The translations under genes were made by a program, and so were the position numbers. Below the pieces are notes generated by a model. The model was not told the DNA's origin. It was given only the letters and a program-made list of their open reading frames with translations, and did not search any database. Shown here one piece after another: positions 1-64,000 of a stretch of DNA of 64,000 nt. The stretch is from a virus: positions 64,001 to 128,000 of IMG/VR virus record IMGVR_UViG_3300042934_001067. One strand, 5' to 3'. How positions within the stretch are numbered: position 1 is the first letter of the stretch; each line of letters begins with the position of its first letter.

Positions 1-1197
1 GGCGTGGCGGGCGCAGTCGGCGGCAAGGGCGTCGAGTCCCCAGGCGCGGGCGATGCGGCGGGCGGGGCCGACGTCGGCGGTGGGGTCGTGGGCGATGTGG
101 TCGGCGAGGGCGCCCCGGGCGGGGGTGGCGTGCTCGATGTGGGTGATCTTGTAGGTGGTGCCGTTGGGGAAGCTCACGACGCCGTTGTGGTGGCCGCGCA
201 CGGTCTTGGTCCAGTCGACGCGGGCGGTGACGGGGGCGGGGCCCTCGGGGGTGTCGGCGGGGGTGGTGACTTCATGGGAGTCGGCCCACACCAGGGCCGG
301 GCGGCCGGGGACGCGGATGCCGATGCGCTGGGTGCGGATGCCCTGGCGGGCGTGGGCGGTGGTGGCAGCGCGCAGGGGCCCGGCGGTTTCGACGATGCCG
401 GTGTACTCCTGGCCGCGCACGGTGGCGGTGACTGCTGCGCCGACGGGGACGGTGATGTCGCGGGGAGCGGGGGTGTCGTCGTCCTGGGGGGCCGTGGCGG
501 GCTCCTGGGGCCCCTGCTGCGCCTTGTGGGCGGTGAGGGCGGTGCGCAGCTTGGTGAGGGCGGTGCGGGCGCGCTGGGCGGTGGTCTGGGCGGCGTCGAG
601 TTCACGGGCGGCGGCGGGGTCGCGGTCGGCCTCGTCGGCGTTGGAGTCGGCGAGGGTCTCGGCGTACTCGGTGATCATCTTCAGGACCGTGGGGCTGCTG
701 GTGGTGATCTTGGCGGAGTGGCCGTGGGCGGTCTTGCGGAGGGTGGCGGCTTCGTAGGCGAGGCGCAGGGCCTTGCAGTCGGGGTCGTTGTCGTCCTGGC
801 CCTCGACGAGGTTGGTGCCGTCGAACCATGCGCAGAAGTCGGCGGGGAGGGTGACGGACACGGTGGGGGTGGCGGGCACGGTGGGCTCCTCGTGGGCGGG
901 GGCGGGCTTGCGGGTGATGTAGACCATGGCGCAGCCGTGGTAGTCGTCGGGCAGTGCGGAGTAGTCGGAGCACACGGGGACGTACTCGAAGGTGTAGCGG
1001 TCGCCGAGGGCGCTGGTGATCTTGTTGAGGGCGGCGCGGTCGTCGTCGTCGCTGAAGTGGTTCAGGGTGATCACGGCGGGGGCGTCGAAGGTGATGACGT
1101 CCCATCCGTTGGCGGCGCTGCGGTGCTGCTTGCCGAGGATGCGGCCGACCATGCGGCTTACGTCGCTCTTGCGGAGGGGGGCGGCGGTGGTGGTCAT
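1..1197 (-). CDS. Mosaic hypothetical protein, runs off window start (MTTTAAPLRKSDVSRMVG...)
   Basis: ATG at 1197 after GAGGAG; C-rich third positions; open to position 1; absent from the ORF track because no stop lies in the window. Confidence 0.8.
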   Translation of the reverse strand, partial: MTTTAAPLRKSDVSRMVGRILGKQHRSAANGWDVITFDAPAVITLNHFSDDDDRAALNKITSALGDRYTFEYVPVCSDYSALPDDYHGCAMVYITRKPAPAHEEPTVPATPTVSVTLPADFCAWFDGTNLVEGQDDNDPDCKALRLAYEAATLRKTAHGHSAKITTSSPTVLKMITEYAETLADSNADEADRDPAAARELDAAQTTAQRARTALTKLRTALTAHKAQQGPQEPATAPQDDDTPAPRDITVPVGAAVTATVRGQEYTGIVETAGPLRAATTAHARQGIRTQRIGIRVPGRPALVWADSHEVTTPADTPEGPAPVTARVDWTKTVRGHHNGVVSFPNGTTYKITHIEHATPARGALADHIAHDPTADVGPARRIARAWGLDALAADCARHA

Positions 1198-1236
1198 CGT
1201 GGGCTCCTCGGTGCGTTCTCGGCGGGGCGGAGCCCC

Positions 1237-1266
1237 AGCCTAATGCACATCGATATGCATGGGGGC
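1237..1266 (-). promoter_or_regulatory. Promoter/operator cassette copy 1
   Basis: Minus strand: ATGCATATCGATGTGCAT immediately followed by -10 TAGGCT. Confidence 0.8.
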
Positions 1267-1290
1267 GGGAAGGGCCCAATCAAATCAAGT

Positions 1291-1369
1291 CAACGGAATC
1301 CGCACCCCTAGGGGCGAGCCACAACGGATATCGTGGCTCACCCCTAGCGGGTGCACAACGGAATCCGCA
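1291..1369. repeat. 14-bp direct repeats (CAACGGAATCCGCA) flanking an imperfect inverted repeat
   Basis: DR at 1291-1304 and 1356-1369; IR arms about 1302-1322 and 1333-1354. Confidence 0.7.
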
Positions 1370-1370
1370 G

Positions 1371-3077
1371 CTACGCCACCCGGTCACCCGCCGGGCGCAC
1401 CGTGATCATGGTCCCGTCGGTCAACGTCACCCGCAACGCCCCCCGCGCGTGCCGGTGCACCGTCTGCCCGGTGCTCAGAGCCTGGGCCACGAACACCGCC
1501 ACGGCCTCAGCCGCGATCACGTCACCCCCCGCACGCTCCACCCCGGCCGCCGTGGTGACGCTCGCCGACCACACGGCCACCTCGCCCGCCTCACTCATCG
1601 CCCGATCCACCACAGGGCGCAGCGCCTCAACCCGCTCACCCGACCGGTTACACCCCACCAGCGCCCACACGCCCCCCTGAGCAGCCCCCCGGCCCTCCTG
1701 CGGCTCCACGGCCACACGCGGCGCTGCGAGGCGCTCCACGCCCCCCTGAGACGCCTCCACGGACGGCACCCGCCCCCGCCGCGCATCGAACATCCGAAAG
1801 TACTGCTGCGCCCGCCACAACGCCTCAGCCGGACCATTCCCCGACGCCACATCCTCACGGGTGACACCCCCGTACTGCTGCCCCTCCTGGGGCTCCTCGG
1901 CCGCCACAGGCGCGCTCACGGGCTCCTCGGCCGCCTCCAGGTTGCTGGACGCCGACCAGAAGCACACGACCACACGGCCACCCTCCTCGGCCACCCACGC
2001 CACACGCCAATACGCGTTGTCCCACCCCAGCACACGCGCACCCCCCACCACGAGCCGCGCCCCACGCTCCACACGGTTCACCCGCACCGTGGCAGCAGCC
2101 ATCCCGTCCGCGTCGGCCACCTCCCGGGAAAACTCCCTCAGCGTGTCCACGCCCCCACCCTGCCGCTCCTCCTCCAGCACAGCAGCGCAGTACCCGCACA
2201 GGTGACCGCTCTCCGTCTCACGGTGAGGCAAGGAGTCATCCCCCACAGCGTCACAACGGATACACAGGGGCTCCAGATGCGGGGCACGCACGTCAACCGG
2301 AAGAGCATCGCCATGGCGCGCACCGTCCGGCACGAACGTCACCCGCTCCACCCCGTCCGCGTGAACGAACCGATCCGTGATCTTCCCCTTACCAGCCAGG
2401 CACCGCGCACGCACCCCCGGCACCGCCCACACCGCCGGACGCTCCTTCTCCTGCTGCGCCCCCTTGGCCGCGTCAGCAATGGCGCGCCCCATGCGCTTCA
2501 CGTCCCCCTCAGAGACCTGGAACACGTCACGGGCGATTCGCTCCCCCTGCTGCTCCCTGTCCAGCTTGGCCAGGTACGCCCGACCCCGGTCGTTGATCAC
2601 CAGGTACGACAACCACGGGCCCGCATCCGCCGTGTCCGCCATGTCCCGGCGCAGAATGCCGTCCTGAGTACGGTCGTTGTGGTCGACCATGGTCATGCGC
2701 CCCTTGGGATCGGCCGCGCCCTTGCGGAGCAGCTCCACCATGGCGGGCGTCGGCTTGCGGGTGATCTCGACCGCCGGGCGCTCCTCCTGCTGCTGCGCCT
2801 TGCGGGCCGCGCGCTTCTGGGCGTGCGCGGCAACGGCCTCACGCGTCCAGTGCTCGTCGCCCAGGCGGAAGTAAGCGATGCGGTTGCGGACGAACCCGTC
2901 GGCGGCGACGTACCCGGCGCGCTCCCGGTCCCAGCGCCACGCGCTCTTCAGCGCCTCCATACGGTCGAACGCTGCGCCGACCGTGTCAAAGGTCTCGAAC
3001 TGGGGGCCGTCGGCGTCGGGGGTGATGAAGAGCTGTTCACCCTGGGCGTTGTAGGCGCGGAGTTCGGTGCGGTCCAT
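1371..3077 (-). CDS. Mosaic hypothetical protein, 568 aa (wHTH-like module, CxxC pairs)
   Basis: ORF track; SD GAGGAG; QQEERPAV and AAEEP linkers. Confidence 0.8.
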   Translation of the reverse strand: MDRTELRAYNAQGEQLFITPDADGPQFETFDTVGAAFDRMEALKSAWRWDRERAGYVAADGFVRNRIAYFRLGDEHWTREAVAAHAQKRAARKAQQQEERPAVEITRKPTPAMVELLRKGAADPKGRMTMVDHNDRTQDGILRRDMADTADAGPWLSYLVINDRGRAYLAKLDREQQGERIARDVFQVSEGDVKRMGRAIADAAKGAQQEKERPAVWAVPGVRARCLAGKGKITDRFVHADGVERVTFVPDGARHGDALPVDVRAPHLEPLCIRCDAVGDDSLPHRETESGHLCGYCAAVLEEERQGGGVDTLREFSREVADADGMAAATVRVNRVERGARLVVGGARVLGWDNAYWRVAWVAEEGGRVVVCFWSASSNLEAAEEPVSAPVAAEEPQEGQQYGGVTREDVASGNGPAEALWRAQQYFRMFDARRGRVPSVEASQGGVERLAAPRVAVEPQEGRGAAQGGVWALVGCNRSGERVEALRPVVDRAMSEAGEVAVWSASVTTAAGVERAGGDVIAAEAVAVFVAQALSTGQTVHRHARGALRVTLTDGTMITVRPAGDRVA

Positions 3078-3121
3078 CGTGGCTCCTCGTTGCTGCTGCG
3101 TTCTTGGCGGGTACTCCCGCG

Positions 3122-3151
3122 ACCCTAATGCATATCGATGTGCATTGGAAG
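3122..3151 (-). promoter_or_regulatory. Promoter/operator cassette copy 2
   Basis: CTTCCA-ATGCACATCGATATGCAT-TAGGGT. Confidence 0.85.
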
Positions 3152-3478
3152 GCGAACGGCCAAGATCTCTCCCCCGGCCCCGCCCACGCCCCGTCGCTGC
3201 GCCCCGTCGGCCACCCCCTCACGCACGCACACGAGGCAGCGTGGGCCCGGCCCGCATTCGCACCCGTCCCCAGGGCAGTGAACCCGCCTTATATCTGTAC
3301 TAACCACTACATAAAGGCAGGGGCGGGATCACTGTCCCTGCCCCTGCCTCCACTGCTCCCTGCCCCTGGGCTCAGCCGTCCGTCGGCCCCCAGTGGTGCC
3401 CCGTGTAGACGTGCCCCGGGTACCCCTCCTCCACCCTCCTGATATGCCCCTGGTGCGTCGTCGCTCCGCACTTACAGC

Positions 3479-3967
3479 TCATGCCGCCCCCTTCCGTTCC
3501 GTCTCCGTCTCCACCACGCCCACCGACCACGTCAGCAGATACACCCTGAACGCCTCCCCACTGTCCACCGTGCGCGCCTCCAGGTTCGCCCGTGCGGCCC
3601 GCTCAATAGGCTCCAGGGGTTCCGGGAACGTCCAATACCCGTCGAACCTCTCAGCGTCCGGGAAGGGGCTGTAGCGGTTGGGCTTGCTCCACACGTTGGC
3701 GCGGCCCTCAGTGCTGTACGTGAACACCCACTCCTCCCCCTGGGGCGCGGGCGTGCTCTCGTCGGCCAGGATGCTCGTGCGCTCCACCCGGTACAGCGCG
3801 TGGCCGATACGGTTGTCGGTGTCGGCGCGCTCCGCGTCTTCCCGGGAGTCGTGGACAAACCTTGCGAGGGGCGCGTGCCTGCCGTCGTCCGTGAGCGTGA
3901 CCAGTCCCCATGCGGATGAGGGGGTGTCGGCCCACACGTACCGCGTCAGCGTCTCCCCGGTGCTCAC
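3479..3967 (-). CDS. Hypothetical protein
   Basis: GTG overlapping upstream TGA (GTGA coupling). Confidence 0.7.
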   Translation of the reverse strand: MSTGETLTRYVWADTPSSAWGLVTLTDDGRHAPLARFVHDSREDAERADTDNRIGHALYRVERTSILADESTPAPQGEEWVFTYSTEGRANVWSKPNRYSPFPDAERFDGYWTFPEPLEPIERAARANLEARTVDSGEAFRVYLLTWSVGVVETETERKGAA

Positions 3968-4734
3968 CACTCCCACGTTCCGAACACGGTCTTCCCGTTG
4001 ACGCTGATCTCCATGGGCACCGTGCGGTCAGCGTCCTTGCGCGCCTCCGGCCCCTCCACGTCCACGCCGCTCGTGTCCACCGACACGCGCAACGCCCCGT
4101 CCTTGCGGTAGGTGTAGACCTGCACCGTGCCGATCTCGACGCACGGGCGGGTGTTCTCGTCGTGGGGGTTCTGCGGGAGGAAACGCGCGTTGAGGCTGGC
4201 GGCCGTGTCGAAGTCGGCCCCTTCGGGGGCGTGGTCGCCGTAGCCGTCCCACGGGGCGGGCAGACACTCGACACCCCCGTTGGTCAGCGTCTCGTCCAGA
4301 CGCTTCCATGCGGCGGCGAACGCGCTTCCCTCGGGCAGCTCTCCCACGTGGGCGCGCAGCACACGCAAGAGGTCATCGGTCCCCATCTCGTCCAGGGGCG
4401 TGGCGTCCACGTCGTGGCGCTCGATGATCGCCTGCAAGTTGATTGCCTTGATCGCTGCGGCGATGTCGAAGTCACCGACCGCGTCCGTGTAGCCGGGGTC
4501 CGTGTGGTGCATCCCGATGAACTCGTTTCCGGAAAGGGCGATCCCCTCGGGAAGGGCGTCGTCGATGGCGGAGCGGTAGTCGGCGGCGATCCGGTCGAAC
4601 GCGCCCGACTCCTCCATACGCTCGTGCCAGTCGCGCGGCGCGCCGTTCACCGCGTCAGCAATGCTGGCCTCAATGGTGACGTTGTCGCGGTCGCCGTGGT
4701 TGTTCCACGAGCCGTATCCGGTGGTGATCTGCAT
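3964..4734 (-). CDS. Hypothetical protein (MQITTGYGSW...)
   Basis: ATG 4734 after CCCGCCGAGGAGACACACC. Confidence 0.8.
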   Translation of the reverse strand: MQITTGYGSWNNHGDRDNVTIEASIADAVNGAPRDWHERMEESGAFDRIAADYRSAIDDALPEGIALSGNEFIGMHHTDPGYTDAVGDFDIAAAIKAINLQAIIERHDVDATPLDEMGTDDLLRVLRAHVGELPEGSAFAAAWKRLDETLTNGGVECLPAPWDGYGDHAPEGADFDTAASLNARFLPQNPHDENTRPCVEIGTVQVYTYRKDGALRVSVDTSGVDVEGPEARKDADRTVPMEISVNGKTVFGTWEW

Positions 4735-4805
4735 GGTGTGTCTCCTCGGCGGGATGAGATGCGGTGTGGTGGTGTCTGGTCTAGCGGACGGGTCTGACAG
4801 CGGGC

Positions 4806-5594
4806 CTACTGCCACTCGGCGGGGGCAAGCCGCCTCACGACGTTCAGCGGGTGCTCGCTCTTGTACTCGTCGCCGCTGTAGCCGATGGCGAACGGGCCCG
4901 TCGGCTCCACGATGTACACGTGGCCCCCGCTCTGGCGGGCGTAGGCGGCGGCGACGTCCAGGCGGGTGGTGAAGTGGACGTAGCGGCTCTTGGGCCCCTC
5001 GTCGCCCCACGGGTTGGTACGGCGCCCGGCGGTGAGCTGTGCACCCTCACGGAGCCGTCGGCCACCCCCGTGGTACAGCGGGCCCTCGACGGTGAATTCC
5101 CGCTCCACGTACCCGGTGTCCCTGTAGGTCTGCGCGGTGTAGGTGTACGTCGTGGGCGTGTCGGCGGGCTTGGGCGGCTCGATGGCGTCGGCGTCCCGGT
5201 GGGGCTTGTAGCCGCACTGCGGGCACCCGGCCCCCTGGCATTCCTGGCACCTCTTGGCGAGGATCTCTGCCACGTGCCCGGGGTCGGCGCGCTTGCGGTT
5301 CTTCAGGGAGTCCAGGTGGCCCCTGGCGGGCTTGGTGTACCGGCGCACGCTGCGCGACCCCCAGTCGGCGCGGCGCAGCACGGCCACGGTGCCCCTGGGG
5401 GTGTCGTCGTCGCACCACACGCGCACCGTCTTGGCGGTCACGGCGGTCACACGGCCGGTGCGCTCATAGATGCCACGCCCGCCGTAACCGGTCTCCCTGG
5501 TGAGGAATCGCAGGGTGTCACCCTCGGCGACGTCATCGAACGCCACGGCGTCCCACCCCTTCACGCGGGGATCGTCAGGACTGATGAGCGTCAC
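4806..5594 (-). CDS. Multi-module protein with C-terminal Arr-like ADP-ribosyltransferase domain
   Basis: GPLYHG...LTAG...N...VHFTT...A...VYIVEPTG...YKSEHPLNVV matches the motif order I recall for rifampin ADP-ribosyltransferase Arr. Confidence 0.7.
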   Translation of the reverse strand: MTLISPDDPRVKGWDAVAFDDVAEGDTLRFLTRETGYGGRGIYERTGRVTAVTAKTVRVWCDDDTPRGTVAVLRRADWGSRSVRRYTKPARGHLDSLKNRKRADPGHVAEILAKRCQECQGAGCPQCGYKPHRDADAIEPPKPADTPTTYTYTAQTYRDTGYVEREFTVEGPLYHGGGRRLREGAQLTAGRRTNPWGDEGPKSRYVHFTTRLDVAAAYARQSGGHVYIVEPTGPFAIGYSGDEYKSEHPLNVVRRLAPAEWQ

Positions 5595-5929
5595 TTGCTC
5601 CCCCTGGGCTTGAAGCGGTCGGCGACGGCCCAGCGCAGTTCGCGCATGGCCTCACGCTTGTTCGGGATCCGGTCGCCGTAGTTGCGTCCGCACGTGACCA
5701 CCCAGCCGGAGAAATCGGCACCCTCGTAGCGGTAGTGGCGCGTTGCCTCGGCGATCACCTCCACCTCGTACGGGAGGTCACGGTGAAGGATCTTGTCGAG
5801 TGCTTCGGCGGGGTCGACGGCGGGGTCGGACACCCACACGGCGGTCACGATCTTCCCTCCGGCGCTCTCGACGTACGCGACGTTGGCGGCGTCGTACGGG
5901 CGGCGGGCGGGCGTGTCGGCGGTGCTCAC
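5591..5929 (-). CDS. Hypothetical protein
   Basis: ORF track; GTGA coupling on both sides. Confidence 0.75.
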   Translation of the reverse strand: MSTADTPARRPYDAANVAYVESAGGKIVTAVWVSDPAVDPAEALDKILHRDLPYEVEVIAEATRHYRYEGADFSGWVVTCGRNYGDRIPNKREAMRELRWAVADRFKPRGSK

Positions 5930-6225
5930 TGCTGCCCCTCGACAGCGTCCGCGACGGCGGCGAACTGGTCGTCGGTGAATCCGGTCAGCTCAGCCTCGGC
6001 GGTCATCTCCTCGCCCCGGCCGAAGTCGGTGATCTTGGGCTCCTCGGTGACGTACTGCGATCCCCGGTCGTGGCGGGTGCATCCGGCGTTGCGCAGTTCC
6101 TCGGCGGCCCACTGGACGGGGGTGCGGTAGTCGTCGGAGTCGTAGGTGATCTCCTCGACCGCCGGGCGCCCGCGCCCCTCGCGGCTGTGGGGCAGGGTGT
6201 AGGTGCGGGTGATCTTGATCCGCAT
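5926..6225 (-). CDS. Hypothetical protein
   Basis: SD AGGAG, ATG. Confidence 0.75.
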   Translation of the reverse strand: MRIKITRTYTLPHSREGRGRPAVEEITYDSDDYRTPVQWAAEELRNAGCTRHDRGSQYVTEEPKITDFGRGEEMTAEAELTGFTDDQFAAVADAVEGQQ

Positions 6226-6234
6226 GGGTGGCTC

Positions 6235-6600
6235 CTAGGCGTTGTCGGCGGGGCGGACGGGGTAGGCGTGCGCGCTGCGGTACAGGAAGTCCACGGCGCC
6301 GTTCAAGTCGCTGATGCCGTCCCAGTCCCGGCCGTGGTGCTCGTCGTCGCGGATGATGCCCCGGGCGTACTCCAGCCTCAGCGCGTCGGCGGTGCGCACC
6401 GTGGTGATCAGTCCGTCTACCAGGGTGGCGGCCGTGTCGGCGGGGGTGCCGTTGGCGGTGAGTGCTGCCAGCAGCGCCGTGCGGGCCGTGTCGGCGGCCA
6501 CCTGGGCGTCATAGCGGCGGGCGTGCGCGCGGCGGCGGTAGTCGACGGTGATGCTCGCGGGGTCGGTGCGCATCGGCGTGACGTCGGCGGGGTCCAGCAT
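6235..6600 (-). CDS. Hypothetical protein
   Basis: SD AGGAG, ATG. Confidence 0.7.
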   Translation of the reverse strand: MLDPADVTPMRTDPASITVDYRRRAHARRYDAQVAADTARTALLAALTANGTPADTAATLVDGLITTVRTADALRLEYARGIIRDDEHHGRDWDGISDLNGAVDFLYRSAHAYPVRPADNA

Positions 6601-6672
6601 GGCGGGGCGTCTCCTGGGGGCGGTCGGCGGGGGCGCCGGGCGGTGTGGTGGCCCGGCGCCCCGTGGGGGTGG

Positions 6673-8064
6673 CTAGAACGTCGTGGCGGCGGTGAACACC
6701 TGGGCGCGCTGCTCCTCGGTCCAGTCGCCCGTGAGCCGCACCATGGTGAGCGTCTCCTTGGCGCCGTCGTACGGGTCGGTGTAGGTGCCGGACAGCCACT
6801 CGTGCTCGCGCACGGTGTCACCGATGGGGCTCGCCGACGGCTCGGTAACGTCGGTCTTGCTGCGGATGTAGTCGGCGGCCCAGGCGACGGGGTCACCGTC
6901 GTGCGCCTCGATGTCGTCGGCGTCGGCGGTGATTTCCTCGGTGCTGGGCGTCTCCAGCTCCCGCACGTCCCCGTCCAGCGACAGGCAGTCGCCCGTGCAC
7001 TCGTGGTCATCCTCGCCCGCGTAGGCGCACTCCTCGGCCTCGGTGCTCACCACGCGGCGGGTGATCTCCAGGGTGTAGGCGGGCTCCTCGGCGGCCGGGG
7101 TCGGGGTGGCGGGCTTGCGGGTCTTCCGGGCGGGCTTGGCGGGGGCGCGGCGAACGGTGCCCCATTCCGTGGTGATGGCAGCCGTGTCGAGAATGGTGTC
7201 CGTGGTGCCGTCGGGGGCGGTCCACGTGCCATCGGTGAAGGGGAAACGGAGGCCGTTCAGGAACTCGTCGTAGTTGTTGCCGTGGCGCTCCATCACGCGC
7301 CCCTCGCCGGTGACGGTGAAGCGCACGGTGACCGTGCGGGCGGAGCCCGGTCCCTGTCCGATCGGCTCCATACCCATGAACCCGTACCGGGTCTTGGTAA
7401 GGGTGTAGCGGAAGCTGATGCGGTCGCCAGGGCGGACGTCGTGGACGTCAACGGTGTCGGTGTATCCGGCGGCTTCCTCGCGGGCGGTGTGGGCGGCGTG
7501 CTCGGCGCGGGCGGTGTCGGTGCTGGTGATGGACTGGCGGCACCAGCCGTGCGGGTCGGCGGCGGGCACGGCGGCCAGGGCGCGCATCACGGCGTCAGTG
7601 ATGCGGTCGCCGTTGTCGGCGCGGAAGTCCCGCACGGCGGTCTTCAGGGTGTCCGCGTCGGCGTTCCACGGCAGGGAGGGCAGGGCGGCGGCGATGACGT
7701 CGCGGGCGGCGCGGGCGGCCCGCATGGTCGGCAGGGAGTACAGGGTGACGCGAAGGGTGGACGGCTGCGCGATCACGTGCCACTCGCCGCGCTTGACCGG
7801 CTCCGCAAACAGGAACTTCCCGTTGTCGGCGGCCGGGGCGGGCGCGGGGGTCGGCTCCTCGGCCGGGGCGGTGGTGCCCGCGAGGCGGCGGGCGGTGGCC
7901 TTGCCGTCGGCGCTGAGCGTGTAGCCGTTGCCGTCGAAGGTGGCCAGACCCCGGGCGGCCAGGGCGCGGAGGGTGGTCGTGCGGGCGGTGATCATGTGGG
8001 CGTCGTTGGTCAGCGCCTCGGTGAGGGCGGCTTCCATGGTCTTGCTGATCTTTGCGTTCATCAC
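6673..8064 (-). CDS. Mosaic hypothetical protein, 463 aa, N-terminal wHTH-like module
   Basis: TLRALAARGLA...YTLSADGK; PAEEP linkers. Confidence 0.8.
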   Translation of the reverse strand: MMNAKISKTMEAALTEALTNDAHMITARTTTLRALAARGLATFDGNGYTLSADGKATARRLAGTTAPAEEPTPAPAPAADNGKFLFAEPVKRGEWHVIAQPSTLRVTLYSLPTMRAARAARDVIAAALPSLPWNADADTLKTAVRDFRADNGDRITDAVMRALAAVPAADPHGWCRQSITSTDTARAEHAAHTAREEAAGYTDTVDVHDVRPGDRISFRYTLTKTRYGFMGMEPIGQGPGSARTVTVRFTVTGEGRVMERHGNNYDEFLNGLRFPFTDGTWTAPDGTTDTILDTAAITTEWGTVRRAPAKPARKTRKPATPTPAAEEPAYTLEITRRVVSTEAEECAYAGEDDHECTGDCLSLDGDVRELETPSTEEITADADDIEAHDGDPVAWAADYIRSKTDVTEPSASPIGDTVREHEWLSGTYTDPYDGAKETLTMVRLTGDWTEEQRAQVFTAATTF

Positions 8065-8101
8065 ATGCTCCTGGCGGTCGTTCTCGGCGGGTACTCAGGC
8101 C

Positions 8102-8131
8102 AAGCTAATGCACATCGATATGCATTGTCTA
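8102..8131 (-). promoter_or_regulatory. Promoter/operator cassette copy 3
   Basis: TAGACA-ATGCATATCGATGTGCAT-TAGCTT. Confidence 0.9.
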
Positions 8132-8194
8132 GCGGGGTTCGGGAATCCGTCCCACGGGCGCCCGGCGGGCGGGGCCGGGCGCCCGTGGCGGGGA

Positions 8195-9379
8195 TCAGTC
8201 GGCGGGCATCGTGGTCTTCCACCCCTCGACGATGCGCACGCGGCGGCCGTACTTGCGGCGCAGCATGTCTCGCAGCGACGCGAGACCGGTACCGTAGCCG
8301 ATCGCGGGGGCGCCGTTCACGGCGTATTCGTAGGTCCAGCGCCACGCCGGGCCGGGGCGGGCGACTTCCGGGTACAGCCTGGAGCGCGTGATCAGAACGG
8401 CGGGCGTGCCGTCGGCGGCCGGGCCGGGCGGCGCCGGGCACGTTCCCGTGGAGTGCCGAGTGACCCACTCACCCTCGACGTGGACCCGCTCTCCCTTCTC
8501 GGCCGCCACCAGGACGCCGCAGCGCACACACTCCCCCTCGAACCTGTTCCCCTGGGCCGGGCGCCCCGCCTGCGGCTGCTGGGGCTCCTCGGCGGCCGGG
8601 CGCTCCTGGCACTCACCGGGCTTGTGCTGAACGGTCCAGCGGCCGTCAACACGCTCGCGCTCACCCTCGCCCGCTTCGACCAGGGCGCCGCAGTTGCGGC
8701 ACTCGCCCGCGTAGCGGTTGGCGGGGAGCGGCTTGGGTGCGGGGGCGGGCTTGGGCTCCTCGGCCTTGACCGGACGGGGCTTGCGCACGGGTGGGGCCGG
8801 GGGCTCCTCGCCTTCCAGCCATGCGCCCTTGTAACGGCGGGCGATCGCGCGGCGTGCTTCCTCACGGGCGGCCTGCGCCTCGGGGCCGCCGACGGCGTGA
8901 GCGCGAATCGTGTAGATGGTGTGGAACGCGCCTTTGGCCCAGTAGGCGGGGTGGTCGGACGACTCCGACGTCCAGGACTTGCCGTCCTCGAACGTGATCG
9001 CAGCGCGCACGCACGGAACGTCGACGTACTTGTCGTCCTCGACGCCGCGCCCGGTGAACTCCGTCACCTCCACCGTGGCCACCGTGCGCCATGCTGCCTT
9101 GTAGTCCCACGGCTTGTTGCCGCTCACTCCGCCGTGCGCCTGCGACATGATGCGCATGCCGGGCTTGATGTCCCGGACGGCCACGGTCGCGGCGGAGTCG
9201 GCGAGCGCCTTTTCGTACGCTTCGAACGCGGTGCGCCCCCGGCGGGAAAGGCGGACCTTCTTGCCGGAGCAGCTCCAGCACACGTTGCCGTCACGCTCGT
9301 TGTAGGAGTACCGGCCGGTACCGCCGCAACGGCCGCAGGGCTCTTCATCGAAATGGATCTTGACGATGGTTACGGTCAC
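8195..9379 (-). CDS. Mosaic Zn-finger protein (DnaJ-like CxxCGGTG; tandem NRYAGECxxCG repeats)
   Basis: GTG 9379 after GAGGAG; duplicated C-x2-C...H...C module. Confidence 0.8.
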   Translation of the reverse strand: MTVTIVKIHFDEEPCGRCGGTGRYSYNERDGNVCWSCSGKKVRLSRRGRTAFEAYEKALADSAATVAVRDIKPGMRIMSQAHGGVSGNKPWDYKAAWRTVATVEVTEFTGRGVEDDKYVDVPCVRAAITFEDGKSWTSESSDHPAYWAKGAFHTIYTIRAHAVGGPEAQAAREEARRAIARRYKGAWLEGEEPPAPPVRKPRPVKAEEPKPAPAPKPLPANRYAGECRNCGALVEAGEGERERVDGRWTVQHKPGECQERPAAEEPQQPQAGRPAQGNRFEGECVRCGVLVAAEKGERVHVEGEWVTRHSTGTCPAPPGPAADGTPAVLITRSRLYPEVARPGPAWRWTYEYAVNGAPAIGYGTGLASLRDMLRRKYGRRVRIVEGWKTTMPAD

Positions 9380-9417
9380 CGTGTGCTCCTCGTGCTGTCG
9401 TCCTCGGCGGGACCGCC

Positions 9418-9447
9418 AGACTAATGCATATGGATGTGCATTGAAAG
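9418..9447 (-). promoter_or_regulatory. Promoter/operator cassette copy 4
   Basis: CTTTCA-ATGCACATCCATATGCAT-TAGTCT. Confidence 0.85.
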
Positions 9448-9519
9448 CCTGTTGGGGAAGATCTTCGACGCACAGCACCCGGGGCGGGCCGACCGCTCCC
9501 GCCCCGGGTGCTGGCACCC

Positions 9520-11250
9520 CTACGCCACCAGGGACACGGTTACCGTTTCGCCGTCGTGGCGCAGCACCAGGGACTCATCACTGCGGGTGTAGCGGGCGCC
9601 CGCCCGCACCATGCCTGCCACCATGCCCACCACGTAATCGCGGTCCTCGGTGCTCACGCTGTTGTCCATCCCCCGCACCACCCGCACCGCGAGCCGGTCA
9701 CGGTGCGGCGTGACGTCGTCGGCGAGCGCCATGGCCGCACCCTCGGACGCGTTCAGGGTGCTCACGGGCGCGGGCGCGTCGGCGGGCTGCTGCGGCTCCT
9801 CGGCGGGGGCGGCGGCGCGGTCGGGCTTGCTGTCCTCGACCCAGTAGCCGTGCTCGGTACCGTCCGAACCGCACCCCTCGCACCCCTCGCCCTCACTGTC
9901 GATGATGTGGCGGCCCACCAGGACGTCAACGGCGTCACGCGCGTCCGACTCGTCGTCGTAGGAGTCGAACGCCCCCTCACGCTCAAAGCGGATCTTGTAG
10001 CGGTGGTTCGTGCATCCGTCGCTGTCGCCCTCGTGCTCCTCACACTCCTCGGCGCCACTCTCGTCGGCGGGCGCCGGGCGCCGTGGCACGTAGCGACGCT
10101 CGCACGTCTGGCCGTCGTGCGGGTCGGTGTCGCTCATGACGATCACGCCATCCGGGCCCTTGCGGAAGTCGAGTCCCTTGGCAATGCGCGACTTCAGCAC
10201 ACGGCACACCCATTCGGCGTCCCGGGTGTAGCGGGGCTCAGGCTCCCCGTTGCTGAACACGTCGTACCACTCCGCGTCAACGGCGTACGCGGCGCCGCCC
10301 TCGATGCTCTCGCCGGTGTTCGTGATGCGGTGCGCGCCCGACGGCATGCCCTTGTCGGTGGGGGTCTCCTCGGCGTCGTCGTCGGACAGCGCGGCGCCGC
10401 ACATGCTCAGCTCAGTGCACGCCTGCCCGGACTCGGCGCCGCACCCCTCGCACGGCTGCCTCTCGGCGGCCGGGCTCCCGTTCAGTTCTCCCAGGTAGGA
10501 AATTGTCACCTCGGGCTTCGGCGTGCGGTGCGTACGGCGCCAGTGCGCCGCAGCCTCACGCACGGCCTCCTCGCTGTCCGCTGCGAGGTACCTTTCACCG
10601 GCCGCGTAGCCGTAGTGCGCGGGCCACGTGGCATGCACCCAGTGGCCCGCGCCGCCCTCCTCGGCCCGCTGCAAGGCGCCGTCGATGGCCGCGTGAATGC
10701 GGGTTTGCTCCTGCGCCCAGCCGTTGGGGAAAATGGGGCGCTGCGGGACGAGCCAGATGGGGCACGGCTCGCCCGCGCCGTCGAAACCGGGGTCGGTGAC
10801 GCCCGCACCGTCGATCCGGATGAGACCGCTGTCCCCGACGGTAACGGCGAAACCCTTGCGACGGGCGGCGGCGATGCGGAGCCGGACCGACGCGGCGTTC
10901 TCGTCGCACAGCTTGCGGGCCCAGCCGAAACCGTTGGCACCCGTGTGGCAGGCGTACATAACCGACTCGACGTCGACCGCCGGGGGCTCCTCGGTCGGCT
11001 TCTCGCGGACCAGGGCGACCGCGTCGGCGGTGAGGTAGGTACGGGTGACGGTGCGCACCGGCTTCCCCGTCTCGTAGTCCCGGACGGTGACGACTTCCAC
11101 CCGCTCGGCCATGCTGCGCTTCTTCAGCGCCTCGACGGTGCGGGGGTTGGCGGAGCCGGGGCGGATCTCGTAGCGCCCCTCGTCGTCGGGACCGGCCTCG
11201 ACGGCGGCGCGGATGGTGCGGATCATCGGCTCACTGAGCTTTGCGGCCAT
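9520..11250 (-). CDS. Mosaic hypothetical protein (MAAKLSEP...), N-terminal wHTH-like module
   Basis: ATG 11250 after AAGGAG. Confidence 0.8.
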   Translation of the reverse strand: MAAKLSEPMIRTIRAAVEAGPDDEGRYEIRPGSANPRTVEALKKRSMAERVEVVTVRDYETGKPVRTVTRTYLTADAVALVREKPTEEPPAVDVESVMYACHTGANGFGWARKLCDENAASVRLRIAAARRKGFAVTVGDSGLIRIDGAGVTDPGFDGAGEPCPIWLVPQRPIFPNGWAQEQTRIHAAIDGALQRAEEGGAGHWVHATWPAHYGYAAGERYLAADSEEAVREAAAHWRRTHRTPKPEVTISYLGELNGSPAAERQPCEGCGAESGQACTELSMCGAALSDDDAEETPTDKGMPSGAHRITNTGESIEGGAAYAVDAEWYDVFSNGEPEPRYTRDAEWVCRVLKSRIAKGLDFRKGPDGVIVMSDTDPHDGQTCERRYVPRRPAPADESGAEECEEHEGDSDGCTNHRYKIRFEREGAFDSYDDESDARDAVDVLVGRHIIDSEGEGCEGCGSDGTEHGYWVEDSKPDRAAAPAEEPQQPADAPAPVSTLNASEGAAMALADDVTPHRDRLAVRVVRGMDNSVSTEDRDYVVGMVAGMVRAGARYTRSDESLVLRHDGETVTVSLVA

Positions 11251-11293
11251 GGTGTCGCTCCTTGTGGTGGCTGTTCTTGGCGGGAACGGCACC

Positions 11294-11323
11294 AACGTAA
11301 TGCATATCGATGTGCATTGGAAG
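11294..11323 (-). promoter_or_regulatory. Promoter/operator cassette copy 5
   Basis: CTTCCA-ATGCACATCGATATGCAT-TACGTT. Confidence 0.85.
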
Positions 11324-11508
11324 TGATTCGCTGAAGAATCTTTCCGGGCATGCGAACGGGGCAGGAGCGGGCACGTAGCCCTGTCTCCTGCCCCGTTCTT
11401 CCCCGCCGTGGCTACCGTCTAGGCGCCCCCTCTCCTGTCGTGGCCGTCGACCCTAGTGCGGGCGCGTGGGCCGCTTCGGTCGACGCGGTCGGCGCGGGTG
11501 GCTCATGG

Positions 11509-11766
11509 TCACCTCCTCGGCGGGTGGAGGATGACGCCGGGCGCGTGGCCGGGCATCGGTCCGTCGTCGGGGTTGGGCGCCTGCTCGCACTCGGTGCCGT
11601 TGCGTCCCACGGTCCAGGCGTCGCCGTCGGCGGCCAGCTCCATGGCGTCGCCGCAGTGCTGGCACACGCTCCGCTTCGGGTAGCCGTCGGGGTCGGGCTC
11701 CGGCGGCGCCGGGGCGGGGCCCTGCACGGTGGGCAGTGCGGACGGGGGCGGGATGAACGGAATCAT
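11509..11766 (-). CDS. Small Cys/His protein (MIPFIPPP...)
   Basis: GAGGAGG before ATG 11766. Confidence 0.65.
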   Translation of the reverse strand: MIPFIPPPSALPTVQGPAPAPPEPDPDGYPKRSVCQHCGDAMELAADGDAWTVGRNGTECEQAPNPDDGPMPGHAPGVILHPPRR

Positions 11767-11788
11767 CGGACAGCCTCCTCGCGGGAGT

Positions 11789-12793
11789 TCAGTGCAGGAC
11801 CAGGCTGCGCATTCCGTAGCCGCGCAGGGGATAGCGGTCCTCGAACAGCTCGGACGTGTGGTCGCATCCGGGGCAGGAGTCGCGGCCGGTGCCGTAGTCA
11901 TGGGCGCACCGCGTGCCGTACAGGGCGCGCGCCATGGCCTTGACGGCGACGTCTGCGCGGTGCCCGGTCCAGACGGCGGGGTCGGGGGGCGTGATCCATC
12001 CGGCGTCCGGGGCGGGCGTGACGGTGACGCGGTAACGGCCGTTGTCGTCGAGGTCGAGGCGGACGTCACGGCTGAAGTGGTGGAAGATCCACGCGACCGG
12101 CGGCCGGTACTCATCCCGGGGGCCGTCGGCCTCGATCACGGCCAGGCGGAACGGGGCTCCGGGGGTCTGGTCGCACAGGTCGGCCCAGACGGCGTCAGCG
12201 TGCCCCAGAGCGTTCACCGCGTCGTGGTCGAGGGGGAACGGCGTGCCAGGGGTGGTGTGTTCAGGCTCGGGCGCCCAGGACGGCCGGAACTCCGGCGCGA
12301 AGTAGATGCGGGCGCCGTCCTGCTCGGCGTAGCCGCCCAGCTTGCTGAACACCTGGAACGGGATGTTGACCCAGGTCGAACCCGTGTGGTTGGCGTCGTG
12401 GAACTGCTTGGGCGAGGTGTGCGGAAGGCGAACCCGCTCGATGTACGGGCGCCCCATGAGGGTGACGCCTGCGATCCAGCCGGACGCCTTACCCTGGGCT
12501 CGTCCGGCCAGGCTGAGGATGATTTTCAGGTACTCATCCGGGATGATCAGCCGCTCACGCTCGCGGAGCGCCTCGGCGGCGGCGCGGCCGTCCTCGGTCA
12601 GGAAGTAGTGTCCGCGCTCCTCGTCGGCCGTGGCCAGGCCCTGAGCGACCAGCCGCGCGCCGTCGGGGGCGTGCACGTTGCCGCTCTTGACCTCAAGGGC
12701 GGCCAGAAGGGCCGAGTCCTCCAGGGCGTCAGCGTCCGTGAACGGCGGCTCCATCTCGGCGTCGGTCGGCGCCTGAGCGTCGGTGGTGTCCAT
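11789..12793 (-). CDS. Hypothetical protein, 334 aa, wHTH-like module
   Basis: ORF track; codon bias. Confidence 0.75.
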   Translation of the reverse strand: MDTTDAQAPTDAEMEPPFTDADALEDSALLAALEVKSGNVHAPDGARLVAQGLATADEERGHYFLTEDGRAAAEALRERERLIIPDEYLKIILSLAGRAQGKASGWIAGVTLMGRPYIERVRLPHTSPKQFHDANHTGSTWVNIPFQVFSKLGGYAEQDGARIYFAPEFRPSWAPEPEHTTPGTPFPLDHDAVNALGHADAVWADLCDQTPGAPFRLAVIEADGPRDEYRPPVAWIFHHFSRDVRLDLDDNGRYRVTVTPAPDAGWITPPDPAVWTGHRADVAVKAMARALYGTRCAHDYGTGRDSCPGCDHTSELFEDRYPLRGYGMRSLVLH

Positions 12794-12827
12794 GCGGCGG
12801 GTCCCCTCGTGGTGGTGGGTCGGGTGG

Positions 12828-12897
12828 TGGAGAGCGCCCCGGGCCGGAGTCGAACCGGACCCGAACCGCCACGCCCCTCGCGGGGGCGGGCCGGGGC
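12828..12897 (-). ncRNA. tRNA-like structured element A
   Basis: GCCCCGG/CCGGGGC closing stem, internal hairpin, CCGG-TTCGACT-CCGG T-arm, trailer GCTCTCCA. Confidence 0.55.
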
Positions 12898-12904
12898 TGT
12901 GGTG

Positions 12905-13651
12905 CTACTCGGCGAGCAGCTCGGCGCGGACGTACGCCCAGTTGATCGCGTCGAAGCCTTCGGAGGCGTCGCGGCCGTCGGCGGCCTCGCTCAAACTGTC
13001 CCGAATCAGGGCGATGGTGTGGCGGTCGTCGGCCGAACGGTGGGCGCGGGGGCCGAAGACCACCGGGCGGAGGTGGTCGCGCAACTCGTCCTCACCGGCG
13101 CGCGCAGCGTTGCGGGCGTCCTCAATGAACGTTCCGTCGTTGGTGATCCACACGGCAACCGAGTGCGTGGCGAAGTTCTGGCCGTCGTACGGGCCGCCCT
13201 CGACGCGGCGCGGCGTAGCGGCCTGGTGGCGGTTGGCCAGGCGGAAGGCGGCGCGACGGACCTCAATGGGGAGGGACTCGTCGTTGATCTTGGCCCTGTT
13301 GGCCTCGACCTTTTCAGGGGTGGAGAGAATCGGCCGCTCGACGCACAGCAGGTCACCGCACCGGAGCAGGTCCGTGGAGCCGTCGGCGTAGAACACCTCG
13401 GCCGTGCCGGGGTCGGCGTCCTTGGCCCACTCAACGCGGATGATGTCCTTGAACTTGTCCAGGTGGCCGTGAGCGTCCTGGCCCCGTCCGCTCTCGGGCT
13501 TGCGGGCAGTACCGGCCGCAGTGCGGGTGATCATGTGGGGGATCCTGTCGGCGTCCACGCCCTTGAGGCCGTCGATACGCAGGTGTCCGGGGGCGGTGTT
13601 GCCGCTGGCGGCAACGGCCTCGGCGGGGGTCAGGTAGTCGAAGATGCTCAC
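12905..13651 (-). CDS. Hypothetical protein (VSIFDYLTP...)
   Basis: GTG 13651 after GAGGAG. Confidence 0.75.
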   Translation of the reverse strand: MSIFDYLTPAEAVAASGNTAPGHLRIDGLKGVDADRIPHMITRTAAGTARKPESGRGQDAHGHLDKFKDIIRVEWAKDADPGTAEVFYADGSTDLLRCGDLLCVERPILSTPEKVEANRAKINDESLPIEVRRAAFRLANRHQAATPRRVEGGPYDGQNFATHSVAVWITNDGTFIEDARNAARAGEDELRDHLRPVVFGPRAHRSADDRHTIALIRDSLSEAADGRDASEGFDAINWAYVRAELLAE

Positions 13652-13678
13652 GGGTGTTCTCCTCGGTAGGCGGGATGG

Positions 13679-13746
13679 TGGGGAGCGCCCCGGTCGGGCA
13701 TCGAACCCGGCTCGGGCCGCCCCGCCCGTGTGGGCGGGGCCGGGGC
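13679..13746 (-). ncRNA. tRNA-like structured element B
   Basis: Same architecture as element A: GCCCCGG/CCGGGGC, hairpin, CGGG-TTCGATG-CCCG, trailer GCTCCCCA. Confidence 0.55.
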
Positions 13747-13752
13747 CGTCTG

Positions 13753-14379
13753 TCAGTCGTCGTGGTCGGCCATGGCGTACTCGTCGAAGCGGTCGGCGCC
13801 GAACAGCGTGCGCAGGCCCTCGGCCATCTTCACGTTTTCGCTGTAGGTCTCGCGGGGCATCCAGTTGGCGGGGTCCGTGGCGAAGTCGCTCGCCCAGTCC
13901 TCGAAGTTGTCGGCGTAGTAGGCGGTCGCCGACTGGCGGACCAGCATGCCCACGGTCTCGACCAGCTCCGGCGCGTCGCCCTCCTCGCCGCCGTGCTTGA
14001 CGGTCTGGGTGTAGGTGCGGCCGTCGTAGGCAAGCGTGACGCGGTACTCGCGGTGCACCCAGCCCTCGGCGTCGGCGCCCATGGCGATCAGCTCGGAGGT
14101 AAGGGTGACACCGTCGCGGCGCAGCAGCAGGGACAGGGGGAGGTCGGAAACCTTGCCGCCGATCTGACCGTCGGCCGGGTACTGCTCGCGGGTCCACTCG
14201 TCGCAGGCGGCCTCGAACGCCTCCTGGGTGCGCTCGATGGCGGGTCCCTGGGTCCTGCCGTCGTCGCTGATGTGCCAGACGTTGACGACCGCGCCGGTGT
14301 TGGTGCTGATGTACTCGCCGCCGTCCCAGGTGAAGGTGAGGCCGGTGCGGTACTGCGGGGTGTAGATGAAGGCGGGCAT
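13753..14379 (-). CDS. Hypothetical protein
   Basis: SD GAGGAG; ORF track. Confidence 0.8.
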   Translation of the reverse strand: MPAFIYTPQYRTGLTFTWDGGEYISTNTGAVVNVWHISDDGRTQGPAIERTQEAFEAACDEWTREQYPADGQIGGKVSDLPLSLLLRRDGVTLTSELIAMGADAEGWVHREYRVTLAYDGRTYTQTVKHGGEEGDAPELVETVGMLVRQSATAYYADNFEDWASDFATDPANWMPRETYSENVKMAEGLRTLFGADRFDEYAMADHDD

Positions 14380-14421
14380 GCTGGTCTCCTCGGTCGTTCT
14401 TCCCTGGCGGGCTCAAGAAGG

Positions 14422-14451
14422 AATCTAATGCATATCGATGTGCATTGTCTA
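14422..14451 (-). promoter_or_regulatory. Promoter/operator cassette copy 6
   Basis: TAGACA-ATGCACATCGATATGCAT-TAGATT. Confidence 0.9.
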
Positions 14452-14514
14452 GCCGGTTCCGGGATCCCTTCCCGGACGGGCGCGCCCCAGCCGTCGGGGC
14501 GCGCCCAGGGTGGC

Positions 14515-15861
14515 CTACTGGGGCCGGTCGTGCTTGCGGAACTTGTAGGCGGAGGTGACGGAAATCCTCTGGCCGCACTCGGGGCAGGTGCCGCGCTTGC
14601 TGTACAGGCGGCGCTCGCCCTCCGTCATGTGCTTGTACGCGTCCGTGCGCGAGCCGGGGCACTCCGTCTCCGGCGCCTGCCGCTCGGTCCATTCCGTGGG
14701 CGCGTCGGGGTAGCACTTCGTGCACATGATTGCCTCGGTGCCCGCCGTGGCGTCCCTGATCACCCGCTGGTACGCCTCGCGCCATTCCATGCCGGAGACC
14801 TCGGGAAGCCAGCGCAGTGGCGTACTGGGGCCGATGCTCGGGCAGTTACGGCCGGTGTGAACGTGCCCGCCGTCGGACAGGCACAGGTGCATACGCGACC
14901 AGCCGCCCCGGCGGCGGAACTCGCCGTCGAGGATGGCGAGGGGGCCGTCCATGACGATGCGCAGTTCCATGCGCAGGGAGTCGAGGAGACGGACGGCCGC
15001 GCGGAGCTGCTTCGTGTAGGCCCCGGGCGCCGTGAGCCCCTCGCGCACACGGGTCATCTTGTCGGGGAGGTAGCCACTGGCCAGGTGCTCGCGGGCGGTG
15101 CGCTCGGCCTTGTCGAACGACGTTGGCCAAACCTGACGATAGCCTCGGCCGTACCGCTCTCTCGTCTTGCGCCAGAGGAGCGCGCGATACACGCCGTCGG
15201 TGGCCTTCTCTGTCTCGGCGGCGAGCCGGGACAGTTCGTCGGCAAGGACGGCGTTGTACCGGTCGACCTCGACCGCCGTGAGGTTCGTGAGCTGCTCGGG
15301 CCGGACAGCAAGCGTTTCGGCGAGGGTGGGCACGACGGCCGGGGCGGGCTGCCCGGGCGGCAGGATGCGGAAGCTGTGACCGTCCTCGGAGGTGAGGATC
15401 TCACCATTGGTCATGGCCTCCATGCTGGCCTTCATGATGTCGTAGTGGCCGCCGAGCCCGTGCCTTCCCAGGATGGACGACGCGAAGTACTCCGCCTGAT
15501 GGCCCGTCGTGGCCTCGTCGACGGTGGCCCCGTGGCCGACGGTGACCCAGTCGAGACCCTGGGGCGGGCGGACCTGAGCACGGTAGTCGGTGGCCGGGGC
15601 CTCGACACCCAGGCGGCTCCTGCGCTCCTCGGGGACGAGGGCCATCAGGGTCGTCTTCTTCGTGCGGCGCTCGTACTCCTCGCCCGTCCTGGTGTTCACC
15701 TCGTAGATCTTGAGGAACTTTGGCGACGCGTTTTCAATCTTCACGATCTGGTAGACGCGGCCGTAGTTGTACATGAGCTGATCGCCGGGCTTCAGGTCCT
15801 TGGCCGGGACGGCCGGGACCCGGCCGACGGCCTGGAGGTGGATCGTCTGGGACTCCTGCAT
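14515..15861 (-). CDS. Actinophage-type Cys/His-rich hypothetical protein, 448 aa
   Basis: GHVH...C...WLPEVSG...CTKCYPDAP...CPGS...CPECG. Confidence 0.8.
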   Translation of the reverse strand: MQESQTIHLQAVGRVPAVPAKDLKPGDQLMYNYGRVYQIVKIENASPKFLKIYEVNTRTGEEYERRTKKTTLMALVPEERRSRLGVEAPATDYRAQVRPPQGLDWVTVGHGATVDEATTGHQAEYFASSILGRHGLGGHYDIMKASMEAMTNGEILTSEDGHSFRILPPGQPAPAVVPTLAETLAVRPEQLTNLTAVEVDRYNAVLADELSRLAAETEKATDGVYRALLWRKTRERYGRGYRQVWPTSFDKAERTAREHLASGYLPDKMTRVREGLTAPGAYTKQLRAAVRLLDSLRMELRIVMDGPLAILDGEFRRRGGWSRMHLCLSDGGHVHTGRNCPSIGPSTPLRWLPEVSGMEWREAYQRVIRDATAGTEAIMCTKCYPDAPTEWTERQAPETECPGSRTDAYKHMTEGERRLYSKRGTCPECGQRISVTSAYKFRKHDRPQ

Positions 15862-15896
15862 GGTCGTTCTCTCCTCCGTGGCGGGATGACGCGATC

Positions 15897-15926
15897 AACC
15901 TAATGCACATGGATATGCATTGTCTA
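15897..15926 (-). promoter_or_regulatory. Promoter/operator cassette copy 7
   Basis: TAGACA-ATGCATATCCATGTGCAT-TAGGTT. Confidence 0.9.
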
Positions 15927-15979
15927 GCCGGTGAGTGAAGGCGACGGCGCCGCCCCGGGGAAGGGACGGCGCCGGGCGG

Positions 15980-16228
15980 TCAACCGTCGCGCCGTCTCCA
16001 GGTGGTGACAGCCTCGGCGGCGGGGCCGGTGTGGTGGTGACGGGTGGTGCGGGCGGCGATGGCGGCCAGAGCGCCCCGGCCGGTCCCCTGCACGAGGGGC
16101 AGCGGGTCGGCGGCCCACACGGCCCCCGTGGCCCGCTCGCGGTGGTATCCGGCGTTCTGGTGCGGCTCCCGGTCGCACACCGTGCCGGGCCGGTCGGGAT
16201 GCTCGGCACCGCAGGTCTCGCCGCTCAC
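15980..16228 (-). CDS. Small Cys/His protein (VSGETCGAEHP...)
   Basis: GTGA coupling. Confidence 0.6.
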   Translation of the reverse strand: MSGETCGAEHPDRPGTVCDREPHQNAGYHRERATGAVWAADPLPLVQGTGRGALAAIAARTTRHHHTGPAAEAVTTWRRRDG

Positions 16229-16608
16229 ACGATCACCTTCGGCGCGAGGGCCTCGAACGCGCGGAGGGCGGCGAGCGCCTCGGGGTACCGCTCGAACTCC
16301 GGCCCGTACGCCTTGACGACCATCCGGCGTGCCCACTCCAGACGGGCGACGACGTCGCTACCGGCAAGGCTGTCCTCGTCGTACTCCTCGCCCTGCTGGA
16401 TGTAGTCAGCGACCCTGGTGATCAGCTCGACGCCGTGGTAGGTCAGCTCGTCGGCGACGGCCTTGCGGACGGCGCGGACGGACAGCTCCGCCCCCAGCTC
16501 CTCGTTCGAGTGGTACAGCGCCAGCGTCAGCGCGCGCAGGTCCATCCGGTGCTCGACGCGCACGGGGACCATCATGGCTCCGTCTTGCCGACGTCGGTAG
16601 ATGGTCAC
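16225..16608 (-). CDS. Hypothetical protein
   Basis: ORF track; coupled start. Confidence 0.75.
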   Translation of the reverse strand: MTIYRRRQDGAMMVPVRVEHRMDLRALTLALYHSNEELGAELSVRAVRKAVADELTYHGVELITRVADYIQQGEEYDEDSLAGSDVVARLEWARRMVVKAYGPEFERYPEALAALRAFEALAPKVIV

Positions 16609-17165
16609 CGGGCACTCTCCTCGGGAGTCGGCGCGGGCCGGTCGACCTGCTCGAACGGGTCGTCGGGGAACGGGTGCAGCGGCTGCTGTACGGGGTCAAA
16701 GCCGTGCCTTGAAGCGTGGTCTGCACGCATGACGAATACGCTCGTGGTCGAGTCCTCTCCCGGGTGCCCAAAGACGTAGTCATAGCAGGTGGAGCCCTTG
16801 CCGTGGTGGCGCTCGCGCAGGGGGGCGCAGGCGTACGAGGAGGCCCACTCGACGGCGGCGGCCCGGGTCGGCTCGACGCGCATCACGCCGTCATCCATGT
16901 CGCACACCAGCCACGGCACCCTGCCACCAGGGGCGCAGTACAGTTCACGGACCGTGCGGAGGTCCCCGTATTCCCGCGCCTTTTGCACACCGGTGGTGTC
17001 CTTGACGACCCAGAACGACGGCCGCGCGGCGCTGCCCCTCTGGAGGGTCGGCGAGTACGCCGGGGTGACCTCGTACCGGCCGTCGGTGGTGATGTAGCCG
17101 TATCCGTCGCGGGCACGCTTCAGTGTGCGGGGCTTGATCGGCTCGGGCAGCTTGCGCGTGCTCAT
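16605..17165 (-). CDS. Hypothetical protein (MSTRKLPEP...)
   Basis: ATGA coupling, SD AGGAG. Confidence 0.75.
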   Translation of the reverse strand: MSTRKLPEPIKPRTLKRARDGYGYITTDGRYEVTPAYSPTLQRGSAARPSFWVVKDTTGVQKAREYGDLRTVRELYCAPGGRVPWLVCDMDDGVMRVEPTRAAAVEWASSYACAPLRERHHGKGSTCYDYVFGHPGEDSTTSVFVMRADHASRHGFDPVQQPLHPFPDDPFEQVDRPAPTPEESAR

Positions 17166-18259
17166 GCGTGGCTCCTGGCGAGGTCCGCGACGGACGCGGT
17201 GGCGTGGTCGACGGCGGGACGGTGAAGGAGAAGGTACCGGTTGTCGAAACCGGTCTGCGTGCGCACGGGGCGGCCGTCGACCGTGGTGGAGTGGACGTGC
17301 ATGCTGGTGCGCTGGGGGTCGAGGGCGCCCGGCTGCTGATGCCAGATCTCGTCCACGGTGGCGACGTTGCTGTACGGGGTGCCCCAGGCGGCGATGACCG
17401 TGTCGCCGACGAGGAGTTCGGCGGCCGACCGCAGTTCGGCGGCGCGGGGCTCGGTGGCGTAGAGCAGGCCCTGACGGCCGGAGTCCTCGACCTCGATGCG
17501 GTCGCCCGCGCGGCTGGCCCACGTGAGATGGCGGCCGGTGTGCGCGGACGCGGTGAGGACGGTCAGGCGCAGAGTGCGGCCGTCGGCGTGCCGGGTGACA
17601 GAGTCGACCTGGAGCCGTCCGCCGCCGGGCATGAGGATGACGTCCCTCCCGGCGAGCCGGTCGGCGGTGCGGGCGGGGACCGGGCGGCCGTCGGCGTACA
17701 GGTGCGGCATGTGTCCAGCGGGCAGGTAGACGTGCCAGCCGACGGAGCTGGCGTACGTCGTCGGCCTGACGATGGTCTCGATGCTGCGCGTGCTGAAGGT
17801 GCGGACCTCGGTGTGGCCGCTGGCGGTCGTCACGGCCTGCTGCCAGCTGTCGCCGGTGAACGTGTAGGCGCTGGCGCCGACGCCGAGCCGGTCGGCCGTG
17901 TAGGGCTGGCGGATGACGCGGTCGCCGACGGCCGGGGTCTCGGGGATCACGCAGCGCGGGATGACCGGCACCTGGTGCAGGGCGGCCCTGTCGGCGCGGA
18001 CGGCGTAGACGTAGACCGGCCGACCGGCATGGAACGGGAGACTCAGGGCGTGGCCGCCGTGGAGGTGGCGCACCGGCACGGTCATCAGCTCGGCGCCGTG
18101 CTCACGCCGGGGCGTCGGCAGGCCGGTGACAATGTGGCGGTCCCAGGAGCCGGAGGCCAGGACGTGGCCGGGCACCAGGTCTTCGACGAGCGGCGATTCC
18201 GTTTCCGCGTTCACGGAATGCAGCGCGTCCATGAGCTGGGAGAAATTCACGGGGTCCAT
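17162..18259 (-). CDS. Protein with repeated beta-barrel-like modules (xxLxxGDxV)
   Basis: ATG 18259 after AGGAG. Confidence 0.7.
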   Translation of the reverse strand: MDPVNFSQLMDALHSVNAETESPLVEDLVPGHVLASGSWDRHIVTGLPTPRREHGAELMTVPVRHLHGGHALSLPFHAGRPVYVYAVRADRAALHQVPVIPRCVIPETPAVGDRVIRQPYTADRLGVGASAYTFTGDSWQQAVTTASGHTEVRTFSTRSIETIVRPTTYASSVGWHVYLPAGHMPHLYADGRPVPARTADRLAGRDVILMPGGGRLQVDSVTRHADGRTLRLTVLTASAHTGRHLTWASRAGDRIEVEDSGRQGLLYATEPRAAELRSAAELLVGDTVIAAWGTPYSNVATVDEIWHQQPGALDPQRTSMHVHSTTVDGRPVRTQTGFDNRYLLLHRPAVDHATASVADLARSHA

Positions 18260-18456
18260 AAACGGGACTCCTGACGGTGAGGATGTGGCGGGATCCTTAC
18301 GCGGCGGGCTGCTCACGCTACGCATCTCCGATTGGCGGCCGGAGGACGAGATGAAAACAACTCGCTGACAAGAGCGACTTTTCCATACGGGTTGCGTTAG
18401 CGCAACCCCTGTGCGAGAGTCTTCCCTGTCACCACCACCCGCCGAGGAGACACACC

Positions 18457-19503
18457 ATGGGAAACTCTGGCCGAGGCCAGCGTCAGCCGTACCGAGTACT
18501 CGCGACCAGGCCGCCCAAGGGCAGCCAGCCGGAGCGGGTCTTCTCCTCCTCTTCGACGAGCCTGGCGAACATCGACCACGAGGCCCGGGAGTACGCCCGC
18601 AACGGCGCCACCTGCGAGATTCTCTACGTCCGCGACGACGGCACGTTCCACCGCCTGTTCGTCTACACGCCGGACAACGTCGCCGCCTTCGACGAGGACG
18701 CGGAGCGCGCCTCGGTCTACAAGCCGGAAGACATCATCCGCTGGTACCGCAAGCACCACGGCGCCCCCGAGCTGCTGGAGGGCATCACCGCCCGCAACCT
18801 CCGCACGAAGAAGCGCCCCGCGCCGACGGGCACGCCGACGGACAACGTGGTCCCCATCCAGTACCCGCAGGACGACGACGGCGGCGACGACGCGCCCCCG
18901 CTGGACGACTTCCGCCGACCGCCCTCCATCCAGGAGACGACGATGTCCGAGCAGGACCAGGCGCAGCCGACGCCGACCGCCAGCCCCGGGACGATCGAGC
19001 TGCACTTCGACGTCACGGGCTTCCCCGTCGTCGAGGCCAAGGACTTCAAGCCCGTGATCGCTGAAGTCATGGAGGTCAGCCTGTACCGCCGCAAGGACGG
19101 CACCCGCTACGTGGGGCGGATCCAGTTGCGGGGGCGGGCAGCGAAGAAGGACCACACCCCCGCCAACTCGCTCGGCAACCTCTGGTTCAACCCGGGCTCG
19201 CGGTACGCGGACGACAACACCCCGCGCTGGCTCCTCGACTTCGCCACCGAGCAGTGCGCCCCTTACCTCGCCCCGGCGGCGGAGGAACCGCCGACGGAGG
19301 CCCCGGCCGCCGTGGCGAAGCGACCGGCCACCCTCGCGGACATCAGGCGCGCTCTGAGCTACCTGCTCACCGGCCAGGAGGACTCCAGCGAGGGCCCGTT
19401 CGCCGTCCATGCGGCCGACGGCTTCCACGACGAGCCGTACGTGATCCTCCCCGCCAGGTCGATGGGCAAGATCCTCAACGAGATCGCCAAGGAGCGGTGG
19501 TGA
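18457..19503 (+). CDS. Hypothetical protein, 348 aa, with in-frame internal SD+ATG at 18943
   Basis: CCCGCCGAGGAGACACACC-ATG. Confidence 0.8.
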   Translation: MGNSGRGQRQPYRVLATRPPKGSQPERVFSSSSTSLANIDHEAREYARNGATCEILYVRDDGTFHRLFVYTPDNVAAFDEDAERASVYKPEDIIRWYRKHHGAPELLEGITARNLRTKKRPAPTGTPTDNVVPIQYPQDDDGGDDAPPLDDFRRPPSIQETTMSEQDQAQPTPTASPGTIELHFDVTGFPVVEAKDFKPVIAEVMEVSLYRRKDGTRYVGRIQLRGRAAKKDHTPANSLGNLWFNPGSRYADDNTPRWLLDFATEQCAPYLAPAAEEPPTEAPAAVAKRPATLADIRRALSYLLTGQEDSSEGPFAVHAADGFHDEPYVILPARSMGKILNEIAKERW

Positions 19504-19505
19504 CG

Positions 19506-20135
19506 ATGTCCGGCTACCGACCCCAGAACCGGGGTAACAAGAAGGAACTCCGCCTCGGCCCCGGCGTGACCCGACGGCTGAAGGCGGCTGGGGTCAACAT
19601 CTCCCCGAATGCCGCGAAGCACACCCGGTATGGCACCTTCGTCTCCGCCCGGGGCGAGTACATCTCGGTCTACGTCGACCTTGGCGCCACTGACACGGTC
19701 AGGGAGGTCGCCCAGGACATTGCTCGCATCGTGACGTCCTGGGGCCTCAGCCCCGAGGTCAGCGAGAAAACGCACGAGGACGGCATCCTGACGGCGCACG
19801 TGCGCTTCCGCCACCCCGCCCCGCCCCCGCCCGCCGAGCGCCGCAGGACGGCCCCGGCCGAGCCGGACCCGGAGTGGACCCGGCTCCAGGCCGACGCCGT
19901 TCAGGCCAACCTCATGATCGCGGGCTACTGGCGCAGCGAGGGCGTGACCGTGGAGCAGACGGCCCCCACGACCGTGACCGTCCTCGTGGCCGACGACGCC
20001 GCCGACGAGGTCCTGACGGGCGTCATCGAGGCGCTGCGCCGCAAGAAGTACACGGTCGCCGCCGACGGCCGCACGGTGACCGTCCGCAAGCCCAAGAAGG
20101 CCAAGAAGCCCCGCCCGCCCCAGATCGGATGGTAG
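19506..20135 (+). CDS. Hypothetical protein
   Basis: Coupled to upstream gene; start may be GTG 19500. Confidence 0.7.
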   Translation: MSGYRPQNRGNKKELRLGPGVTRRLKAAGVNISPNAAKHTRYGTFVSARGEYISVYVDLGATDTVREVAQDIARIVTSWGLSPEVSEKTHEDGILTAHVRFRHPAPPPPAERRRTAPAEPDPEWTRLQADAVQANLMIAGYWRSEGVTVEQTAPTTVTVLVADDAADEVLTGVIEALRRKKYTVAADGRTVTVRKPKKAKKPRPPQIGW

Positions 20136-20137
20136 CC

Positions 20138-20596
20138 ATGCCGAAGACGACCATGACCAACAGTTGGCCGTGTCCGGGCTGCCGCGATCGCGTCACCCTC
20201 ACCCGCACCCAGCGGCTGCGCGCCCATGACGACCCCCGCACCGGCCAGCCGTGCCCTGGCAAGGGTCTCTGCATTGCCGAGCCTGAGTACCCGCAGCTCA
20301 TCAAGCTCTGGGGCTGGGAGACCGGCCAGGAGCTGATGAAGCAGCAGTCGCCGGGCTGGGTGACGCCGATGGAGTCCGGTCCGCACCCGCTCGGCGCCCT
20401 GCAGCAGATCGCCATGAAGGCGTACCCCAACGCGGAGAGCTTCGGATACGGCGCCGGTAAGGGCATCACGTTCCGCGTCAGCCGCTGGTGGTACTTCGCC
20501 GCGTCGGACGGCCACGTCGGCGAGAAGTACCCGTTCCGCCCGGATGCCGCCGATGCTCTCCACGAGTACGTGAAGACCAAGGAGGCGACGTCGTGA
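20138..20596 (+). CDS. Zn-ribbon hypothetical protein
   Basis: CPGC...H...CPG. Confidence 0.7.
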   Translation: MPKTTMTNSWPCPGCRDRVTLTRTQRLRAHDDPRTGQPCPGKGLCIAEPEYPQLIKLWGWETGQELMKQQSPGWVTPMESGPHPLGALQQIAMKAYPNAESFGYGAGKGITFRVSRWWYFAASDGHVGEKYPFRPDAADALHEYVKTKEATS

Positions 20597-20976
20597 GCAA
20601 GTTCACCGACGACGCCCGGAAGGCGCTGGGTGTCAGCAACGAGATCCACATCGCCCAGCGGTACGACTGCGTCACCGTCGGCTACACAACGGCCCACGCT
20701 CACGCCATCTCCTACAGCGACCGGCACGCCACGACGTACCGCTACGTGGACGGCAAGCGGCGACAGAAGGAGTTCCGCGCGCGCTCGGCGCCGACGGCTG
20801 TTGAGGAGCGCCGCCAGTGCGTCGAGCAGGCCAAGGTGTGGGCCAGCGAGCAGTTCGAGATCGCCGAGTGGGTGCCGACCGGTTTCCCGAACTCGTGGAT
20901 GCCCAAGGACGCCAAGGACCGCATGACGGCCGACCTGAAGGCATGGCGCAAGGCTCAGAAGGAGACGACGTCGTGA
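20593..20976 (+). CDS. Hypothetical protein
   Basis: GTGA coupling, SD AAGGAGG. Confidence 0.75.
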   Translation: MSKFTDDARKALGVSNEIHIAQRYDCVTVGYTTAHAHAISYSDRHATTYRYVDGKRRQKEFRARSAPTAVEERRQCVEQAKVWASEQFEIAEWVPTGFPNSWMPKDAKDRMTADLKAWRKAQKETTS

Positions 20977-21461
20977 CGGAGACGTGGACGGTCTACCTGG
21001 AGGCCGGTGCCGAGGTCACCGACGACGAGGTGAAGCGCATCGGTGACCTGCTGGAGGAGGAGGCGCCCGGGGCCGTAATGGCCCCGGCGCCGGTCCTCGG
21101 CTGCCGGTTCGTCCTCGACGACGAGCCGCTGCCGTCGCGGGCCCTGGTGGCCGCGCAGAGCCTGTTCGTAACGGCGGTCCGCAAGGCACTGCGGACCCGG
21201 CGGGTGGCCGAGGAGTGGGACGACGTCACGATCACCCGGGCCGAGCTGGCCTTGGGCGCCGACCCGGGCTGGGTGCCCCGGGGACTGATCACGCACCGGG
21301 GGCTGGCCGCCCGGTGCGGGTTCAGCGAGACGTACGTCCGGCGCCTGATGCACTACAAGGGGGCTCCGGAGCCGGTCGCCGTCGAGGGCGGCGACCGGGC
21401 GGCCATCTACGACACGGAGTCGGCGGTGCGGCACCTGGAGCGGATCAGAGCGAAGGCGTAG
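20973..21461 (+). CDS. Protein with C-terminal AlpA/excisionase-like HTH
   Basis: LITHRGLAARCGFSETYVRRLMHYKGAPEPV. Confidence 0.65.
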   Translation: MTETWTVYLEAGAEVTDDEVKRIGDLLEEEAPGAVMAPAPVLGCRFVLDDEPLPSRALVAAQSLFVTAVRKALRTRRVAEEWDDVTITRAELALGADPGWVPRGLITHRGLAARCGFSETYVRRLMHYKGAPEPVAVEGGDRAAIYDTESAVRHLERIRAKA

Positions 21462-22008
21462 CCGACGCGGCCCAGGAGGCCACGCGGGGGCGGCAGTAGT
21501 CTCCCTGCGTGGCCTCCTGGCCGTCCAGGGGCCAGCTGCACCAGATGACCTTGCCGTTGAAGAACGGGCCGTGGTCGACCCCGGCGGCCGTGGCCATGTG
21601 GGCGACCAGGAGCAGGCCCCGGCCGCGTTCGCTGTCCTCGGGCAGGTTCATGAGCATCTCGGGGGCTCTGAACCGGTCGGGGAGTTCGGGGATGTGGTCG
21701 CGGTCGCGGTCGTGGACGCCGATCCGCAGCCAGCGGCACCGGGCGCCGACGATGGCGCTGGTGACGTGGAAACGAGGACGCTCGCGGACGTCGCATGCGT
21801 GCCGGACGACGTTGGTCGACAGCTCCGATAAGCACAACAGGGCGGCCTCGGTGATTTCCTCGTCGAGGCCGCCCTGTTTCGCCCGGTGGCTGAAGTCGTC
21901 CCTGACGACGGCGATACTGTGCTCATCGGTGTCGTAGACGTGGCGGTAGACCAGGCTGCGGAGCGATCCCAGTGGCGGTCTGGGCGCCTGGTGGTGCGGG
22001 GAGTGCAT
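21445..22008 (-). CDS. HATPase_c anti-sigma-factor-like ATP-binding protein
   Basis: LSELSTNVVRH, VHD, ERGRGLLLV, GKVIW. Confidence 0.9.
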   Translation of the reverse strand: MHSPHHQAPRPPLGSLRSLVYRHVYDTDEHSIAVVRDDFSHRAKQGGLDEEITEAALLCLSELSTNVVRHACDVRERPRFHVTSAIVGARCRWLRIGVHDRDRDHIPELPDRFRAPEMLMNLPEDSERGRGLLLVAHMATAAGVDHGPFFNGKVIWCSWPLDGQEATQGDYCRPRVASWAASATPSL

Positions 22009-22229
22009 GACGGTAACTCCCAGGCAGGAGTGGCGGATGAGTCCGGCTCACACCGTTGCGGTACCCAGCGTAAGCAGGTTGGTACCTACCGTTCCGGAAG
22101 ATCTCGCAACTTGCAAGTCCTCATGATGAGAATGTGCACGAACGTGTGGCTGGCCTGATCACCCTTCCGGGGTGCAGACTGACTCCAGCCCAGGACACCA
22201 ACACCCGGGCCGACAAGGGGAGGAGAGAC

Positions 22230-23096
22230 GTGGCGTACAGTGCGCGGCCGACGATCCGCACCCGGATCCTGGGCAAGATGCTCAAGACCGCTCGTGAAGG
22301 AGCGGGACTGACTGCTGCCGAGGTGGAGGAGAAGCTAGGCATCTCCAAGCCGACTCTCTATCGCTACGAGTCTGGCCACACCACCCCGAAGAAGGTGCTG
22401 ATCTGGCCTCTCTGCGATCTCTACGGGATCGACAAGGAGGAGCGGATCCGACGTCTGGAGGAATGGGCCGAGCGTGCGAAGAACCGCACTCCGCTCGGCG
22501 AGGCCAGCAACGTCGGCCCCACCTACACCGACTACGCGGACGCGGAGAGCCTGTCGACTGCTCTGCGTACGTGGGAGCCGTACGTGATTCCAGGGCTGCT
22601 CCAGACCACGAGGACGTCCGAGGAGGCCATCAGCCGGGGCCTGCTTGCGCAGCCTGGTCAGCCCCTCGTCGGCTCCGACGTGGTTGCGGGGCATCTGGCT
22701 TTGCGCGAGACCCGCAAGAAGCTCTTGGAGGCCGAGGTGCGCCCGCAGGTGTGGGCCATCATCGGAGAGGCGGCCATCATGACGCCGCCCGCCAAAGGCG
22801 ACACCGACGCTCACCGTGAGCAGATTCAGCACCTGCTCAACGTGGGTGAGACGAAGGCCAGCATCCAGATCCTCCCCTTCAGCTCCGGTATGCACGCCGG
22901 GCTGTCGGGTTCCTTCACCATCCTGACCGTCGTAGACGTTGAGATGGCGCACCGAGAGGGCTACGGCGACGGCATTTTCGTGGAAGATGAAGAGCAAGTC
23001 GCCATCTACCGCGCCCGCTACGAACGGCTTCAGAGCGAAGCTCTGACCGTGCCGGAGTCGCGCCGGTACCTGCATGACTTCCTCGGCCGCCTGTGA
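22230..23096 (+). CDS. Xre HTH + DUF5753 regulator (WhiJ-like)
   Basis: LGKMLKTAREGAGLT...YRYESG; IPGLLQT; IGEAAI; IQILPF. Confidence 0.9.
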   Translation: MAYSARPTIRTRILGKMLKTAREGAGLTAAEVEEKLGISKPTLYRYESGHTTPKKVLIWPLCDLYGIDKEERIRRLEEWAERAKNRTPLGEASNVGPTYTDYADAESLSTALRTWEPYVIPGLLQTTRTSEEAISRGLLAQPGQPLVGSDVVAGHLALRETRKKLLEAEVRPQVWAIIGEAAIMTPPAKGDTDAHREQIQHLLNVGETKASIQILPFSSGMHAGLSGSFTILTVVDVEMAHREGYGDGIFVEDEEQVAIYRARYERLQSEALTVPESRRYLHDFLGRL

Positions 23097-23121
23097 GCCG
23101 AGGAGAACCGAAAGGAACACC

Positions 23122-23319
23122 ATGGAGTACACCGACTTCCACAAGTCAAGTGCAAGCGGCTCGGGCGAGAACTGCGTCTATCAGGGTGTCGCCCGCGACG
23201 CCGACGGCGCCGTTGCCAAGGTCGGCTTCTACGACAGCAAGCAGGAGGAGGGCCAGCGCGTCATCGTCGGCGTCGCCCCGGCCGCCTGGACCGCGTTCGT
23301 GGACAGCGTCCGCGCCTGA
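23122..23319 (+). CDS. DUF397 protein
   Basis: FHKSSAS...NCV...DSK...AWTAFV. Confidence 0.9.
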   Translation: MEYTDFHKSSASGSGENCVYQGVARDADGAVAKVGFYDSKQEEGQRVIVGVAPAAWTAFVDSVRA

Positions 23320-23341
23320 CACACCCGCTCAGCACGCAGGA

Positions 23342-23372
23342 AGGCCCCCGGCAGACGAAGTGCCGGGGGCCT
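23342..23372. terminator. Hairpin between convergent genes
   Basis: AGGCCCCCGGCA...TGCCGGGGGCCT. Confidence 0.7.
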
Positions 23373-23403
23373 CTCCCGTATCAGAATCGACCAGTGGCGG
23401 CCG

Positions 23404-23874
23404 TTACTCAACCCCGCCCGTCCGGGGACCTTGCGGGATCTTCGCCCGCTCCCAGACCAGGCAGTTGCTGCTGTCGAAGAACTCGCCCGCGTGCAGCTCG
23501 ACATACGCGTCACCCCGGGACGTGTTCTGGGCGATGACGGACCGCAGCTCGCCGCTGGCGTCCTCGGCACGCGTCCAGGTGCAGGGGCGGGAGTTGCCTG
23601 TCGAGTGGTAGATCCCCGGCCGGACGTCGGCGTGATCGGTCGTGCCGACGAGGAACGTTCCGTCGCCGGGGATCGTCGTCTCCGTCGGTGTGCCGACGTT
23701 CGTGGCGCTCGGCGACGGCGCCGGGGGGATCGACTTCGACGCTATGGAGAAACCGGCGAATATCCCGACGACAAGCAGAGTGAAACCCAATACGTAGGCG
23801 CGGGGCGGCATTCTCCTGGGGTGCCCTGCACGGGAGTCCGAGTCGCCGTTGACCTCGGTGGATTCCCCACTCAT
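23404..23874 (-). CDS. Membrane-anchored/secreted protein
   Basis: TM segment; IPGDGTFLVG.DVRPGIY...CTW...C. Confidence 0.75.
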   Translation of the reverse strand: MSGESTEVNGDSDSRAGHPRRMPPRAYVLGFTLLVVGIFAGFSIASKSIPPAPSPSATNVGTPTETTIPGDGTFLVGTTDHADVRPGIYHSTGNSRPCTWTRAEDASGELRSVIAQNTSRGDAYVELHAGEFFDSSNCLVWERAKIPQGPRTGGVE

Positions 23875-24167
23875 GAACCAGCCTTTTCCCTGTCAGCGCG
23901 TGCGCGGATATCGCCTTCATTCACTCGATGGAGAATGCGTCCGGTGGCGGGTGTCCGAACGACTGCAGAACGCATCGAGGTCGGGTGGTTGAATATGCAG
24001 GCAAATGGAACCTACCCCATCTCTGGGGTGACCGCAACGCTCCGACTGCGGTCTCGCGATCTTGCTCCCGTTCACCACTTCAACATCTTCATGTCGACAT
24101 AGTTCTGTCAGAACGATTCTCCGCTCGGGACGGTTGAGCACCTCCTTCCGGTTCCCGGACCACCGTA

Positions 24168-24183
24168 TCGAACACTCATTCGA
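24168..24183. promoter_or_regulatory. Probable LexA (SOS) box
   Basis: TCGAAC-ACTC-ATTCGA, one mismatch to actinobacterial TCGAAC-N4-GTTCGA. Confidence 0.55.
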
Positions 24184-24304
24184 ACACGCGAGTGGAACGG
24201 TGGCGTGTCGTCGCCTTGGTCAACGAACAGACCTCGAACAAGGTCACGCCGGGTGGCGTGACCGTTCCGTGAAAGAGGCGTGAGGGAGACGAGGAGTCGC
24301 TACG

Positions 24305-24541
24305 GTGACACCAGCTACGGCCCTCCCCGGTCTCGACGGAGAGGGCCGTACGCTCTTCCTCATGGCCGCCACCATGCCCCACCGCTGCGACGAGACCTGC
24401 GTGTGCCCGATCCATGGCACCCCGATGTGGTACTCGCCCGCCTCCGACGACCACGCCTGTCAGGACGCTAACTGCGTCTACGCGGGCGGCGTGCGGGCGC
24501 TGTACGGCGTCTGGATGGACGTCTTCCGCCCCTTCCTGTGA
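24305..24541 (+). CDS. Small Cys/His-rich protein
   Basis: GAGGAG then GTG; CDETCVCPIH...HAC...C. Confidence 0.65.
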   Translation: MTPATALPGLDGEGRTLFLMAATMPHRCDETCVCPIHGTPMWYSPASDDHACQDANCVYAGGVRALYGVWMDVFRPFL

Positions 24542-24601
24542 CCCCCGGCCGCAGAGTTAGTTACCTCCTGGGCGTAACGAACTCTGCAGACCAGCGTGGG
24601 A

Positions 24602-25753
24602 TCACGCTTCTTCGTCGGGCAGGAGGCGGCGCCACGTTCCATCGACGAGCGCCTGCTTCAGGGTGGGGATCAGGACTCCTGTCACCGGCCCGCGCTTCCT
24701 CAATTCGTCCCGCCGGATCTCTGTCGTCCCCGGCACGCAGAAGGGCTCGAACGCCGACATGAGGGCCTGGAGCTGCTCCGGGTGCCGCCGTGCGAGTTCT
24801 TCCCGGGAGTCACCCCGGGCCTCGTGCCAGGGGCGCTCGATCTCCTCACGTCGGGCGGAGACCGCCCGGGCCAGCTGCCGGGCGTGCATCATGCACTCCC
24901 GGTGCCGCTGGGCCAGTCCTCGGACGAACCTGCGCCGGTTGATGATCTGGCGGGCCTCTTCGGTACGCATGTCCTGCAGGCTGGAGACGTCCAGTCTGGG
25001 CAGGCTCACACTGAACGCCGGGGTTACGCCTGCCAGTTCGCAGTGCCTGTCCCGCAGGTGCTCCAGGGCGCCGTACCAGCGGCCCAGCAGCAGGGGATGC
25101 CTCAGCTCGGAGCACCGCTCCTCCTGCTGCGTCACATCCCTGGCCGCATGGTGCGTCAGGGCTGGCGTCGGCATGTCCAGGAAGGCCTGGACACCAGGCG
25201 TGACGGGCGCGTGGATCATTCCCCTGCGGACCGCGTCCTCAATCGATTCGAACCTGTCGGCGTAGCGGGCGTCGGCAAAGGGCATCTTGGCGGGCAGGCC
25301 CCGGCGTGCGATCTCGGCGGCGGCCAGCTCGTCGCGCTCCTCCTTGTAGTGCCGGGACAGGAGCGCGAGGCAAGCCAGTCTGGCGTCCTTCATGTGGGCG
25401 GGCAGCATGTCCCAGCCCTGCTTGCCGTCCCTCTCCCTCATCAGCCGGTGGACATGCCCCAGCCGCTGGGAGACGAGGCCGGAGTGCTTCACGGTGCTCT
25501 CCAGCCGCCGGTCGCGGGTGTAGTCCATCCGCTCCACGCTGGACTTCAGCTCTCCCGACGCCGCGTACAAGGCATCCGCCCACTGCTCCAGCCAGTCGTC
25601 GCTGCACAGAGCCTCGGTCACGGTGGGGTGCACCAGGCCGGTGGCCTCCGCCACGGCGGTGGAGGTGAGGACGGAGAAGTCGACTTCCCACCACCGCTCC
25701 AGCTCCTCGTACGGCATGGTGCGGATGACGGACATGGGCAGGTACGAAGGCAT
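24602..25753 (-). CDS. Hypothetical helical protein
   Basis: Start refined to ATG 25753; long ORF. Confidence 0.7.
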   Translation of the reverse strand: MPSYLPMSVIRTMPYEELERWWEVDFSVLTSTAVAEATGLVHPTVTEALCSDDWLEQWADALYAASGELKSSVERMDYTRDRRLESTVKHSGLVSQRLGHVHRLMRERDGKQGWDMLPAHMKDARLACLALLSRHYKEERDELAAAEIARRGLPAKMPFADARYADRFESIEDAVRRGMIHAPVTPGVQAFLDMPTPALTHHAARDVTQQEERCSELRHPLLLGRWYGALEHLRDRHCELAGVTPAFSVSLPRLDVSSLQDMRTEEARQIINRRRFVRGLAQRHRECMMHARQLARAVSARREEIERPWHEARGDSREELARRHPEQLQALMSAFEPFCVPGTTEIRRDELRKRGPVTGVLIPTLKQALVDGTWRRLLPDEEA

Positions 25754-25904
25754 CGCAAGGTGTCCCTTCGGGCAATGGCGGGCGCCGCACGGGAAGTTGG
25801 CCTGGCGAGGGCCACCCCTGGGCGTAGTCGGCAGTCTAGAACGCCCGAGGGCACAGCGAGGGCCGTTCCGCCCACGGACCCGCGACACTTGCGGTAACCG
25901 GCAG

Positions 25905-26333
25905 TTACCGATGCTTACGACGCTCGACTCCAGAGCTGCGCCTCGCGGGACCGCGCGGTTGGGGCCTGCGGCGGCCATGACGGCACCTGTCCCCGTTTCG
26001 GATCTTGCCGAGAGTGGGTTTACACGTCCGCCCGCACTCGATGCAGACGACGGGCCACCCCTTGCTCAGCGCGCCGGGATAGTCCTCCAGGGGCACATAC
26101 CCGGCCCTGCGGATCTCGGCCTCGGCCTCCTCGGCAGTGGGGGCGGCAGGCAGACAAGCGCACCCCTGACGCAGCAGGCTGAACGAACGCACCTGCACGC
26201 GCCGCTCCCGCCCACACTTCGGGCACTTCAGCAACCAGGGGGTGCTCGTGTCCCCTGGATAGGGCTCGGCAGGTATCAGTCCCAGTGCGTTGGCACGCCG
26301 TCGTGCCTCGTTGTGATCGACTCGCTCAGCCAT
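25905..26333 (-). CDS. Tandem zinc-ribbon protein
   Basis: Two YPG...W...CxxCG repeats; SD GGAGG. Confidence 0.7.
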   Translation of the reverse strand: MAERVDHNEARRRANALGLIPAEPYPGDTSTPWLLKCPKCGRERRVQVRSFSLLRQGCACLPAAPTAEEAEAEIRRAGYVPLEDYPGALSKGWPVVCIECGRTCKPTLGKIRNGDRCRHGRRRPQPRGPARRSSGVERRKHR

Positions 26334-26424
26334 GACCTCCCCCTCGTCGGCACGCAGCATCCTAGGCCCCAGCGCTGGTCGATAACTGGCATTATTGACC
26401 CGAACTCCCGGGGGGTATGTAAAA

Positions 26425-26739
26425 ATGTCGTCCGTGACCGCCAACACAGAGAAGCTCTGCGAGAGCTGCCGACGCGAACCCGCCACCGCTGTCAACCAGT
26501 GGACCGGCCACCTCGTCGGAGAGAGATGCGCGCGCATCAGCAGCCGCATCCAGACGGACACCATCACCGTGCAGAACATCGAGAGTGTGCTGCGCAACGC
26601 TGTCACCGAGGACGGCGAGGACTACACCGGCTACCAGAGCACAGCCATCGAACTCATCGCCGAACTGCTCGTCTACCAGACCAAGCGCATCGCCGACCTG
26701 GAGGCCGTCGTGGCCAAGCTGACCAAGGAGAACTCATGA
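26425..26739 (+). CDS. Hypothetical protein
   Basis: First gene of a coupled operon; start uncertain. Confidence 0.65.
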   Translation: MSSVTANTEKLCESCRREPATAVNQWTGHLVGERCARISSRIQTDTITVQNIESVLRNAVTEDGEDYTGYQSTAIELIAELLVYQTKRIADLEAVVAKLTKENS

Positions 26740-27080
26740 CCACCACCCTGACCCTGCCGTCCGTACGCAACCTCGCCCCGTACGGCTACAACGAGACCTG
26801 CGACATGGCGGACGAGACGTACCTGCGGGAGATCGAGGACGCCATCTGCGCGGGCCGAGTCCTCGACACCGTCGCCAGCTCGAAGGACCGCAGGGAGACG
26901 CCCCGGCAGGAGGTGTCGGTGACCTGCTTCCGGGACCCCCGCGCGGGCGAGATCCGGTATGCGGTCGAGATCTGGAATGGCGGCCGGAACGGCAGGTACG
27001 ACTACGCCGACAGGAAGACGGCCGGTGAGGAAGCGGAGCAGTGGGTCCGGTCGATCAGCATCCAGCCCACCGGCCGGTGA
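26736..27080 (+). CDS. Hypothetical protein
   Basis: ATGA coupling, SD AAGGAG. Confidence 0.75.
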   Translation: MTTTLTLPSVRNLAPYGYNETCDMADETYLREIEDAICAGRVLDTVASSKDRRETPRQEVSVTCFRDPRAGEIRYAVEIWNGGRNGRYDYADRKTAGEEAEQWVRSISIQPTGR

Positions 27081-27379
27081 CGGACGTGACCACCGAGAGC
27101 AAGACCCGACTCCGGAAGATCGACACGATCAACAAGCAGTTCGCCGTGGTGACGTACGAGGCCACCCGCGACGGAGTCGTCCTCGGCACCGTCACGAAGT
27201 ACGACGAGCCCGCCCACACGACGGTGAGGTCCTGGAAGTCGGGGAGGCCCCAGCAGGTGCTGCGCGAGTACCGCGAGATCTACTGGGCGTGCGACCCAGA
27301 CCCCTACAGGGAGGGGTACCGCCTCCGCTCGGACTGCGTGAAGGCCCTGGAGCGCATCGCCGGGGTGGTGGGCTCGTGA
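27077..27379 (+). CDS. Hypothetical protein
   Basis: GTGA coupling. Confidence 0.7.
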   Translation: MTDVTTESKTRLRKIDTINKQFAVVTYEATRDGVVLGTVTKYDEPAHTTVRSWKSGRPQQVLREYREIYWACDPDPYREGYRLRSDCVKALERIAGVVGS

Positions 27380-27570
27380 GCACCCTGACCTTCCGGTGGC
27401 CGATGCCGCGCGACACCGTCGTCACCCAGGAGGCCGCCGACGGCCTGGTCGGCAAGAACTTCCATACAGGTGGCATCGCAGGCGTTGCACGCGGCACTGT
27501 CACCGCCGCCACGGTGGTCGACGAAGGCAAGGCCGTCGAACTGGCCGTAGACCTGGGCGCGACCTCGTGA
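27376..27570 (+). CDS. Hypothetical protein
   Basis: GTGA coupling. Confidence 0.65.
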   Translation: MSTLTFRWPMPRDTVVTQEAADGLVGKNFHTGGIAGVARGTVTAATVVDEGKAVELAVDLGATS

Positions 27571-27851
27571 GTACCAAGGCCCGGCTCCGCAAGGTCGAGC
27601 CCCGGAACAAGTCGGGCTGCCAGGCCACCTACGCCGTTCTGATCGACAACAAGATCGAGGGGTACGTCGACAAGTACGTGCACCAGGAGGTCACGCGCGG
27701 GGGTGGCCAGCGCAGCGGGCGCACCACCCGGACGGCCATGTACACCACCTGGGGCTATCGGCGGCCCGGCACGCTGGAGGTACCCCCGGGCTGCAGCCGC
27801 CGCAGCGACGCCGTCGATCGGCTCGTCGCCTCTTTGGAGAGGTCCTCGTGA
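27567..27851 (+). CDS. Hypothetical protein
   Basis: GTGA coupling. Confidence 0.7.
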   Translation: MSTKARLRKVEPRNKSGCQATYAVLIDNKIEGYVDKYVHQEVTRGGGQRSGRTTRTAMYTTWGYRRPGTLEVPPGCSRRSDAVDRLVASLERSS

Positions 27852-28255
27852 CCACCGACGCGCCACCGTTCGAGGTGCTGCCGAAGCAGACGTACGTGCC
27901 GTGCAAGACGGACTACCTCTGGGGGGAGACGGTCCACAAGCCCTTCGTCGTGTGGGTCGTGGACGGCGACCGGGTCAAGGTCTGGGATCCGACCGGCGGT
28001 CAGCGTATGGGCGGCTTCCGGTGGATCGCGCGCCGCAACCTGCACGAGAGCGGCACCACCGCACGGGGCAAGGAGCGACGGACCGGCTTCCGCCTGCGCT
28101 GCGGGCCGCCGACGTCGAAGGACCAGGAGCTGTGCGGCTCCTGCTTCCGCTGGGTCGACCCCGAGGGGATGGCCGTGTCGGCCTGGACGCTCGGGCACAG
28201 CACCTGCAAGCCGTGCAAGGCCGAGATCGACGAGAGGTACGGGACACTGTCGTGA
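27848..28255 (+). CDS. Hypothetical protein with CxxC pairs
   Basis: GTGA coupling. Confidence 0.7.
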   Translation: MTTDAPPFEVLPKQTYVPCKTDYLWGETVHKPFVVWVVDGDRVKVWDPTGGQRMGGFRWIARRNLHESGTTARGKERRTGFRLRCGPPTSKDQELCGSCFRWVDPEGMAVSAWTLGHSTCKPCKAEIDERYGTLS

Positions 28256-37141: not shown

Positions 37142-37567
37142 ATGCGCACGCGGCCTCGGGGAGGGGTCTACAGGTCCGCCAAGGGGTGGGAGCGGCATGC
37201 GGAGTTGGTGCAGTCACGCCGCTTGTGTGTGAGCGGGAAGATCACGTTCATCGCGAGGTCCGACGCGGAGGAGTTCGTCGCCTCGGACCGGGGTGAGCAC
37301 GACGCGCAGCGGATCTACGACTGCTCTCTGTGCGGCTGGATGCACACGACGTCGGGCGGGGGCAGCCAGAGGTACTTCGACCCCCGGGCGAAGCGAGTGA
37401 ACAAGAGCCGCTTGTACGCCTCGAAGCAGCTGCCTCGCCTCGGTCAGTGCCGGGTGGTCGCACAGAGCGTGAAGCAGGGGTGGATCGAGTTCGAGGACGG
37501 CAACGGCCGGATTCGACGGTGGTCCACGGTGGGCTGGAGACGGCTGATGCGGCCGTATGAGCCCTAG
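37142..37567 (+). CDS. Phage-type Zn-binding protein
   Basis: CVSGK...RIYDCSLCGWMHTTS; SD GGAGGAG. Confidence 0.7.
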   Translation: MRTRPRGGVYRSAKGWERHAELVQSRRLCVSGKITFIARSDAEEFVASDRGEHDAQRIYDCSLCGWMHTTSGGGSQRYFDPRAKRVNKSRLYASKQLPRLGQCRVVAQSVKQGWIEFEDGNGRIRRWSTVGWRRLMRPYEP

Positions 37568-37620
37568 ATGCTTCAATGTCCTCGCGCGGGCCGGGGAGGC
37601 CTGGCAGAAGGGCGGGGACG

Positions 37621-37971
37621 ATGCGCAGGGCGGGGCTGGCCGTGGTGGCCGCCGTGGTGGTGCTGGTGTCGGGGTGCGGGGGCTCCGACGACGGCGGCGG
37701 GGAGAGCAGCTCGGTGCCGTACGGGGCGCGGACGTGTTCGGACTGGTCCGGTCGGATGGACGACACGGAGCGGTGGGACGCGGCCGAGGAGCTGCTGGTG
37801 AACGCGAAGGGCACGGACGGCGCCGAGGGGGACCGGGCGCCGTCGGCGAGCACGCTGAAGCAGTTCTCGTCCGACCTGGACACGCTGTGCGGGCGGAGGG
37901 CGGGGGACGAGATGCTGGCGCCGCTCGCGGACGAGCTGTACACGCTGAACCGGGCGTACTACAGCATCTGA
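37621..37971 (+). CDS. Lipoprotein
   Basis: MRRAGLAVVAAVVVLVSGC lipobox. Confidence 0.75.
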   Translation: MRRAGLAVVAAVVVLVSGCGGSDDGGGESSSVPYGARTCSDWSGRMDDTERWDAAEELLVNAKGTDGAEGDRAPSASTLKQFSSDLDTLCGRRAGDEMLAPLADELYTLNRAYYSI

Positions 37972-38039
37972 GACTGCAGAAGGGCCCCGGTGAGCCGTCA
38001 CGCTCGGCCGGGGCCCTGCTGTGTTGAGCCTATCGGGCG

Positions 38040-38999
38040 TCAGGGGGCGACGGGGGCCTTCTTCAGGCGGGAGATGTAGCTGGGGTCGACGCCGAGGAGG
38101 GCGGCGAGGAAGACGTTGGTGACCTTGATGTCGCGGGCGTCGGCTTCCTGCTCGACGAGGGTGACGTAGTCGCGGGCCTGGTCGGAGGGGCGGCCCTCGG
38201 CGGGGGCAGGCGGCAGGGCGGCGAGGAGGTCCATCATCTCGTCCGAGGGGACCTTGTCGCGGGTGGACTGGCGGGTGAGGACGACGTCGAAGGCGGCCTG
38301 CTTCTGGGCGTCCTGCTGCCGGGCGGCGTCCTCGGGCTCGTCGGCCGGGGTGTCGAGGAGGACGCGCTGCCAGGCGAGGGGGACGTCCTTGCCCTTGTCC
38401 TGTCGCTTGGCGGCCTCGTGGCGGATGACGGTCTCCTGGGGGACCTCCCACAGCTTGGTGCGGCGCCAGACCTTGAAGGTGCTGAGGGGGGCGAGGAGCC
38501 ACCAGGTCAGGCGGATGGCCGGGAGGGGTGCGGGGCGCAGGCCGTCGGCGATCTGCTGGTCGCGCTTGGCGGCCTTGGCGTCGCGGAGGCGGCCTCGGAG
38601 CATCATTTCGTGGCCGAGGATCCAGACGGCCGGGGGCAGGGCGTGGAAGGCGACCGCCAGGGGGTCGGGCCAGGCGGCGCGGAGCTGGAGGGCGAAGGTG
38701 GCCAGGGAGAAGACGGCGACGATGGTGCGGATGATGCGGGCGGATCGGCCTGCCTTGACCTCGCGGACGGCCTTGCGGGAGTAGAGGAGGATGGCGAGGT
38801 CGGCCAGTGCGGCGACGACGATGGCCTGGTCCTCGGGGAAGCCGACGCGCAGGGCCTGGGTGTAGAGGGTCTGGTAGCCGACGTAGAAGCCGCCGAGGGC
38901 GAGGAGGTAGATGCCACCGTCGGTGAGGGTCTTGTCCCAGTCGGTGGCGGCGATTCTGGCCTTGGTCGTGTCGGTCCAGGTACGCTTGTCAGCAGTCAT
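38040..38999 (-). CDS. DUF2637-like membrane protein with C-terminal HTH
   Basis: 4 TM segments, HALPP motif, LAALLGVDPSYISRLK. Confidence 0.7.
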   Translation of the reverse strand: MTADKRTWTDTTKARIAATDWDKTLTDGGIYLLALGGFYVGYQTLYTQALRVGFPEDQAIVVAALADLAILLYSRKAVREVKAGRSARIIRTIVAVFSLATFALQLRAAWPDPLAVAFHALPPAVWILGHEMMLRGRLRDAKAAKRDQQIADGLRPAPLPAIRLTWWLLAPLSTFKVWRRTKLWEVPQETVIRHEAAKRQDKGKDVPLAWQRVLLDTPADEPEDAARQQDAQKQAAFDVVLTRQSTRDKVPSDEMMDLLAALPPAPAEGRPSDQARDYVTLVEQEADARDIKVTNVFLAALLGVDPSYISRLKKAPVAP

Positions 39000-39102
39000 C
39001 GAATCTCGGTCTTCCTCGGCGGGATGATTGTGCGGAGATGGCGTTCAGCGTCCCTGGCTGGGATCCGGGCAAGGAGTTCCAGTCGGGGGCGCTTTTGTGT
39101 GC

Positions 39103-39561
39103 TCAGGCGCCCATGACCTCGCTGCAGGCGAGGGCGTGGAGGGCGGGGTACTGCTCCTCGCGCTGCTCCATCAGCTTGTTGATGGTCCAGGAGGTGGCGT
39201 GGAGGGAGGCGAGGATGGCCTGGAGGTTCTCGGGCGAGAGGTACTCGGGGAGTTCCTGGGGGACGACGCCGCCGATGCTGCGCTTGCGCTTGCCCCTGGC
39301 TGCGACGGTGATGCCGCGCCGGTCCTTGAGGTACATGTAGAGGCTGGAGCGGTAGGTCATCGGCCTGCCCTGGGCGTGGAGGATGTCTCCGGTGGCCTGC
39401 CTTTCGGCGAGGGCGAGTTCGCTGCCGTCCAGGGTGAGTTCCGTGATCTGCTCGCCGAGGGCCTTGAGGGCGTTGTTGATCTCAGCGAGCTGCCCCAGTG
39501 CACCCATGGCGGGAGTGTTCTCCGGGACGGGTGACTGCAGGGCGGCGGTGTTCTCGGACAT
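39103..39561 (-). CDS. Hypothetical protein (MSENTAAL...)
   Basis: CCGCCGAGGAG before ATG 39561. Confidence 0.75.
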   Translation of the reverse strand: MSENTAALQSPVPENTPAMGALGQLAEINNALKALGEQITELTLDGSELALAERQATGDILHAQGRPMTYRSSLYMYLKDRRGITVAARGKRKRSIGGVVPQELPEYLSPENLQAILASLHATSWTINKLMEQREEQYPALHALACSEVMGA

Positions 39562-39595
39562 GAGATCTCCTCGGCGGCGGTAACGGGAGACCCCC

Positions 39596-39625
39596 ACCCT
39601 AATGCACATGGGTATGCATTGCAAG
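39596..39625 (-). promoter_or_regulatory. Promoter/operator cassette copy 8
   Basis: CTTGCA-ATGCATACCCATGTGCAT-TAGGGT. Confidence 0.8.
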
Positions 39626-39676
39626 GGATCAGGTAGGGCGCGCCAGTGGCGCGCCCTGTCCTGGGTCGTGGTGCTG

Positions 39677-40441
39677 TTACTGCTGGTCGGCGGCGCGGCA
39701 GAGTGCTTCGATGTTGGCGACGGTCTGGATGGGGGTCTGGTTGCCGTTGGTCGCTTCGGCGGTCACCTTGTCCTTGAAGGCACGCAGGCGTTCGTTCTCG
39801 GTGCGCAGTTCGGCGGTGGCCTGCCTGTCCTTGTGGACGGCCGAAATGAGCTGCGCGAGGGCGAGGCTGGTTGCCGAGGGGGTGCCGTCGACTGCCATGA
39901 TCTGCGGGCGGGCGTCCGTCTCGGCGGCCGGGGCGGCGGGCTGGGCCGGGACCGGTGCGGCCGGGGTCTCCTGCTTCGGGGGCGTCTTCGGGGCGGCCGT
40001 CTTCTTGGCCGGGGTGGGCTTCTTGACTGCCCGCTTCTGGATGCTGCGGGTGTGGGTCCCCTCGACTCCGTGCGCCCTCCGGCGGTGCGAGCCCAGGCCC
40101 TGCGGGTGGGGCGTGGTGAAGGGGGGCTCCTTCTTCTCCTTGACGCAGTCCGGGCAGGTCAGAAGGTGCTCGTTGGCTTCTGCCTTCGCCGTCTCGCTCT
40201 TGCTCTCCGGGTCGTACTTCACCTGGGCGAGGAAGCCGTGCTTCGCGATGTTGGTGCGCAGCTGGGGTGCGGTGGGGTACGGGTTGCGGGGGATGCTGAA
40301 GGTCTGGTTCCTCTTGCCGCCCTTCACGCTGATCTTGATGCTGTTGGTGTTGCGGACCACCTCTAGTCCGGCGTCGGTGGCGGCCTTCATGACGTTCTCG
40401 ACGTAGGCCGGGGTCTCCCGGGTCTTGGTCTCGGTGGCCAT
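39677..40441 (-). CDS. C2H2 zinc-finger protein
   Basis: CPDC...F...GLGSHRRRAH; SD AGGAG. Confidence 0.75.
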   Translation of the reverse strand: MATETKTRETPAYVENVMKAATDAGLEVVRNTNSIKISVKGGKRNQTFSIPRNPYPTAPQLRTNIAKHGFLAQVKYDPESKSETAKAEANEHLLTCPDCVKEKKEPPFTTPHPQGLGSHRRRAHGVEGTHTRSIQKRAVKKPTPAKKTAAPKTPPKQETPAAPVPAQPAAPAAETDARPQIMAVDGTPSATSLALAQLISAVHKDRQATAELRTENERLRAFKDKVTAEATNGNQTPIQTVANIEALCRAADQQ

Positions 40442-40473
40442 CTGGTGTTCTCCTGACTGCTGGTGCGTGGCGG

Positions 40474-42417
40474 TTACAGCGTGGCGGGTGTGCTGGGGCG
40501 GCCGAAGAGTCTGGCCGGGTGGCGGGTGCCGCCGATGAAGGTGACGACTTCCTCGGCGTCCCAGTGGTGCTCGTCCAGGCGCGGCATGAAGCGGTGGTGC
40601 TGGCCGACGTAGGCGAGGGTGAGGTGCGGAGTCCAGCCGTGTTCGGAGGGCAGGCGGTAGCCGTGGCCTTCGAGGTAGGCGGCGAGGCTGGAGTGCATCT
40701 GGGCGCCGCTGGGGATGTCGGCCGCCGCCCACAGGACGTGCTCGCCCTTGAAGGCGTTGTTGAAGGTGCCGATGCCGCCGATGCGGACGTGGACGGGCTT
40801 GTGGCGGGCGGCCCAGGCGCCGACGACCTGCGGGAGCAGCTGGAGCTGCTCGCGGGTGTAGTCGGTGGTGTTGCCGAGGTAGGCGAGGGTGACGTGGAGC
40901 TGGTCGGCGGGCTGGCCGTCCTCGCGGGCCAGCTGTTCAGCGACCTCGCGCGGCGGCACGAGCGCCACCATCACGCCCTCGTCGTGGAGGACGGCTGCCG
41001 CCTGCCGCTGCAGGAACTGCTGCTCGGCCGCCGTGGCCTGGACAGCGGCGGTGTGGTGGGTCGGCTCGGTCCACCCGTCGTCCGGCCCGTGGACGGCGGG
41101 GTGCTCGATGTGGGGTCCGTTGTAGCCCCACTCGTTGATGTCGTTGCCGTCGGTGTGGACGTGCTTGGCTGGGACGGTGGCCTTCAGTACGGGCCAGTCC
41201 TTGGAGGGGTCGTCCGAGTGCATGCCGTGTTCTAGGGCGTACTGGGAGGAGGTGGAGACCCAGTCGCCGGTGCGGATGCTGGTGGTGCCGTGGGGGACGG
41301 ACCGGTAGATCGTGACCGGCGCCTCGGGATTGCCCTTGGCGCGGTGGACGGCCTTCAGCGACTCCTCGTGCGGCTCTCCGATCTCGCCCCAGTCGGGGTT
41401 GTCCAGCCCTTCCTGGTTGAACGCTCCGCCGTCGCCGTTGGGGCGGGTGGGGTCGTGCAGTGGAGCGTGTTCGGGTCCAGGCGCGCGGTGCTGCATCCGG
41501 TAGTCGTCGTCCATGGACGCAGTCTCCTGCAGGCCAGTCTCGCGGAAGTAGTCTGTCAGGCTGGAGAGTCGGTTGATGGCCTTGTCGTAGTCGTGGAGGC
41601 CGACGTAGCCGATGTGGAGGGTGCCGTCGTCCAGGTCGCGGTGGATGACGCGATGGCCGCGCGAGGCCTTGGTGGAGTTCCAGCCCTTGAGCTTCAGGGT
41701 CAAGGCGTGAGTCTGCAGCCCCTCGTCGCCACGTTGCAGGGCATTGATGGTGCTGGCCACGCGCTTGCGGCTGTCGCCGTCGAGCTTGAGCAGCTCCTTC
41801 TTCGCGGACGGGTGGAAGGAGACCTGGCGCGGGCCTACAGGCCCAGCTCCTCCTTGATCGGCTCCCACGGCAGGTGCTGCTCCTGCGGGGTCTTCGCCCG
41901 CTCCTGCAGCTCCGTCTCCAGCTCCGGGCTGACGGCGTGGCCGTCCTCGTCCTGCGGTTCGGGTGCTGTCGGCTCCATTTCGCTCCTTCCGGAAGTGCGC
42001 CGTGGCGGTGTGCGAGGGCTTCCAGCCCTCGTGGTCGTCCAGGCCCTGTTCGTCGCTCAGGTAGTCGGGCGACCACCGAACTGGCACGTGTGAGAGGCCA
42101 GCCTTGGCGGCGGCCCAGTAGCGGTGCGTGCCGTCGTTGATGTAGGGGGTCCCGTCCTGCTTCCTCCACAGGTGGATGGGGTGCTCGATGCCGCGCTGGC
42201 GGACGTCGTGCACGAGCGCGTGCAGGTGCTCGGGCTCGTAGCGGTCGTTCGCCATGTCGTCCGCGCTCCACTGCGCGACGTGCCCCATGGTGATCGGATT
42301 GCCGTGCTGGTCGCTGCCGTACTCGGAGTGCATGCGCGCTATGTCGTCCACGTGCATCATCTCGTCCGGCTGATGGGCTGCCGTACGGAAGAACGCGGTG
42401 GCGCTGTGCTCGGTCAT
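40474..42417 (-). CDS. Polyvalent protein: ParB-like + RelE/ParE-like + ART-like + 2H phosphoesterase
   Basis: DGTHRYWAA; VSFHPSAKKELLKL...HRVIH; TIYRSV...WVSTS...EWGY; HVTL and HLTL. Confidence 0.8.
   Translation of the reverse strand: MTEHSATAFFRTAAHQPDEMMHVDDIARMHSEYGSDQHGNPITMGHVAQWSADDMANDRYEPEHLHALVHDVRQRGIEHPIHLWRKQDGTPYINDGTHRYWAAAKAGLSHVPVRWSPDYLSDEQGLDDHEGWKPSHTATAHFRKERNGADSTRTAGRGRPRRQPGAGDGAAGAGEDPAGAAPAVGADQGGAGPVGPRQVSFHPSAKKELLKLDGDSRKRVASTINALQRGDEGLQTHALTLKLKGWNSTKASRGHRVIHRDLDDGTLHIGYVGLHDYDKAINRLSSLTDYFRETGLQETASMDDDYRMQHRAPGPEHAPLHDPTRPNGDGGAFNQEGLDNPDWGEIGEPHEESLKAVHRAKGNPEAPVTIYRSVPHGTTSIRTGDWVSTSSQYALEHGMHSDDPSKDWPVLKATVPAKHVHTDGNDINEWGYNGPHIEHPAVHGPDDGWTEPTHHTAAVQATAAEQQFLQRQAAAVLHDEGVMVALVPPREVAEQLAREDGQPADQLHVTLAYLGNTTDYTREQLQLLPQVVGAWAARHKPVHVRIGGIGTFNNAFKGEHVLWAAADIPSGAQMHSSLAAYLEGHGYRLPSEHGWTPHLTLAYVGQHHRFMPRLDEHHWDAEEVVTFIGGTRHPARLFGRPSTPATL
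41835..41978 (-). CDS. Overprinted 47-aa antitoxin-like ORF
   Basis: AAGGAG-ATG; MEPTAPEPQDEDGHAVSPELETELQERAKTPQEQHLPWEPIKEELGL; ends just before the RelE domain. Confidence 0.65.
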   Translation of the reverse strand: MEPTAPEPQDEDGHAVSPELETELQERAKTPQEQHLPWEPIKEELGL

Positions 42418-44639
42418 GCGGCCTTCTCCTGGTCCGTGGCGGCGGCCACGCCCGCGTGGGCGTGCTTCCAGTCAATCAGCTGCTGCAACGGCTGGTCAGG
42501 GGCCTTGTCGAGGGCTTTCCAGACTGCGTTGCTGGGGTCGTAGAGGCCCGTTCCTTCGGGGCCGAATGCGCTGTGGCGGTCAGCGTGGAGGTAATCGTAC
42601 AACGCTGCACCTTCCCTTTCGCGCACTCCGTCAGGAAGTTCCCGGACGGCCCCGATCAGTTTCTGCAGCGCCTCGAACACGTCCCAGGTGGACTCGGGGA
42701 GTTTTTCGGGGCTGAAGTCGTCTGGCACTTCAACAGGTTTCACGGCCCATTCGTCGCGGGTGATGTCGTACGCGGCGTAGGGCTTTATGTCCCGTATGTC
42801 ATAGCTAGATGGGTTTACATACCAAGTATTCTCCCAGGGGCCGGTCTCCTTGCCGTCTGGGCCGGGGAGCATGCGGGCGTCGTCGTTGAGGCCGTGGCGC
42901 AGTTCGTCGGTGAGCTTCTCGTCCACGGCAGCCGGGGGCTCGCCGACGAAGGTGTCCACATGGTGGTTGAGGGCGTCGTGGTCGATGCCGATGAGGATGT
43001 CGAGGTCGCCGTTGCCGTAGAAGTGGCTGGCCTCGCTGCCTGCGAGGTAGACGCGGGCCCAGGACTGCCAGGAGTCACCGTACTTGGGCGCCCAGAAGCT
43101 GTTGAGCAGGCTGAGCAGGTGCTGGCGGACGATCGGGTGCATGCGCTCGTTCTCGTCGAACAGGCGCGGGTCCAGGCCCTTCTCCCCCGGCGCGAAGAAG
43201 TGGTCGCGGGGCAGCCAGTCGTGCTCGTGCTGGTAGGGCTCGTGGTTGTCGGGGACGGGGGTGGTGAAGGCCGTCCGCTCGCCGATCCCCTTCAGCCACG
43301 CCTGCGCGTCGTCGGAGAGCCGGTCGGAGTGCTGGAGGTCTGGGCGCTGCTCGCGCGCTCGTCGCAGCAGCTCGGTTGCGATACCTCGGCGCTGGTGTTC
43401 GTCCCTCACGTTCATGTTGCCGATGACGCCGTCGTCGCCCCAGTTGACGTACCCGGCCATGCTGCCCTCGGGGGTGCGCATGGTGACGGCCTTGGGTTCG
43501 GTGACCGTGTGGTAGGTGTGGCCGGTTTTGGAGGTGAAGTCGCCGTCAGCCCATTCCGGCCTCCCGGCCGAGGCGGTCTTTCCGTGGCCGCCGTCGGGAA
43601 GGCGGCCGTCGCAGGTGGCATCGTCGGGGCTGTTGGCGGGGACGGTGAGGCTGCCGTCGCAGTGGTAGCACTCGAAGCCGGTGTCGTGCTCGCCGGTGCC
43701 GCCACAGCAGGGGCAGGGCTTCGTGGCTGTGGCCATGCGGGGGTGGCCGGTGAGGTGGTATTCGGTGCGGGCGCTGTCGAGGTCGGCCTTGGGGATGGTC
43801 GGCTTGTCGACGGCGGTGAGTCCGATGTGACTGGGGTGGATGTCGGCGGGGACGTGTTCGCCTGCGGCGAGGGCGGGGTGGTCTTGGGGGACCTTTACGC
43901 CGGGACCGGGCAGGCCGTAGGCGCTGCGGCTGACGCGGAGGGGGACGTGGTCCATACCGAGGGCGCGGGCGGCGCGCAGGCGGTGGTTGCCCTCGCCCAG
44001 GTAGGCCTCGCCGCTGGCGGGGTGGTAGTGGAGCATGAGGGGTTCCATCTCGCCGCTGGCGGCAAGGTGGTGGCCGACTGCCTTGGCGTGCTCGGGGTCG
44101 GTTTCCTGGCTGGCATAGCGCTCGACTTCGTGGCGGGGGACCATTTCGACGTTGGTCCAGTTGCCGACGCGGGCGCGGATGTGGTGGCCGTGGGGGTTGA
44201 GGAGGCGGGAGGGGACGTCGTCGCCGTCCTGGACGGCCGCCGTGGCGGTGGCTGTGGCCATGGTGCGCCCCCGAGTGACCTTCTTGCCGTCGGTGTAGCC
44301 CGCCCACCACGCCTTGCCTGCGTCGGTGCGGTCGCCGTGGTCGATGGGGGTGGCGGGGTGGCGGCGCTGCATCTCGTCCATGAGGGCGGAGCCGACGCCC
44401 TTGCGCTGGTGGGCCTCTTCGGTGCCGAGGTGCTCGATGAGGATCTTGTCGGCTTTGCGGCGGGGGACGTGGTAGGTGAGGGTGCCCATGCGGTCGCCGG
44501 AGCTGGGCTCGACGGCGTGCAGGTGGATCTTGGTGGGGCGTTTGGTGCCACCGGTGTCGACCTCTTCGTGTTCGAAGTCGATCCCCTGGGGGTCGGCCGC
44601 CGCCTGGCGGAAGAAGCTGGTCGCGCTGATGTCCGTCAC
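42414..44639 (-). CDS. Polyvalent protein: GNAT + ParB-like + Zn finger + GNAT + Pol-beta nucleotidyltransferase
   Basis: HQRKGVGSAL; EGNHRLRAA; CPCCGGTG; HQRRGIATELL; LAGSEAS...GDLDILI. Confidence 0.8.
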   Translation of the reverse strand: MTDISATSFFRQAAADPQGIDFEHEEVDTGGTKRPTKIHLHAVEPSSGDRMGTLTYHVPRRKADKILIEHLGTEEAHQRKGVGSALMDEMQRRHPATPIDHGDRTDAGKAWWAGYTDGKKVTRGRTMATATATAAVQDGDDVPSRLLNPHGHHIRARVGNWTNVEMVPRHEVERYASQETDPEHAKAVGHHLAASGEMEPLMLHYHPASGEAYLGEGNHRLRAARALGMDHVPLRVSRSAYGLPGPGVKVPQDHPALAAGEHVPADIHPSHIGLTAVDKPTIPKADLDSARTEYHLTGHPRMATATKPCPCCGGTGEHDTGFECYHCDGSLTVPANSPDDATCDGRLPDGGHGKTASAGRPEWADGDFTSKTGHTYHTVTEPKAVTMRTPEGSMAGYVNWGDDGVIGNMNVRDEHQRRGIATELLRRAREQRPDLQHSDRLSDDAQAWLKGIGERTAFTTPVPDNHEPYQHEHDWLPRDHFFAPGEKGLDPRLFDENERMHPIVRQHLLSLLNSFWAPKYGDSWQSWARVYLAGSEASHFYGNGDLDILIGIDHDALNHHVDTFVGEPPAAVDEKLTDELRHGLNDDARMLPGPDGKETGPWENTWYVNPSSYDIRDIKPYAAYDITRDEWAVKPVEVPDDFSPEKLPESTWDVFEALQKLIGAVRELPDGVREREGAALYDYLHADRHSAFGPEGTGLYDPSNAVWKALDKAPDQPLQQLIDWKHAHAGVAAATDQEKAA

Positions 44640-44901
44640 CTGGCACCTCCAGTCCTTGGTGCTGAAGGTGGGGGTGCAGACACAGATGAGCGGACCTCCC
44701 GGTGGTACCTGGCCGGGAGGCCCGCTGGGTCATCGTGGGACGTTTTAAGTGGGGTGATCCCGCCAAGAACGACCCTCACGCCTGAGCCGACCTTGCGGTC
44801 TGTCGCTGCAGGTACGCCGCTGGCTGCATGCAGCAGCCCTATCCACGAGACAGGGCCATCGTGCCACGCGTTTTTGGGTTCGGCAAGAACGCCTTTCCTG
44901 G

Positions 44902-47100
44902 TCAGCGGCGATATCCGGTCCTTGTGCGGCCGAGTCCCTGTTCCCATCCGGGGCGGCCGGTGCGGGTGCGGGTGAACTGGCGCAGGGCGTCGAGGCGGCC
45001 CTGGAGGTCGTGGTCTGCGGAGGTCATTTCGGGGCTGTGGGGGCTGGATCCGTGCAGGCCGCCCTGCATGGCGCCCTGGGCGCTGGCGGCGTTGAGCTGT
45101 TCCTTGTAGCCGCTGATCCAGTCGCCGATGAGGGAGTAGGTTGTGATCATGATCGCGTCGGCGATGTCTTTGGTCTGGACCGGTCCGACGGTGGGGTGGT
45201 CGACGCGGTTGACGTTCGGTGGTTTCTGGAGGAACTTCAGCTCCAGCTCGCCGTCCTCGTAGGCAGGGGCGTGGACGAGGCCGAGGTTGATGGCGGCCTT
45301 GAAGGTCTCGGCGTACTTCCAGTTGATCGCGTTGGTTGCGGTGCGCTCGAAGATGGTGACGCGTTTGGCCATGCGGGCCCGGGCGACGCGCTTGGTGAGG
45401 GACTGGATGCTGGAGACCGAGTTGTACTGGTCGAAGGTGAATTCCTCGGGCTGGTAGACGCTGATGATCTCGTCCCAGATCCAGTTCTCGACTTCCTCGT
45501 AGTCGATGGTGTGATTGTCGAACGCGGCCGGGTCAAAGTGGTGGATCTTGTCGAAGACGGCGTGGGGGCGGCCGTCGTCGTCGGTCTCGGTGTGGCCGAC
45601 GGCGATGCCGAAGCGGCAGTTCACGGAGCTGGGGTCGGCGTGGCCCTTGTAGACGTAGGCGAGGATGCCGCGCTCGGTGGGGACGATGAGGGGGCTGCCG
45701 TAGCGCTCGGGGCGGGCGTACCAGGGGGAGAAGACGGCTTCGACCTTGGCGGGATCGAGGTAGGCGTCGAGGACGGTGGCCCACTGGGCGCGGCGTTCGA
45801 CCTTGAAGGTGTCAGGGTCGGCCTTCTCCAGTTTGCGCATTTCTTCGTCGTAGGTCTGGATGGCGCCCTTGAGGACGCGGAAGCCGGGAAGGGGGGTGTT
45901 CTCGTACTCGGCGTTGTCTCCCTGGAAGCCTTCAGGGAAGAGGGGCAGTTCGTGGGCGATCTGCCAGTCGAGGTAGATGTCCCAGCTGGGGAGCTGGATC
46001 ATCATGACGGCGGGGTAGGTGGGGGTGCCGTCGTCCTCGTACTGGGTGGCGCGCAGCCAGTTCTCGTAGAACTTGCCGCTCATCTCCCAGGGGGAGCTGG
46101 GTTCGACGATGAAGCCGTCGCGGCCGAACTGGTCGAGGGAGGGTGTGGAGGCGTCGTAGACCTCGCCTGCGGAGCGGTTGGCGCCCGCGTTGACGACGTG
46201 GGCCATCTCGTCGAAGCCGATGATGAAGGAGGCGGGGCCTCGTCCGGCCATGACGGTGGACTCCTTCGGGAGGATCTCGAAGGTGGCCATGTCCATGGCG
46301 GTCTTGATGCCCTTCTTGCGCATCTCCTCCATGCGGACGAAGTCGTGGGGGGCGTAGACGGAGAGCTTCTCGCCGAGCGAGCTGGCGATGTAGGGGGCGA
46401 AGCAGGGGGCGCCGGTGACGACGTTGACGAAGTCGCGCCAGAGGTTCTGCTTGGCCTGGTCGCGCTTGCCCGCGAAGATCAGGGCGGCGAGCTTCTTGTC
46501 ACGGTCGACGCCGTAATGCTCCTGGGGGTCGCCCTTGGCCATGTAGCACCACAGGACGTACGCCATGGCCAGGGCGCTGATGTGGCCCTTCCCAGCGCGG
46601 CGGCCCATGACCAGGAGGATCTCTTTGAACCAGCGGTAGCCGAGCGCCTTGCAGGCGCGCATGCGGCCGAGGATGTCCGGGGTGCCGGACAGGGGCATCT
46701 TGGGGGCGTCCTCGTTGCCTTCGAGCAGGACCTGCTGGGCCAGCTCGTCGAGGGCGTCGGTCATGATGTCGTCGACCTCGGCCGCCAGGGCCGCTTCTGG
46801 GTCTTCGGTCTCGGCGAGGGCGGCGGCGCGGGCGGCACGCTGCTCGTTGGCGCTCTTGGCGGTGCGGTATGCCTCGTCCCACTCGGCGACGACACGGTAG
46901 TCGTACTCGGTGAACAGGTCCTCGCGGAGAAAAAAGCATTTCAGAAGGGTTGCCTGCCGGGGGTACAGGTTGGGCCTGCTCAGGTACCTCGGTGAGACGA
47001 CGAAGGTGATCGGGTCGGGGACGTCGAGCCCCAGGTACAGGTGGTGAATCGCCAGGGGGTCGAATCCTGCCAGCGGCGATGTGTCTTCCGGCGTGCTCAT
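44902..47100 (-). CDS. Terminase large subunit
   Basis: MGRRAGKG Walker A, IIGFDEMAH Walker B, HADPS...FDQYNS...KDIADA nuclease. Confidence 0.85.
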   Translation of the reverse strand: MSTPEDTSPLAGFDPLAIHHLYLGLDVPDPITFVVSPRYLSRPNLYPRQATLLKCFFLREDLFTEYDYRVVAEWDEAYRTAKSANEQRAARAAALAETEDPEAALAAEVDDIMTDALDELAQQVLLEGNEDAPKMPLSGTPDILGRMRACKALGYRWFKEILLVMGRRAGKGHISALAMAYVLWCYMAKGDPQEHYGVDRDKKLAALIFAGKRDQAKQNLWRDFVNVVTGAPCFAPYIASSLGEKLSVYAPHDFVRMEEMRKKGIKTAMDMATFEILPKESTVMAGRGPASFIIGFDEMAHVVNAGANRSAGEVYDASTPSLDQFGRDGFIVEPSSPWEMSGKFYENWLRATQYEDDGTPTYPAVMMIQLPSWDIYLDWQIAHELPLFPEGFQGDNAEYENTPLPGFRVLKGAIQTYDEEMRKLEKADPDTFKVERRAQWATVLDAYLDPAKVEAVFSPWYARPERYGSPLIVPTERGILAYVYKGHADPSSVNCRFGIAVGHTETDDDGRPHAVFDKIHHFDPAAFDNHTIDYEEVENWIWDEIISVYQPEEFTFDQYNSVSSIQSLTKRVARARMAKRVTIFERTATNAINWKYAETFKAAINLGLVHAPAYEDGELELKFLQKPPNVNRVDHPTVGPVQTKDIADAIMITTYSLIGDWISGYKEQLNAASAQGAMQGGLHGSSPHSPEMTSADHDLQGRLDALRQFTRTRTGRPGWEQGLGRTRTGYRR

Positions 47101-47159
47101 GAAGGCGCCCTCCTCGCCTCTTGAGGCGGGGAGGGCGCGTGGGGACAGCGGTCCGACCG

Positions 47160-47441
47160 CTACTCCCCCTTCAGGTTTTCGATGCTTTTCTGGTGTCTAG
47201 GGCAGTCCTTGAGGTGCTCCAGGAGGACGGCGGTCCGCACGGCCGGGTAGGCGGTGCGGTACTCGCCGCCGCAGCACAGGGTCTTGCCGACCGTGCGGAC
47301 GCCGACGAAGTCGCTGGTGCCGGGGACTACGGCCTCCAGGCTCAGGCGGACCTTGTCGTTGCGCTCGCCGCAGGAGCTGCAGGCCTGCGGGATGACGGTG
47401 ACGGTGATGCTGTCGTCGTCCCAGTCGAGGAGCCGGTTCAT
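47160..47441 (-). CDS. Zn-binding hypothetical protein
   Basis: Coupled start; CxxC. Confidence 0.65.
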   Translation of the reverse strand: MNRLLDWDDDSITVTVIPQACSSCGERNDKVRLSLEAVVPGTSDFVGVRTVGKTLCCGGEYRTAYPAVRTAVLLEHLKDCPRHQKSIENLKGE

Positions 47442-47572
47442 CGGCCGCTCCTGTCGGGGTCGAGTTGCTCGTACCAGCGCCAGAGCTGGGCGGTGGAGTA
47501 CTCCCGGTGCCAGTCGGGATTTTCGAAGCCGATGGTGAGCTGGCGGACGAGGAAGGCGCGCAGGAAGCTCAT
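47438..47572 (-). CDS. 44-aa hypothetical protein (MSFLRAFLV...)
   Basis: TGATG and ATGA coupling at both ends. Confidence 0.55.
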   Translation of the reverse strand: MSFLRAFLVRQLTIGFENPDWHREYSTAQLWRWYEQLDPDRSGR

Positions 47573-48048
47573 CAGTGCGGGTGTCCTCCGCGCGTGGCCT
47601 CCCCGGATGCGATGACGCCCTGGGTGCCGATGTCCGCGACGTCGTGGGTCACCTCGAAGACCTTCTGGTCGTGGTCGAAGGCCTTCTTCTCCACGCGTCC
47701 GGCGATTTCGATCTTCGGGCTGAGCTTGCCTTCGATGATCCTGCCGGTGGCCGTGTCCATGACCGGCTTCCAGCTGACGGTGATGGCGAGTCCGAGCTGG
47801 TTGTGGACGCGCTCCTTCGCCTCGCGCTCGAAGACGTCGATGTCGAAGGCCTTGGCGCTGTACCGGTACAGCATGTCCTCGAAGATGGCCTCCAGCTGGA
47901 GGATCTCCGAGTCAAGGATGTCGCCCTGGGCGGTCTCCTGGCGCTTGTGGACTCCGCCGTACTCGCGGTCGAGGAAGTCGGGGCCCGGCGCGGCCGGGGA
48001 CTGTACGCCCGGCGGCAGGATCAGGCCGGAGGGGTGTTCGGTGGTCAT
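47572..48048 (-). CDS. Hypothetical protein (MTTEHPSGLILP...)
   Basis: SD GAGGAG. Confidence 0.75.
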   Translation of the reverse strand: MTTEHPSGLILPPGVQSPAAPGPDFLDREYGGVHKRQETAQGDILDSEILQLEAIFEDMLYRYSAKAFDIDVFEREAKERVHNQLGLAITVSWKPVMDTATGRIIEGKLSPKIEIAGRVEKKAFDHDQKVFEVTHDVADIGTQGVIASGEATRGGHPH

Positions 48049-48080
48049 GAGGCTCCTCTTGGCGGCAGGAGTGGGCGGGA

Positions 48081-48716
48081 TCAGGGGCGGGCGGAGGGGT
48101 GGTCGTCGTAGCCGCGCGGGCGCATGCGGACGGCGCCGGGCGCGAGCCGGTCGTCGTGGACGATCGGGTAGCCGAACAGCGCGTCGATCGGGGAGGCCAG
48201 GCGCTCCTCGGCGCCGTGCAGCTTCAGCTGGCTCTTGAGGAGGTCCACGGAGTCGGGGTGGACCGCGATCTCTTCGACCGGGTGCACGGTGGTGACGGTG
48301 ATGTCCGGCTCGGTTGCGGGCGGAGTGATGCCGGTGAGGGTGCGCCGGGTGGAGCAGGGCGAGTAGCTCCTGCAGGTGACGCACACGTTGATCTCGTTGG
48401 CACGGTGGAGGTGGAGGACCTCGCGGATGCGGGCCTGGGTCGCCTTGGTCTCCATCTCGACCTGCATGAGGTAGGTGGCGAGGTCGAGGGCCTCTTCGAG
48501 GGCGTCCCGGACGGCGTTGCGGCCGTTGAAGGTCTGCAGCGGGCGGCCGTAGCGCTGGACGCCGAGGTCGCGGCGTTCCTTGATCAGGTCGATCAGGGCG
48601 TCCTGGACGTTCTGCTGGCCCTCGGTGGGCAGGGGCTGGTCGCCGGGGCGCTGGCGGCGCTGCTTCTGCTGGTGGCGGTACTCGCCCAGGCTGCGCGGGG
48701 CAGGTGTGTCGGTCAT
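48081..48716 (-). CDS. All-alpha NTP pyrophosphatase-like phage protein
   Basis: ERRDLGVQRYG...DALEEALDLATYL. Confidence 0.6.
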   Translation of the reverse strand: MTDTPAPRSLGEYRHQQKQRRQRPGDQPLPTEGQQNVQDALIDLIKERRDLGVQRYGRPLQTFNGRNAVRDALEEALDLATYLMQVEMETKATQARIREVLHLHRANEINVCVTCRSYSPCSTRRTLTGITPPATEPDITVTTVHPVEEIAVHPDSVDLLKSQLKLHGAEERLASPIDALFGYPIVHDDRLAPGAVRMRPRGYDDHPSARP

Positions 48717-48727
48717 GGCGGGCCCCT

Positions 48728-49720
48728 TCAGGCGGCGGCGACGAGGGCGTGGCAGGAGGAGCAGCGTTCGGCTTCGTCTACGACGAGGGCTCCGGCGATG
48801 GACTGGAGCTTGGTGCGGACGGCGCGCTTGGTGGAGTCGTGGGCGAGCTTGGGGTTGTTGGCGGCGTTGCCGATCGCGAGGGCGAGGTCGAGCATGGTCG
48901 GCTCGTCGGTGCGGGAGAGGTCGACGGTGATGTCGGCGAGCGGCCGGACGGGCAGGCCGTGCTCGGCGGCGACGCGGTGCAGGCGGGTGATGCGGTCACC
49001 GCCGATGGAGGTGTTGGCCAGTCGGACCAGGTGCTGGGCGTCGGCGTGAAGGCGGGCGGCGGCGCGCAGGGCTTCGGCCGCGAGGCGTTCGGCGATCTTG
49101 TCGACGGAGATGCCGCGTGCGTCGATCTTCAGGGTGGGGTCGGGGATCTCGATGACCGTGGTGGTGTCCTCGTGGAAGAGGATGGGGCTGACGGTCGGCG
49201 CCAGGTTCTGCTTGCGGTTCTGGCCGAAGCGCAGGCCGCCCCGGATGCCGTCTTCGACGTCGTGGCCGAGGATGTCCAGGCGGAGGTCGTCGGCGGTGAC
49301 CCAGCACTCGGGGACGGTGGCGCTGGCGGGGAAGATCCGCTGGGCGATTCGGACGAACTCGTCGGCTTCGACGCGGGGCTTGGTGGGCTTGCGGACGTCG
49401 GTGATGCCGAGGTCGTTGTAGGTGATGGTGATCTCACCCTCGGCGTGGTCCATGCGGGCGTTCATCACGAAGTGCTGCTCGGCCGGGGTGATCCGGCGGA
49501 AGTACGCGGTGGGGATCTGGTAGAAGGCGCACAGCCGGGCGCTGGCCTGCTCGTCCAGGGTGATCTCGTGGTCGCCGAGGATCAGGACGGGCTCCTGCTG
49601 CGGGGCGCGGGCGTAGTCGGCGCTCGGGACGCAGGCGTCGGAGGTCCATTCGCGGTCGTGGTGCTTCCAGGCGACGGCGACGTCGGCGAGGGTGGTCCTG
49701 GGGAGTTCGCGCAGGTGCAT
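48728..49720 (-). CDS. DUF932-like phage protein
   Basis: ARLCAFYQIPTAYF motif, recalled family resemblance. Confidence 0.55.
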   Translation of the reverse strand: MHLRELPRTTLADVAVAWKHHDREWTSDACVPSADYARAPQQEPVLILGDHEITLDEQASARLCAFYQIPTAYFRRITPAEQHFVMNARMDHAEGEITITYNDLGITDVRKPTKPRVEADEFVRIAQRIFPASATVPECWVTADDLRLDILGHDVEDGIRGGLRFGQNRKQNLAPTVSPILFHEDTTTVIEIPDPTLKIDARGISVDKIAERLAAEALRAAARLHADAQHLVRLANTSIGGDRITRLHRVAAEHGLPVRPLADITVDLSRTDEPTMLDLALAIGNAANNPKLAHDSTKRAVRTKLQSIAGALVVDEAERCSSCHALVAAA

Positions 49721-49783
49721 GGCGGTGGTGTTCTCCTCTGGCGGTAAGGAGTGGTGGTGGTCCGGCTGGCGGTCCGGAGGAAT

Positions 49784-50431
49784 TTAAATGTTGTTCTGCT
49801 GTGCGTTCTTCGAGAGGGCGGCGAGAACGGGGCTGGCGTCGAGGGCTGCGGCGAAGTCTTTCCGTCGGTCGACGGGGATGAATCCGATGGCGATCCGCAT
49901 GTATTCCATGAGGGCGTCGCGCCAGACGTTGGCGTCCACTCCCCCGTTGACGGTGGTGTCGATTTTATGCTTGAGGTCGATGGCCTTCATCAGGGTCGCG
50001 GCGTCGACCTTGATGGTGCCCTTCTGGATGCCGTCGAAGCCCTGCAGTACAACCATATCCAGGGCGGAGAGGTGGTCGGCGACACGGCCGCCGTATTTTT
50101 CGATCTCGTCGCCGAGTTGTTCGGCCCGGCGGTCGAGGATGGCGGTCTGGGCGCGGACTTCGAGGGGCAGGTGGCGGTCGGTGTGGCCGCGCAGTGCCTT
50201 CTCGGAGGGGTGGCCCATGGGGCCTTCCTCCATGTCGGCGAGCCATTCGAGGATGGTCGGCCGGGTGTAGCCCTCGATGATCCAGGCGTCGATCTTGGCG
50301 CGGTGGGGGGACTGGCAGACGCGGCAGCGGGCGCCGGTCTTGGCGGGGACCGTGCGGTCTCCGATCTTGACCAGGACCATGCTGGCGGGGCCTGCGTCCG
50401 GGTCGGCGAGGGCGGGGAGGTTGTCGCTCAC
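49784..50431 (-). CDS. Possible terminase small subunit / HTH protein
   Basis: CRVCQSPHRAKID...H...H; position upstream of the large terminase. Confidence 0.5.
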   Translation of the reverse strand: MSDNLPALADPDAGPASMVLVKIGDRTVPAKTGARCRVCQSPHRAKIDAWIIEGYTRPTILEWLADMEEGPMGHPSEKALRGHTDRHLPLEVRAQTAILDRRAEQLGDEIEKYGGRVADHLSALDMVVLQGFDGIQKGTIKVDAATLMKAIDLKHKIDTTVNGGVDANVWRDALMEYMRIAIGFIPVDRRKDFAAALDASPVLAALSKNAQQNNI

Positions 50432-50721
50432 TCGTCGGCCTTCAGGGGGATGCGGTGCTGGGGCCGGGCGGCGCCCTCGGTGGCGTTGAGGTGCGGGTAC
50501 CGGCGGTTGATGCTGCGGTGGAAGCTGCCCTTGCGGACGGCGCCGTCGGGGGTGCCGCCGGGGACGAAGACCTCGCGCTTGAGCCGGTTCTGCAGCTTGT
50601 ACTGCGTGAGGATCAGCGACTTGGCCTCGGGGTCGGGCTGGTCCAGGAAGCTCTGGCGCAGGAGTGCGTCGGCCTGGGCCTCCAGCTCGGGGTCGACGCC
50701 GTGGCGTACGCGGTTGCTCAT
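50428..50721 (-). CDS. Hypothetical protein
   Basis: ATGA coupling. Confidence 0.7.
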   Translation of the reverse strand: MSNRVRHGVDPELEAQADALLRQSFLDQPDPEAKSLILTQYKLQNRLKREVFVPGGTPDGAVRKGSFHRSINRRYPHLNATEGAARPQHRIPLKADE

Positions 50722-51104
50722 GCGGCCACCGCCTCGTCCTCGCGGTCGCCGATGCCGGGGATCACACCGGTCTCGATGAGCTGGTTGAGGCGGACCAGGC
50801 CCTGGGTGGCGTAGGAGGCGACGGGGTTGTCCTCGGAGACGCCCATGATGCGGGCGACTTCCCGTTCGGGCTTGTTCTCGATGAGGAACAGCTGAATGGC
50901 TTCGCGCTGGCGCGGGGAAAGGAGGTGCTTTCCGTTGGCGCCGCGTCCGTTCACTGCGGTTTCGTAGAGGCGGACGATGTCGTGGATGCAGTACTCGGAC
51001 CGGTCCGGGCCAGTTATGGTGTCCTTGCCCTCGATTTCGTAGAGGGCGTTCCATGCCTGGAGGTTCCGGAACAGTTCCCGGAGCAGGCGTACGGGAATTG
51101 TCAC
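50718..51104 (-). CDS. Sigma-70 region-4-like HTH protein
   Basis: LSPRQREAIQLFLIENKPEREVARIMGVS. Confidence 0.75.
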   Translation of the reverse strand: MTIPVRLLRELFRNLQAWNALYEIEGKDTITGPDRSEYCIHDIVRLYETAVNGRGANGKHLLSPRQREAIQLFLIENKPEREVARIMGVSEDNPVASYATQGLVRLNQLIETGVIPGIGDREDEAVAA

Positions 51105-51249
51105 AGGCGGGTTCCTTTGCTGACGCGTGGCGGTCGCGCCTTACCTGGTGCTCATGTGGCGGCAGTGCACCTGGAATTTCTGTCAGCATAGGTGTGGTCC
51201 CGCCTGCAACTCCAACTTTTCGTCGCAGGAACTTCGGTGCGGGACAGGA

Positions 51250-51954
51250 TCAGGCGGTCAGCGAGTCCTTCAGGCGCTGCCCCAGCAGCTCCATGCCGGA
51301 CACCAGGTGGTCGGCGGCGCGGGAGACCTCGGCGAGGTAGATGGCCCAGTAGCGGTCCTGTGCGGAGTACTGGCGGCCTCGCTGGGTGCGTTCCTCGACC
51401 GTCATGCGGCCGGTGGGGGTGACGAATCCGGTGGCCATGGCCTCCTCCCAGCGCCCCTTGGCCAGCATGGAGGGCAGGCGGTGCGCCAGGTCGGCCTGGC
51501 GGCGCCACTCCAGCAGCCCCATGGTGATGCGGAGCAGGAAGTCGTCCTTCTCACGGCCGGTCAGCTTGGAGTAGTCCTCGGCGTAGGCGCCGGACGGCAG
51601 TCGCTTCCACAGCGGCCAGCCGAAGGCGTCGGTCGCGATCTCGCCGGTTTTCAGGTTGACGATCGGCTCGCGGGCGATGGCCCAGATGTCGTTGAGGATG
51701 AGGAAGATGCCGGGGAACTCGCGGTGGATGACGCCGTTGGCCTCGGCGACGATCCCGGCGATCTCGGCTTCGTCGCCTGGGCGCCACTCGCGGCGCATCC
51801 GGGAGAAGTTCGGGGTGTTGACGCGGGCCCGGTCCGGGGCGATGTCGGGGGCGAGTAGCTGGTCGGCCTCGCGGGAGACCTCGTCGATGACACGCTTGGC
51901 CTGCTCAGCCAGTCTGGTGTCGTCGATGAGGCCGCTGTCGTTGATGTCGCTCAT
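51250..51954 (-). CDS. Hypothetical protein
   Basis: SD GAGGA; codon bias. Confidence 0.75.
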   Translation of the reverse strand: MSDINDSGLIDDTRLAEQAKRVIDEVSREADQLLAPDIAPDRARVNTPNFSRMRREWRPGDEAEIAGIVAEANGVIHREFPGIFLILNDIWAIAREPIVNLKTGEIATDAFGWPLWKRLPSGAYAEDYSKLTGREKDDFLLRITMGLLEWRRQADLAHRLPSMLAKGRWEEAMATGFVTPTGRMTVEERTQRGRQYSAQDRYWAIYLAEVSRAADHLVSGMELLGQRLKDSLTA

Positions 51955-52087
51955 GCCTGTTCCTCGTCCGGCGGTGGGCAGTTCTCGTCGCAGTGGGGGT
52001 CCGGCTCGCCGTCCTCGGTCTCGGGATGGCGGCGGCGGCCGGAGAAGCAGTCCCAGCAGCAGTCCATGCCGTGGGCGTGCCGAGGGG

Positions 52088-52846
52088 TCACGCTGCGGCG
52101 GACAGCGGCATGACGGCGGCCTGGGCCTGTCGCTCCTTTTCGTCGAGGAGCCAGGCGAGGGCGAGCATGCAGGCGTCGCGGATGTGCTCGTTCCAGGGCA
52201 TGTTCTTGCCCTGGTCCTTGGGCGGGGTCAGGTAGGCCTCGACCATCTCCTTGACGTGGGCCTTCTTGACCGGGTTCTGCTTGGTTCCGGCGCGGCCGAT
52301 GAGGAGCTTCTTGGCGTGGCGGTTGTCGACCATGACGGCCCGGCCGCCGGTGGCCCGGTGGACCTCGCGTCCGGCGAGCAGGATGGACTCGACGCGCTGG
52401 CCGTGGACTGGCGGGCGCTCGTAGAGAACAGCGTCGGCCGAGGAGGCGTAGCCCCGGCGATGCTGCAGGACGCTGCCGTAGACGTACTCGGCGCGGGCGT
52501 AGTTGCCGTCGGTGGAGGGGATGTCCAGGACCTCGGCGGGCGGCCGGATCATCGCGGTGGACAGCAGGTGCAGGCCCAGCTCGTTGGACTTGAGCAGGAC
52601 GACGCCGGTGTTGGCCAGGGACTGGTCGAATGCCTGGACGGTGGCGTGGGCGAACTGGTCGAGCGTCGGCGGCTGGAACGGCTTGTGGCGGATCGCGGTG
52701 TCCAGGCCGGGGATGGAGGGCTGGGCGGTCTTCATGAGGGCTCCGTTGGCGGTCGGAGGGGCGGGGTCGACGAGGCGGTCGCCGACGTAGATGTCCCGAT
52801 TGGCGGTGTCGAGACCGACGTGTTCGAGCAGGCTGCGGATGGTCAT
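52088..52846 (-). CDS. RuvC-like Holliday junction resolvase
   Basis: AFDQSLANTG, VLYE, HIRDACMLA. Confidence 0.75.
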   Translation of the reverse strand: MTIRSLLEHVGLDTANRDIYVGDRLVDPAPPTANGALMKTAQPSIPGLDTAIRHKPFQPPTLDQFAHATVQAFDQSLANTGVVLLKSNELGLHLLSTAMIRPPAEVLDIPSTDGNYARAEYVYGSVLQHRRGYASSADAVLYERPPVHGQRVESILLAGREVHRATGGRAVMVDNRHAKKLLIGRAGTKQNPVKKAHVKEMVEAYLTPPKDQGKNMPWNEHIRDACMLALAWLLDEKERQAQAAVMPLSAAA

Positions 52847-52859
52847 CTGTCGCGCTTGC

Positions 52860-53354
52860 TCATGCGCTGGGGTCCTCCAGGACGGGCTGGGGGCGGCCGA
52901 CGAGGAAGACGCGGACGCCGTCGCAGTGGTAGGTGCGGGTGTCGTGGGTGAGGTCGTGCGGCATGTGCGGGCGGGGCATCGAACAGGTCATGTCGCCGTC
53001 GAGGGTCTCGGGGGTCGGCATGGCCTCGACCTCGGCCTCGTAGGCACGGCAGATGCCGTAGTTCCTGCCGCGCTGGCGGATGATCCACCAGCCCTTGGTG
53101 ACGCTGAGGCTGATCGTGCCTGCGGTGAGCAGGTCTTCCAGCTCGGGCAGGAGCATGGGGTAGAGGGTGCCGGTCCTCTCGTCGCGCCAGATGACGCGGC
53201 AGGAGGAGACGCTGCGCTTGACGTCGTGGATGCGGAGGGTGGCGGCGAAGGGGTTGTTGGGGCGCCACTCTTCGGCGTCGTCCTGGTAGCGGACGAATCC
53301 GAGGAGGTTTCCGGCGGAGCTGAAGGGGGCTGATGCGGGGGTGATGGCAGTCAC
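52860..53354 (-). CDS. Hypothetical protein
   Basis: GTGA coupling. Confidence 0.65.
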   Translation of the reverse strand: MTAITPASAPFSSAGNLLGFVRYQDDAEEWRPNNPFAATLRIHDVKRSVSSCRVIWRDERTGTLYPMLLPELEDLLTAGTISLSVTKGWWIIRQRGRNYGICRAYEAEVEAMPTPETLDGDMTCSMPRPHMPHDLTHDTRTYHCDGVRVFLVGRPQPVLEDPSA

Positions 53355-54199
53355 GCGGCGAAACCGATCTTGACGGAGCAGGTGCTGGCGGGGCACTTGC
53401 GGGCTGCTGCCTTGGCGGTGCAGCAGGCGACGGGTGGCGGAGTTCCCATCTCGACGTACTGTCTGACGGCGCGGTACTTCGCTTCCAGGCGGGCGATGTA
53501 GAGGTCGTCGCGCGGGATGGTGAACTCGACCATCTTCCATCCGTCGCTCATGGCGAGGAAGAGAATCAGGGCCTTCGTTTTCCCGGTGAGGGCCATGTAC
53601 TCCTGGGCCTGGCCGTAGTAGTAGGGCCACTTGAGCCTGAAGGCGTCCAGGTCGTTGCTTTCGATCCCGCGCAAGGCGGCGGGAGCGGAGGTCTTGAGGT
53701 CGAAGATCGCGGCGCCGGGCTCGCACCAGCCGGGGATGTCGAGGAGGCCGTCCATGTGACCGCGCCGTCCGAGGAGGTCGTCACGTACGCCCCACTCGTC
53801 GCACTTCCCCTTGCCCTTGCCGTGGGGCTTGCCACAGCAGACGCAGGTGCCCTTCGGCGGAACGAGGAGACCCATCTTGATCATGACGGTCTGGACGACC
53901 TCGTGCATGATCGTGCCGACCAGGACGGACATCCGGGGGCCGTAGTCCCACTCCGGCTCGATCCACTTCTCTGGGTGGGCGAGGTAGTAGTACAGCTTCC
54001 GCTCGTCCATCGTGGGATGGGTCGAGGGGTGGAACCAGCCGTCGGGCTCACGCTTGGCGGCGTAGGACTCCAGGCGGACCACGAAGTTCTTGGGGAACGC
54101 GCACTGCTGGACGGCGTTTTCAATCAGCGGTACGAGGACCAGCTTCTGGCTGTCGGCGACGACTCGCCGGAAGCTGGGGGTGAAGACGGGGGCGGCCAC
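53351..54199 (-). CDS. Cas4/RecB-like PD-(D/E)XK exonuclease
   Basis: FHPS, GTIMH, GHMDG, DLKT, QAQEYM, C-terminal Cys cluster. Confidence 0.8.
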   Translation of the reverse strand: MAAPVFTPSFRRVVADSQKLVLVPLIENAVQQCAFPKNFVVRLESYAAKREPDGWFHPSTHPTMDERKLYYYLAHPEKWIEPEWDYGPRMSVLVGTIMHEVVQTVMIKMGLLVPPKGTCVCCGKPHGKGKGKCDEWGVRDDLLGRRGHMDGLLDIPGWCEPGAAIFDLKTSAPAALRGIESNDLDAFRLKWPYYYGQAQEYMALTGKTKALILFLAMSDGWKMVEFTIPRDDLYIARLEAKYRAVRQYVEMGTPPPVACCTAKAAARKCPASTCSVKIGFAA

Positions 54200-54623
54200 C
54201 GGGGGCTCCCTTCTCTTGCTGCAGGTCGTCCGCCTTCTCGGGGTAGAGGGCGGCGACGCGGCTGGCCCGGACGAGGAACGAGGCGGCGGCGACATGGTGG
54301 CCGCCGTGGGCGTCGGGCAGGACGAGCTTGGCCATCTCCAGGGCCAGGTCCTCGACGGTCTTCTCCTTCGCCTCGGCCTTGTCGCTGCTCGCCCACGACA
54401 CCCAGTTCCAGGTGTAGAGGGCGAGCTTGATGACGGCGACGGCGAGGAAGCCCCACTGGAAGGTGGCGAGCGAGTAGACGATCCAGACGGCCTGGGTGAA
54501 CATCGCCCAGAGCCAGCCGACAGCCTTCTTCTTGCCGACGGCGCGCAGGGCGACGAGGCCGACGAGGTCGATGCCGCCGAGGATGTAGTTCCAGGCGTCG
54601 TCGAGGTTCACGTGCAGGTTCAC
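54120..54623 (-). CDS. Small PnuC-like membrane protein
   Basis: GKKKAVGWLW...WIVY...QWGF...WNWVSW. Confidence 0.6.
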   Translation of the reverse strand: MNLHVNLDDAWNYILGGIDLVGLVALRAVGKKKAVGWLWAMFTQAVWIVYSLATFQWGFLAVAVIKLALYTWNWVSWASSDKAEAKEKTVEDLALEMAKLVLPDAHGGHHVAAASFLVRASRVAALYPEKADDLQQEKGAPGGRPRLHPQLPASRRRQPEAGPRTAD

Positions 54624-54655
54624 AGGGGGCTCATTTCGCTGATGGGGTTGATGGG

Positions 54656-55114
54656 TTATGCGGCCTCGTGGAGCAGGCGTTGTGCGAGCTGCGCGATGAC
54701 GGGGATGCAGCGCGGGTTGGCATCGACGAGGGCTTCGAGGATGGGCTTGGCCTTGTGCCAGCGTTCGGCGTCCTCGCGCATCTCGGCGAAGTCGAGGAGG
54801 TCGCAGACGGCGAGGTCGGCGTGGACTTCGAGAGAGGCGTTGTTGTAGAAGCGCAGGGCCAGCATGGGGCGTTCGCCGCTGGCCTGCTCTCCTGCCTTCT
54901 CCCACATGGCGCGGGTGACGCTGATGGACTTGGCCAGGGTGGACTTGCCGTCGACAGCGAAGGCGAAAGTGCAGGCCGTGTGGTCGTGCTTGGCGTCCAT
55001 CTGATCGCGCCACTGGTTCCCGCTCCCCCGGGTACGACGCATGCCGAGTACCTCGGCCAGCCGCTCCTCATGGGTGTCACCCATGCGCTTGTTGAGGCCC
55101 TTGTCGGTGGTCAC
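54656..55114 (-). CDS. PD-(D/E)XK resolvase-like nuclease
   Basis: EERLA...GSGN...D...DGKST. Confidence 0.7.
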   Translation of the reverse strand: MTTDKGLNKRMGDTHEERLAEVLGMRRTRGSGNQWRDQMDAKHDHTACTFAFAVDGKSTLAKSISVTRAMWEKAGEQASGERPMLALRFYNNASLEVHADLAVCDLLDFAEMREDAERWHKAKPILEALVDANPRCIPVIAQLAQRLLHEAA

Positions 55115-55548
55115 TTGCCCGGGTACTCCTCTGCGCAGAGGAGCTTGGCGGGCTGGTGCCAGTACCAGATCTCCGCGCCGTCCTCAATCGGCCGATCGTG
55201 GCAGGCGCAGTGCTCGACGGGGACGTCCTCGCCGTGCATGTAGACCAGGCGGGTCGGCGGGAAGGTGGGGTCGATCGGCAGGGGTTCCCTCGGCTGAGGG
55301 TCTTGGGGGAGGAAGTGGGACACGATGCGCCAGACGATGCCTCCGGCCACAACGCCGAGTCCCAGGGCGGTCGCGATGAGCAGGGTTCCGAGGCGGAATC
55401 CCTCCGTGTCGGCGGCGGCGCCGATGTCGAACTCGTCGTGCAGCTCGTACCAGGCGGTGGCGAGGACGAACAGGATGACCCCTGCACTGGCGTAGAAGAA
55501 GGTCTCGGTGCCGGTGGCGGCCCAGGCACGCTTCAGGGTCTTCTTCAT
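55111..55548 (-). CDS. Two-TM membrane protein
   Basis: Hydrophobic segments; coupled start. Confidence 0.7.
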   Translation of the reverse strand: MKKTLKRAWAATGTETFFYASAGVILFVLATAWYELHDEFDIGAAADTEGFRLGTLLIATALGLGVVAGGIVWRIVSHFLPQDPQPREPLPIDPTFPPTRLVYMHGEDVPVEHCACHDRPIEDGAEIWYWHQPAKLLCAEEYPGK

Positions 55549-56672
55549 GCTGCGGCCTCCGTGATCTCACCGGTGGTGGTGTTGACGCCGTCGGGGGCGT
55601 CGTCGTAGGTGACCTCGTGGTCGTCCTTGATGTCGCTGGAGATGGCCTCCAGGGCCTTGAGGCGGACCTGCTCGACCAGCTCGGGCCGCTCGGCGATGGC
55701 GGCCTCGACGCCGGGGCGTCCGCCCTTGACGGTGGTGCCGTCGGGCATCTCGTAGGAGACGGTGGACAGGCGCTTGATGGCGCCGGTGGCGATGCCGAGG
55801 GTGATGGCCTCGTCGGCGCGGTCGATGCCGACGGGGCCGTACTTGCTGCTGGCCTTGTTGAAGAACCAGTAGTCGGCGACGCGGCCCTGGGGGGCGAGCT
55901 TGTTCCGCTCGACCTTGGCGCGAATCTGGCGGCCGACCTCCAGCTCGGCGGGGGCCTTGGAGACGGCGTCCGAAATGGAGACCTTCTTCGTGGGCTCGCC
56001 GGTGCGGCTCATCTTGATCTTGGTGGTGGTGTTGTACTTCAGGGCCGACGGCCCGGCGGACTTCTGGCCGCCGCGCGGGTTGCCGATGTCGGCCCGGTAC
56101 TGGTTCACGAAGATCACGGCGGCGTTCTGCTCGCGGCACAGGCCCGCGACACGCTTGACCATGCGGGAGATGACCTGCGAGTTCTTGCCCATGGCGGAGT
56201 CCTCGGCGCGCTTCTCGAAGGCGGCCTTGGACTCCATGCCGCCGACGGAGTCGACGGTGACGAGGCAGATCAGACCGTCGCGCAGCAGCATGCTGATCTG
56301 GTCGGAGACGTCCTCGGAGTGGTCCGGGTAGACGTGGATGAAGCGGTCCTCGTCGAGGTCGAGGCCGAGGAGGGCGGCCCACTCGAAGTCGAAGGACTGC
56401 TCCATGTCGATGACCGCGACGCCCCGGTCGGGGAACTTCTTCTGGGCGTCGACCATGGCGAGGATCGTCTGGGTGGTCTTGCCCATGCCCTCGGGGCCGA
56501 CGATCTCGTGGGTGCGCTTGAGGGCGAAGCCGCCGCCGAGGGCGTAGTCGAGGGTGAGGGATCCGCTGGAGATGAAGTCGGGGCGGGTCATGGTGTCGCG
56601 TCGGGTGACGCGGTCGCCGTAGACCTTGGTGAGGTCGGCGCGCAGCTTGGCGAGGCGGGACTTGGGCGGCAT
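55545..56672 (-). CDS. recA: Phage RecA/UvsX recombinase
   Basis: SGSLTLDYALGGG, GPEGMGKTT, IDME, VDSV, FVNQ, RNK. Confidence 0.92.
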   Translation of the reverse strand: MPPKSRLAKLRADLTKVYGDRVTRRDTMTRPDFISSGSLTLDYALGGGFALKRTHEIVGPEGMGKTTQTILAMVDAQKKFPDRGVAVIDMEQSFDFEWAALLGLDLDEDRFIHVYPDHSEDVSDQISMLLRDGLICLVTVDSVGGMESKAAFEKRAEDSAMGKNSQVISRMVKRVAGLCREQNAAVIFVNQYRADIGNPRGGQKSAGPSALKYNTTTKIKMSRTGEPTKKVSISDAVSKAPAELEVGRQIRAKVERNKLAPQGRVADYWFFNKASSKYGPVGIDRADEAITLGIATGAIKRLSTVSYEMPDGTTVKGGRPGVEAAIAERPELVEQVRLKALEAISSDIKDDHEVTYDDAPDGVNTTTGEITEAAA

Positions 56673-56699
56673 GCAGGATCTCCCTGGCGGTAGAGCGGA

Positions 56700-56918
56700 T
56701 CAGGCTTGCGGCGTGTTGGCGATGGCCTGTGTGAAGGCTTCACCGAGGCTCCTGCGGGCCGTTCGGAGGTGGCCGATATGTGCTCCCGCCTCGTCGAGCT
56801 TGTCGAGGAAGGCCATCGCCTTGCGGTAGCCGTCGACCAGCTGTGCGTCAGCGGCCTGGTGAAGTAGGGCCAGGTCGGCCGTAGCGGTCTCGGGGGTCGG
56901 CTTTTCGATGGAGGACAC
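56700..56918 (-). CDS. Small hypothetical protein
   Basis: CCCGCCAAGGAG-GTG. Confidence 0.65.
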   Translation of the reverse strand: MSSIEKPTPETATADLALLHQAADAQLVDGYRKAMAFLDKLDEAGAHIGHLRTARRSLGEAFTQAIANTPQA

Positions 56919-56991
56919 GTGGCTCCTTGGCGGGAGGAGTGGTCAGCTGTGGCGGTCAGCTGTTGGCCAATGGCGGTTGGCTGAATGCAGC

Positions 56992-57606
56992 TTACGCCGC
57001 GCGACTGACAGGGGCGCCGTCGAGGACGGTGCGGGCCTGCCCGGCGTCCCACTCCAGGGCCATCTCGATGAGGGCGAGGCGCTTGAGCATGTACTTCTCG
57101 CTGTTGTAGTCGCCGGGCGGGGCGGTGCGGGGGTCGCCGTAGACGCGGCCCTCCTCCAGGCGCATGACGGTCTTGCTGGTGGACTTGATGGCGTAGGCGA
57201 AGACGTTGCGGGTCATCTTCAGGGCGAGGCGGCTGGTCTGGATGGCCTTGCCGAGGCGGGTCCAGGCGGCCTGGCTGTACTCGGAGCGGTCCGGGGTGAA
57301 CCCTTCGGTGGAGGGGCTCCAGGTGGGGGCCGACATGACCTTGATGGACTGGTCGACGGTCTCCCGGGCAGTGCCCTCGTCCCAGTCGAGGACGTAGTCG
57401 AGCTGCAGGAGTTCGAGGCGGCCGAGGGCTTCGGCGACGTCGGGCGGGATGAAGCCGGACTCCAGGGCGGCGTACTCGCGGACGGAGAGGCCGACCTGGA
57501 GAGCGACCTTGGCCTGAGAGAGGCCGAGCTGGGTGCGGCGCTCGTGGGCCTTGACGCCGAGGAAGCCCCAGTAGGGGTGGCGGATGGAGGGGATGAAGCT
57601 GGCCAT
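56992..57606 (-). CDS. Tandem XRE-HTH protein
   Basis: RRTQLGLSQAKVA...LESG and RLALKMTR...RLEEG. Confidence 0.75.
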   Translation of the reverse strand: MASFIPSIRHPYWGFLGVKAHERRTQLGLSQAKVALQVGLSVREYAALESGFIPPDVAEALGRLELLQLDYVLDWDEGTARETVDQSIKVMSAPTWSPSTEGFTPDRSEYSQAAWTRLGKAIQTSRLALKMTRNVFAYAIKSTSKTVMRLEEGRVYGDPRTAPPGDYNSEKYMLKRLALIEMALEWDAGQARTVLDGAPVSRAA

Positions 57607-57622
57607 GACGGCTCCTTCGGGA

Positions 57623-58090
57623 CTACTCGCCGCTGGGGGCGTGGGGCAGGGAGGCGGCGTTGGCGACGGTGTCGAGAGCCTCGATGATGGCCTCGGCGTC
57701 CTGGTCGACGAAGATCTTCTCCGCGAGGCTGCGCTTGCGGTCGGGGTCCTCGGGGAGCGGCTCCAAGACCCGGCTCATCCAGGTACCGCAGCGGGTGCAG
57801 AATCCGGCGCCGTTGCGGTACTTGCGGCGCTCGAAGGGGCCGTGGGGCTTGCCGGTGCCGTCGCAGGCTGTGAAGGTCTGGTACTGCTTCCAGCACTTCT
57901 CCTCGGCCTCGGCGAGGGACTTGCCCTCGCCGCGCAGGAAGGTGCCGCCGGGGAACGCTTCGAAGAAGGCGGTCTGGTAGGCGCCGCCCGGCCCGCCGAC
58001 CACGACGCCGCGTTCGCCGCCCTGGATGAAGACGTCGTCGGGCCAGTCGTGCTGGGCTTCGGTGCGGGTGTTCTTGATCAGTCGGGCCAT
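57623..58090 (-). CDS. Hypothetical protein
   Basis: SD GGAGG. Confidence 0.7.
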   Translation of the reverse strand: MARLIKNTRTEAQHDWPDDVFIQGGERGVVVGGPGGAYQTAFFEAFPGGTFLRGEGKSLAEAEEKCWKQYQTFTACDGTGKPHGPFERRKYRNGAGFCTRCGTWMSRVLEPLPEDPDRKRSLAEKIFVDQDAEAIIEALDTVANAASLPHAPSGE

Positions 58091-58112
58091 GGCGGCGCCT
58101 CCAGAGGGTGAG

Positions 58113-58691
58113 TCAGTTCTTGATCTTGGTCTTGCCGAGCGGGACGGCGTCCTTGAACTGCGGCAGGTCCATCGGCTCGGAGTAGAGGAAGTACGACTGG
58201 TTCGCGCCGACGCTCCACTCGACGTAGGCGCCGCTCTCGGCGTCCTCGCCGTAGTACGAGGTGCAGTTGGACTGGCTGGAGTAGGTGCCGTCCATGGAGG
58301 GGCCCTGGACGACCATGTCGCCGTCGTACTGGCCGAGGTCACCGCGCGTCTTGGTCTCCGGCGGGAGGAGGCTGACGCAGTAGGTGACGGGCAGCCCCTT
58401 GAGGACGTAGTAGCCGTACTGGCCGTTGGCGTTCTGGATGTAGACGTAGGACAGCTTGTTGGCCTGCTTGCCCCAGGTCTTGATCCAGAAGTTCTTCGTC
58501 TCGCGGGTCGGCGAGTAGTCGAGCTTCGCGGCGGGCTGCTTGGCGACCAGCTCGTCGTAGTTGCTGTTGCGGGCCTTGTTCTCCTTCGACCGCGAGGAGG
58601 GCTTGGACTCCTCCTCGCAGGCGGTGAGGCCGACGGCGAGGAAGACGACCGCGAGGGCGGCGAGGATGCGGTGGGTCAGGCGGCTGCGCAC
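58113..58691 (-). CDS. Lipoprotein
   Basis: LAVGLTAC lipobox; SD AGGAG. Confidence 0.8.
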   Translation of the reverse strand: MRSRLTHRILAALAVVFLAVGLTACEEESKPSSRSKENKARNSNYDELVAKQPAAKLDYSPTRETKNFWIKTWGKQANKLSYVYIQNANGQYGYYVLKGLPVTYCVSLLPPETKTRGDLGQYDGDMVVQGPSMDGTYSSQSNCTSYYGEDAESGAYVEWSVGANQSYFLYSEPMDLPQFKDAVPLGKTKIKN

Positions 58692-59113
58692 TGGGTCTCC
58701 TGGATGTTCAGGTCGAGGGTGTAGGGGAGGTCGGTGTCCTGGAAGGCCTGCCGGTGGTTCTGGGAGGCCTTGGAGTTGTAGGAGGTGATGGAGTCCGCCC
58801 GGGCGTTGCGCTGGGCGGTGATGACCTGCTGGAGCTTCTCCGCGCGGTCCTGGGAGGGCTTGGTGGCCAGCTCGGTCTCGGCGTTCTTGATGGCGGCCTC
58901 GGCGGTCTGGACGGAGGCGCAGAGGTCGAAGAACTCCTCGTAGCTGCCGATACGGAAGTCGCCGTTGGCGACGGTCTTCTCCCGGACGTCGGCCGCGCCG
59001 CGCAGGTCGGCGGTGGCCCACCTGATGCCGAAGGTCACGGTGGTGATGGCGGCGATGCCGAAGGACACCCAGGCGATGATCTTGATCAGAAGGCGACGGT
59101 CGGATCTGTCCAC
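58676..59113 (-). CDS. N-terminal TM coiled-coil protein
   Basis: SD GAGGAG-GTG. Confidence 0.75.
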   Translation of the reverse strand: MDRSDRRLLIKIIAWVSFGIAAITTVTFGIRWATADLRGAADVREKTVANGDFRIGSYEEFFDLCASVQTAEAAIKNAETELATKPSQDRAEKLQQVITAQRNARADSITSYNSKASQNHRQAFQDTDLPYTLDLNIQETQCAAA

Positions 59114-59123
59114 GGTGGGCTCC

Positions 59124-62100
59124 TCAGAGGGGCTGGTAGGTGACGAGGCTCAGGCCCCGGTCGTTCTTGCGGAGTTCGGCCAGGCAGAGAGCACCCTTGG
59201 TGAAGCGGCGCTGCTCGACGGCCCAGGCGTCGCGGAACACGGCGACGCGGAGGGTGGAGATCTCAGTCTCCAGGCTCAGGAAGCCCATCTCACCGTTCTT
59301 GTGCGGCCGGGCTCCGGCGACGATCGCGGCGACGTAGTAGGTGCCGTTCGGGCCGGTGGCCAGCCGCTCGGCCTGCGCGCGGAGGGTGGCGCGGTCCTGC
59401 TCGCCGAGGTCGTCGAACGGGGTGCTGGAGAGGTAGGTGCCGAGCATCTCGTGCTCGATGGTCCGTACGTCGACCGGCGTGTACGGCTCGATGGTGTGGA
59501 TCTCCATCGGCGGCGGCGCGGTGTACTGGCGGCAGGCCTTGGTGCAGCGCTTCGGCAGCGGCTTCCGCTTGAGCAGCTTGCCGGTGCGCGGGTTGATCGG
59601 TGCGGGCTCGCTGGCCCAGTCGAAGGTGCACCACACGCTCTGGATCTGGGTGGCGCCGGGGGCCGTCTCGACGGTCTTGTGGACGCACTGGGCGTCGTCG
59701 CCGGTCTTGGCGGCGAGCAGCTTGGCTTCCAGGCCGCGCCGGTTGGTGACGAGGGTGTCGAAGGCGCCGACGCGGGCGAGGAGGGCGACGACTCCGGCGT
59801 TGGCCTTGGGGCCCTTGCGCTCGGTGAAGTCGTCCCAGGTTGTATACGGCTGGCCCGCTTGTAGGTCGGCGACGGCGGCCGACCCCACGCCCTTTACCGA
59901 ATCGAGACCGTAGCGGACCGCGTAGGTGTCGGGGTCGGGGCGGAAGCCCGCGCCGGAGCGGTTGATGTCCGGCGGGAGGACGTCCACGTCGAGGCGGCGG
60001 GCCTCCTTGACGAACTCGGGGACGCGGTCCTTGTCGACGGTGGACATGGCGGCGACGAGGAACTCGCGCGGGTAGTTGACCTTGAGGAACGCGGTCCAGT
60101 AGGCGAGGAAGGCGTACGCGTAGGCGTGGGACTTGTTGAAGCCGTACTTGGAGAACTCGGCCATCTGGTTCCACAGCCGCTCGGCGGCCTCGTGGGGCAT
60201 GTCGACGCGGTCCAGGAACTCGCGCCCGGCGTCGGCGATGGCGGAGACCTTCTTCTTGCCGAGGATCCGGCGGACGCCGTCGGCTTCGGACTCGTCGTAC
60301 CCGGCCAGGAGTCGGGTGACGGCCATGACCTGCTCCTGGTAGATCATGGCGCCCCAGGTGGGCTCCAGGACGCGGCGCAGGCGTTCGTCGGGGAAGGAGA
60401 CGTCCTGCTCGCCCGCGCGGCGGCGGAGGTAGAGGTCGGTCAGGCCGGAGTTGGCCGGGCCGGGGCGGACGATGGTGACCATGTCGGCCAGCTCGGCGAC
60501 GTTGCCTGGGCGCATGCGTTCGCACAGGCGGGTGCCGGAGTGGGTTTCGACCTGGAAGACACCGAGGGTGTGGGCGGCGCGCAGTTCGTCCCAGACCAGC
60601 GGGTCCTCGAACTCGGCCTCGAAGGCCTCCAGGTCGATCTCGTAGCGGCGCTGGTCACGCACCAGGTCGAGGGTCTGCTGGATGGTGTCCAGCGTCCTCA
60701 GGGTCAGGATGTCGAACTTCACCAGGCCGATCGCCTCGACGTCGCCCATGGCCCACTGGGTCACCATCTGCTCTTCGCCGTCGATGGTGCGCATCGGCAG
60801 CCAGTCGGTGAGCGGGGCGCCGGTGGAGATGACGACCCCGGCGGCGTGGCGGCCGTAGGACTTCAGGCGGCCGACCAGGCGCTCGGCCATGGCGAACAGC
60901 TCGGGGTAGCGGTCGGCGAACGGCTGGAGCTGGTCGGCGTGCTGGGCCCAGAGGTCCTCCCAGGACATGCCGAGTCCGGCGGTGCCCGCTTCGGCCTCGT
61001 CGATGAGGGTGGAGACCTGGCGGAGGTCGGCCGCCGCGCCTTCGGGGAGCTGGGAGGCGAGCGCACGGACCAGCTCGTTGATGACGGCCTTGTTCTTCAG
61101 CCGCAGCTCGGAGCCGATGGAGACGACCTGCTTCTCGCCCCAGCGCTCGCGGAGGTAGCCGAGGATCTCGGCCTTCCTGCTGGCGGGGAAGTCGACGTCG
61201 AAGTCGGGCAGGCCTGCGCGGCCCCGGGTCAGGAACCGCTCGAAGAGCAGGTCGTGCCGGACCGGGTCGAGGCTGGTGATGCGGGCGAGGTAGGCGACCA
61301 GGGAGCCGCCGCCGCTCCCCCGGCCGGGGCCGACGAGGATGCCGTTGTCCTTGGCCCAGCCGACGTAGTCCGCGACCATGAGGTAGTAGCCGCAGAAGCC
61401 CTTCTCGACCAGCAGGTCCATCTCCCGCATGTAGCGGTCGCGGTAGATGCGCTGCGAGCCGGAGGCGCCGACCTGGGCGCTGGCGGGCAGCCGGTCCCAG
61501 TTGGAGATGCACAGGGCGTTCAGCCGTCGCTCGTCCTCGGCGGGGTCGCCGGTGAAGGAGGGCGTGGTCGTGTCGCCTTCGATGCGGGCGTTGCAGCGGT
61601 CCGCCAGCGCCGTGGTGTTGGCGATGGCCTCCTCTACGACGCGGTCGCCGAGGTAGGCGAGTCCGGCGCGGACCTCGGCCTCGCCCATGACGTAGAGGTT
61701 CAGGTCCTCGGAGAAGAGGTCGCCTTCGTCCTGAACGTCCTTGTTGGTCTGGCAGGCGATCCAGACGTCGTGGGCGTGGGCGTCGTCGGCGGTCGGGAAG
61801 TGAGAGTCGACGGTGGCCAGCAGCGGCAGGCCGAACTCGGTGGCCAGGGAGACGAGGGCCTGGTTGAGGTTGACCTGGTCCGGCATGTCGTTGGGCTGCA
61901 GTTCGACGTACAGGCGGCCCGGGTAGAGGTCCATGAGCCGGGTCAGACGCTGGCGGGCCAGCTCCATGTCGCCCGCCTTGACGGCGACGGCGACGGGGCC
62001 GCGCAGGCAGCCGGTGGAGGCGATGACGCCCTCGCTGTACCGGCCGAGGGTGTCCCAGTCCATGCGGGGGCGGAAGTAGAAGCCGTCACGGAAGGACTCG

Positions 62101-62831
62101 GTGGAGGCGGCCCAGATGTTGCGCAGGCCGGTCTCGTTCTCAGCGAAGAGACAGACGTGCCAGTAGTCGTTGCGGAGCTTGTCCTGCAGCTCCTTGTCGC
62201 CCTTCTCGGCGCGGACGACGCGGTCGTCACACAGGTACGCCTCAATGCCGAAGATCGGCTTGACCCCGGCCTTGTCGGCCGCCCGCTGCAGCTCGGGGTG
62301 CCCGGCGCAGGTGCCGTGGTCGGTGATGGCGATGGCGGTCTGGCCGTGGCGGGTGACCTCGCGGAGGATCTCGTCCATGCGGGACAGGCCGTCGAGCGGG
62401 CTGTACTCGCTGTGCGTGTGCAGGTGCACGAAGCCGGACGTCGCCTTGGGTGGGTCCTGGGCGGCTTCGAGTTGGTCGAGGACCTCGTGGTACGTGGGGA
62501 TGCCGTCAGCGTCCGAGAAGAGCGCGCTGTGGCGGCAGGAGAGGCGCAGCCATCCGTCACCGAGGTCCTGAGCGCCTTCCTCTACGAGGTGGACAGGAAC
62601 AGCGCCCACGCCGTCTTGGAGGGTGTGCATGACCCCGGCCGCGCCGTCGGCGACCGCGCGGGCCCACACGGTCTTGGAGACGTCGGTGGGGATGTAGCCC
62701 GGAACCAGCAGCCAGCGGGTGCCGTCGTCCTCGTGCTCGACGAGGGCGGGAAGGTGGAGGGTCAGGCCGCCGACGCGGTGTTCGGCTCCCGGGAAACGCT
62801 CATGGGCGTAGGAGGTGATGAGGCGCAGCAC
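59124..62831 (-). CDS. dnaE: DNA polymerase III alpha subunit (phage-encoded)
   Basis: HLHTHSEYSPLDG PHP, GRGSGGGS, PDFDVDF, KFDIL, YGFNKSH; start GTG 62831 after AAGGA. Confidence 0.93.
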   Translation of the reverse strand: MLRLITSYAHERFPGAEHRVGGLTLHLPALVEHEDDGTRWLLVPGYIPTDVSKTVWARAVADGAAGVMHTLQDGVGAVPVHLVEEGAQDLGDGWLRLSCRHSALFSDADGIPTYHEVLDQLEAAQDPPKATSGFVHLHTHSEYSPLDGLSRMDEILREVTRHGQTAIAITDHGTCAGHPELQRAADKAGVKPIFGIEAYLCDDRVVRAEKGDKELQDKLRNDYWHVCLFAENETGLRNIWAASTESFRDGFYFRPRMDWDTLGRYSEGVIASTGCLRGPVAVAVKAGDMELARQRLTRLMDLYPGRLYVELQPNDMPDQVNLNQALVSLATEFGLPLLATVDSHFPTADDAHAHDVWIACQTNKDVQDEGDLFSEDLNLYVMGEAEVRAGLAYLGDRVVEEAIANTTALADRCNARIEGDTTTPSFTGDPAEDERRLNALCISNWDRLPASAQVGASGSQRIYRDRYMREMDLLVEKGFCGYYLMVADYVGWAKDNGILVGPGRGSGGGSLVAYLARITSLDPVRHDLLFERFLTRGRAGLPDFDVDFPASRKAEILGYLRERWGEKQVVSIGSELRLKNKAVINELVRALASQLPEGAAADLRQVSTLIDEAEAGTAGLGMSWEDLWAQHADQLQPFADRYPELFAMAERLVGRLKSYGRHAAGVVISTGAPLTDWLPMRTIDGEEQMVTQWAMGDVEAIGLVKFDILTLRTLDTIQQTLDLVRDQRRYEIDLEAFEAEFEDPLVWDELRAAHTLGVFQVETHSGTRLCERMRPGNVAELADMVTIVRPGPANSGLTDLYLRRRAGEQDVSFPDERLRRVLEPTWGAMIYQEQVMAVTRLLAGYDESEADGVRRILGKKKVSAIADAGREFLDRVDMPHEAAERLWNQMAEFSKYGFNKSHAYAYAFLAYWTAFLKVNYPREFLVAAMSTVDKDRVPEFVKEARRLDVDVLPPDINRSGAGFRPDPDTYAVRYGLDSVKGVGSAAVADLQAGQPYTTWDDFTERKGPKANAGVVALLARVGAFDTLVTNRRGLEAKLLAAKTGDDAQCVHKTVETAPGATQIQSVWCTFDWASEPAPINPRTGKLLKRKPLPKRCTKACRQYTAPPPMEIHTIEPYTPVDVRTIEHEMLGTYLSSTPFDDLGEQDRATLRAQAERLATGPNGTYYVAAIVAGARPHKNGEMGFLSLETEISTLRVAVFRDAWAVEQRRFTKGALCLAELRKNDRGLSLVTYQPL

Positions 62832-62971
62832 GGTGGTGGTCCTTGCGCGTGAAGGGTGGCGAAAGGTGGTCCGGGCCGCCCCGGGCGAACAATCCAGCCC
62901 GTTCCGGGCGAAGGAGGGGCTGGGGCCGTATCTGACGGCGCCCGGGGCGGACCGGCGTGTGTGCGCCTGGA

Positions 62972-63949
62972 TCAGGCGGTGGGTGCGCCGAGGTTGGCGA
63001 TCTTCGCACGCAGGTCGTCGGAGATGTCGGCCGGGCCGTCGGTGCTCTGGACGTTGATCATGCCCACGGCGCCACCGGCGACGGCGACGACGTTGCCTTC
63101 CTTGTCGACCGTCTTGGACGGGTCGAAGAAGCGGGCGTAGTACTCGTCGCTGGCCTTGTCGGCGACGACGGCGTCCAGACTGATCTCGCGCTCGCTGATG
63201 GCCTGGAGGTACTTGTCCCAGGCGGGGGTGCCGGGGGCGATGAGGTTCTGCTGGGTGGACGGGTCGCGGATCGGGTCGATCGCGGCGAACTTGTACTCGG
63301 TGTCGGTGCCCTTGCCGTCGCGGGTGATCTGGAAGTCCCGGTCGACGACGGTGCCGTTGAGGCCGTGGATGGCCTTGAGGTGGCTGAAGAAGCCCTTCAT
63401 CGGCTGGTTGATGACCAGGATGCGGGGGTAGTTCAGCTTGACGCCGGTGGGCTTGCCGTCGGCGTCCAGTTCGTCGACCTCGTCGATCTTGTCGCGGACA
63501 CCGATGACGACGCCCTGCTTGGCGGGGCCGCCGAGGGCCTCGGTGCCGTCGCCGCGCACCAGCTCGCGCTCGATGGCCAGGGCCCAGACGCGGACGCGAG
63601 CGGAGGCGAGCTTGCCGAAGGAGTTCTTGATCTTGGCGTCGTCGATGTAGCAGTCCTTGTAGTGACCGCCGAACGCCTCGTCGTAGCGGCAGACGCTGGT
63701 CATGGCCTTGGGCCACTTCTCGGCGTCCTTGGGGCCGGGCTTGGTCGGCACGAAGGAGTGCTGCTTGACCCAGATCCAGTCGTCGTGGTCGGTGACCAGG
63801 CGGACGACGAGCGACTCGCCGTCCTCCTTGATGCCGAAGTAGTCCGGGCCACGGCGGCCAGAGGAGGAGACGTTGTCTTCCTTCTCGGCCTGGGCTGCGG
63901 CGGATCCGCCTCGGCGGAAGTTGATGGCGGGGCTCGTGTTGGCGGTCAC
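62972..63949 (-). CDS. Probable phage ssDNA-binding protein (gp32-like)
   Basis: VVRLV...H...C...C...DFQITRDGKGTDTEY; next to dnaE. Confidence 0.65.
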   Translation of the reverse strand: MTANTSPAINFRRGGSAAAQAEKEDNVSSSGRRGPDYFGIKEDGESLVVRLVTDHDDWIWVKQHSFVPTKPGPKDAEKWPKAMTSVCRYDEAFGGHYKDCYIDDAKIKNSFGKLASARVRVWALAIERELVRGDGTEALGGPAKQGVVIGVRDKIDEVDELDADGKPTGVKLNYPRILVINQPMKGFFSHLKAIHGLNGTVVDRDFQITRDGKGTDTEYKFAAIDPIRDPSTQQNLIAPGTPAWDKYLQAISEREISLDAVVADKASDEYYARFFDPSKTVDKEGNVVAVAGGAVGMINVQSTDGPADISDDLRAKIANLGAPTA

Positions 63950-64000
63950 GATGGCTCCTGATGATCTTGACGATGCTGATGGGTGTCAGCCAGCGGCAGT

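Follow-up and report, generated by a model that had tools for sequence, protein, structure and literature searches.

Among the closest described systems are the heteroimmune lambdoid phages (lambda, 434 and P22), in which repressor and Cro act at palindromic operators that overlap promoters (ACAA-N6-TTGT in 434). Other elements repeat a regulatory site many times. Phage P1 has operators that are asymmetric 17-mers bound by C1 monomers, and the Streptomyces temperate phage phiC31 carries many conserved inverted repeats (CIRs) of about 17 bp, which lie between genes of the early region, are bound by the c repressor, and sit near the early promoters, which are not HrdB-like, but are not known to lie inside their spacer. 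The stoperators of cluster A mycobacteriophages (bound by gp71 in L5) are 13-bp, asymmetric, orientation-dependent sites, mostly in transcribed regions, where they stop elongation. In plasmids with the RK2 KorA/KorB operators or the IncN CUP/ArdK system, one or two element-encoded repressors silence strong promoters, whose genes are switched on when the plasmid reaches a new cell. Finally, in MerR-family promoters (merT, soxS, tipA) a perfect dyad fills a -35/-10 spacer of 19-20 bp.

Here, we analyse a window of 64 kb, numbered from its first letter, from a 156-kb Streptomyces phage-plasmid (G000) in which an 18-bp palindrome occupies the spacer of repeated promoters. Judging from sequence comparisons, we think it probable that this palindrome is an operator, placed within HrdB-type promoters and recognised by a dimeric helix-turn-helix repressor that the element encodes and that has diverged in specificity among sister elements. 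The resemblance to lambdoid phages lies in palindromic operators over host-sigma promoters, half-sites one helical turn apart, and specificity that diverges on a kept architecture; however, those phages have two tripartite operator clusters in one immunity region, whereas here 9-17 single operators are dispersed and fill the spacers of terminator-bounded units. As with P1, a phage living as a plasmid would use one repressor and a repeated operator at many scattered promoters or operons, but the operator here is a perfect dyad and the hosts and genes are unrelated. The phiC31 CIRs are likewise a many-copy conserved inverted repeat in a Streptomyces phage, yet they share no sequence similarity with the palindromes described here, which lie inside the spacer. 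Stoperators offer an actinobacteriophage example of one repressor site in tens of copies across the genome, in contrast to dyads inside promoters.

By pattern search, the palindrome occurs eight times in the window and not once in 100 dinucleotide-preserving shuffles, in agreement with the eight copies of a preliminary description; each palindrome starts six bases inside the start given there because the plus strand shows the -10 hexamer before it. Outside the window, at genome position 58499 (window position -5501, 5.5 kb ahead of its first letter), stands a ninth copy with a single mismatch. All nine are on the minus strand and read -35, palindrome, then a TANNNT -10 hexamer. The eight hexamers previously listed, the exact 18-bp spacer, the distribution of -35 sequences (TAGACA in three copies, CTTNCA in four) and an asymmetric core that occurs four times in each orientation while all promoters face one way were each reproduced on that strand. 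Across G000, TAGACA stands at 18 bp in four of the nine copies, the weak CTTNCA in four, and no -35 is recognisable in one. Motif, position, symmetry and copy number are thus directly observed. Scanning for promoters and terminators with E. coli consensus models was uninformative at 70% G+C.

The palindrome abuts both hexamers and so overlaps core promoter elements. Fourteen of its 18 columns are invariant, and in aligned stretches of 121 nt conservation is confined to the 30-nt core and a 9-nt leader motif containing CCCGCC. Since the -35 and the inner positions of the -10 are far less conserved than the palindrome, and the flanks are unconserved, the constraint exceeds what promoter function or recent duplication would account for. 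That its asymmetric position pair occurs in both orientations fits the expectation for a symmetric homodimer.

The eight cassettes precede genes that are their predicted targets, each with a start codon and a GGAG-type ribosome site 34-44 nt past the -10. Cassette 1 (1237-1266; -10 TAGGCT at 1237-1242, palindrome 1243-1260, no recognisable -35) faces a gene that starts at 1197 and extends beyond the window, and cassette 2 (3122-3151; TAGGGT, palindrome 3128-3145, -35 CTTCCA) faces 1371-3077 (568 aa). Behind cassette 3 (8102-8131; TAGCTT, palindrome 8108-8125, TAGACA) are 6673-8064 (463 aa) and the next six genes, down to 3479. The targets of cassettes 4 (9418-9447; TAGTCT, palindrome 9424-9441, CTTTCA) and 5 (11294-11323; TACGTT, palindrome 11300-11317, CTTCCA) are 8195-9385 (396 aa, with an N-terminal zinc-ribbon) and 9520-11250 (576 aa), respectively. 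Cassette 6 (14422-14451; TAGATT, palindrome 14428-14445, TAGACA) is predicted to drive 13753-14379 (208 aa) and probably also 12905-13651, 11789-12793 and 11509-11766; cassette 7 (15897-15926; TAGGTT, palindrome 15903-15920, TAGACA) precedes 14515-15861 (448 aa, phrog_2433). Set apart from the others, cassette 8 (39596-39625; TAGGGT, palindrome 39602-39619, CTTGCA) faces 39103-39561 (152 aa) and the DUF2637 gene 38040-38999. The predicted target genes are hypervariable orphans: searches of Pfam and PHROGs gave them no match of known function, and PADLOC gave no match at all. An immediate-early or anti-defence role for them, as proposed in the preliminary description, is conjectural.

A strong, perfect GC hairpin stands ahead of seven of the eight window copies (fold z-scores -1.9 to -7.8, all on the minus strand). 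The strongest, GC-rich and terminator-like, lies just upstream of cassette 1 (1300-1354, z -7.8). Others occupy the gap between the 8195-9385 stop and cassette 3 (8152-8188, 15-bp stem, z -4.9), the stretch directly after the 9520-11250 stop and upstream of cassette 4 (9473-9519, z -4.0), and the regions upstream of cassettes 5 (11354-11398, z -4.4), 7 (15945-15974, z -1.9) and 8 (39635-39657, 10-bp stem, z -4.5), while two adjacent hairpins follow the 14515-15861 stop ahead of cassette 6 (14458-14507, z -3.1). These terminator-like hairpins suggest that each cassette opens its own transcription unit.

The comparison set comprised ten related records, of which six are full-length elements (150-157 kb), three are partial viral contigs and one is a metagenome contig of 3 kb. 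The phage-plasmid family is distant kin of the cluster C mycobacteriophages, and a homologue search found at least seven further contigs of 150-158 kb in Streptomyces albidoflavus, S. griseus and several NPDC strains; papers on strain RLB1-9 nowhere describe its plasmid as a phage. All relatives share one cassette order: a terminator hairpin lies upstream of the -35, the palindrome fills the spacer up to the -10, and a floating leader motif (CCCGCC) precedes the ribosome site and the start codon. As in the TAGRRT-like -10 of Streptomyces principal-sigma promoters, the first two -10 positions are TA and the sixth is T in nine of nine G000 copies and in every forward-reading cassette listed for the relatives; except for one G003 copy, all of these are also followed by GGAG-type ribosome sites or leaders. 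Most copies in pRLB1-9.1, G006 and G008 have TTGACA or TAGACA at -35.

What changes between elements is the palindrome. Counting G000 itself, the 11 records hold at least four clear types and one aberrant type: type A in G000 and G001 (nine copies each), type B in pRLB1-9.1 (17 copies), G007 and G008, type C in G003 (10 copies), G004 (11) and G005 (about 15), and type E in G006 (at least nine), with the aberrant G002 having just one half-site, that next to the -10, at the usual position, a point against the operator reading. Types A, B, C and E all keep an invariant GCA-N8-TGC scaffold. The isolated cassette 8 also shows the swap: it is orthologous in seven elements and aligns base for base, the fixed GCA and TGC columns being invariant and the specificity positions different. 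The site is also confined to the element. In three complete or draft host genomes of 8-10 Mb, a search for the type-C site plus TA gave 32 matches (three of them the reverse reading of the symmetric site); every match was on the phage-plasmid contig, and the rest of the genomes had none.

A conserved cassette, a swapped palindrome and confinement to the element, all three observed directly, together form the signature of an element-encoded repressor's operator, as in heteroimmune phages. The previous suggestion of housekeeping-sigma promoters under a single dimeric regulator therefore gains from relatives that keep the cassette and swap the palindrome, although neither of the regulators named with it stands. 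An analogy with CUP was also drawn. This is apt in concept, as in plasmid global regulons (RK2, IncN) a repeated palindrome likewise extends across a set of promoters, but it does not extend to a long (>100 bp) conserved repeat of the CUP kind, as the conserved stretch here is about 30 nt plus the 9-nt leader motif; nor was a KorB/ParB-type regulator linked to these operators.

The same comparison bears on two other explanations. A regulator encoded by the host might bind the palindromes, with the element's genes plugged into a host regulon, and the fact that no element-encoded regulator has been pinned down would agree with this. We nevertheless consider it very unlikely, given that the type-C site is restricted to the phage-plasmid contig, that type A has just chance matches with two mismatches in the same three host genomes, and that operator type differs between the close relatives G000 and pRLB1-9.1. 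Alternatively, the cassettes could serve mainly as recombination linkers for the exchange of units between co-infecting relatives, with protein binding being secondary. Every unit is indeed bounded by the same sequence of about 30 nt, and the gene content between cassettes varies strongly, even between G000 and G001, many units being absent or alike only N-terminally. Such a role, however, needs neither dyad symmetry nor exact placement between -35 and -10 nor a scaffold shared across types, and an element-wide change of palindrome type favours a cognate binding protein; as the main function it strikes us as scarcely credible. A linker effect is compatible with operator function, and both can coexist.

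Returning to the operator, we infer start sites, protein binding, the sign and timing of regulation and the identity of the regulator as parts of the following mechanism. Host RNA polymerase with the principal (HrdB-type) sigma factor would read the promoter of each cassette, and the 18-bp interval between -35 and -10 would act as the operator. The phage-plasmid is predicted to encode a dimeric helix-turn-helix protein that binds the palindrome, in which one helical turn separates the cores of the two half-sites (GCA-N8-TGC), the same half-site geometry as in 434-type operators. Binding would block RNA polymerase and so switch off the nine terminator-insulated units together, either in the plasmid-prophage state (CI-type) or as an early shut-off (Cro-type). 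With the repressor absent, host polymerase would fire all units without any phage factor. Operator and putative repressor would have changed specificity several times among the sister elements, yielding regulatory groups that are probably immunity groups.

The sign of regulation could also be the opposite, with the palindrome binding an activator, whether a MerR-like protein acting inside the spacer to bring -35 and -10 into register or a factor that stands in for a missing -35 contact. Of the nine G000 copies, four have a weak -35 and a fifth lacks it, which counts against the repressor reading and leaves some room for activation. In addition, the dyad fills the whole spacer as in MerR-type promoters, and the spacer measures 19 bp in some copies of pRLB1-9.1 and G006. 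Across elements, however, spacers run from 17 to 19 bp and are mostly 17-18 bp, with 18 the commonest, rather than 19-20 bp, and copies that combine TAGACA or TTGACA with TAGNNT should need no help. Six-frame searches of G000, G001, G002 and pRLB1-9.1 found no MerR-family domain: PF13411 had no match at E<=1 in these four, and HTH_17 gave just sub-threshold matches in G000, G001 and pRLB1-9.1, with nothing over family cut-offs. We regard activation as unlikely.

Which protein might the repressor be? No element protein covaries convincingly with operator type, but of six helix-turn-helix proteins examined the best, among weak candidates, is a WhiJ-like XRE regulator (22230-23096, plus strand; Pfam HTH_31 2.8e-13, DUF5753 1e-38). 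It belongs to an abaA/whiJ/bldB-like triad (21445-23319) with a HATPase_c_2 protein (AbaA-like; 21445-22008, minus strand, 6.4e-11) and a DUF397 protein (BldB-like; 23074-23319, plus strand, 2.2e-9), and the triad lies syntenically beside the regulon in nine of the nine elements whose DNA covers the region (six full-length and three partial). As a tentative refinement of the operator reading, this WhiJ-like protein would be the repressor, modulated by its BldB-like and AbaA-like partners. Four positions in and just after its recognition helix do not vary inside an operator type but differ from type to type, the K-P-T residues of type A recur in G002, whose half-site TGCAC is also that of type A, and the part coding for the helix-turn-helix is one of seven DNA segments conserved among type-C elements only; the half-site spacing also suits XRE dimers. 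A strict covariation count over 74 conserved proteins, however, does not single it out: its best 25-residue window scores 3, below four proteins with no plausible role as regulator (DnaE 6, a tail protein 5, the unannotated 174-aa p174 4 and a J-domain protein 4). Moreover, two helix positions vary inside one type, no type palindrome occurs in the upstream region of the gene, and the 3-kb metagenome contig joins a type-B-like helix to a type-C/E-like palindrome, which is mild counter-evidence. With the exception of that contig, WhiJ homologues in other viral and metagenome contigs were not accompanied by such cassettes. The only characterised WhiJ binds direct repeats adjoining its own gene (PMC10294661).

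The other candidates fared worse. Of the two regulators named in the preliminary description, the 92-aa XRE protein at 36808-37086 (minus strand) is a genuine helix-turn-helix protein, but it has no homologue in G001 despite nine identical type-A operators there, and it sits on its own, different palindrome (about 37093-37127). The second, a 204-aa protein with two XRE-type motifs (56992-57606, minus strand), has recognition helices without a match to operator type: they are near-identical across different operators, and the type-E element G006 has the type-A helix. We also rejected a 128-aa sigma-region-4-like protein (50718-51104), whose helix-turn-helix is invariant across all operator types, a 400-aa winged-helix protein (G000 140612-141814), which follows operator type in no way and could be a replication initiator, and an EspR-like/ImmA-like pair (G000 30372-31552) with a recognition helix that is unconserved within type C. 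A regulator role found no support for the 152-aa protein behind cassette 8, the 365-aa protein at 17162-18259, the divergent 348-aa gene at 18457-19503, a PnuC-like membrane protein, or p174. The partition proteins swap between elements in a pattern unlike that of operator type.

If the operator reading holds, it provides a first regulatory map for an undescribed family of large Streptomyces phage-plasmids, marking one class of host-read promoter together with the hypervariable orphan genes fired from it, and predicting immunity groups. It would also be a clean natural case of repressor and operator specificity co-evolving on a fixed scaffold. The cassettes are identical but for the operator, so that, once the repressor is found, they could serve Streptomyces synthetic biology as HrdB-type promoters that are orthogonal and tightly repressible. 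More speculatively, and with slightly less confidence than we place in the WhiJ-like protein as repressor, this family of about 150 kb may have made a developmental-type WhiJ/BldB/AbaA module its lysogeny switch, with a WhiJ-like repressor sitting in the spacer of 9-17 host-type promoters and at least four mutually orthogonal repressor/operator sets built on GCA-N8-TGC. Were that true, the sets would define immunity groups and offer ready-made orthogonal switches for Streptomyces engineering.

We propose that the palindrome filling the spacer of this element's repeated promoter cassette is best explained, as far as sequence comparison goes, as an operator recognised by a homodimeric DNA-binding protein that the element itself encodes. 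Our proposal relies on the dyad being better conserved than the surrounding promoter hexamers, sitting exactly between the -35 and the -10, having a single asymmetric position that occurs in both orientations, giving way in sister elements to a different dyad built on the same scaffold, and not being found in the host chromosome.

A pattern search of the window for the palindrome (IUPAC ATGCAYAYSSRTRTGCAT) gave 8 copies, at 1243, 3128, 8108, 9424, 11300, 14428, 15903, and 39602, and no match in 100 dinucleotide-preserving shuffles of the window; a whole-genome search added one more, the ninth, which has a single mismatch and sits at genome position 58499, 5.5 kb ahead of the window. Read on the minus strand, every window copy runs directly into a TANNNT hexamer at its 3' end and has TAGACA (3/8), CTTNCA (4/8), or no recognisable hexamer (1/8) on its 5' side. 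Alignment of these copies shows 14 of the 18 palindrome columns to be invariant, and each copy joins one ATGCAT half to one ATGCAC half, 4 copies in each orientation, with promoter direction identical throughout. Because the search and the minus-strand reading reproduce the copies, the flanks, and the 4/4 orientations, all that the preliminary description stated as fact on these points is correct. Beyond the 30-nt core, the window cassettes are conserved only in the short leader motif CCCGCC(A/G)AG; the start codon lies 34-44 nt downstream of the -10 and is preceded by a GGAG-type ribosome site. The leader motif is present in all operator types and genomes (for example at 8076-8091 and 3096-3111) and its position floats, 6-17 nt past the -10 and 19-34 nt ahead of the start codon. 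Since this motif is complementary to the G-run that follows the -10, a 5'-terminal hairpin is possible, or else a second binding site.

The virus record (156,276 bp, G+C 69%, of which the window is bases 64001-128000) is collinear with pRLB1-9.1, a 154-kb circular plasmid of Streptomyces sp. RLB1-9 coding for an HK97-fold capsid protein, baseplate proteins, ParA, DnaE, and DnaB. Judged by gene content the element is a phage-plasmid, because its collinear plasmid carries virion, ParA, and replication genes together. The element's RecA/UvsX-like protein shares 31-34% identity with cluster C mycobacteriophage counterparts.

Each cassette is predicted to start a separate transcription unit. A perfect GC-rich hairpin (stem 10-18 bp) lies 10-40 nt upstream of 7 of the 8 window cassettes, with folding z-scores of -1.9 to -7.8 against shuffles, the surroundings of the eighth being too GC-rich to judge. 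The genes downstream, mostly large (150-580 aa) and apparently cytoplasmic orphans, are the genome's most variable portion, even between the two closest elements, and gave no known-function match in Pfam or PHROGs and no PADLOC match at all. What matches there are, all on the minus strand, comprise an Anti-TRAP-like zinc ribbon (8195-9385), a C-terminal Arr-like (rifampin ADP-ribosyltransferase) domain in regulon gene 4806-5564 (Pfam, E 7e-7) that brings to mind the ADP-ribosylating early proteins of T4, and the uncharacterised PHROG families phrog_2433 and phrog_15500 (14515-15861), phrog_4273 (13753-14379), and, marginally, phrog_4265 (8195-9385). Several large regulon proteins (1371-3077, 6673-8064, and 9520-11250, minus strand) seem to include a small winged-helix unit of MarR/DUF3489-like type; in the 568-aa protein (1371-3077), residues 104-188 resemble such a unit by their structure neighbours in the ESM Atlas, where TM-scores are low, and two others have similar 'K-L/I-S-x-x-M' N-termini. 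Between the regulon and the isolated cassette at 39596..39625 (minus strand) lies a variable region with genes on both strands, including RNase H, a tyrosine recombinase, a JmjC/cupin protein, and a second integrase-like gene (28252-29834, 31612-32532, 33898-34848); an ATP-grasp RiPP pair occupies the corresponding region of pRLB1-9.1.

How far is the operator itself shared among relatives? We compared the full-length elements of Streptomyces sp. MH60 (G001), an IMG/VR record (G002), a Streptomyces sp. cg35 plasmid (G003), Streptomyces sp. A0642 (G004), and Streptomyces sp. NPDC021080 (G005), along with 3 partial viral contigs (G006 to G008); a homologue search found at least 7 further relatives of 150-158 kb. 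In the syntenic region of G001-G008 the cassette is kept, with its -35, spacer palindrome, TANNNT, CCCGCC motif, ribosome site, and start codon, and usually a G-run after TANNNT. Its palindrome falls into types: type A in the window's own genome (G000; 9 cassettes) and in G001 (9); type B, GGCAAC-N4-GTTGCC, in pRLB1-9.1 (17), where type A has 0 copies, and in G007 and G008; type C, GCGCACT-N4-AGTRCGC, in G003 (10), G004 (11), and G005 (about 15); and type E, CGCATC-N4-GATGCG, in G006 (at least 9). These four clear types have GCA-N8-TGC in common, at equal distance from the -10, and differ mainly in the bases preceding and following GCA. The aberrant type D of G002 (6 cassettes) has only the -10-proximal half-site, GTGCAC, in place. 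G002 is the most distant relative, and its cassettes (record coordinates 76004-87931), retain, along with GTGCAC beside the -10, CTTGCGYATAC plus another GTGnAn located 22-24 nt upstream; the arms in between vary from copy to copy in a compensatory-looking manner.

The isolated cassette, which heads an operon of a 152-aa gene (39103-39561) and a DUF2637 gene (38040-38999), is orthologous in 7 elements, with a gap-free promoter alignment in which GCA, TGC, -10, and G-run are invariant and the type positions changed; thus, the operator in front of an orthologous gene varies from element to element. Across 3 host genomes, each of 8-10 Mb, there are 32 occurrences of the type-C palindrome followed by TA, every one on the phage-plasmid contig and none outside it. 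Six of the 17 pRLB1-9.1 cassettes lie outside the syntenic block, heading small-gene operons (64845, 68968, 104046-114298), and therefore regulon size is itself variable.

In light of the palindrome being a putative operator, how might it act? Its half-site spacing matches that of XRE/Cro/CI-type helix-turn-helix dimers. Repression through occlusion is the probable mode, because these promoters otherwise seem competent for the host principal sigma and the site takes up their spacer. The opposite option, that the bound protein activates, is quite improbable: the spacers of 17-19 bp speak against it, as does a MerR search of G000, G001, G002, and pRLB1-9.1, which found no protein of that family, HTH_17 matches being only sub-threshold. 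The proposed repressor would either keep the plasmid-prophage state or turn early genes off during lytic growth.

For the regulator, we looked for a protein that G000 and G001 share unchanged, that the 3 type-C elements likewise share, and that differs between operator types, the compared lineages being otherwise about equidistant. Our best candidate, albeit a tentative one, is the WhiJ-like XRE + DUF5753 protein at 22230-23096, which has DUF397 and HATPase_c_2 neighbours. This triad adjoins the regulon in 9 of 9 elements whose fetched DNA spans that region, and 4 positions in or just past the recognition helix are constant within types and different between them. The G002 protein has K-P-T in common with type A, with which G002 also shares the TGCAC half-site, and the HTH-coding part of the gene is 1 of 7 DNA segments conserved only among type-C elements. 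However, the protein does not stand out in a strict column count covering 74 conserved proteins, 2 helix positions differ within a type, and a 3-kb metagenome contig combines a type-B-like helix with a type-C/E-like palindrome. Also counting against it, the sole characterised WhiJ binds direct repeats beside its own gene (PMC10294661).

Neither regulator put forward in the preliminary description fits. The 204-aa double-HTH protein (56992-57606) has recognition helices almost invariant across types, the type-E element carrying the type-A helix. The 92-aa XRE protein (36808-37086) lacks a homologue in G001 and has a different palindrome of its own, a nested one (37093-37127; outer arms ATAACGAC/GTCGTTAT, inner arms CGGTAT/ATACCG) directly after which its gene begins. 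This gene, back to back with a plus-strand gene (37142-37567), looks like a self-contained local switch or antitoxin. No pattern by operator type was seen in a sigma-region-4-like protein, a 400-aa winged-helix protein, an EspR-like repressor paired with an ImmA-like protease, or several unannotated proteins. A 174-aa protein outside the window (G000 50464-50988) has an HTH-looking stretch. It shows 4 type-specific columns inside a 25-residue span, but its putative recognition helix varies within type C, and Pfam gave it no match over threshold (one sub-threshold, DUF7569). Also outside the window, ParA and its partner (G000 2248-4034) are 79% and 72% identical to their G005 counterparts, whereas ParA is 41% identical to that of G001, otherwise the closest relative, in which the partner has no detectable homologue; therefore, partition modules have been exchanged independently of operator type.

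Functional parallels to the cassettes are the operators of heteroimmune lambdoid phages, the C1 operators scattered over the phage-plasmid P1, the phiC31 CIR sites, and the plasmid KorA/KorB or CUP regulons, with membership of none by sequence. The layout sets the cassettes apart from each of these, with one dyad occupying the promoter spacer in each of many separately terminated units. Papers on Streptomyces sp. RLB1-9 mention neither pRLB1-9.1 as a phage nor the cassettes. The observation of the palindrome is solid and the evidence from relatives is clean, while the proposed mechanism is conventional; the phage-plasmid family is undescribed, and its operator series is of practical interest as a potential set of orthogonal switches.

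What the first reader, a model, noticed from the sequence alone, without database searches (positions are those of the whole stretch)
12828..13746. Two intergenic tRNA-mimic structures bracketing one gene
Seen on the coding strand on both sides of gene 12905-13651: 7-bp closing stem GCCCCGG/CCGGGGC, one GC hairpin of different sequence in each copy, a T-arm (CCGG-TTCGACT-CCGG versus CGGG-TTCGATG-CCCG, compensatory change) and a GCTC(T/C)CCA trailer before the next RBS. They are about 70 nt and lack a full cloverleaf. Known: RNase P and RNase Z recognise the acceptor stem plus T-arm. Inference: mRNA punctuation or stability signals, released tRNA-like decoys, or cassette recombination boundaries.
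Basis: partly seen in the sequence, partly recalled or inferred. Interest (0 to 1): 0.72.

Follow-up and report, generated by a model that had tools for sequence, protein, structure and literature searches.

The report
Anticodon-less tRNA mimics between phage genes
Two gaps between genes of this Streptomyces phage hold small RNA folds that copy the top half of a tRNA; the same fold recurs in related phage-plasmids and conjugative plasmids and most likely marks where the host's tRNA-trimming enzymes cut the long message, but no RNA data have tested this.

Summary
Observation confirmed. Two minus-strand elements (12836-12897, 13687-13746) each form a 7-bp acceptor-like stem closing a GC hairpin, a short GG linker and a T-arm. 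They have no D- or anticodon arm and no ARAGORN or Rfam hit. Chance is about 0.02 per window. They are the only copies in a 156-kb myovirus-type phage and sit at inner junctions of one operon. I collected 47 distinct non-tRNA members in related ~150-kb phage-plasmids and in Streptomyces conjugative plasmids (pCQ4, pFP11, pSTS1). All lie on the coding strand and the T-stem covaries. All 21 phage-plasmid copies start 6-8 nt after a stop codon and carry C74 without CCA. That matches host tRNA genes (38/38 C74, 8 CCA), and S. coelicolor is reported to cut after C74. phiC31-family phages have a tRNA body with a ruined anticodon arm at an equivalent junction. Best reading (0.6): host RNase P/RNase Z processing signals, like plant mitochondrial t-elements. 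Cleavage is inferred, not shown. This scan noted similar elements earlier in at least eight other genomes. I found no paper describing them.

The parts
12836..12897 (-). Element E1: acceptor-like stem (12897-12891 with 12842-12836), GC hairpin with GCGA loop, linker ending CGGTTCGGG (12868-12860), T-arm (12859-12843, 49:65 mismatched)
   Evidence: CM R1 61.4 bits (training member)
13687..13746 (-). Element E2: acceptor-like stem (13746-13740 with 13693-13687), 8-bp GC hairpin (13739-13720), linker CGGCCCGAG (13719-13711), T-arm (13710-13694, 49:65 mismatched)
   Evidence: CM R1 64.7 bits (training member)
12794..12835 (-). E1 trailer: G73 (12835), C74 (12834), C/A-rich spacer and RBS of the 334-aa gene; predicted 3' cut between 12834 and 12833
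   Evidence: cut site inferred from PMC4681348
13652..13686 (-). E2 trailer: G73 (13686), C74 (13685), C/A-rich spacer and RBS GAGGAG of the 248-aa gene; predicted 3' cut between 13685 and 13684
   Evidence: cut site inferred
13753..14379 (-). Gene A, 208 aa, first gene of the operon (PHROG 4273, unknown function); its stop lies 6 nt before E2
12905..13651 (-). Gene B, 248 aa, no Pfam, PHROG or Atlas hit; mosaic (N-terminal 110-150 aa shared with relatives, C-terminus exchanged); its stop lies 7 nt before E1
11789..12793 (-). Gene C, 334 aa, unknown. Not followed by an element here, although its homologue in pRLB1-9.1 is
14422..14451 (-). Promoter-like site (TAGACA, 18 nt, TAGATT) with a palindromic operator-like spacer, repeated 9 times in the genome; the only such site upstream of genes A-C

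Best explanation
The elements are anticodon-less tRNA mimics that act in the transcript as substrates for the host's tRNA-processing enzymes. SHOWN: conserved acceptor-plus-T-arm fold, 12-nt distance from G1 to the T-loop, coding-strand orientation, position 6-8 nt after a stop codon inside an operon, and an R73-C74 trailer like host CCA-less tRNA genes. INFERRED: RNase P cuts at G1 (13747/13746 and 12898/12897), and the Streptomyces 3' enzyme (probably RNase Z) cuts after C74 (13685/13684 and 12834/12833). This would split the message into single-gene pieces, each downstream piece keeping a 33-40 nt leader with its RBS. If only RNase P cuts, the fold stays as a structured 5' cap on the downstream mRNA while the upstream piece is left with a 6-8 nt tail. 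Either way the relative stability and output of neighbouring genes is set without extra promoters.
For: Covariation: on 45 distinct sequences the T-stem pair 51:63 has 18 two-sided changes and none unpaired; whole-structure covariation 0.145 against 0.055 shuffled (0/500) and at most 0.041 when slid (related sequences inflate this). Unbiased check: of 48 non-tRNA pattern hits in which 50:64 and 51:63 were left as N, 41 pair at both, and the 7 others look like chance hits. T-loop U55, C56 and R57 in 47/47 and G1-C72 in 47/47. The stop-to-G1 distance is 6-8 nt in 21/21 phage-plasmid copies against 3.3% for random positions. C74 is present in 21/21 of these and 8/8 phiC31-family elements, all found without requiring it. 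Host tRNA genes examined have C74 in 38/38 but CCA in only 8. S. coelicolor lacks encoded CCA in 53 of 65 tRNAs, cuts CCA-encoding ones between the two Cs, and has RNase Z, SCO2547 (PMC4681348). Acceptor-plus-T-arm hairpins are RNase P substrates measured by the 12-bp ruler (PMC11143913), and B. subtilis RNase P processes CCA-less precursors in vivo (PMC1874595). A Streptomyces RNase P RNA shows a GGU at the place I read as L15. The middle is dispensable: one relative keeps only a 31-nt acceptor-plus-T minihelix (L005). No copy of the operon's promoter motif lies between 14451 and 11317, so genes B and C appear to need read-through.
Against: Pair 49:65 is mismatched in 12 of 21 phage-plasmid copies. 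N-1 is never U in those copies, and C75 is mostly absent, so they would be suboptimal RNase P substrates. Thermodynamic folding offers competing structures for several copies, including the E1 T-arm (pairing probability 0.40). The acceptor stem is almost invariant in sequence (partly forced by my patterns), so it shows little covariation within the family. In L001 and L002 one copy lies directly before a promoter-like site, where a processed 5' end is not needed. The junction after gene C lacks an element here.
Confidence: 0.6

Rival explanations
1. U-less intrinsic terminator or attenuator, or a passive barrier to 3'-5' exonucleases, that defines the 3' end of the upstream mRNA without being cut.
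For: GC-rich stems directly after stop codons; in L001 and L002 a copy precedes a promoter-like site. Streptomyces terminators often lack U tails (own knowledge).
Against: No U run in any of 47 trailers and no terminator call. Genes B and C have no promoter motif of their own. A plain hairpin needs no T-loop, 12-nt ruler or C74. Where this operon's promoter follows a gene, the phage uses a plain hairpin (about 14470-14498).
Confidence: 0.15
2. The purpose is the released small RNA: a CCA-tailed mini-tRNA that decoys tRNA-targeting defence enzymes or titrates host factors such as SmpB.
For: Release and CCA addition would follow from the same cuts, as shown for M. smegmatis YrlA (PMC4201824). 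The linker CGG-WYC-GAG resembles the host tmRNA D-loop segment CGGTTTCGAC.
Against: No anticodon loop to decoy anticodon nucleases; no G3.U70. One to three dispersed copies are locked to stop codons and RBSs rather than having their own promoter. They are also found in the transfer operons of conjugative plasmids.
Confidence: 0.08
3. A translation-coupled element: the terminating ribosome overlaps the stem 6-8 nt after the stop, so the fold affects termination, decay or re-initiation (REP-like) without tRNA enzymes.
For: Very tight 6-8 nt spacing in 21/21 copies. REP effects near stop codons are recalled from memory; I could not retrieve the paper.
Against: Spacing is looser (3-17 nt, or no stop within 25 nt in two) in the other 26 members, and 14-21 nt in three phiC31-family phages. 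It does not explain the T-loop or C74.
Confidence: 0.07
4. DNA-level recombination sites that bound exchangeable gene cassettes (attC-like or T4 PeSL-like).
For: Neighbouring genes differ between relatives; L006 has three 94-98% identical copies flanking short genes; L005 lost the middle of an element.
Against: Homology blocks run through elements (L002, L005, L008, L015), and breakpoints fall inside genes (about 13220, 13305-13329, 14116-14145) or at start codons, not at a fixed base. In most genomes a copy is closer to the same-slot copy of another genome than to its neighbours. The T-loop and discriminator features are RNA signatures. Occasional homologous recombination between copies remains plausible as a side effect.
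Confidence: 0.07
5. Decayed tRNA genes or integration scars with no current function.
For: The acceptor stem matches host tRNA-Leu(CAA), and the T-arms resemble host tRNA-Arg and tRNA-Phe.
Against: Compensatory changes, a fixed position and retention across unrelated replicons indicate selection; a scar would not keep the 5' acceptor strand while replacing the middle.
Confidence: 0.03

Closest known systems
t-elements of plant mitochondria (Forner et al. 2007, PMC1920247)
   Same: Non-coding tRNA-like folds with a GGTTCRANYCC T-arm inside polycistronic transcripts, proposed or shown to direct RNase P and RNase Z cuts that make mRNA 5' and 3' ends.
   Different: Here in a bacterial virus and plasmids, 31-68 nt, without D- and anticodon arms, repeated at stop-codon junctions; RNA ends not mapped.
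tRNA-like domain of bacterial Y RNA YrlA (PMC4201824)
   Same: Non-decoding tRNA mimic in actinobacteria and phages; the M. smegmatis RNA with a 7-bp acceptor stem is cut by RNase P and CCA-tailed.
   Different: No Ro60/TROVE gene in this genome, no Rfam match, embedded in mRNA.
tmRNA tRNA-like domain, including the TLD-only RNA of mycobacteriophage DS6A (PMC4131195)
   Same: Acceptor plus T-arm without an anticodon arm; the GG linker resembles the host tmRNA D-loop.
   Different: C3-G70 instead of G3.U70, no encoded CCA, no tag ORF; the hairpin precedes the D-loop-like segment instead of following it.
Known non-tRNA RNase P substrates of phages (M3 RNA, C4 antisense RNA, T4 gene 32 mRNA; PMC11143913)
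   Same: Phage RNAs cut by host RNase P.
   Different: Those are single RNAs, not a repeated intergenic T-arm module.
Intergenic tRNA-like sequence of phiC31-family phages between gp13 and gp14 (unannotated in the records viewed except Lilbooboo, where it is called tRNA-Gly)
   Same: Same kind of junction, similar leader (TAGCACCACG in Euratis and L003), acceptor G-Y-Y-C-C-S-G, T-arm GCSGG/CCSGY, AC(T/G)C trailer, then a C/A-rich spacer and RBS.
   Different: Keeps a real D-arm and scores as Rfam tRNA at 49-56 bits; its anticodon arm is irregular and unconserved. Homology to E1/E2 is inferred, not shown.

Membership tests
Canonical tRNA gene | Cloverleaf with D-arm and 7-nt anticodon loop | tested here: not met
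   ARAGORN 0 genes, Rfam 0; no D-arm start in any of 47 members
t-element (works-like class) | T-arm motif plus acceptor-like stem in a non-tRNA, intergenic position | tested here: met
t-element (works-like class) | mRNA ends coincide with the element's ends | not testable with these tools
RNase P substrate | G1-C72, 7+5 coaxial ruler, T-loop | tested here: met
   47/47 G1-C72 and 7+5 spacing; 49:65 mismatched in 12/21 phage-plasmid copies
RNase P substrate | 3' RCCA pairing with the L15 GGU | tested here: inconclusive
   R73-C74 kept, C75 mostly not; same as most host tRNA genes
RNase P substrate | Actual cleavage at G1 | not testable with these tools
   needs an in-vitro assay or RNA end mapping
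tmRNA / TLD | G3.U70 alanine identity, encoded CCA, tag reading frame | tested here: not met
   C3-G70 in 47/47; no tmRNA call
Bacterial Y RNA | Adjacent Ro60/Rsr gene | tested here: not met
   no PF05731 match in G000, control rings in 2 of 14 genomes
Canonical intrinsic terminator | U tract after the hairpin | tested here: not met
   longest T run is 2 or less in 47 trailers; scan negative. U-less termination was not testable
Site-specific cassette recombination site | Breakpoints at a fixed position inside the repeat | tested here: not met
   (11 loci, small sample)

The most novel reading that the evidence does not exclude
Bacterial mobile elements (phages, phage-plasmids, conjugative plasmids) have domesticated tRNA genes into anticodon-less processing signals tuned to the host's tRNA maturation rules (C74 without CCA in Streptomyces). 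They use these to cut operon mRNAs into single-gene units, a bacterial counterpart of mitochondrial tRNA punctuation. A graded series is visible from the phiC31 pseudo-tRNA to a bare 31-nt minihelix.
Probability: 0.5. Interest if true: 0.78.

Novelty: new variant of a known kind. Interest (0 to 1): 0.62.

Why it matters
If true, it adds a host-ribozyme-dependent layer of gene regulation to phages and conjugative plasmids and gives RNase P a recurring class of natural mRNA substrates, a role that the review PMC11143913 describes as still at an early stage. It would also explain some odd or mis-annotated phage 'tRNAs'. The question is directly testable: a related element lies in the model phage phiC31 and family members lie in plasmids of cultured strains (pSTS1, pCQ4, pFP11, pRLB1-9.1). 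The modules could also serve as portable mRNA-processing parts for Streptomyces.

Tried and rejected
ARAGORN and Rfam: no hit. Lowering the ARAGORN threshold to 85% calls both elements but also 140 other places, so it is uninformative. An HDV/theta ribozyme was considered and dropped by inspection: no P4, J4/2 or conserved P2 partner across homologues. An 8/4 acceptor/T arrangement does not fit, because the extra pair would be C.C in E1. BLAST of the region against cultured phages found no close relative. The CM search in 151 Streptomyces genomes scored only 33 candidates each, so it is not a census. PMC7738537 has no supplement held and mapped only the chromosome. Three papers that I tried by recalled PMC id (RNase Z and CCA; phiC31 terminators; phiC31 genome) were not held, so I could not check whether older phiC31 work mentions the gp13-gp14 structure. 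Ten literature searches found no description of such elements in phages or plasmids. Four longer hits (L009, L073, L078, L085) were left out as probable atypical tRNAs. Gene B gave no Pfam, PHROG or Atlas hit. The Terminase_6N family was not found in the genome; head and sheath genes were.

Full report
Setting. The window is positions 64001-128000 of a 156,276-nt virus record rated complete. It encodes a major head protein, tail sheath, DNA polymerase III alpha and RecA. Relatives of the bracketed gene lie on 150-185 kb Streptomyces contigs, one deposited as circular plasmid pRLB1-9.1. A Streptomyces myovirus-type phage-plasmid is therefore likely (inference). The finding lies in a leftward region of unknown, mosaic genes in which a promoter-like motif with a palindromic spacer is repeated (nine copies in the genome).

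Observation. Both elements are present on the coding strand: E2 (13746-13687) between gene A and gene B, and E1 (12897-12836) between gene B and gene C. Each has a 7-bp stem GCCCCGG/CCGGGGC, a GC hairpin directly after the 5' strand, a short linker with GG, a T-arm with a 7-nt TTCGA loop whose outer pair is mismatched, then G and C. They start 6 and 7 nt after the upstream stop and end 35 and 42 nt before the next start. ARAGORN and Rfam find nothing. Markov-simulated windows give 0.017 such structures on average. A covariance model finds only these two in the genome; the next hits are at 21 bits or less.

Family. Loci found through the gene B protein carry 1-3 copies each (L001-L003, L005, L006; the L004 replicon has two just outside that locus). 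Pattern, BLAST and model searches brought the set to 47 distinct non-tRNA members. Subtype 1 (21 copies, large phage-plasmids) has a TTCRA loop, a large hairpin and the linker YGG-NYC-GRG. Subtype 2 mostly has an ATC loop, a small covarying hairpin NNC-GYGAN-GNN and an optional large hairpin. It occurs in chromosomal loci that look like integrated elements and in the GntR-adjacent transfer operons of pCQ4, pFP11, pSTS1 and a plasmid of strain NBC_01005. A few members come from unrelated phage contigs (L007, L013). L005 has lost the whole middle and keeps a 31-nt acceptor-plus-T minihelix at the same junction. T-stem pair 51:63 occurs as C-G, G-C, A-U, U-A and U-G and is never unpaired; the structure beats all shuffles and slides, with the caveat of relatedness. 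Among pattern hits where these positions were free, 41 of 48 pair. The acceptor stem varies mostly by G.U, partly because my patterns fixed it.

A host-specific signature. All 21 subtype-1 copies, found without any trailer requirement, have a purine at 73 and C at 74 but not CCA. All 38 host tRNA genes that I examined in one Streptomyces genome have C74, and only 8 encode CCA. Romero et al. (PMC4681348) report that S. coelicolor lacks CCA in 53 of 65 tRNA genes, cuts most CCA-encoding precursors between the two Cs, and has RNase Z. The elements thus end as host pre-tRNAs do. RNase P cleaves acceptor-plus-T-arm model hairpins using the 12-bp distance from the T-loop (PMC11143913) and handles CCA-less precursors in vivo in B. 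subtilis (PMC1874595).

A possible intermediate. phiC31 and seven relatives examined carry, between gp13 and gp14 or their counterparts, a tRNA body with a true D-arm, an irregular and unconserved anticodon arm, a similar acceptor with compensatory changes at 2:71, 3:70 and 6:67, similar T-arms, an AC(T/G)C trailer and, in five of eight, a 6-9 nt leader after the stop. They score as Rfam tRNA and are unannotated except for one tRNA-Gly call. This suggests descent from a tRNA with stepwise loss of the decoding half. The homology is inferred.

Mechanism. The promoter-like site at 14451 heads genes A, B, C and two short ORFs, with no further copy until 11317, so the elements appear to lie inside one transcript. 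I infer cuts at G1 and after C74 that yield single-gene messages with 33- and 40-nt leaders, or a structured 5' cap if only RNase P acts (confidence 0.6). Against it: no RNA data, imperfect RNase P determinants and competing folds. A terminator or passive barrier (0.15) does not explain the T-loop, ruler or C74 and would cut off promoterless genes. Recombination boundaries (0.07) are disfavoured because breakpoints fall inside genes or at start codons and copies are mostly inherited by slot. Released decoys (0.08) and ribosome-coupled effects (0.07) remain open.

Comparison and novelty. The elements work like plant mitochondrial t-elements (PMC1920247), but the defining RNA-end test is missing. 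They are not tRNA, tmRNA or Y RNA genes. I found no paper on such elements in phages or plasmids. Earlier unchecked notes of this scan describe similar minihelices in at least eight other genomes. They gave me the t-element and DS6A leads and are not independent evidence. Verdict: real, conserved, apparently undescribed; a new variant of a known kind; interest 0.62.

Noticed in passing
window 1243-1260, 3128-3145, 8108-8125, 9424-9441, 11300-11317, 14428-14445, 15903-15920, 39602-39619; G000 58516: Nine copies of a promoter-like site whose spacer is a palindrome (ATGCA-Y-ATSSAT-R-TGCA), in front of leftward genes; probably a repressor-controlled regulon. L001 and L002 have a similar -35 with a different palindrome (GCAAC...GTTGC).
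   Followed up: partly
L126:11425-11512 (phiC31 NC_001978.3, about 31424-31511): Unannotated tRNA-like sequence with an irregular anticodon arm between gp13 and gp14, conserved in phiBT1, Sebastisaurus, RemusLoopin, Heather, Samora, Euratis and Lilbooboo; Vash also matches by BLAST.
   Followed up: yes
L092-L121 (G003 tRNA genes): All 38 Streptomyces tRNA genes examined encode C74, although only 8 encode CCA.
   Followed up: partly
L005:5067-5097: Natural 31-nt minihelix variant, probably a deletion between short CCGG repeats.
   Followed up: partly
window 12905-14379 versus L002:4001-4732 and L008: Domain-level shuffling: the N-terminus of gene B is fused to the C-terminus of gene A in pRLB1-9.1, and a 30-aa piece of B ends an otherwise different gene in L008.
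   Followed up: partly
window 40474-44639: Two large leftward genes combine ParB-N with a 2H phosphoesterase (LigT-like) domain, and carry GNAT-like segments.
   Followed up: no
window 31612-32532: JmjC-domain oxygenase gene in the phage.
   Followed up: no
window 38040-38999: DUF2637 protein, a family also seen in the transfer operons of Streptomyces conjugative plasmids, consistent with a phage-plasmid.
   Followed up: no
L073, L078, L085 and L009: 68-76 nt tRNA-like sequences missed by ARAGORN with an unusual D-arm region; three share a CTAAG/CCAAG/CGAAG loop. Possibly atypical tRNAs.
   Followed up: no
L007:648-2015 (minus strand): An unrelated phage contig has three acceptor-plus-T-arm elements with different acceptor sequences, each followed within about 10 nt by GTGAAAGGAG and a start codon.
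   Followed up: partly
L089, G1 at 25664 (S. venezuelae NRRL B-65442 plasmid): A tRNA-like sequence absent from the PLSDB feature table.
   Followed up: no
NZ_CP108706.1 (L061): The 32-kb plasmid record is a tandem duplication of a 16-kb unit, so its six hits are three elements.
   Followed up: yes

Follow-up and report, generated by a model that had tools for sequence, protein, structure and literature searches.

About 145 bases of a phage gene for a polyvalent protein of 647 residues are read in two frames, in that an ORF of 47 codons with its own Shine-Dalgarno (SD) sequence and ATG lies wholly inside the gene, in the +1 frame, just ahead of the segment for a RelE-like domain. Judging from the sequences of relatives, we are close to certain that this dual coding is real and conserved. 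The fuller explanation, in which the nested peptide is a minimal antitoxin against the RelE domain of the gene that contains it (hereafter, the host gene), is a reasonably probable one.

The window analysed here is a stretch of 64,000 nucleotides, corresponding to bases 64001-128000 of a single virus record of 156,276 bases with 69% G+C. Encoded in the virus are a terminase, portal, head protease, major head protein and tail sheath. Since its nearest relatives are contigs of 150-157 kb in Streptomyces assemblies, one of which was deposited as plasmid pRLB1-9.1, the virus is most readily interpreted as a plasmid-like myovirus prophage of streptomycetes. The host gene and its surroundings are laid out as follows.

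44902..47100, minus strand: terminase large subunit gene, upstream of both mosaic genes and on the same strand
42414..44639, minus strand: gene for a polyvalent protein of 741 aa with two GNAT domains and a ParB-like domain, upstream of the host gene
40474..42417, minus strand: host gene (polyvalent protein of 647 aa), overlapping at its start with the stop of the polyprotein gene upstream
42405-42385, minus strand: boundary motif T-x-[FHY]-F-R, third copy
42079..42243, minus strand: ParB_N-like domain, below the Pfam cut-off
41989..42009, minus strand: boundary motif T-x-[FHY]-F-R, before the cassette
41563..41826, minus strand: domain of the RelE superfamily (aa 198-285), closest to YoeB, RelK and YafQ
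41542..41562, minus strand: boundary motif T-x-[FHY]-F-R, after the RelE domain
41104..41529, minus strand: phrog_2579 domain, with a fold weakly like that of ADP-ribosyltransferases (ART)
40519..40998, minus strand: 2H/LigT phosphoesterase domain

The order in the 647-aa protein is thus ParB_N-like domain, linker, RelE-like domain, ART-like phrog_2579 domain and 2H phosphoesterase; several conflict-type enzyme domains are joined in one shuffled, phage-encoded polypeptide, as in the polyvalent class, and no metallopeptidase or MuF domain was matched in this protein. The motif T-x-[FHY]-F-R occurs at the N-termini of both polyproteins and flanks the cassette on either side; it is absent elsewhere among the approximately 37,000 residues scanned in this genome, the pattern having been defined after it was noticed. 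Possibly it marks the limits of the linker-plus-RelE module as a signal for targeting or cleavage. Between 40300 and 45000, neither a sigma-70 promoter nor a terminator was detected by a search that covers Streptomyces promoters poorly.

Two reading frames in the linker

The overlap contains the following elements.

41983..41988, minus strand: SD sequence AAGGAG of the nested ORF, 4 bases from the ATG and identical with host codons Lys144-Glu145
41835..41978, minus strand: nested +1-frame ORF of 47 aa, with an acidic, antitoxin-tail-like product, wholly inside the 647-aa gene
41935..41958, minus strand: host-frame motif AG[RK]G[KR]PR, under purifying selection inside the overlap
41866..41868, minus strand: host-frame GTG, 14 codons ahead of the RelE domain and in frame with it, a candidate start
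41835..41867, minus strand: antitoxin-like tail W..[VI]...LGL-stop in the +1 frame
41835..41840, minus strand: junction CTGTAG (CTGTGA in the relatives L015, L024, L029 and L030)

The first-pass annotation had described the +1 ORF with AAGGAG-ATG and an acidic product ending in PWEPIKEELGL, and a RelE-like domain beginning soon after the TAG; all of these are present, the domain starting three codons after the stop in the CTGTAG junction. The same annotation held that the RelE domain has no start codon of its own, which is correct insofar as CTGTAG provides no coupled GTG, but the GTG at 41868 is in frame and has AGGAG 11 bases upstream. Because this GTG derives from the codon preceding the Trp of the peptide and is missing in 6 of 24 loci, we regard it as a candidate start only.

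Codon composition changes sharply within the gene. The G+C fractions at host codon positions 1/2/3 are 0.91/0.81/0.38 in the overlap versus 0.64/0.39/0.93 in the RelE domain; namely, the codon bias moves into the +1 phase across the overlap, and the shift in GC phase is seen in nearly all loci. When the host peptide was recoded 5000 times with the codon usage of the family, a host GC3 below 0.65 was never obtained (observed, 0.39), and the ATG and the stop were both retained in 0.3% of 5000 recodings. Outside the cassette, 68.6 kb of the same genes contained 10 comparable nested ORFs with SD and ATG, a single one of which had GC3 of at least 0.8. No stable RNA structure was predicted at the nested SD or at the junction, the SD region being weakly structured.

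Both frames are also kept in homologues, where the earlier proposal could be checked. Of the 24 distinct loci in which the RelE domain is whole, 20 keep the SD, the ATG, 42-63 codons in the +1 frame and a stop positioned -14 to +4 nt from the RelE start, against a background of about 0.0015 per site; these loci are related and the RelE tree is mostly unresolved, so that the 20 are not independent events. The host frame is open through the overlap in every locus, though the upstream domains differ, and the product of the per-locus probabilities of an open host frame, about 1e-6, overstates the case because the loci are related. Of the less regular loci, L011 has only 63 codons of upstream sequence on its short contig, with no peptide match within, and L016 has an open +1 frame without a match to the peptide profile. 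In the distant locus L027 the ORF is present with a basic product that barely matches (E 0.15), and in L043, which like L037 and L038 is additional to the 24 loci and has tandem RelE domains, a nested version of 38 codons follows a strong SD. The nested peptide is retained in L037 and L038 despite inserts of 326 and about 130 codons, respectively, between the peptide and RelE. A gene caller lists the peptide of L037 as a free-standing gene, which we rejected on inspection of the frames, since these show nesting.

The layout is shared by isolates as well as by viral contigs and metagenomes of several origins, and, among 71 proteins in which the upstream part is long, 50 have a motif-bearing linker. 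That the overlap is an assembly or frameshift artefact concealing separate genes, a concern raised with the original description, is thus practically discounted, because the same in-frame layout recurs in many independent assemblies. No match was obtained in annotated phages or PLSDB. A gapless match to the stretch was obtained in run X1, which may itself be the source of this DNA.

The two frames are selected in different halves of the overlap, the host frame holding its first third and the peptide holding the tail; we place very high confidence in this dual selection, which was drawn from the patterns of substitution described below. In the host-frame motif AG[RK]G[KR]PR, which is found in the 50 of 71 proteins mentioned above, both Gly residues and the final Arg do not vary among 20 loci and Pro is conserved in 19 of the 20, with all four synonymous codons being used, while the +1 residues opposite the motif vary freely; pN/pS over this region is 0.21 in the host frame versus 1.49 in the +1 frame. 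Conservation of a host motif through synonymous codons means that the host frame is translated through the overlap. The linker had been taken for low-complexity Gly/Ala/Arg filler, but this description does not fit the first part of the overlap, which holds the conserved and selected motif. In the +1 tail, on the other hand, Trp, Leu and Gly are each conserved in 14 of 15 and the final Leu in 15 of 15, and the host residues there alternate between Ala/Pro and Gly/Arg. Substitutions in the tail are conservative in the +1 frame only, with a mean BLOSUM score of +0.30 versus -0.87 and -1.14 in the other frames.

These observations also bear on the idea of a programmed frameshift that fuses the +1 peptide to RelE, or an upstream domain to the peptide. 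Two open frames do overlap for 47 codons, and fused antitoxin-toxin genes are known (PMC11980606), but no conserved slippery run was found in the junction sequences; the conserved SD-ATG and the selection on the host frame at the amino-acid level make a frameshift unnecessary, and we consider it very improbable.

A pN/pS test on the peptide in seven close relatives gave 0.8 for the main overlap and 1.38 for the tail, which is not a clearer signal than that of the other frames, pS being lowered by the dual constraint; with values near 1, the test therefore lends no support to fine-scale constraint on the peptide. These values could be expected if the +1 frame were a dispensable relic of a captured antitoxin gene, tolerated by the host linker, and so could L004 and L020, in which the peptide is kept with its stop lost and the +1 frame extended by 15 codons (L004 also has a weak SD). 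A relic would nonetheless be expected to drift back to a host GC3 near 0.85, whereas the SD, the ATG, the stop and the low host GC3 persist among loci with RelE identities of 52-91% and in the far loci L027 and L043, where the identities are lower. We hence consider a mere relic improbable.

The same near-neutral pN/pS would also suit a nested ORF translated mainly as a coupling device, which restarts ribosomes on the RelE half and in which the peptide itself is minor. In favor of such a device, four relatives have a coupled GTG, 18 of the 24 loci have an in-frame GTG 7-16 codons upstream, and gene callers often place the protein start at these GTGs. Nevertheless, GTA at the junction removes the coupled start in eleven loci, L037 and L038 have retained the peptide at a distance from RelE, and the tail is not only conserved, with conservative substitutions, but also similar to that of free antitoxins. 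Coupling as the main function is, therefore, unlikely, although it is the least improbable of the rival explanations.

The RelE-like domain and its putative partner

The model of the RelE domain (pLDDT 87.6) matched RelK, YoeB and YafQ in Foldseek with E of 2e-5 and TM of 0.75, and a VIA comparison of this YoeB/YafQ-like model gave Z of 12.5 and rmsd of 1.6 over 79 aligned residues. The invariant residues are, in domain numbering, His40, Lys53, Arg56, His58, Arg59, His62 and His78. His40 is aligned with Glu of the K-P-E motif of the YoeB type and His78 with residue 83 of YoeB, and both are invariant in 24 close members and also in distant members; the catalytic pairs are Glu46/His83 in YoeB and His50/His87 in YafQ (PMC5027501). 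With the RelE fold, the invariant His residues at catalytic positions and pN/pS of 0.39 among close relatives, the domain is likely to be an active ribosome-dependent mRNase. A profile search of 1.8 billion representatives retrieved 104 proteins, nearly all of which are long polyproteins, and the RelE family of the host gene is, as far as these sequences go, one that lives as a polyprotein module.

The peptide itself resembles the portion of an antitoxin that binds the toxin, with the DNA-binding domain missing. The peptide of the window had no match in Pfam, NCBIfam, PHROGs or PADLOC, and a sequence search of PDB with the peptide profile gave nothing useful. Among 19 family peptides, three matched NF048017 (RelB-like; best E 0.008, 17.6 bits versus a cut-off of 31.9) and one matched TIGR02574 (E 0.003, 16.4 bits versus a cut-off of 50), with every family match falling below the curated cut-off at 15-18 bits. 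After its own family, the peptide profile retrieved Phd/YefM and DUF6290 proteins at E of 0.03-3, and the last 24-28 residues of these proteins are aligned with the peptide tail, the pairwise scores being inflated because these proteins were picked by the same profile search. In two retrieved proteins whose context was examined, the gene is directly before a PF05016 toxin; one such free Phd/YefM antitoxin is matched by the tail over its last 28 residues. Matches in the ESM Atlas were all below 0.9 and serve as leads only, the nearest named clusters being DUF6290, RelB3_C and Unstab_antitox. The family peptides are 38-63 aa long and have no Pfam match to a DNA-binding domain. The proposal that the tail is typical of antitoxins paired with RelE/ParE thus holds to the extent that it resembles the ends of free Phd/YefM antitoxins encoded before toxins, but no curated cut-off is reached.

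Prediction of the complex between the peptide and the RelE domain, a check suggested together with the original proposal, leans weakly in the same direction: the score was 0.46 against 0.00 for the best control, although this score may reflect memory because like complexes have already been solved. The mark used was reached by 58 of 80 solved pairs and by 2 of 110 mismatched pairs, and it was reached at 0.60 or below by only 7 of the 80 solved pairs, yet by both of the passing mismatches. The runs shared at least 80% of contacts with a partner pLDDT of at least 63.

The weakness of this score might be taken to mean that the peptide is made but has another target, such as the ART-like domain of the polyprotein, or a role in processing or packaging; in L037, an ART-type domain and not RelE comes next after the peptide ORF. 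Both L037 and L038 still carry RelE, however, and the peptide ORF accompanies RelE while the neighbouring domains are swapped. Furthermore, an element in Streptomyces sp. MH60 has a deletion that runs from the boundary motif ahead of the SD up to the final 24 residues of RelE, so that the peptide and two-thirds of RelE were lost together with the 2H domain being kept, and no peptide match was found anywhere in the MH60 genome. A target other than RelE would accordingly be rather improbable. A contig of run X2 spans a replacement like that in MH60.

Possible mechanism and origin

Ribosomes starting at 42417 would produce the 647-aa polyvalent protein with a RelE domain of the ribosome-dependent mRNase type, and those starting at the internal SD-ATG would produce a 47-aa minimal antitoxin composed of a toxin-binding helix and the tail with no DNA-binding domain. 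Because both are on the same message, the peptide would be produced whenever the toxin is. By binding to the RelE domain, the peptide would allow translation to continue in the producing cell. We infer from the sequence features above that the peptide is probably translated, binds the domain and neutralises it.

What the polyprotein is for is a separate question. The polyprotein or its modules might be packaged into virions and, free of the peptide, act in the next cell, but we hold this part only tentatively; the terminase alone adjoins the polyprotein operon, and since the head genes are 60-80 kb away, virion delivery is here an analogy. The main alternative, which remains a live one, is an addiction or abortive-infection module of a plasmid-like prophage. 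A nested antitoxin would serve the delivery role and the addiction or abortive-infection role alike. A relative of phrog_2579 is located among structural genes in Gordonia phage Skog.

Regarding the origin, the first-pass annotation had proposed that a whole toxin-antitoxin operon was captured in frame. Its prediction of an ancestral coupled junction is borne out by the four relatives with CTGTGA, in which the stop overlaps a GTG start, while eleven loci have GTA (TAG or TAA) at this position. Both states of the junction can be accounted for if an antitoxin-toxin pair was captured by read-through and the toxin afterwards lost its free start, and we infer such an origin; as the RelE tree is mostly unresolved, the order from the coupled GTG to GTA cannot be stated. 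Capture of a whole operon is plausible, but a search of short RelE matches found no free-standing donor operon of this RelE family, and the peptide is without the DNA-binding half. The short matches look like C-terminal domains called from a coupled GTG or like fragments on short contigs. Also, the claim that no toxin is made outside the polyprotein may not apply to the relatives with a coupled GTG and possibly not to the window either.

Relation to known systems

With YefM-YoeB, RelJK and DinJ-YafQ, the system shares the RelE fold and His at the positions of Glu46/His83 in YoeB and His50/His87 in YafQ. As in type II toxin-antitoxin operons, a small acidic ORF with its own start and a Phd/YefM-like tail is directly upstream of the toxin, and stop-start coupling is shared in some relatives of the host gene. 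The toxin here is, in contrast, an internal domain (aa 198-285 of 647) and not a monodomain gene, and the partner ORF is inside the toxin gene in another frame, with no DNA-binding domain and no promoter found. The antitoxins of TIGR02574/PF09720 and NF048017 share with the peptide a short acidic helix followed by Arg and a tail with Trp; nonetheless, the peptides score 15-18 bits versus cut-offs of 50 and 32, with matches in one to three of 19.

Polyvalent proteins of phages and conjugative elements are, according to one proposal, packaged and then injected (Iyer et al. 2017, PMC5512222). In the parts of that description available to us, they resemble the host protein in their mosaic of ParB-like, BECR-fold RNase, ART-like, 2H and GNAT domains (the last being in the next gene here), in being encoded by phages next to the terminase, and in extensive domain shuffling. 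The RNases in the same parts belong to the PBECR clade, whereas the one here is YoeB/YafQ-like, and no nested inhibitor gene is described there.

In MuF polymorphic toxins of temperate phages, a toxin encoded in the head region has a small protective partner, which is a separate downstream immunity gene. Our case differs from them in that no MuF domain was detected and in that the partner is nested upstream of the toxin domain.

The nearest precedent in layout is RpnL/RpnS (Zhong et al. 2023; PMC10400984), whose antitoxin is predicted to be initiated within the toxin gene itself. RpnS shares its frame with the toxin and is identical to the C-terminus of the latter, while the peptide here is out of frame and unrelated to the host protein; also, the carrier is a phage and not a host defence gene. 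The theme of an antitoxin within a toxin gene is hence known in frame from Rpn, and an unrelated, out-of-frame peptide extends it. In our search, from which subscription journals were mostly absent, no published description of an overprinted or out-of-frame antitoxin was found.

With polyvalent proteins, it is still to be explained how a phage can produce a large toxic protein of several domains and yet not shut down its own production, and many multidomain RelE-fold proteins were set aside in a survey with no antitoxin identifiable (Gerdes 2025, PMC11980606). If our reading is true, a nested out-of-frame antitoxin would answer both the problem of self-toxicity and that of antitoxin-less multidomain RelE proteins. 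We could, with some reservation, go further and propose that RelE mRNases in a widespread family of actinobacterial phages and plasmid-like prophages are carried in virion-delivered polyvalent proteins with the cognate antitoxin encoded out of frame inside and selection split between the frames, which would represent a general design of self-immunity for multi-domain phage effectors. The overlap would in addition be a clean natural case of a fully nested prokaryotic overlap in which selection is divided between frames. Such a nested arrangement is easily overlooked by gene annotation, and, in phage proteins of high GC, low-complexity linkers of Gly/Ala/Arg can be a sign of hidden genes. Since cultured Streptomyces isolates, such as Streptomyces sp. 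cg35, A0642 and NBC_01242, carry the element, tests are feasible; one further carrier was found among 400 Streptomyces genomes sampled.

Host-frame motif and nested ORF variants in relatives

Where the 647-aa polyprotein gene overlaps the nested antitoxin-like ORF, its own frame carries a conserved motif:

41958-41935, minus strand: host-frame motif, read as GRGRPRR

Its second Arg is Lys in most relatives. The sequence resembles the core of an AT-hook, and DNA binding or a processing signal could be its role. The motif is common to about 15 proteins of the distant RelE subfamily of L027, a relative's locus in which the nested ORF (L027:4124-4264, own numbering, as for all loci here) is kept with a strong SD, although its product is basic and the usual tail is missing from it. 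It is absent from the 38-codon nested ORF of L043 (G316:C20:25235-28531), behind which, as the single such ORF, two divergent RelE domains lie in tandem. In L004 (7200-7240) and L020 (800-840), the stop of the nested ORF is lost, resulting in a run of 15 codons into the RelE-coding region; the L020 ORF also contains an N run. In L037 (960-990), furthermore, an ART-type (ADP-ribosyltransferase) domain is inserted exactly at the junction of nested ORF and RelE domain, and its first residues resemble those of RelE, which suggests recombination at a short shared pattern.

Modules and borders of the polyproteins

40998-40519, minus strand: 2H phosphoesterase, C-terminal module
42405-42385, 42009-41989, 41562-41542 and the start of 44639-42414, minus strand: copies of a repeated motif, T-x-[FHY]-F-R

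Across the family of the host gene, no module is as constant as the 2H phosphoesterase, whereas the middle domains are exchanged (Arr-like ART, ART-PolyVal, and GNAT). T-x-[FHY]-F-R marks polyprotein N-termini and module borders and, within this genome, is confined to the two polyproteins; linkers of the form xTA[SA] are repeated as well. In the upstream polyprotein (44639-42414, minus strand), the C-terminal third has a G-D-x-D pattern, which is typical of Pol-beta nucleotidyltransferases; no family match was found.

The phrog_2579 domain

41529-41104, minus strand: phrog_2579 domain, named "ParB C-terminal domain" in PHROGs

This domain has a confident predicted fold (pLDDT 89). The PHROGs label may be wrong, because VIA matches of the model, weak (best Z, 4.6) but consistent, are nearly all ADP-ribosyltransferase-fold proteins.

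Elsewhere in the window, a mostly plus-strand gene block (29881-37971) interrupts the otherwise minus-strand genome; by inspection, it includes JmjC/cupin-like (306 aa), recombinase-like (316 aa), and HTH genes.
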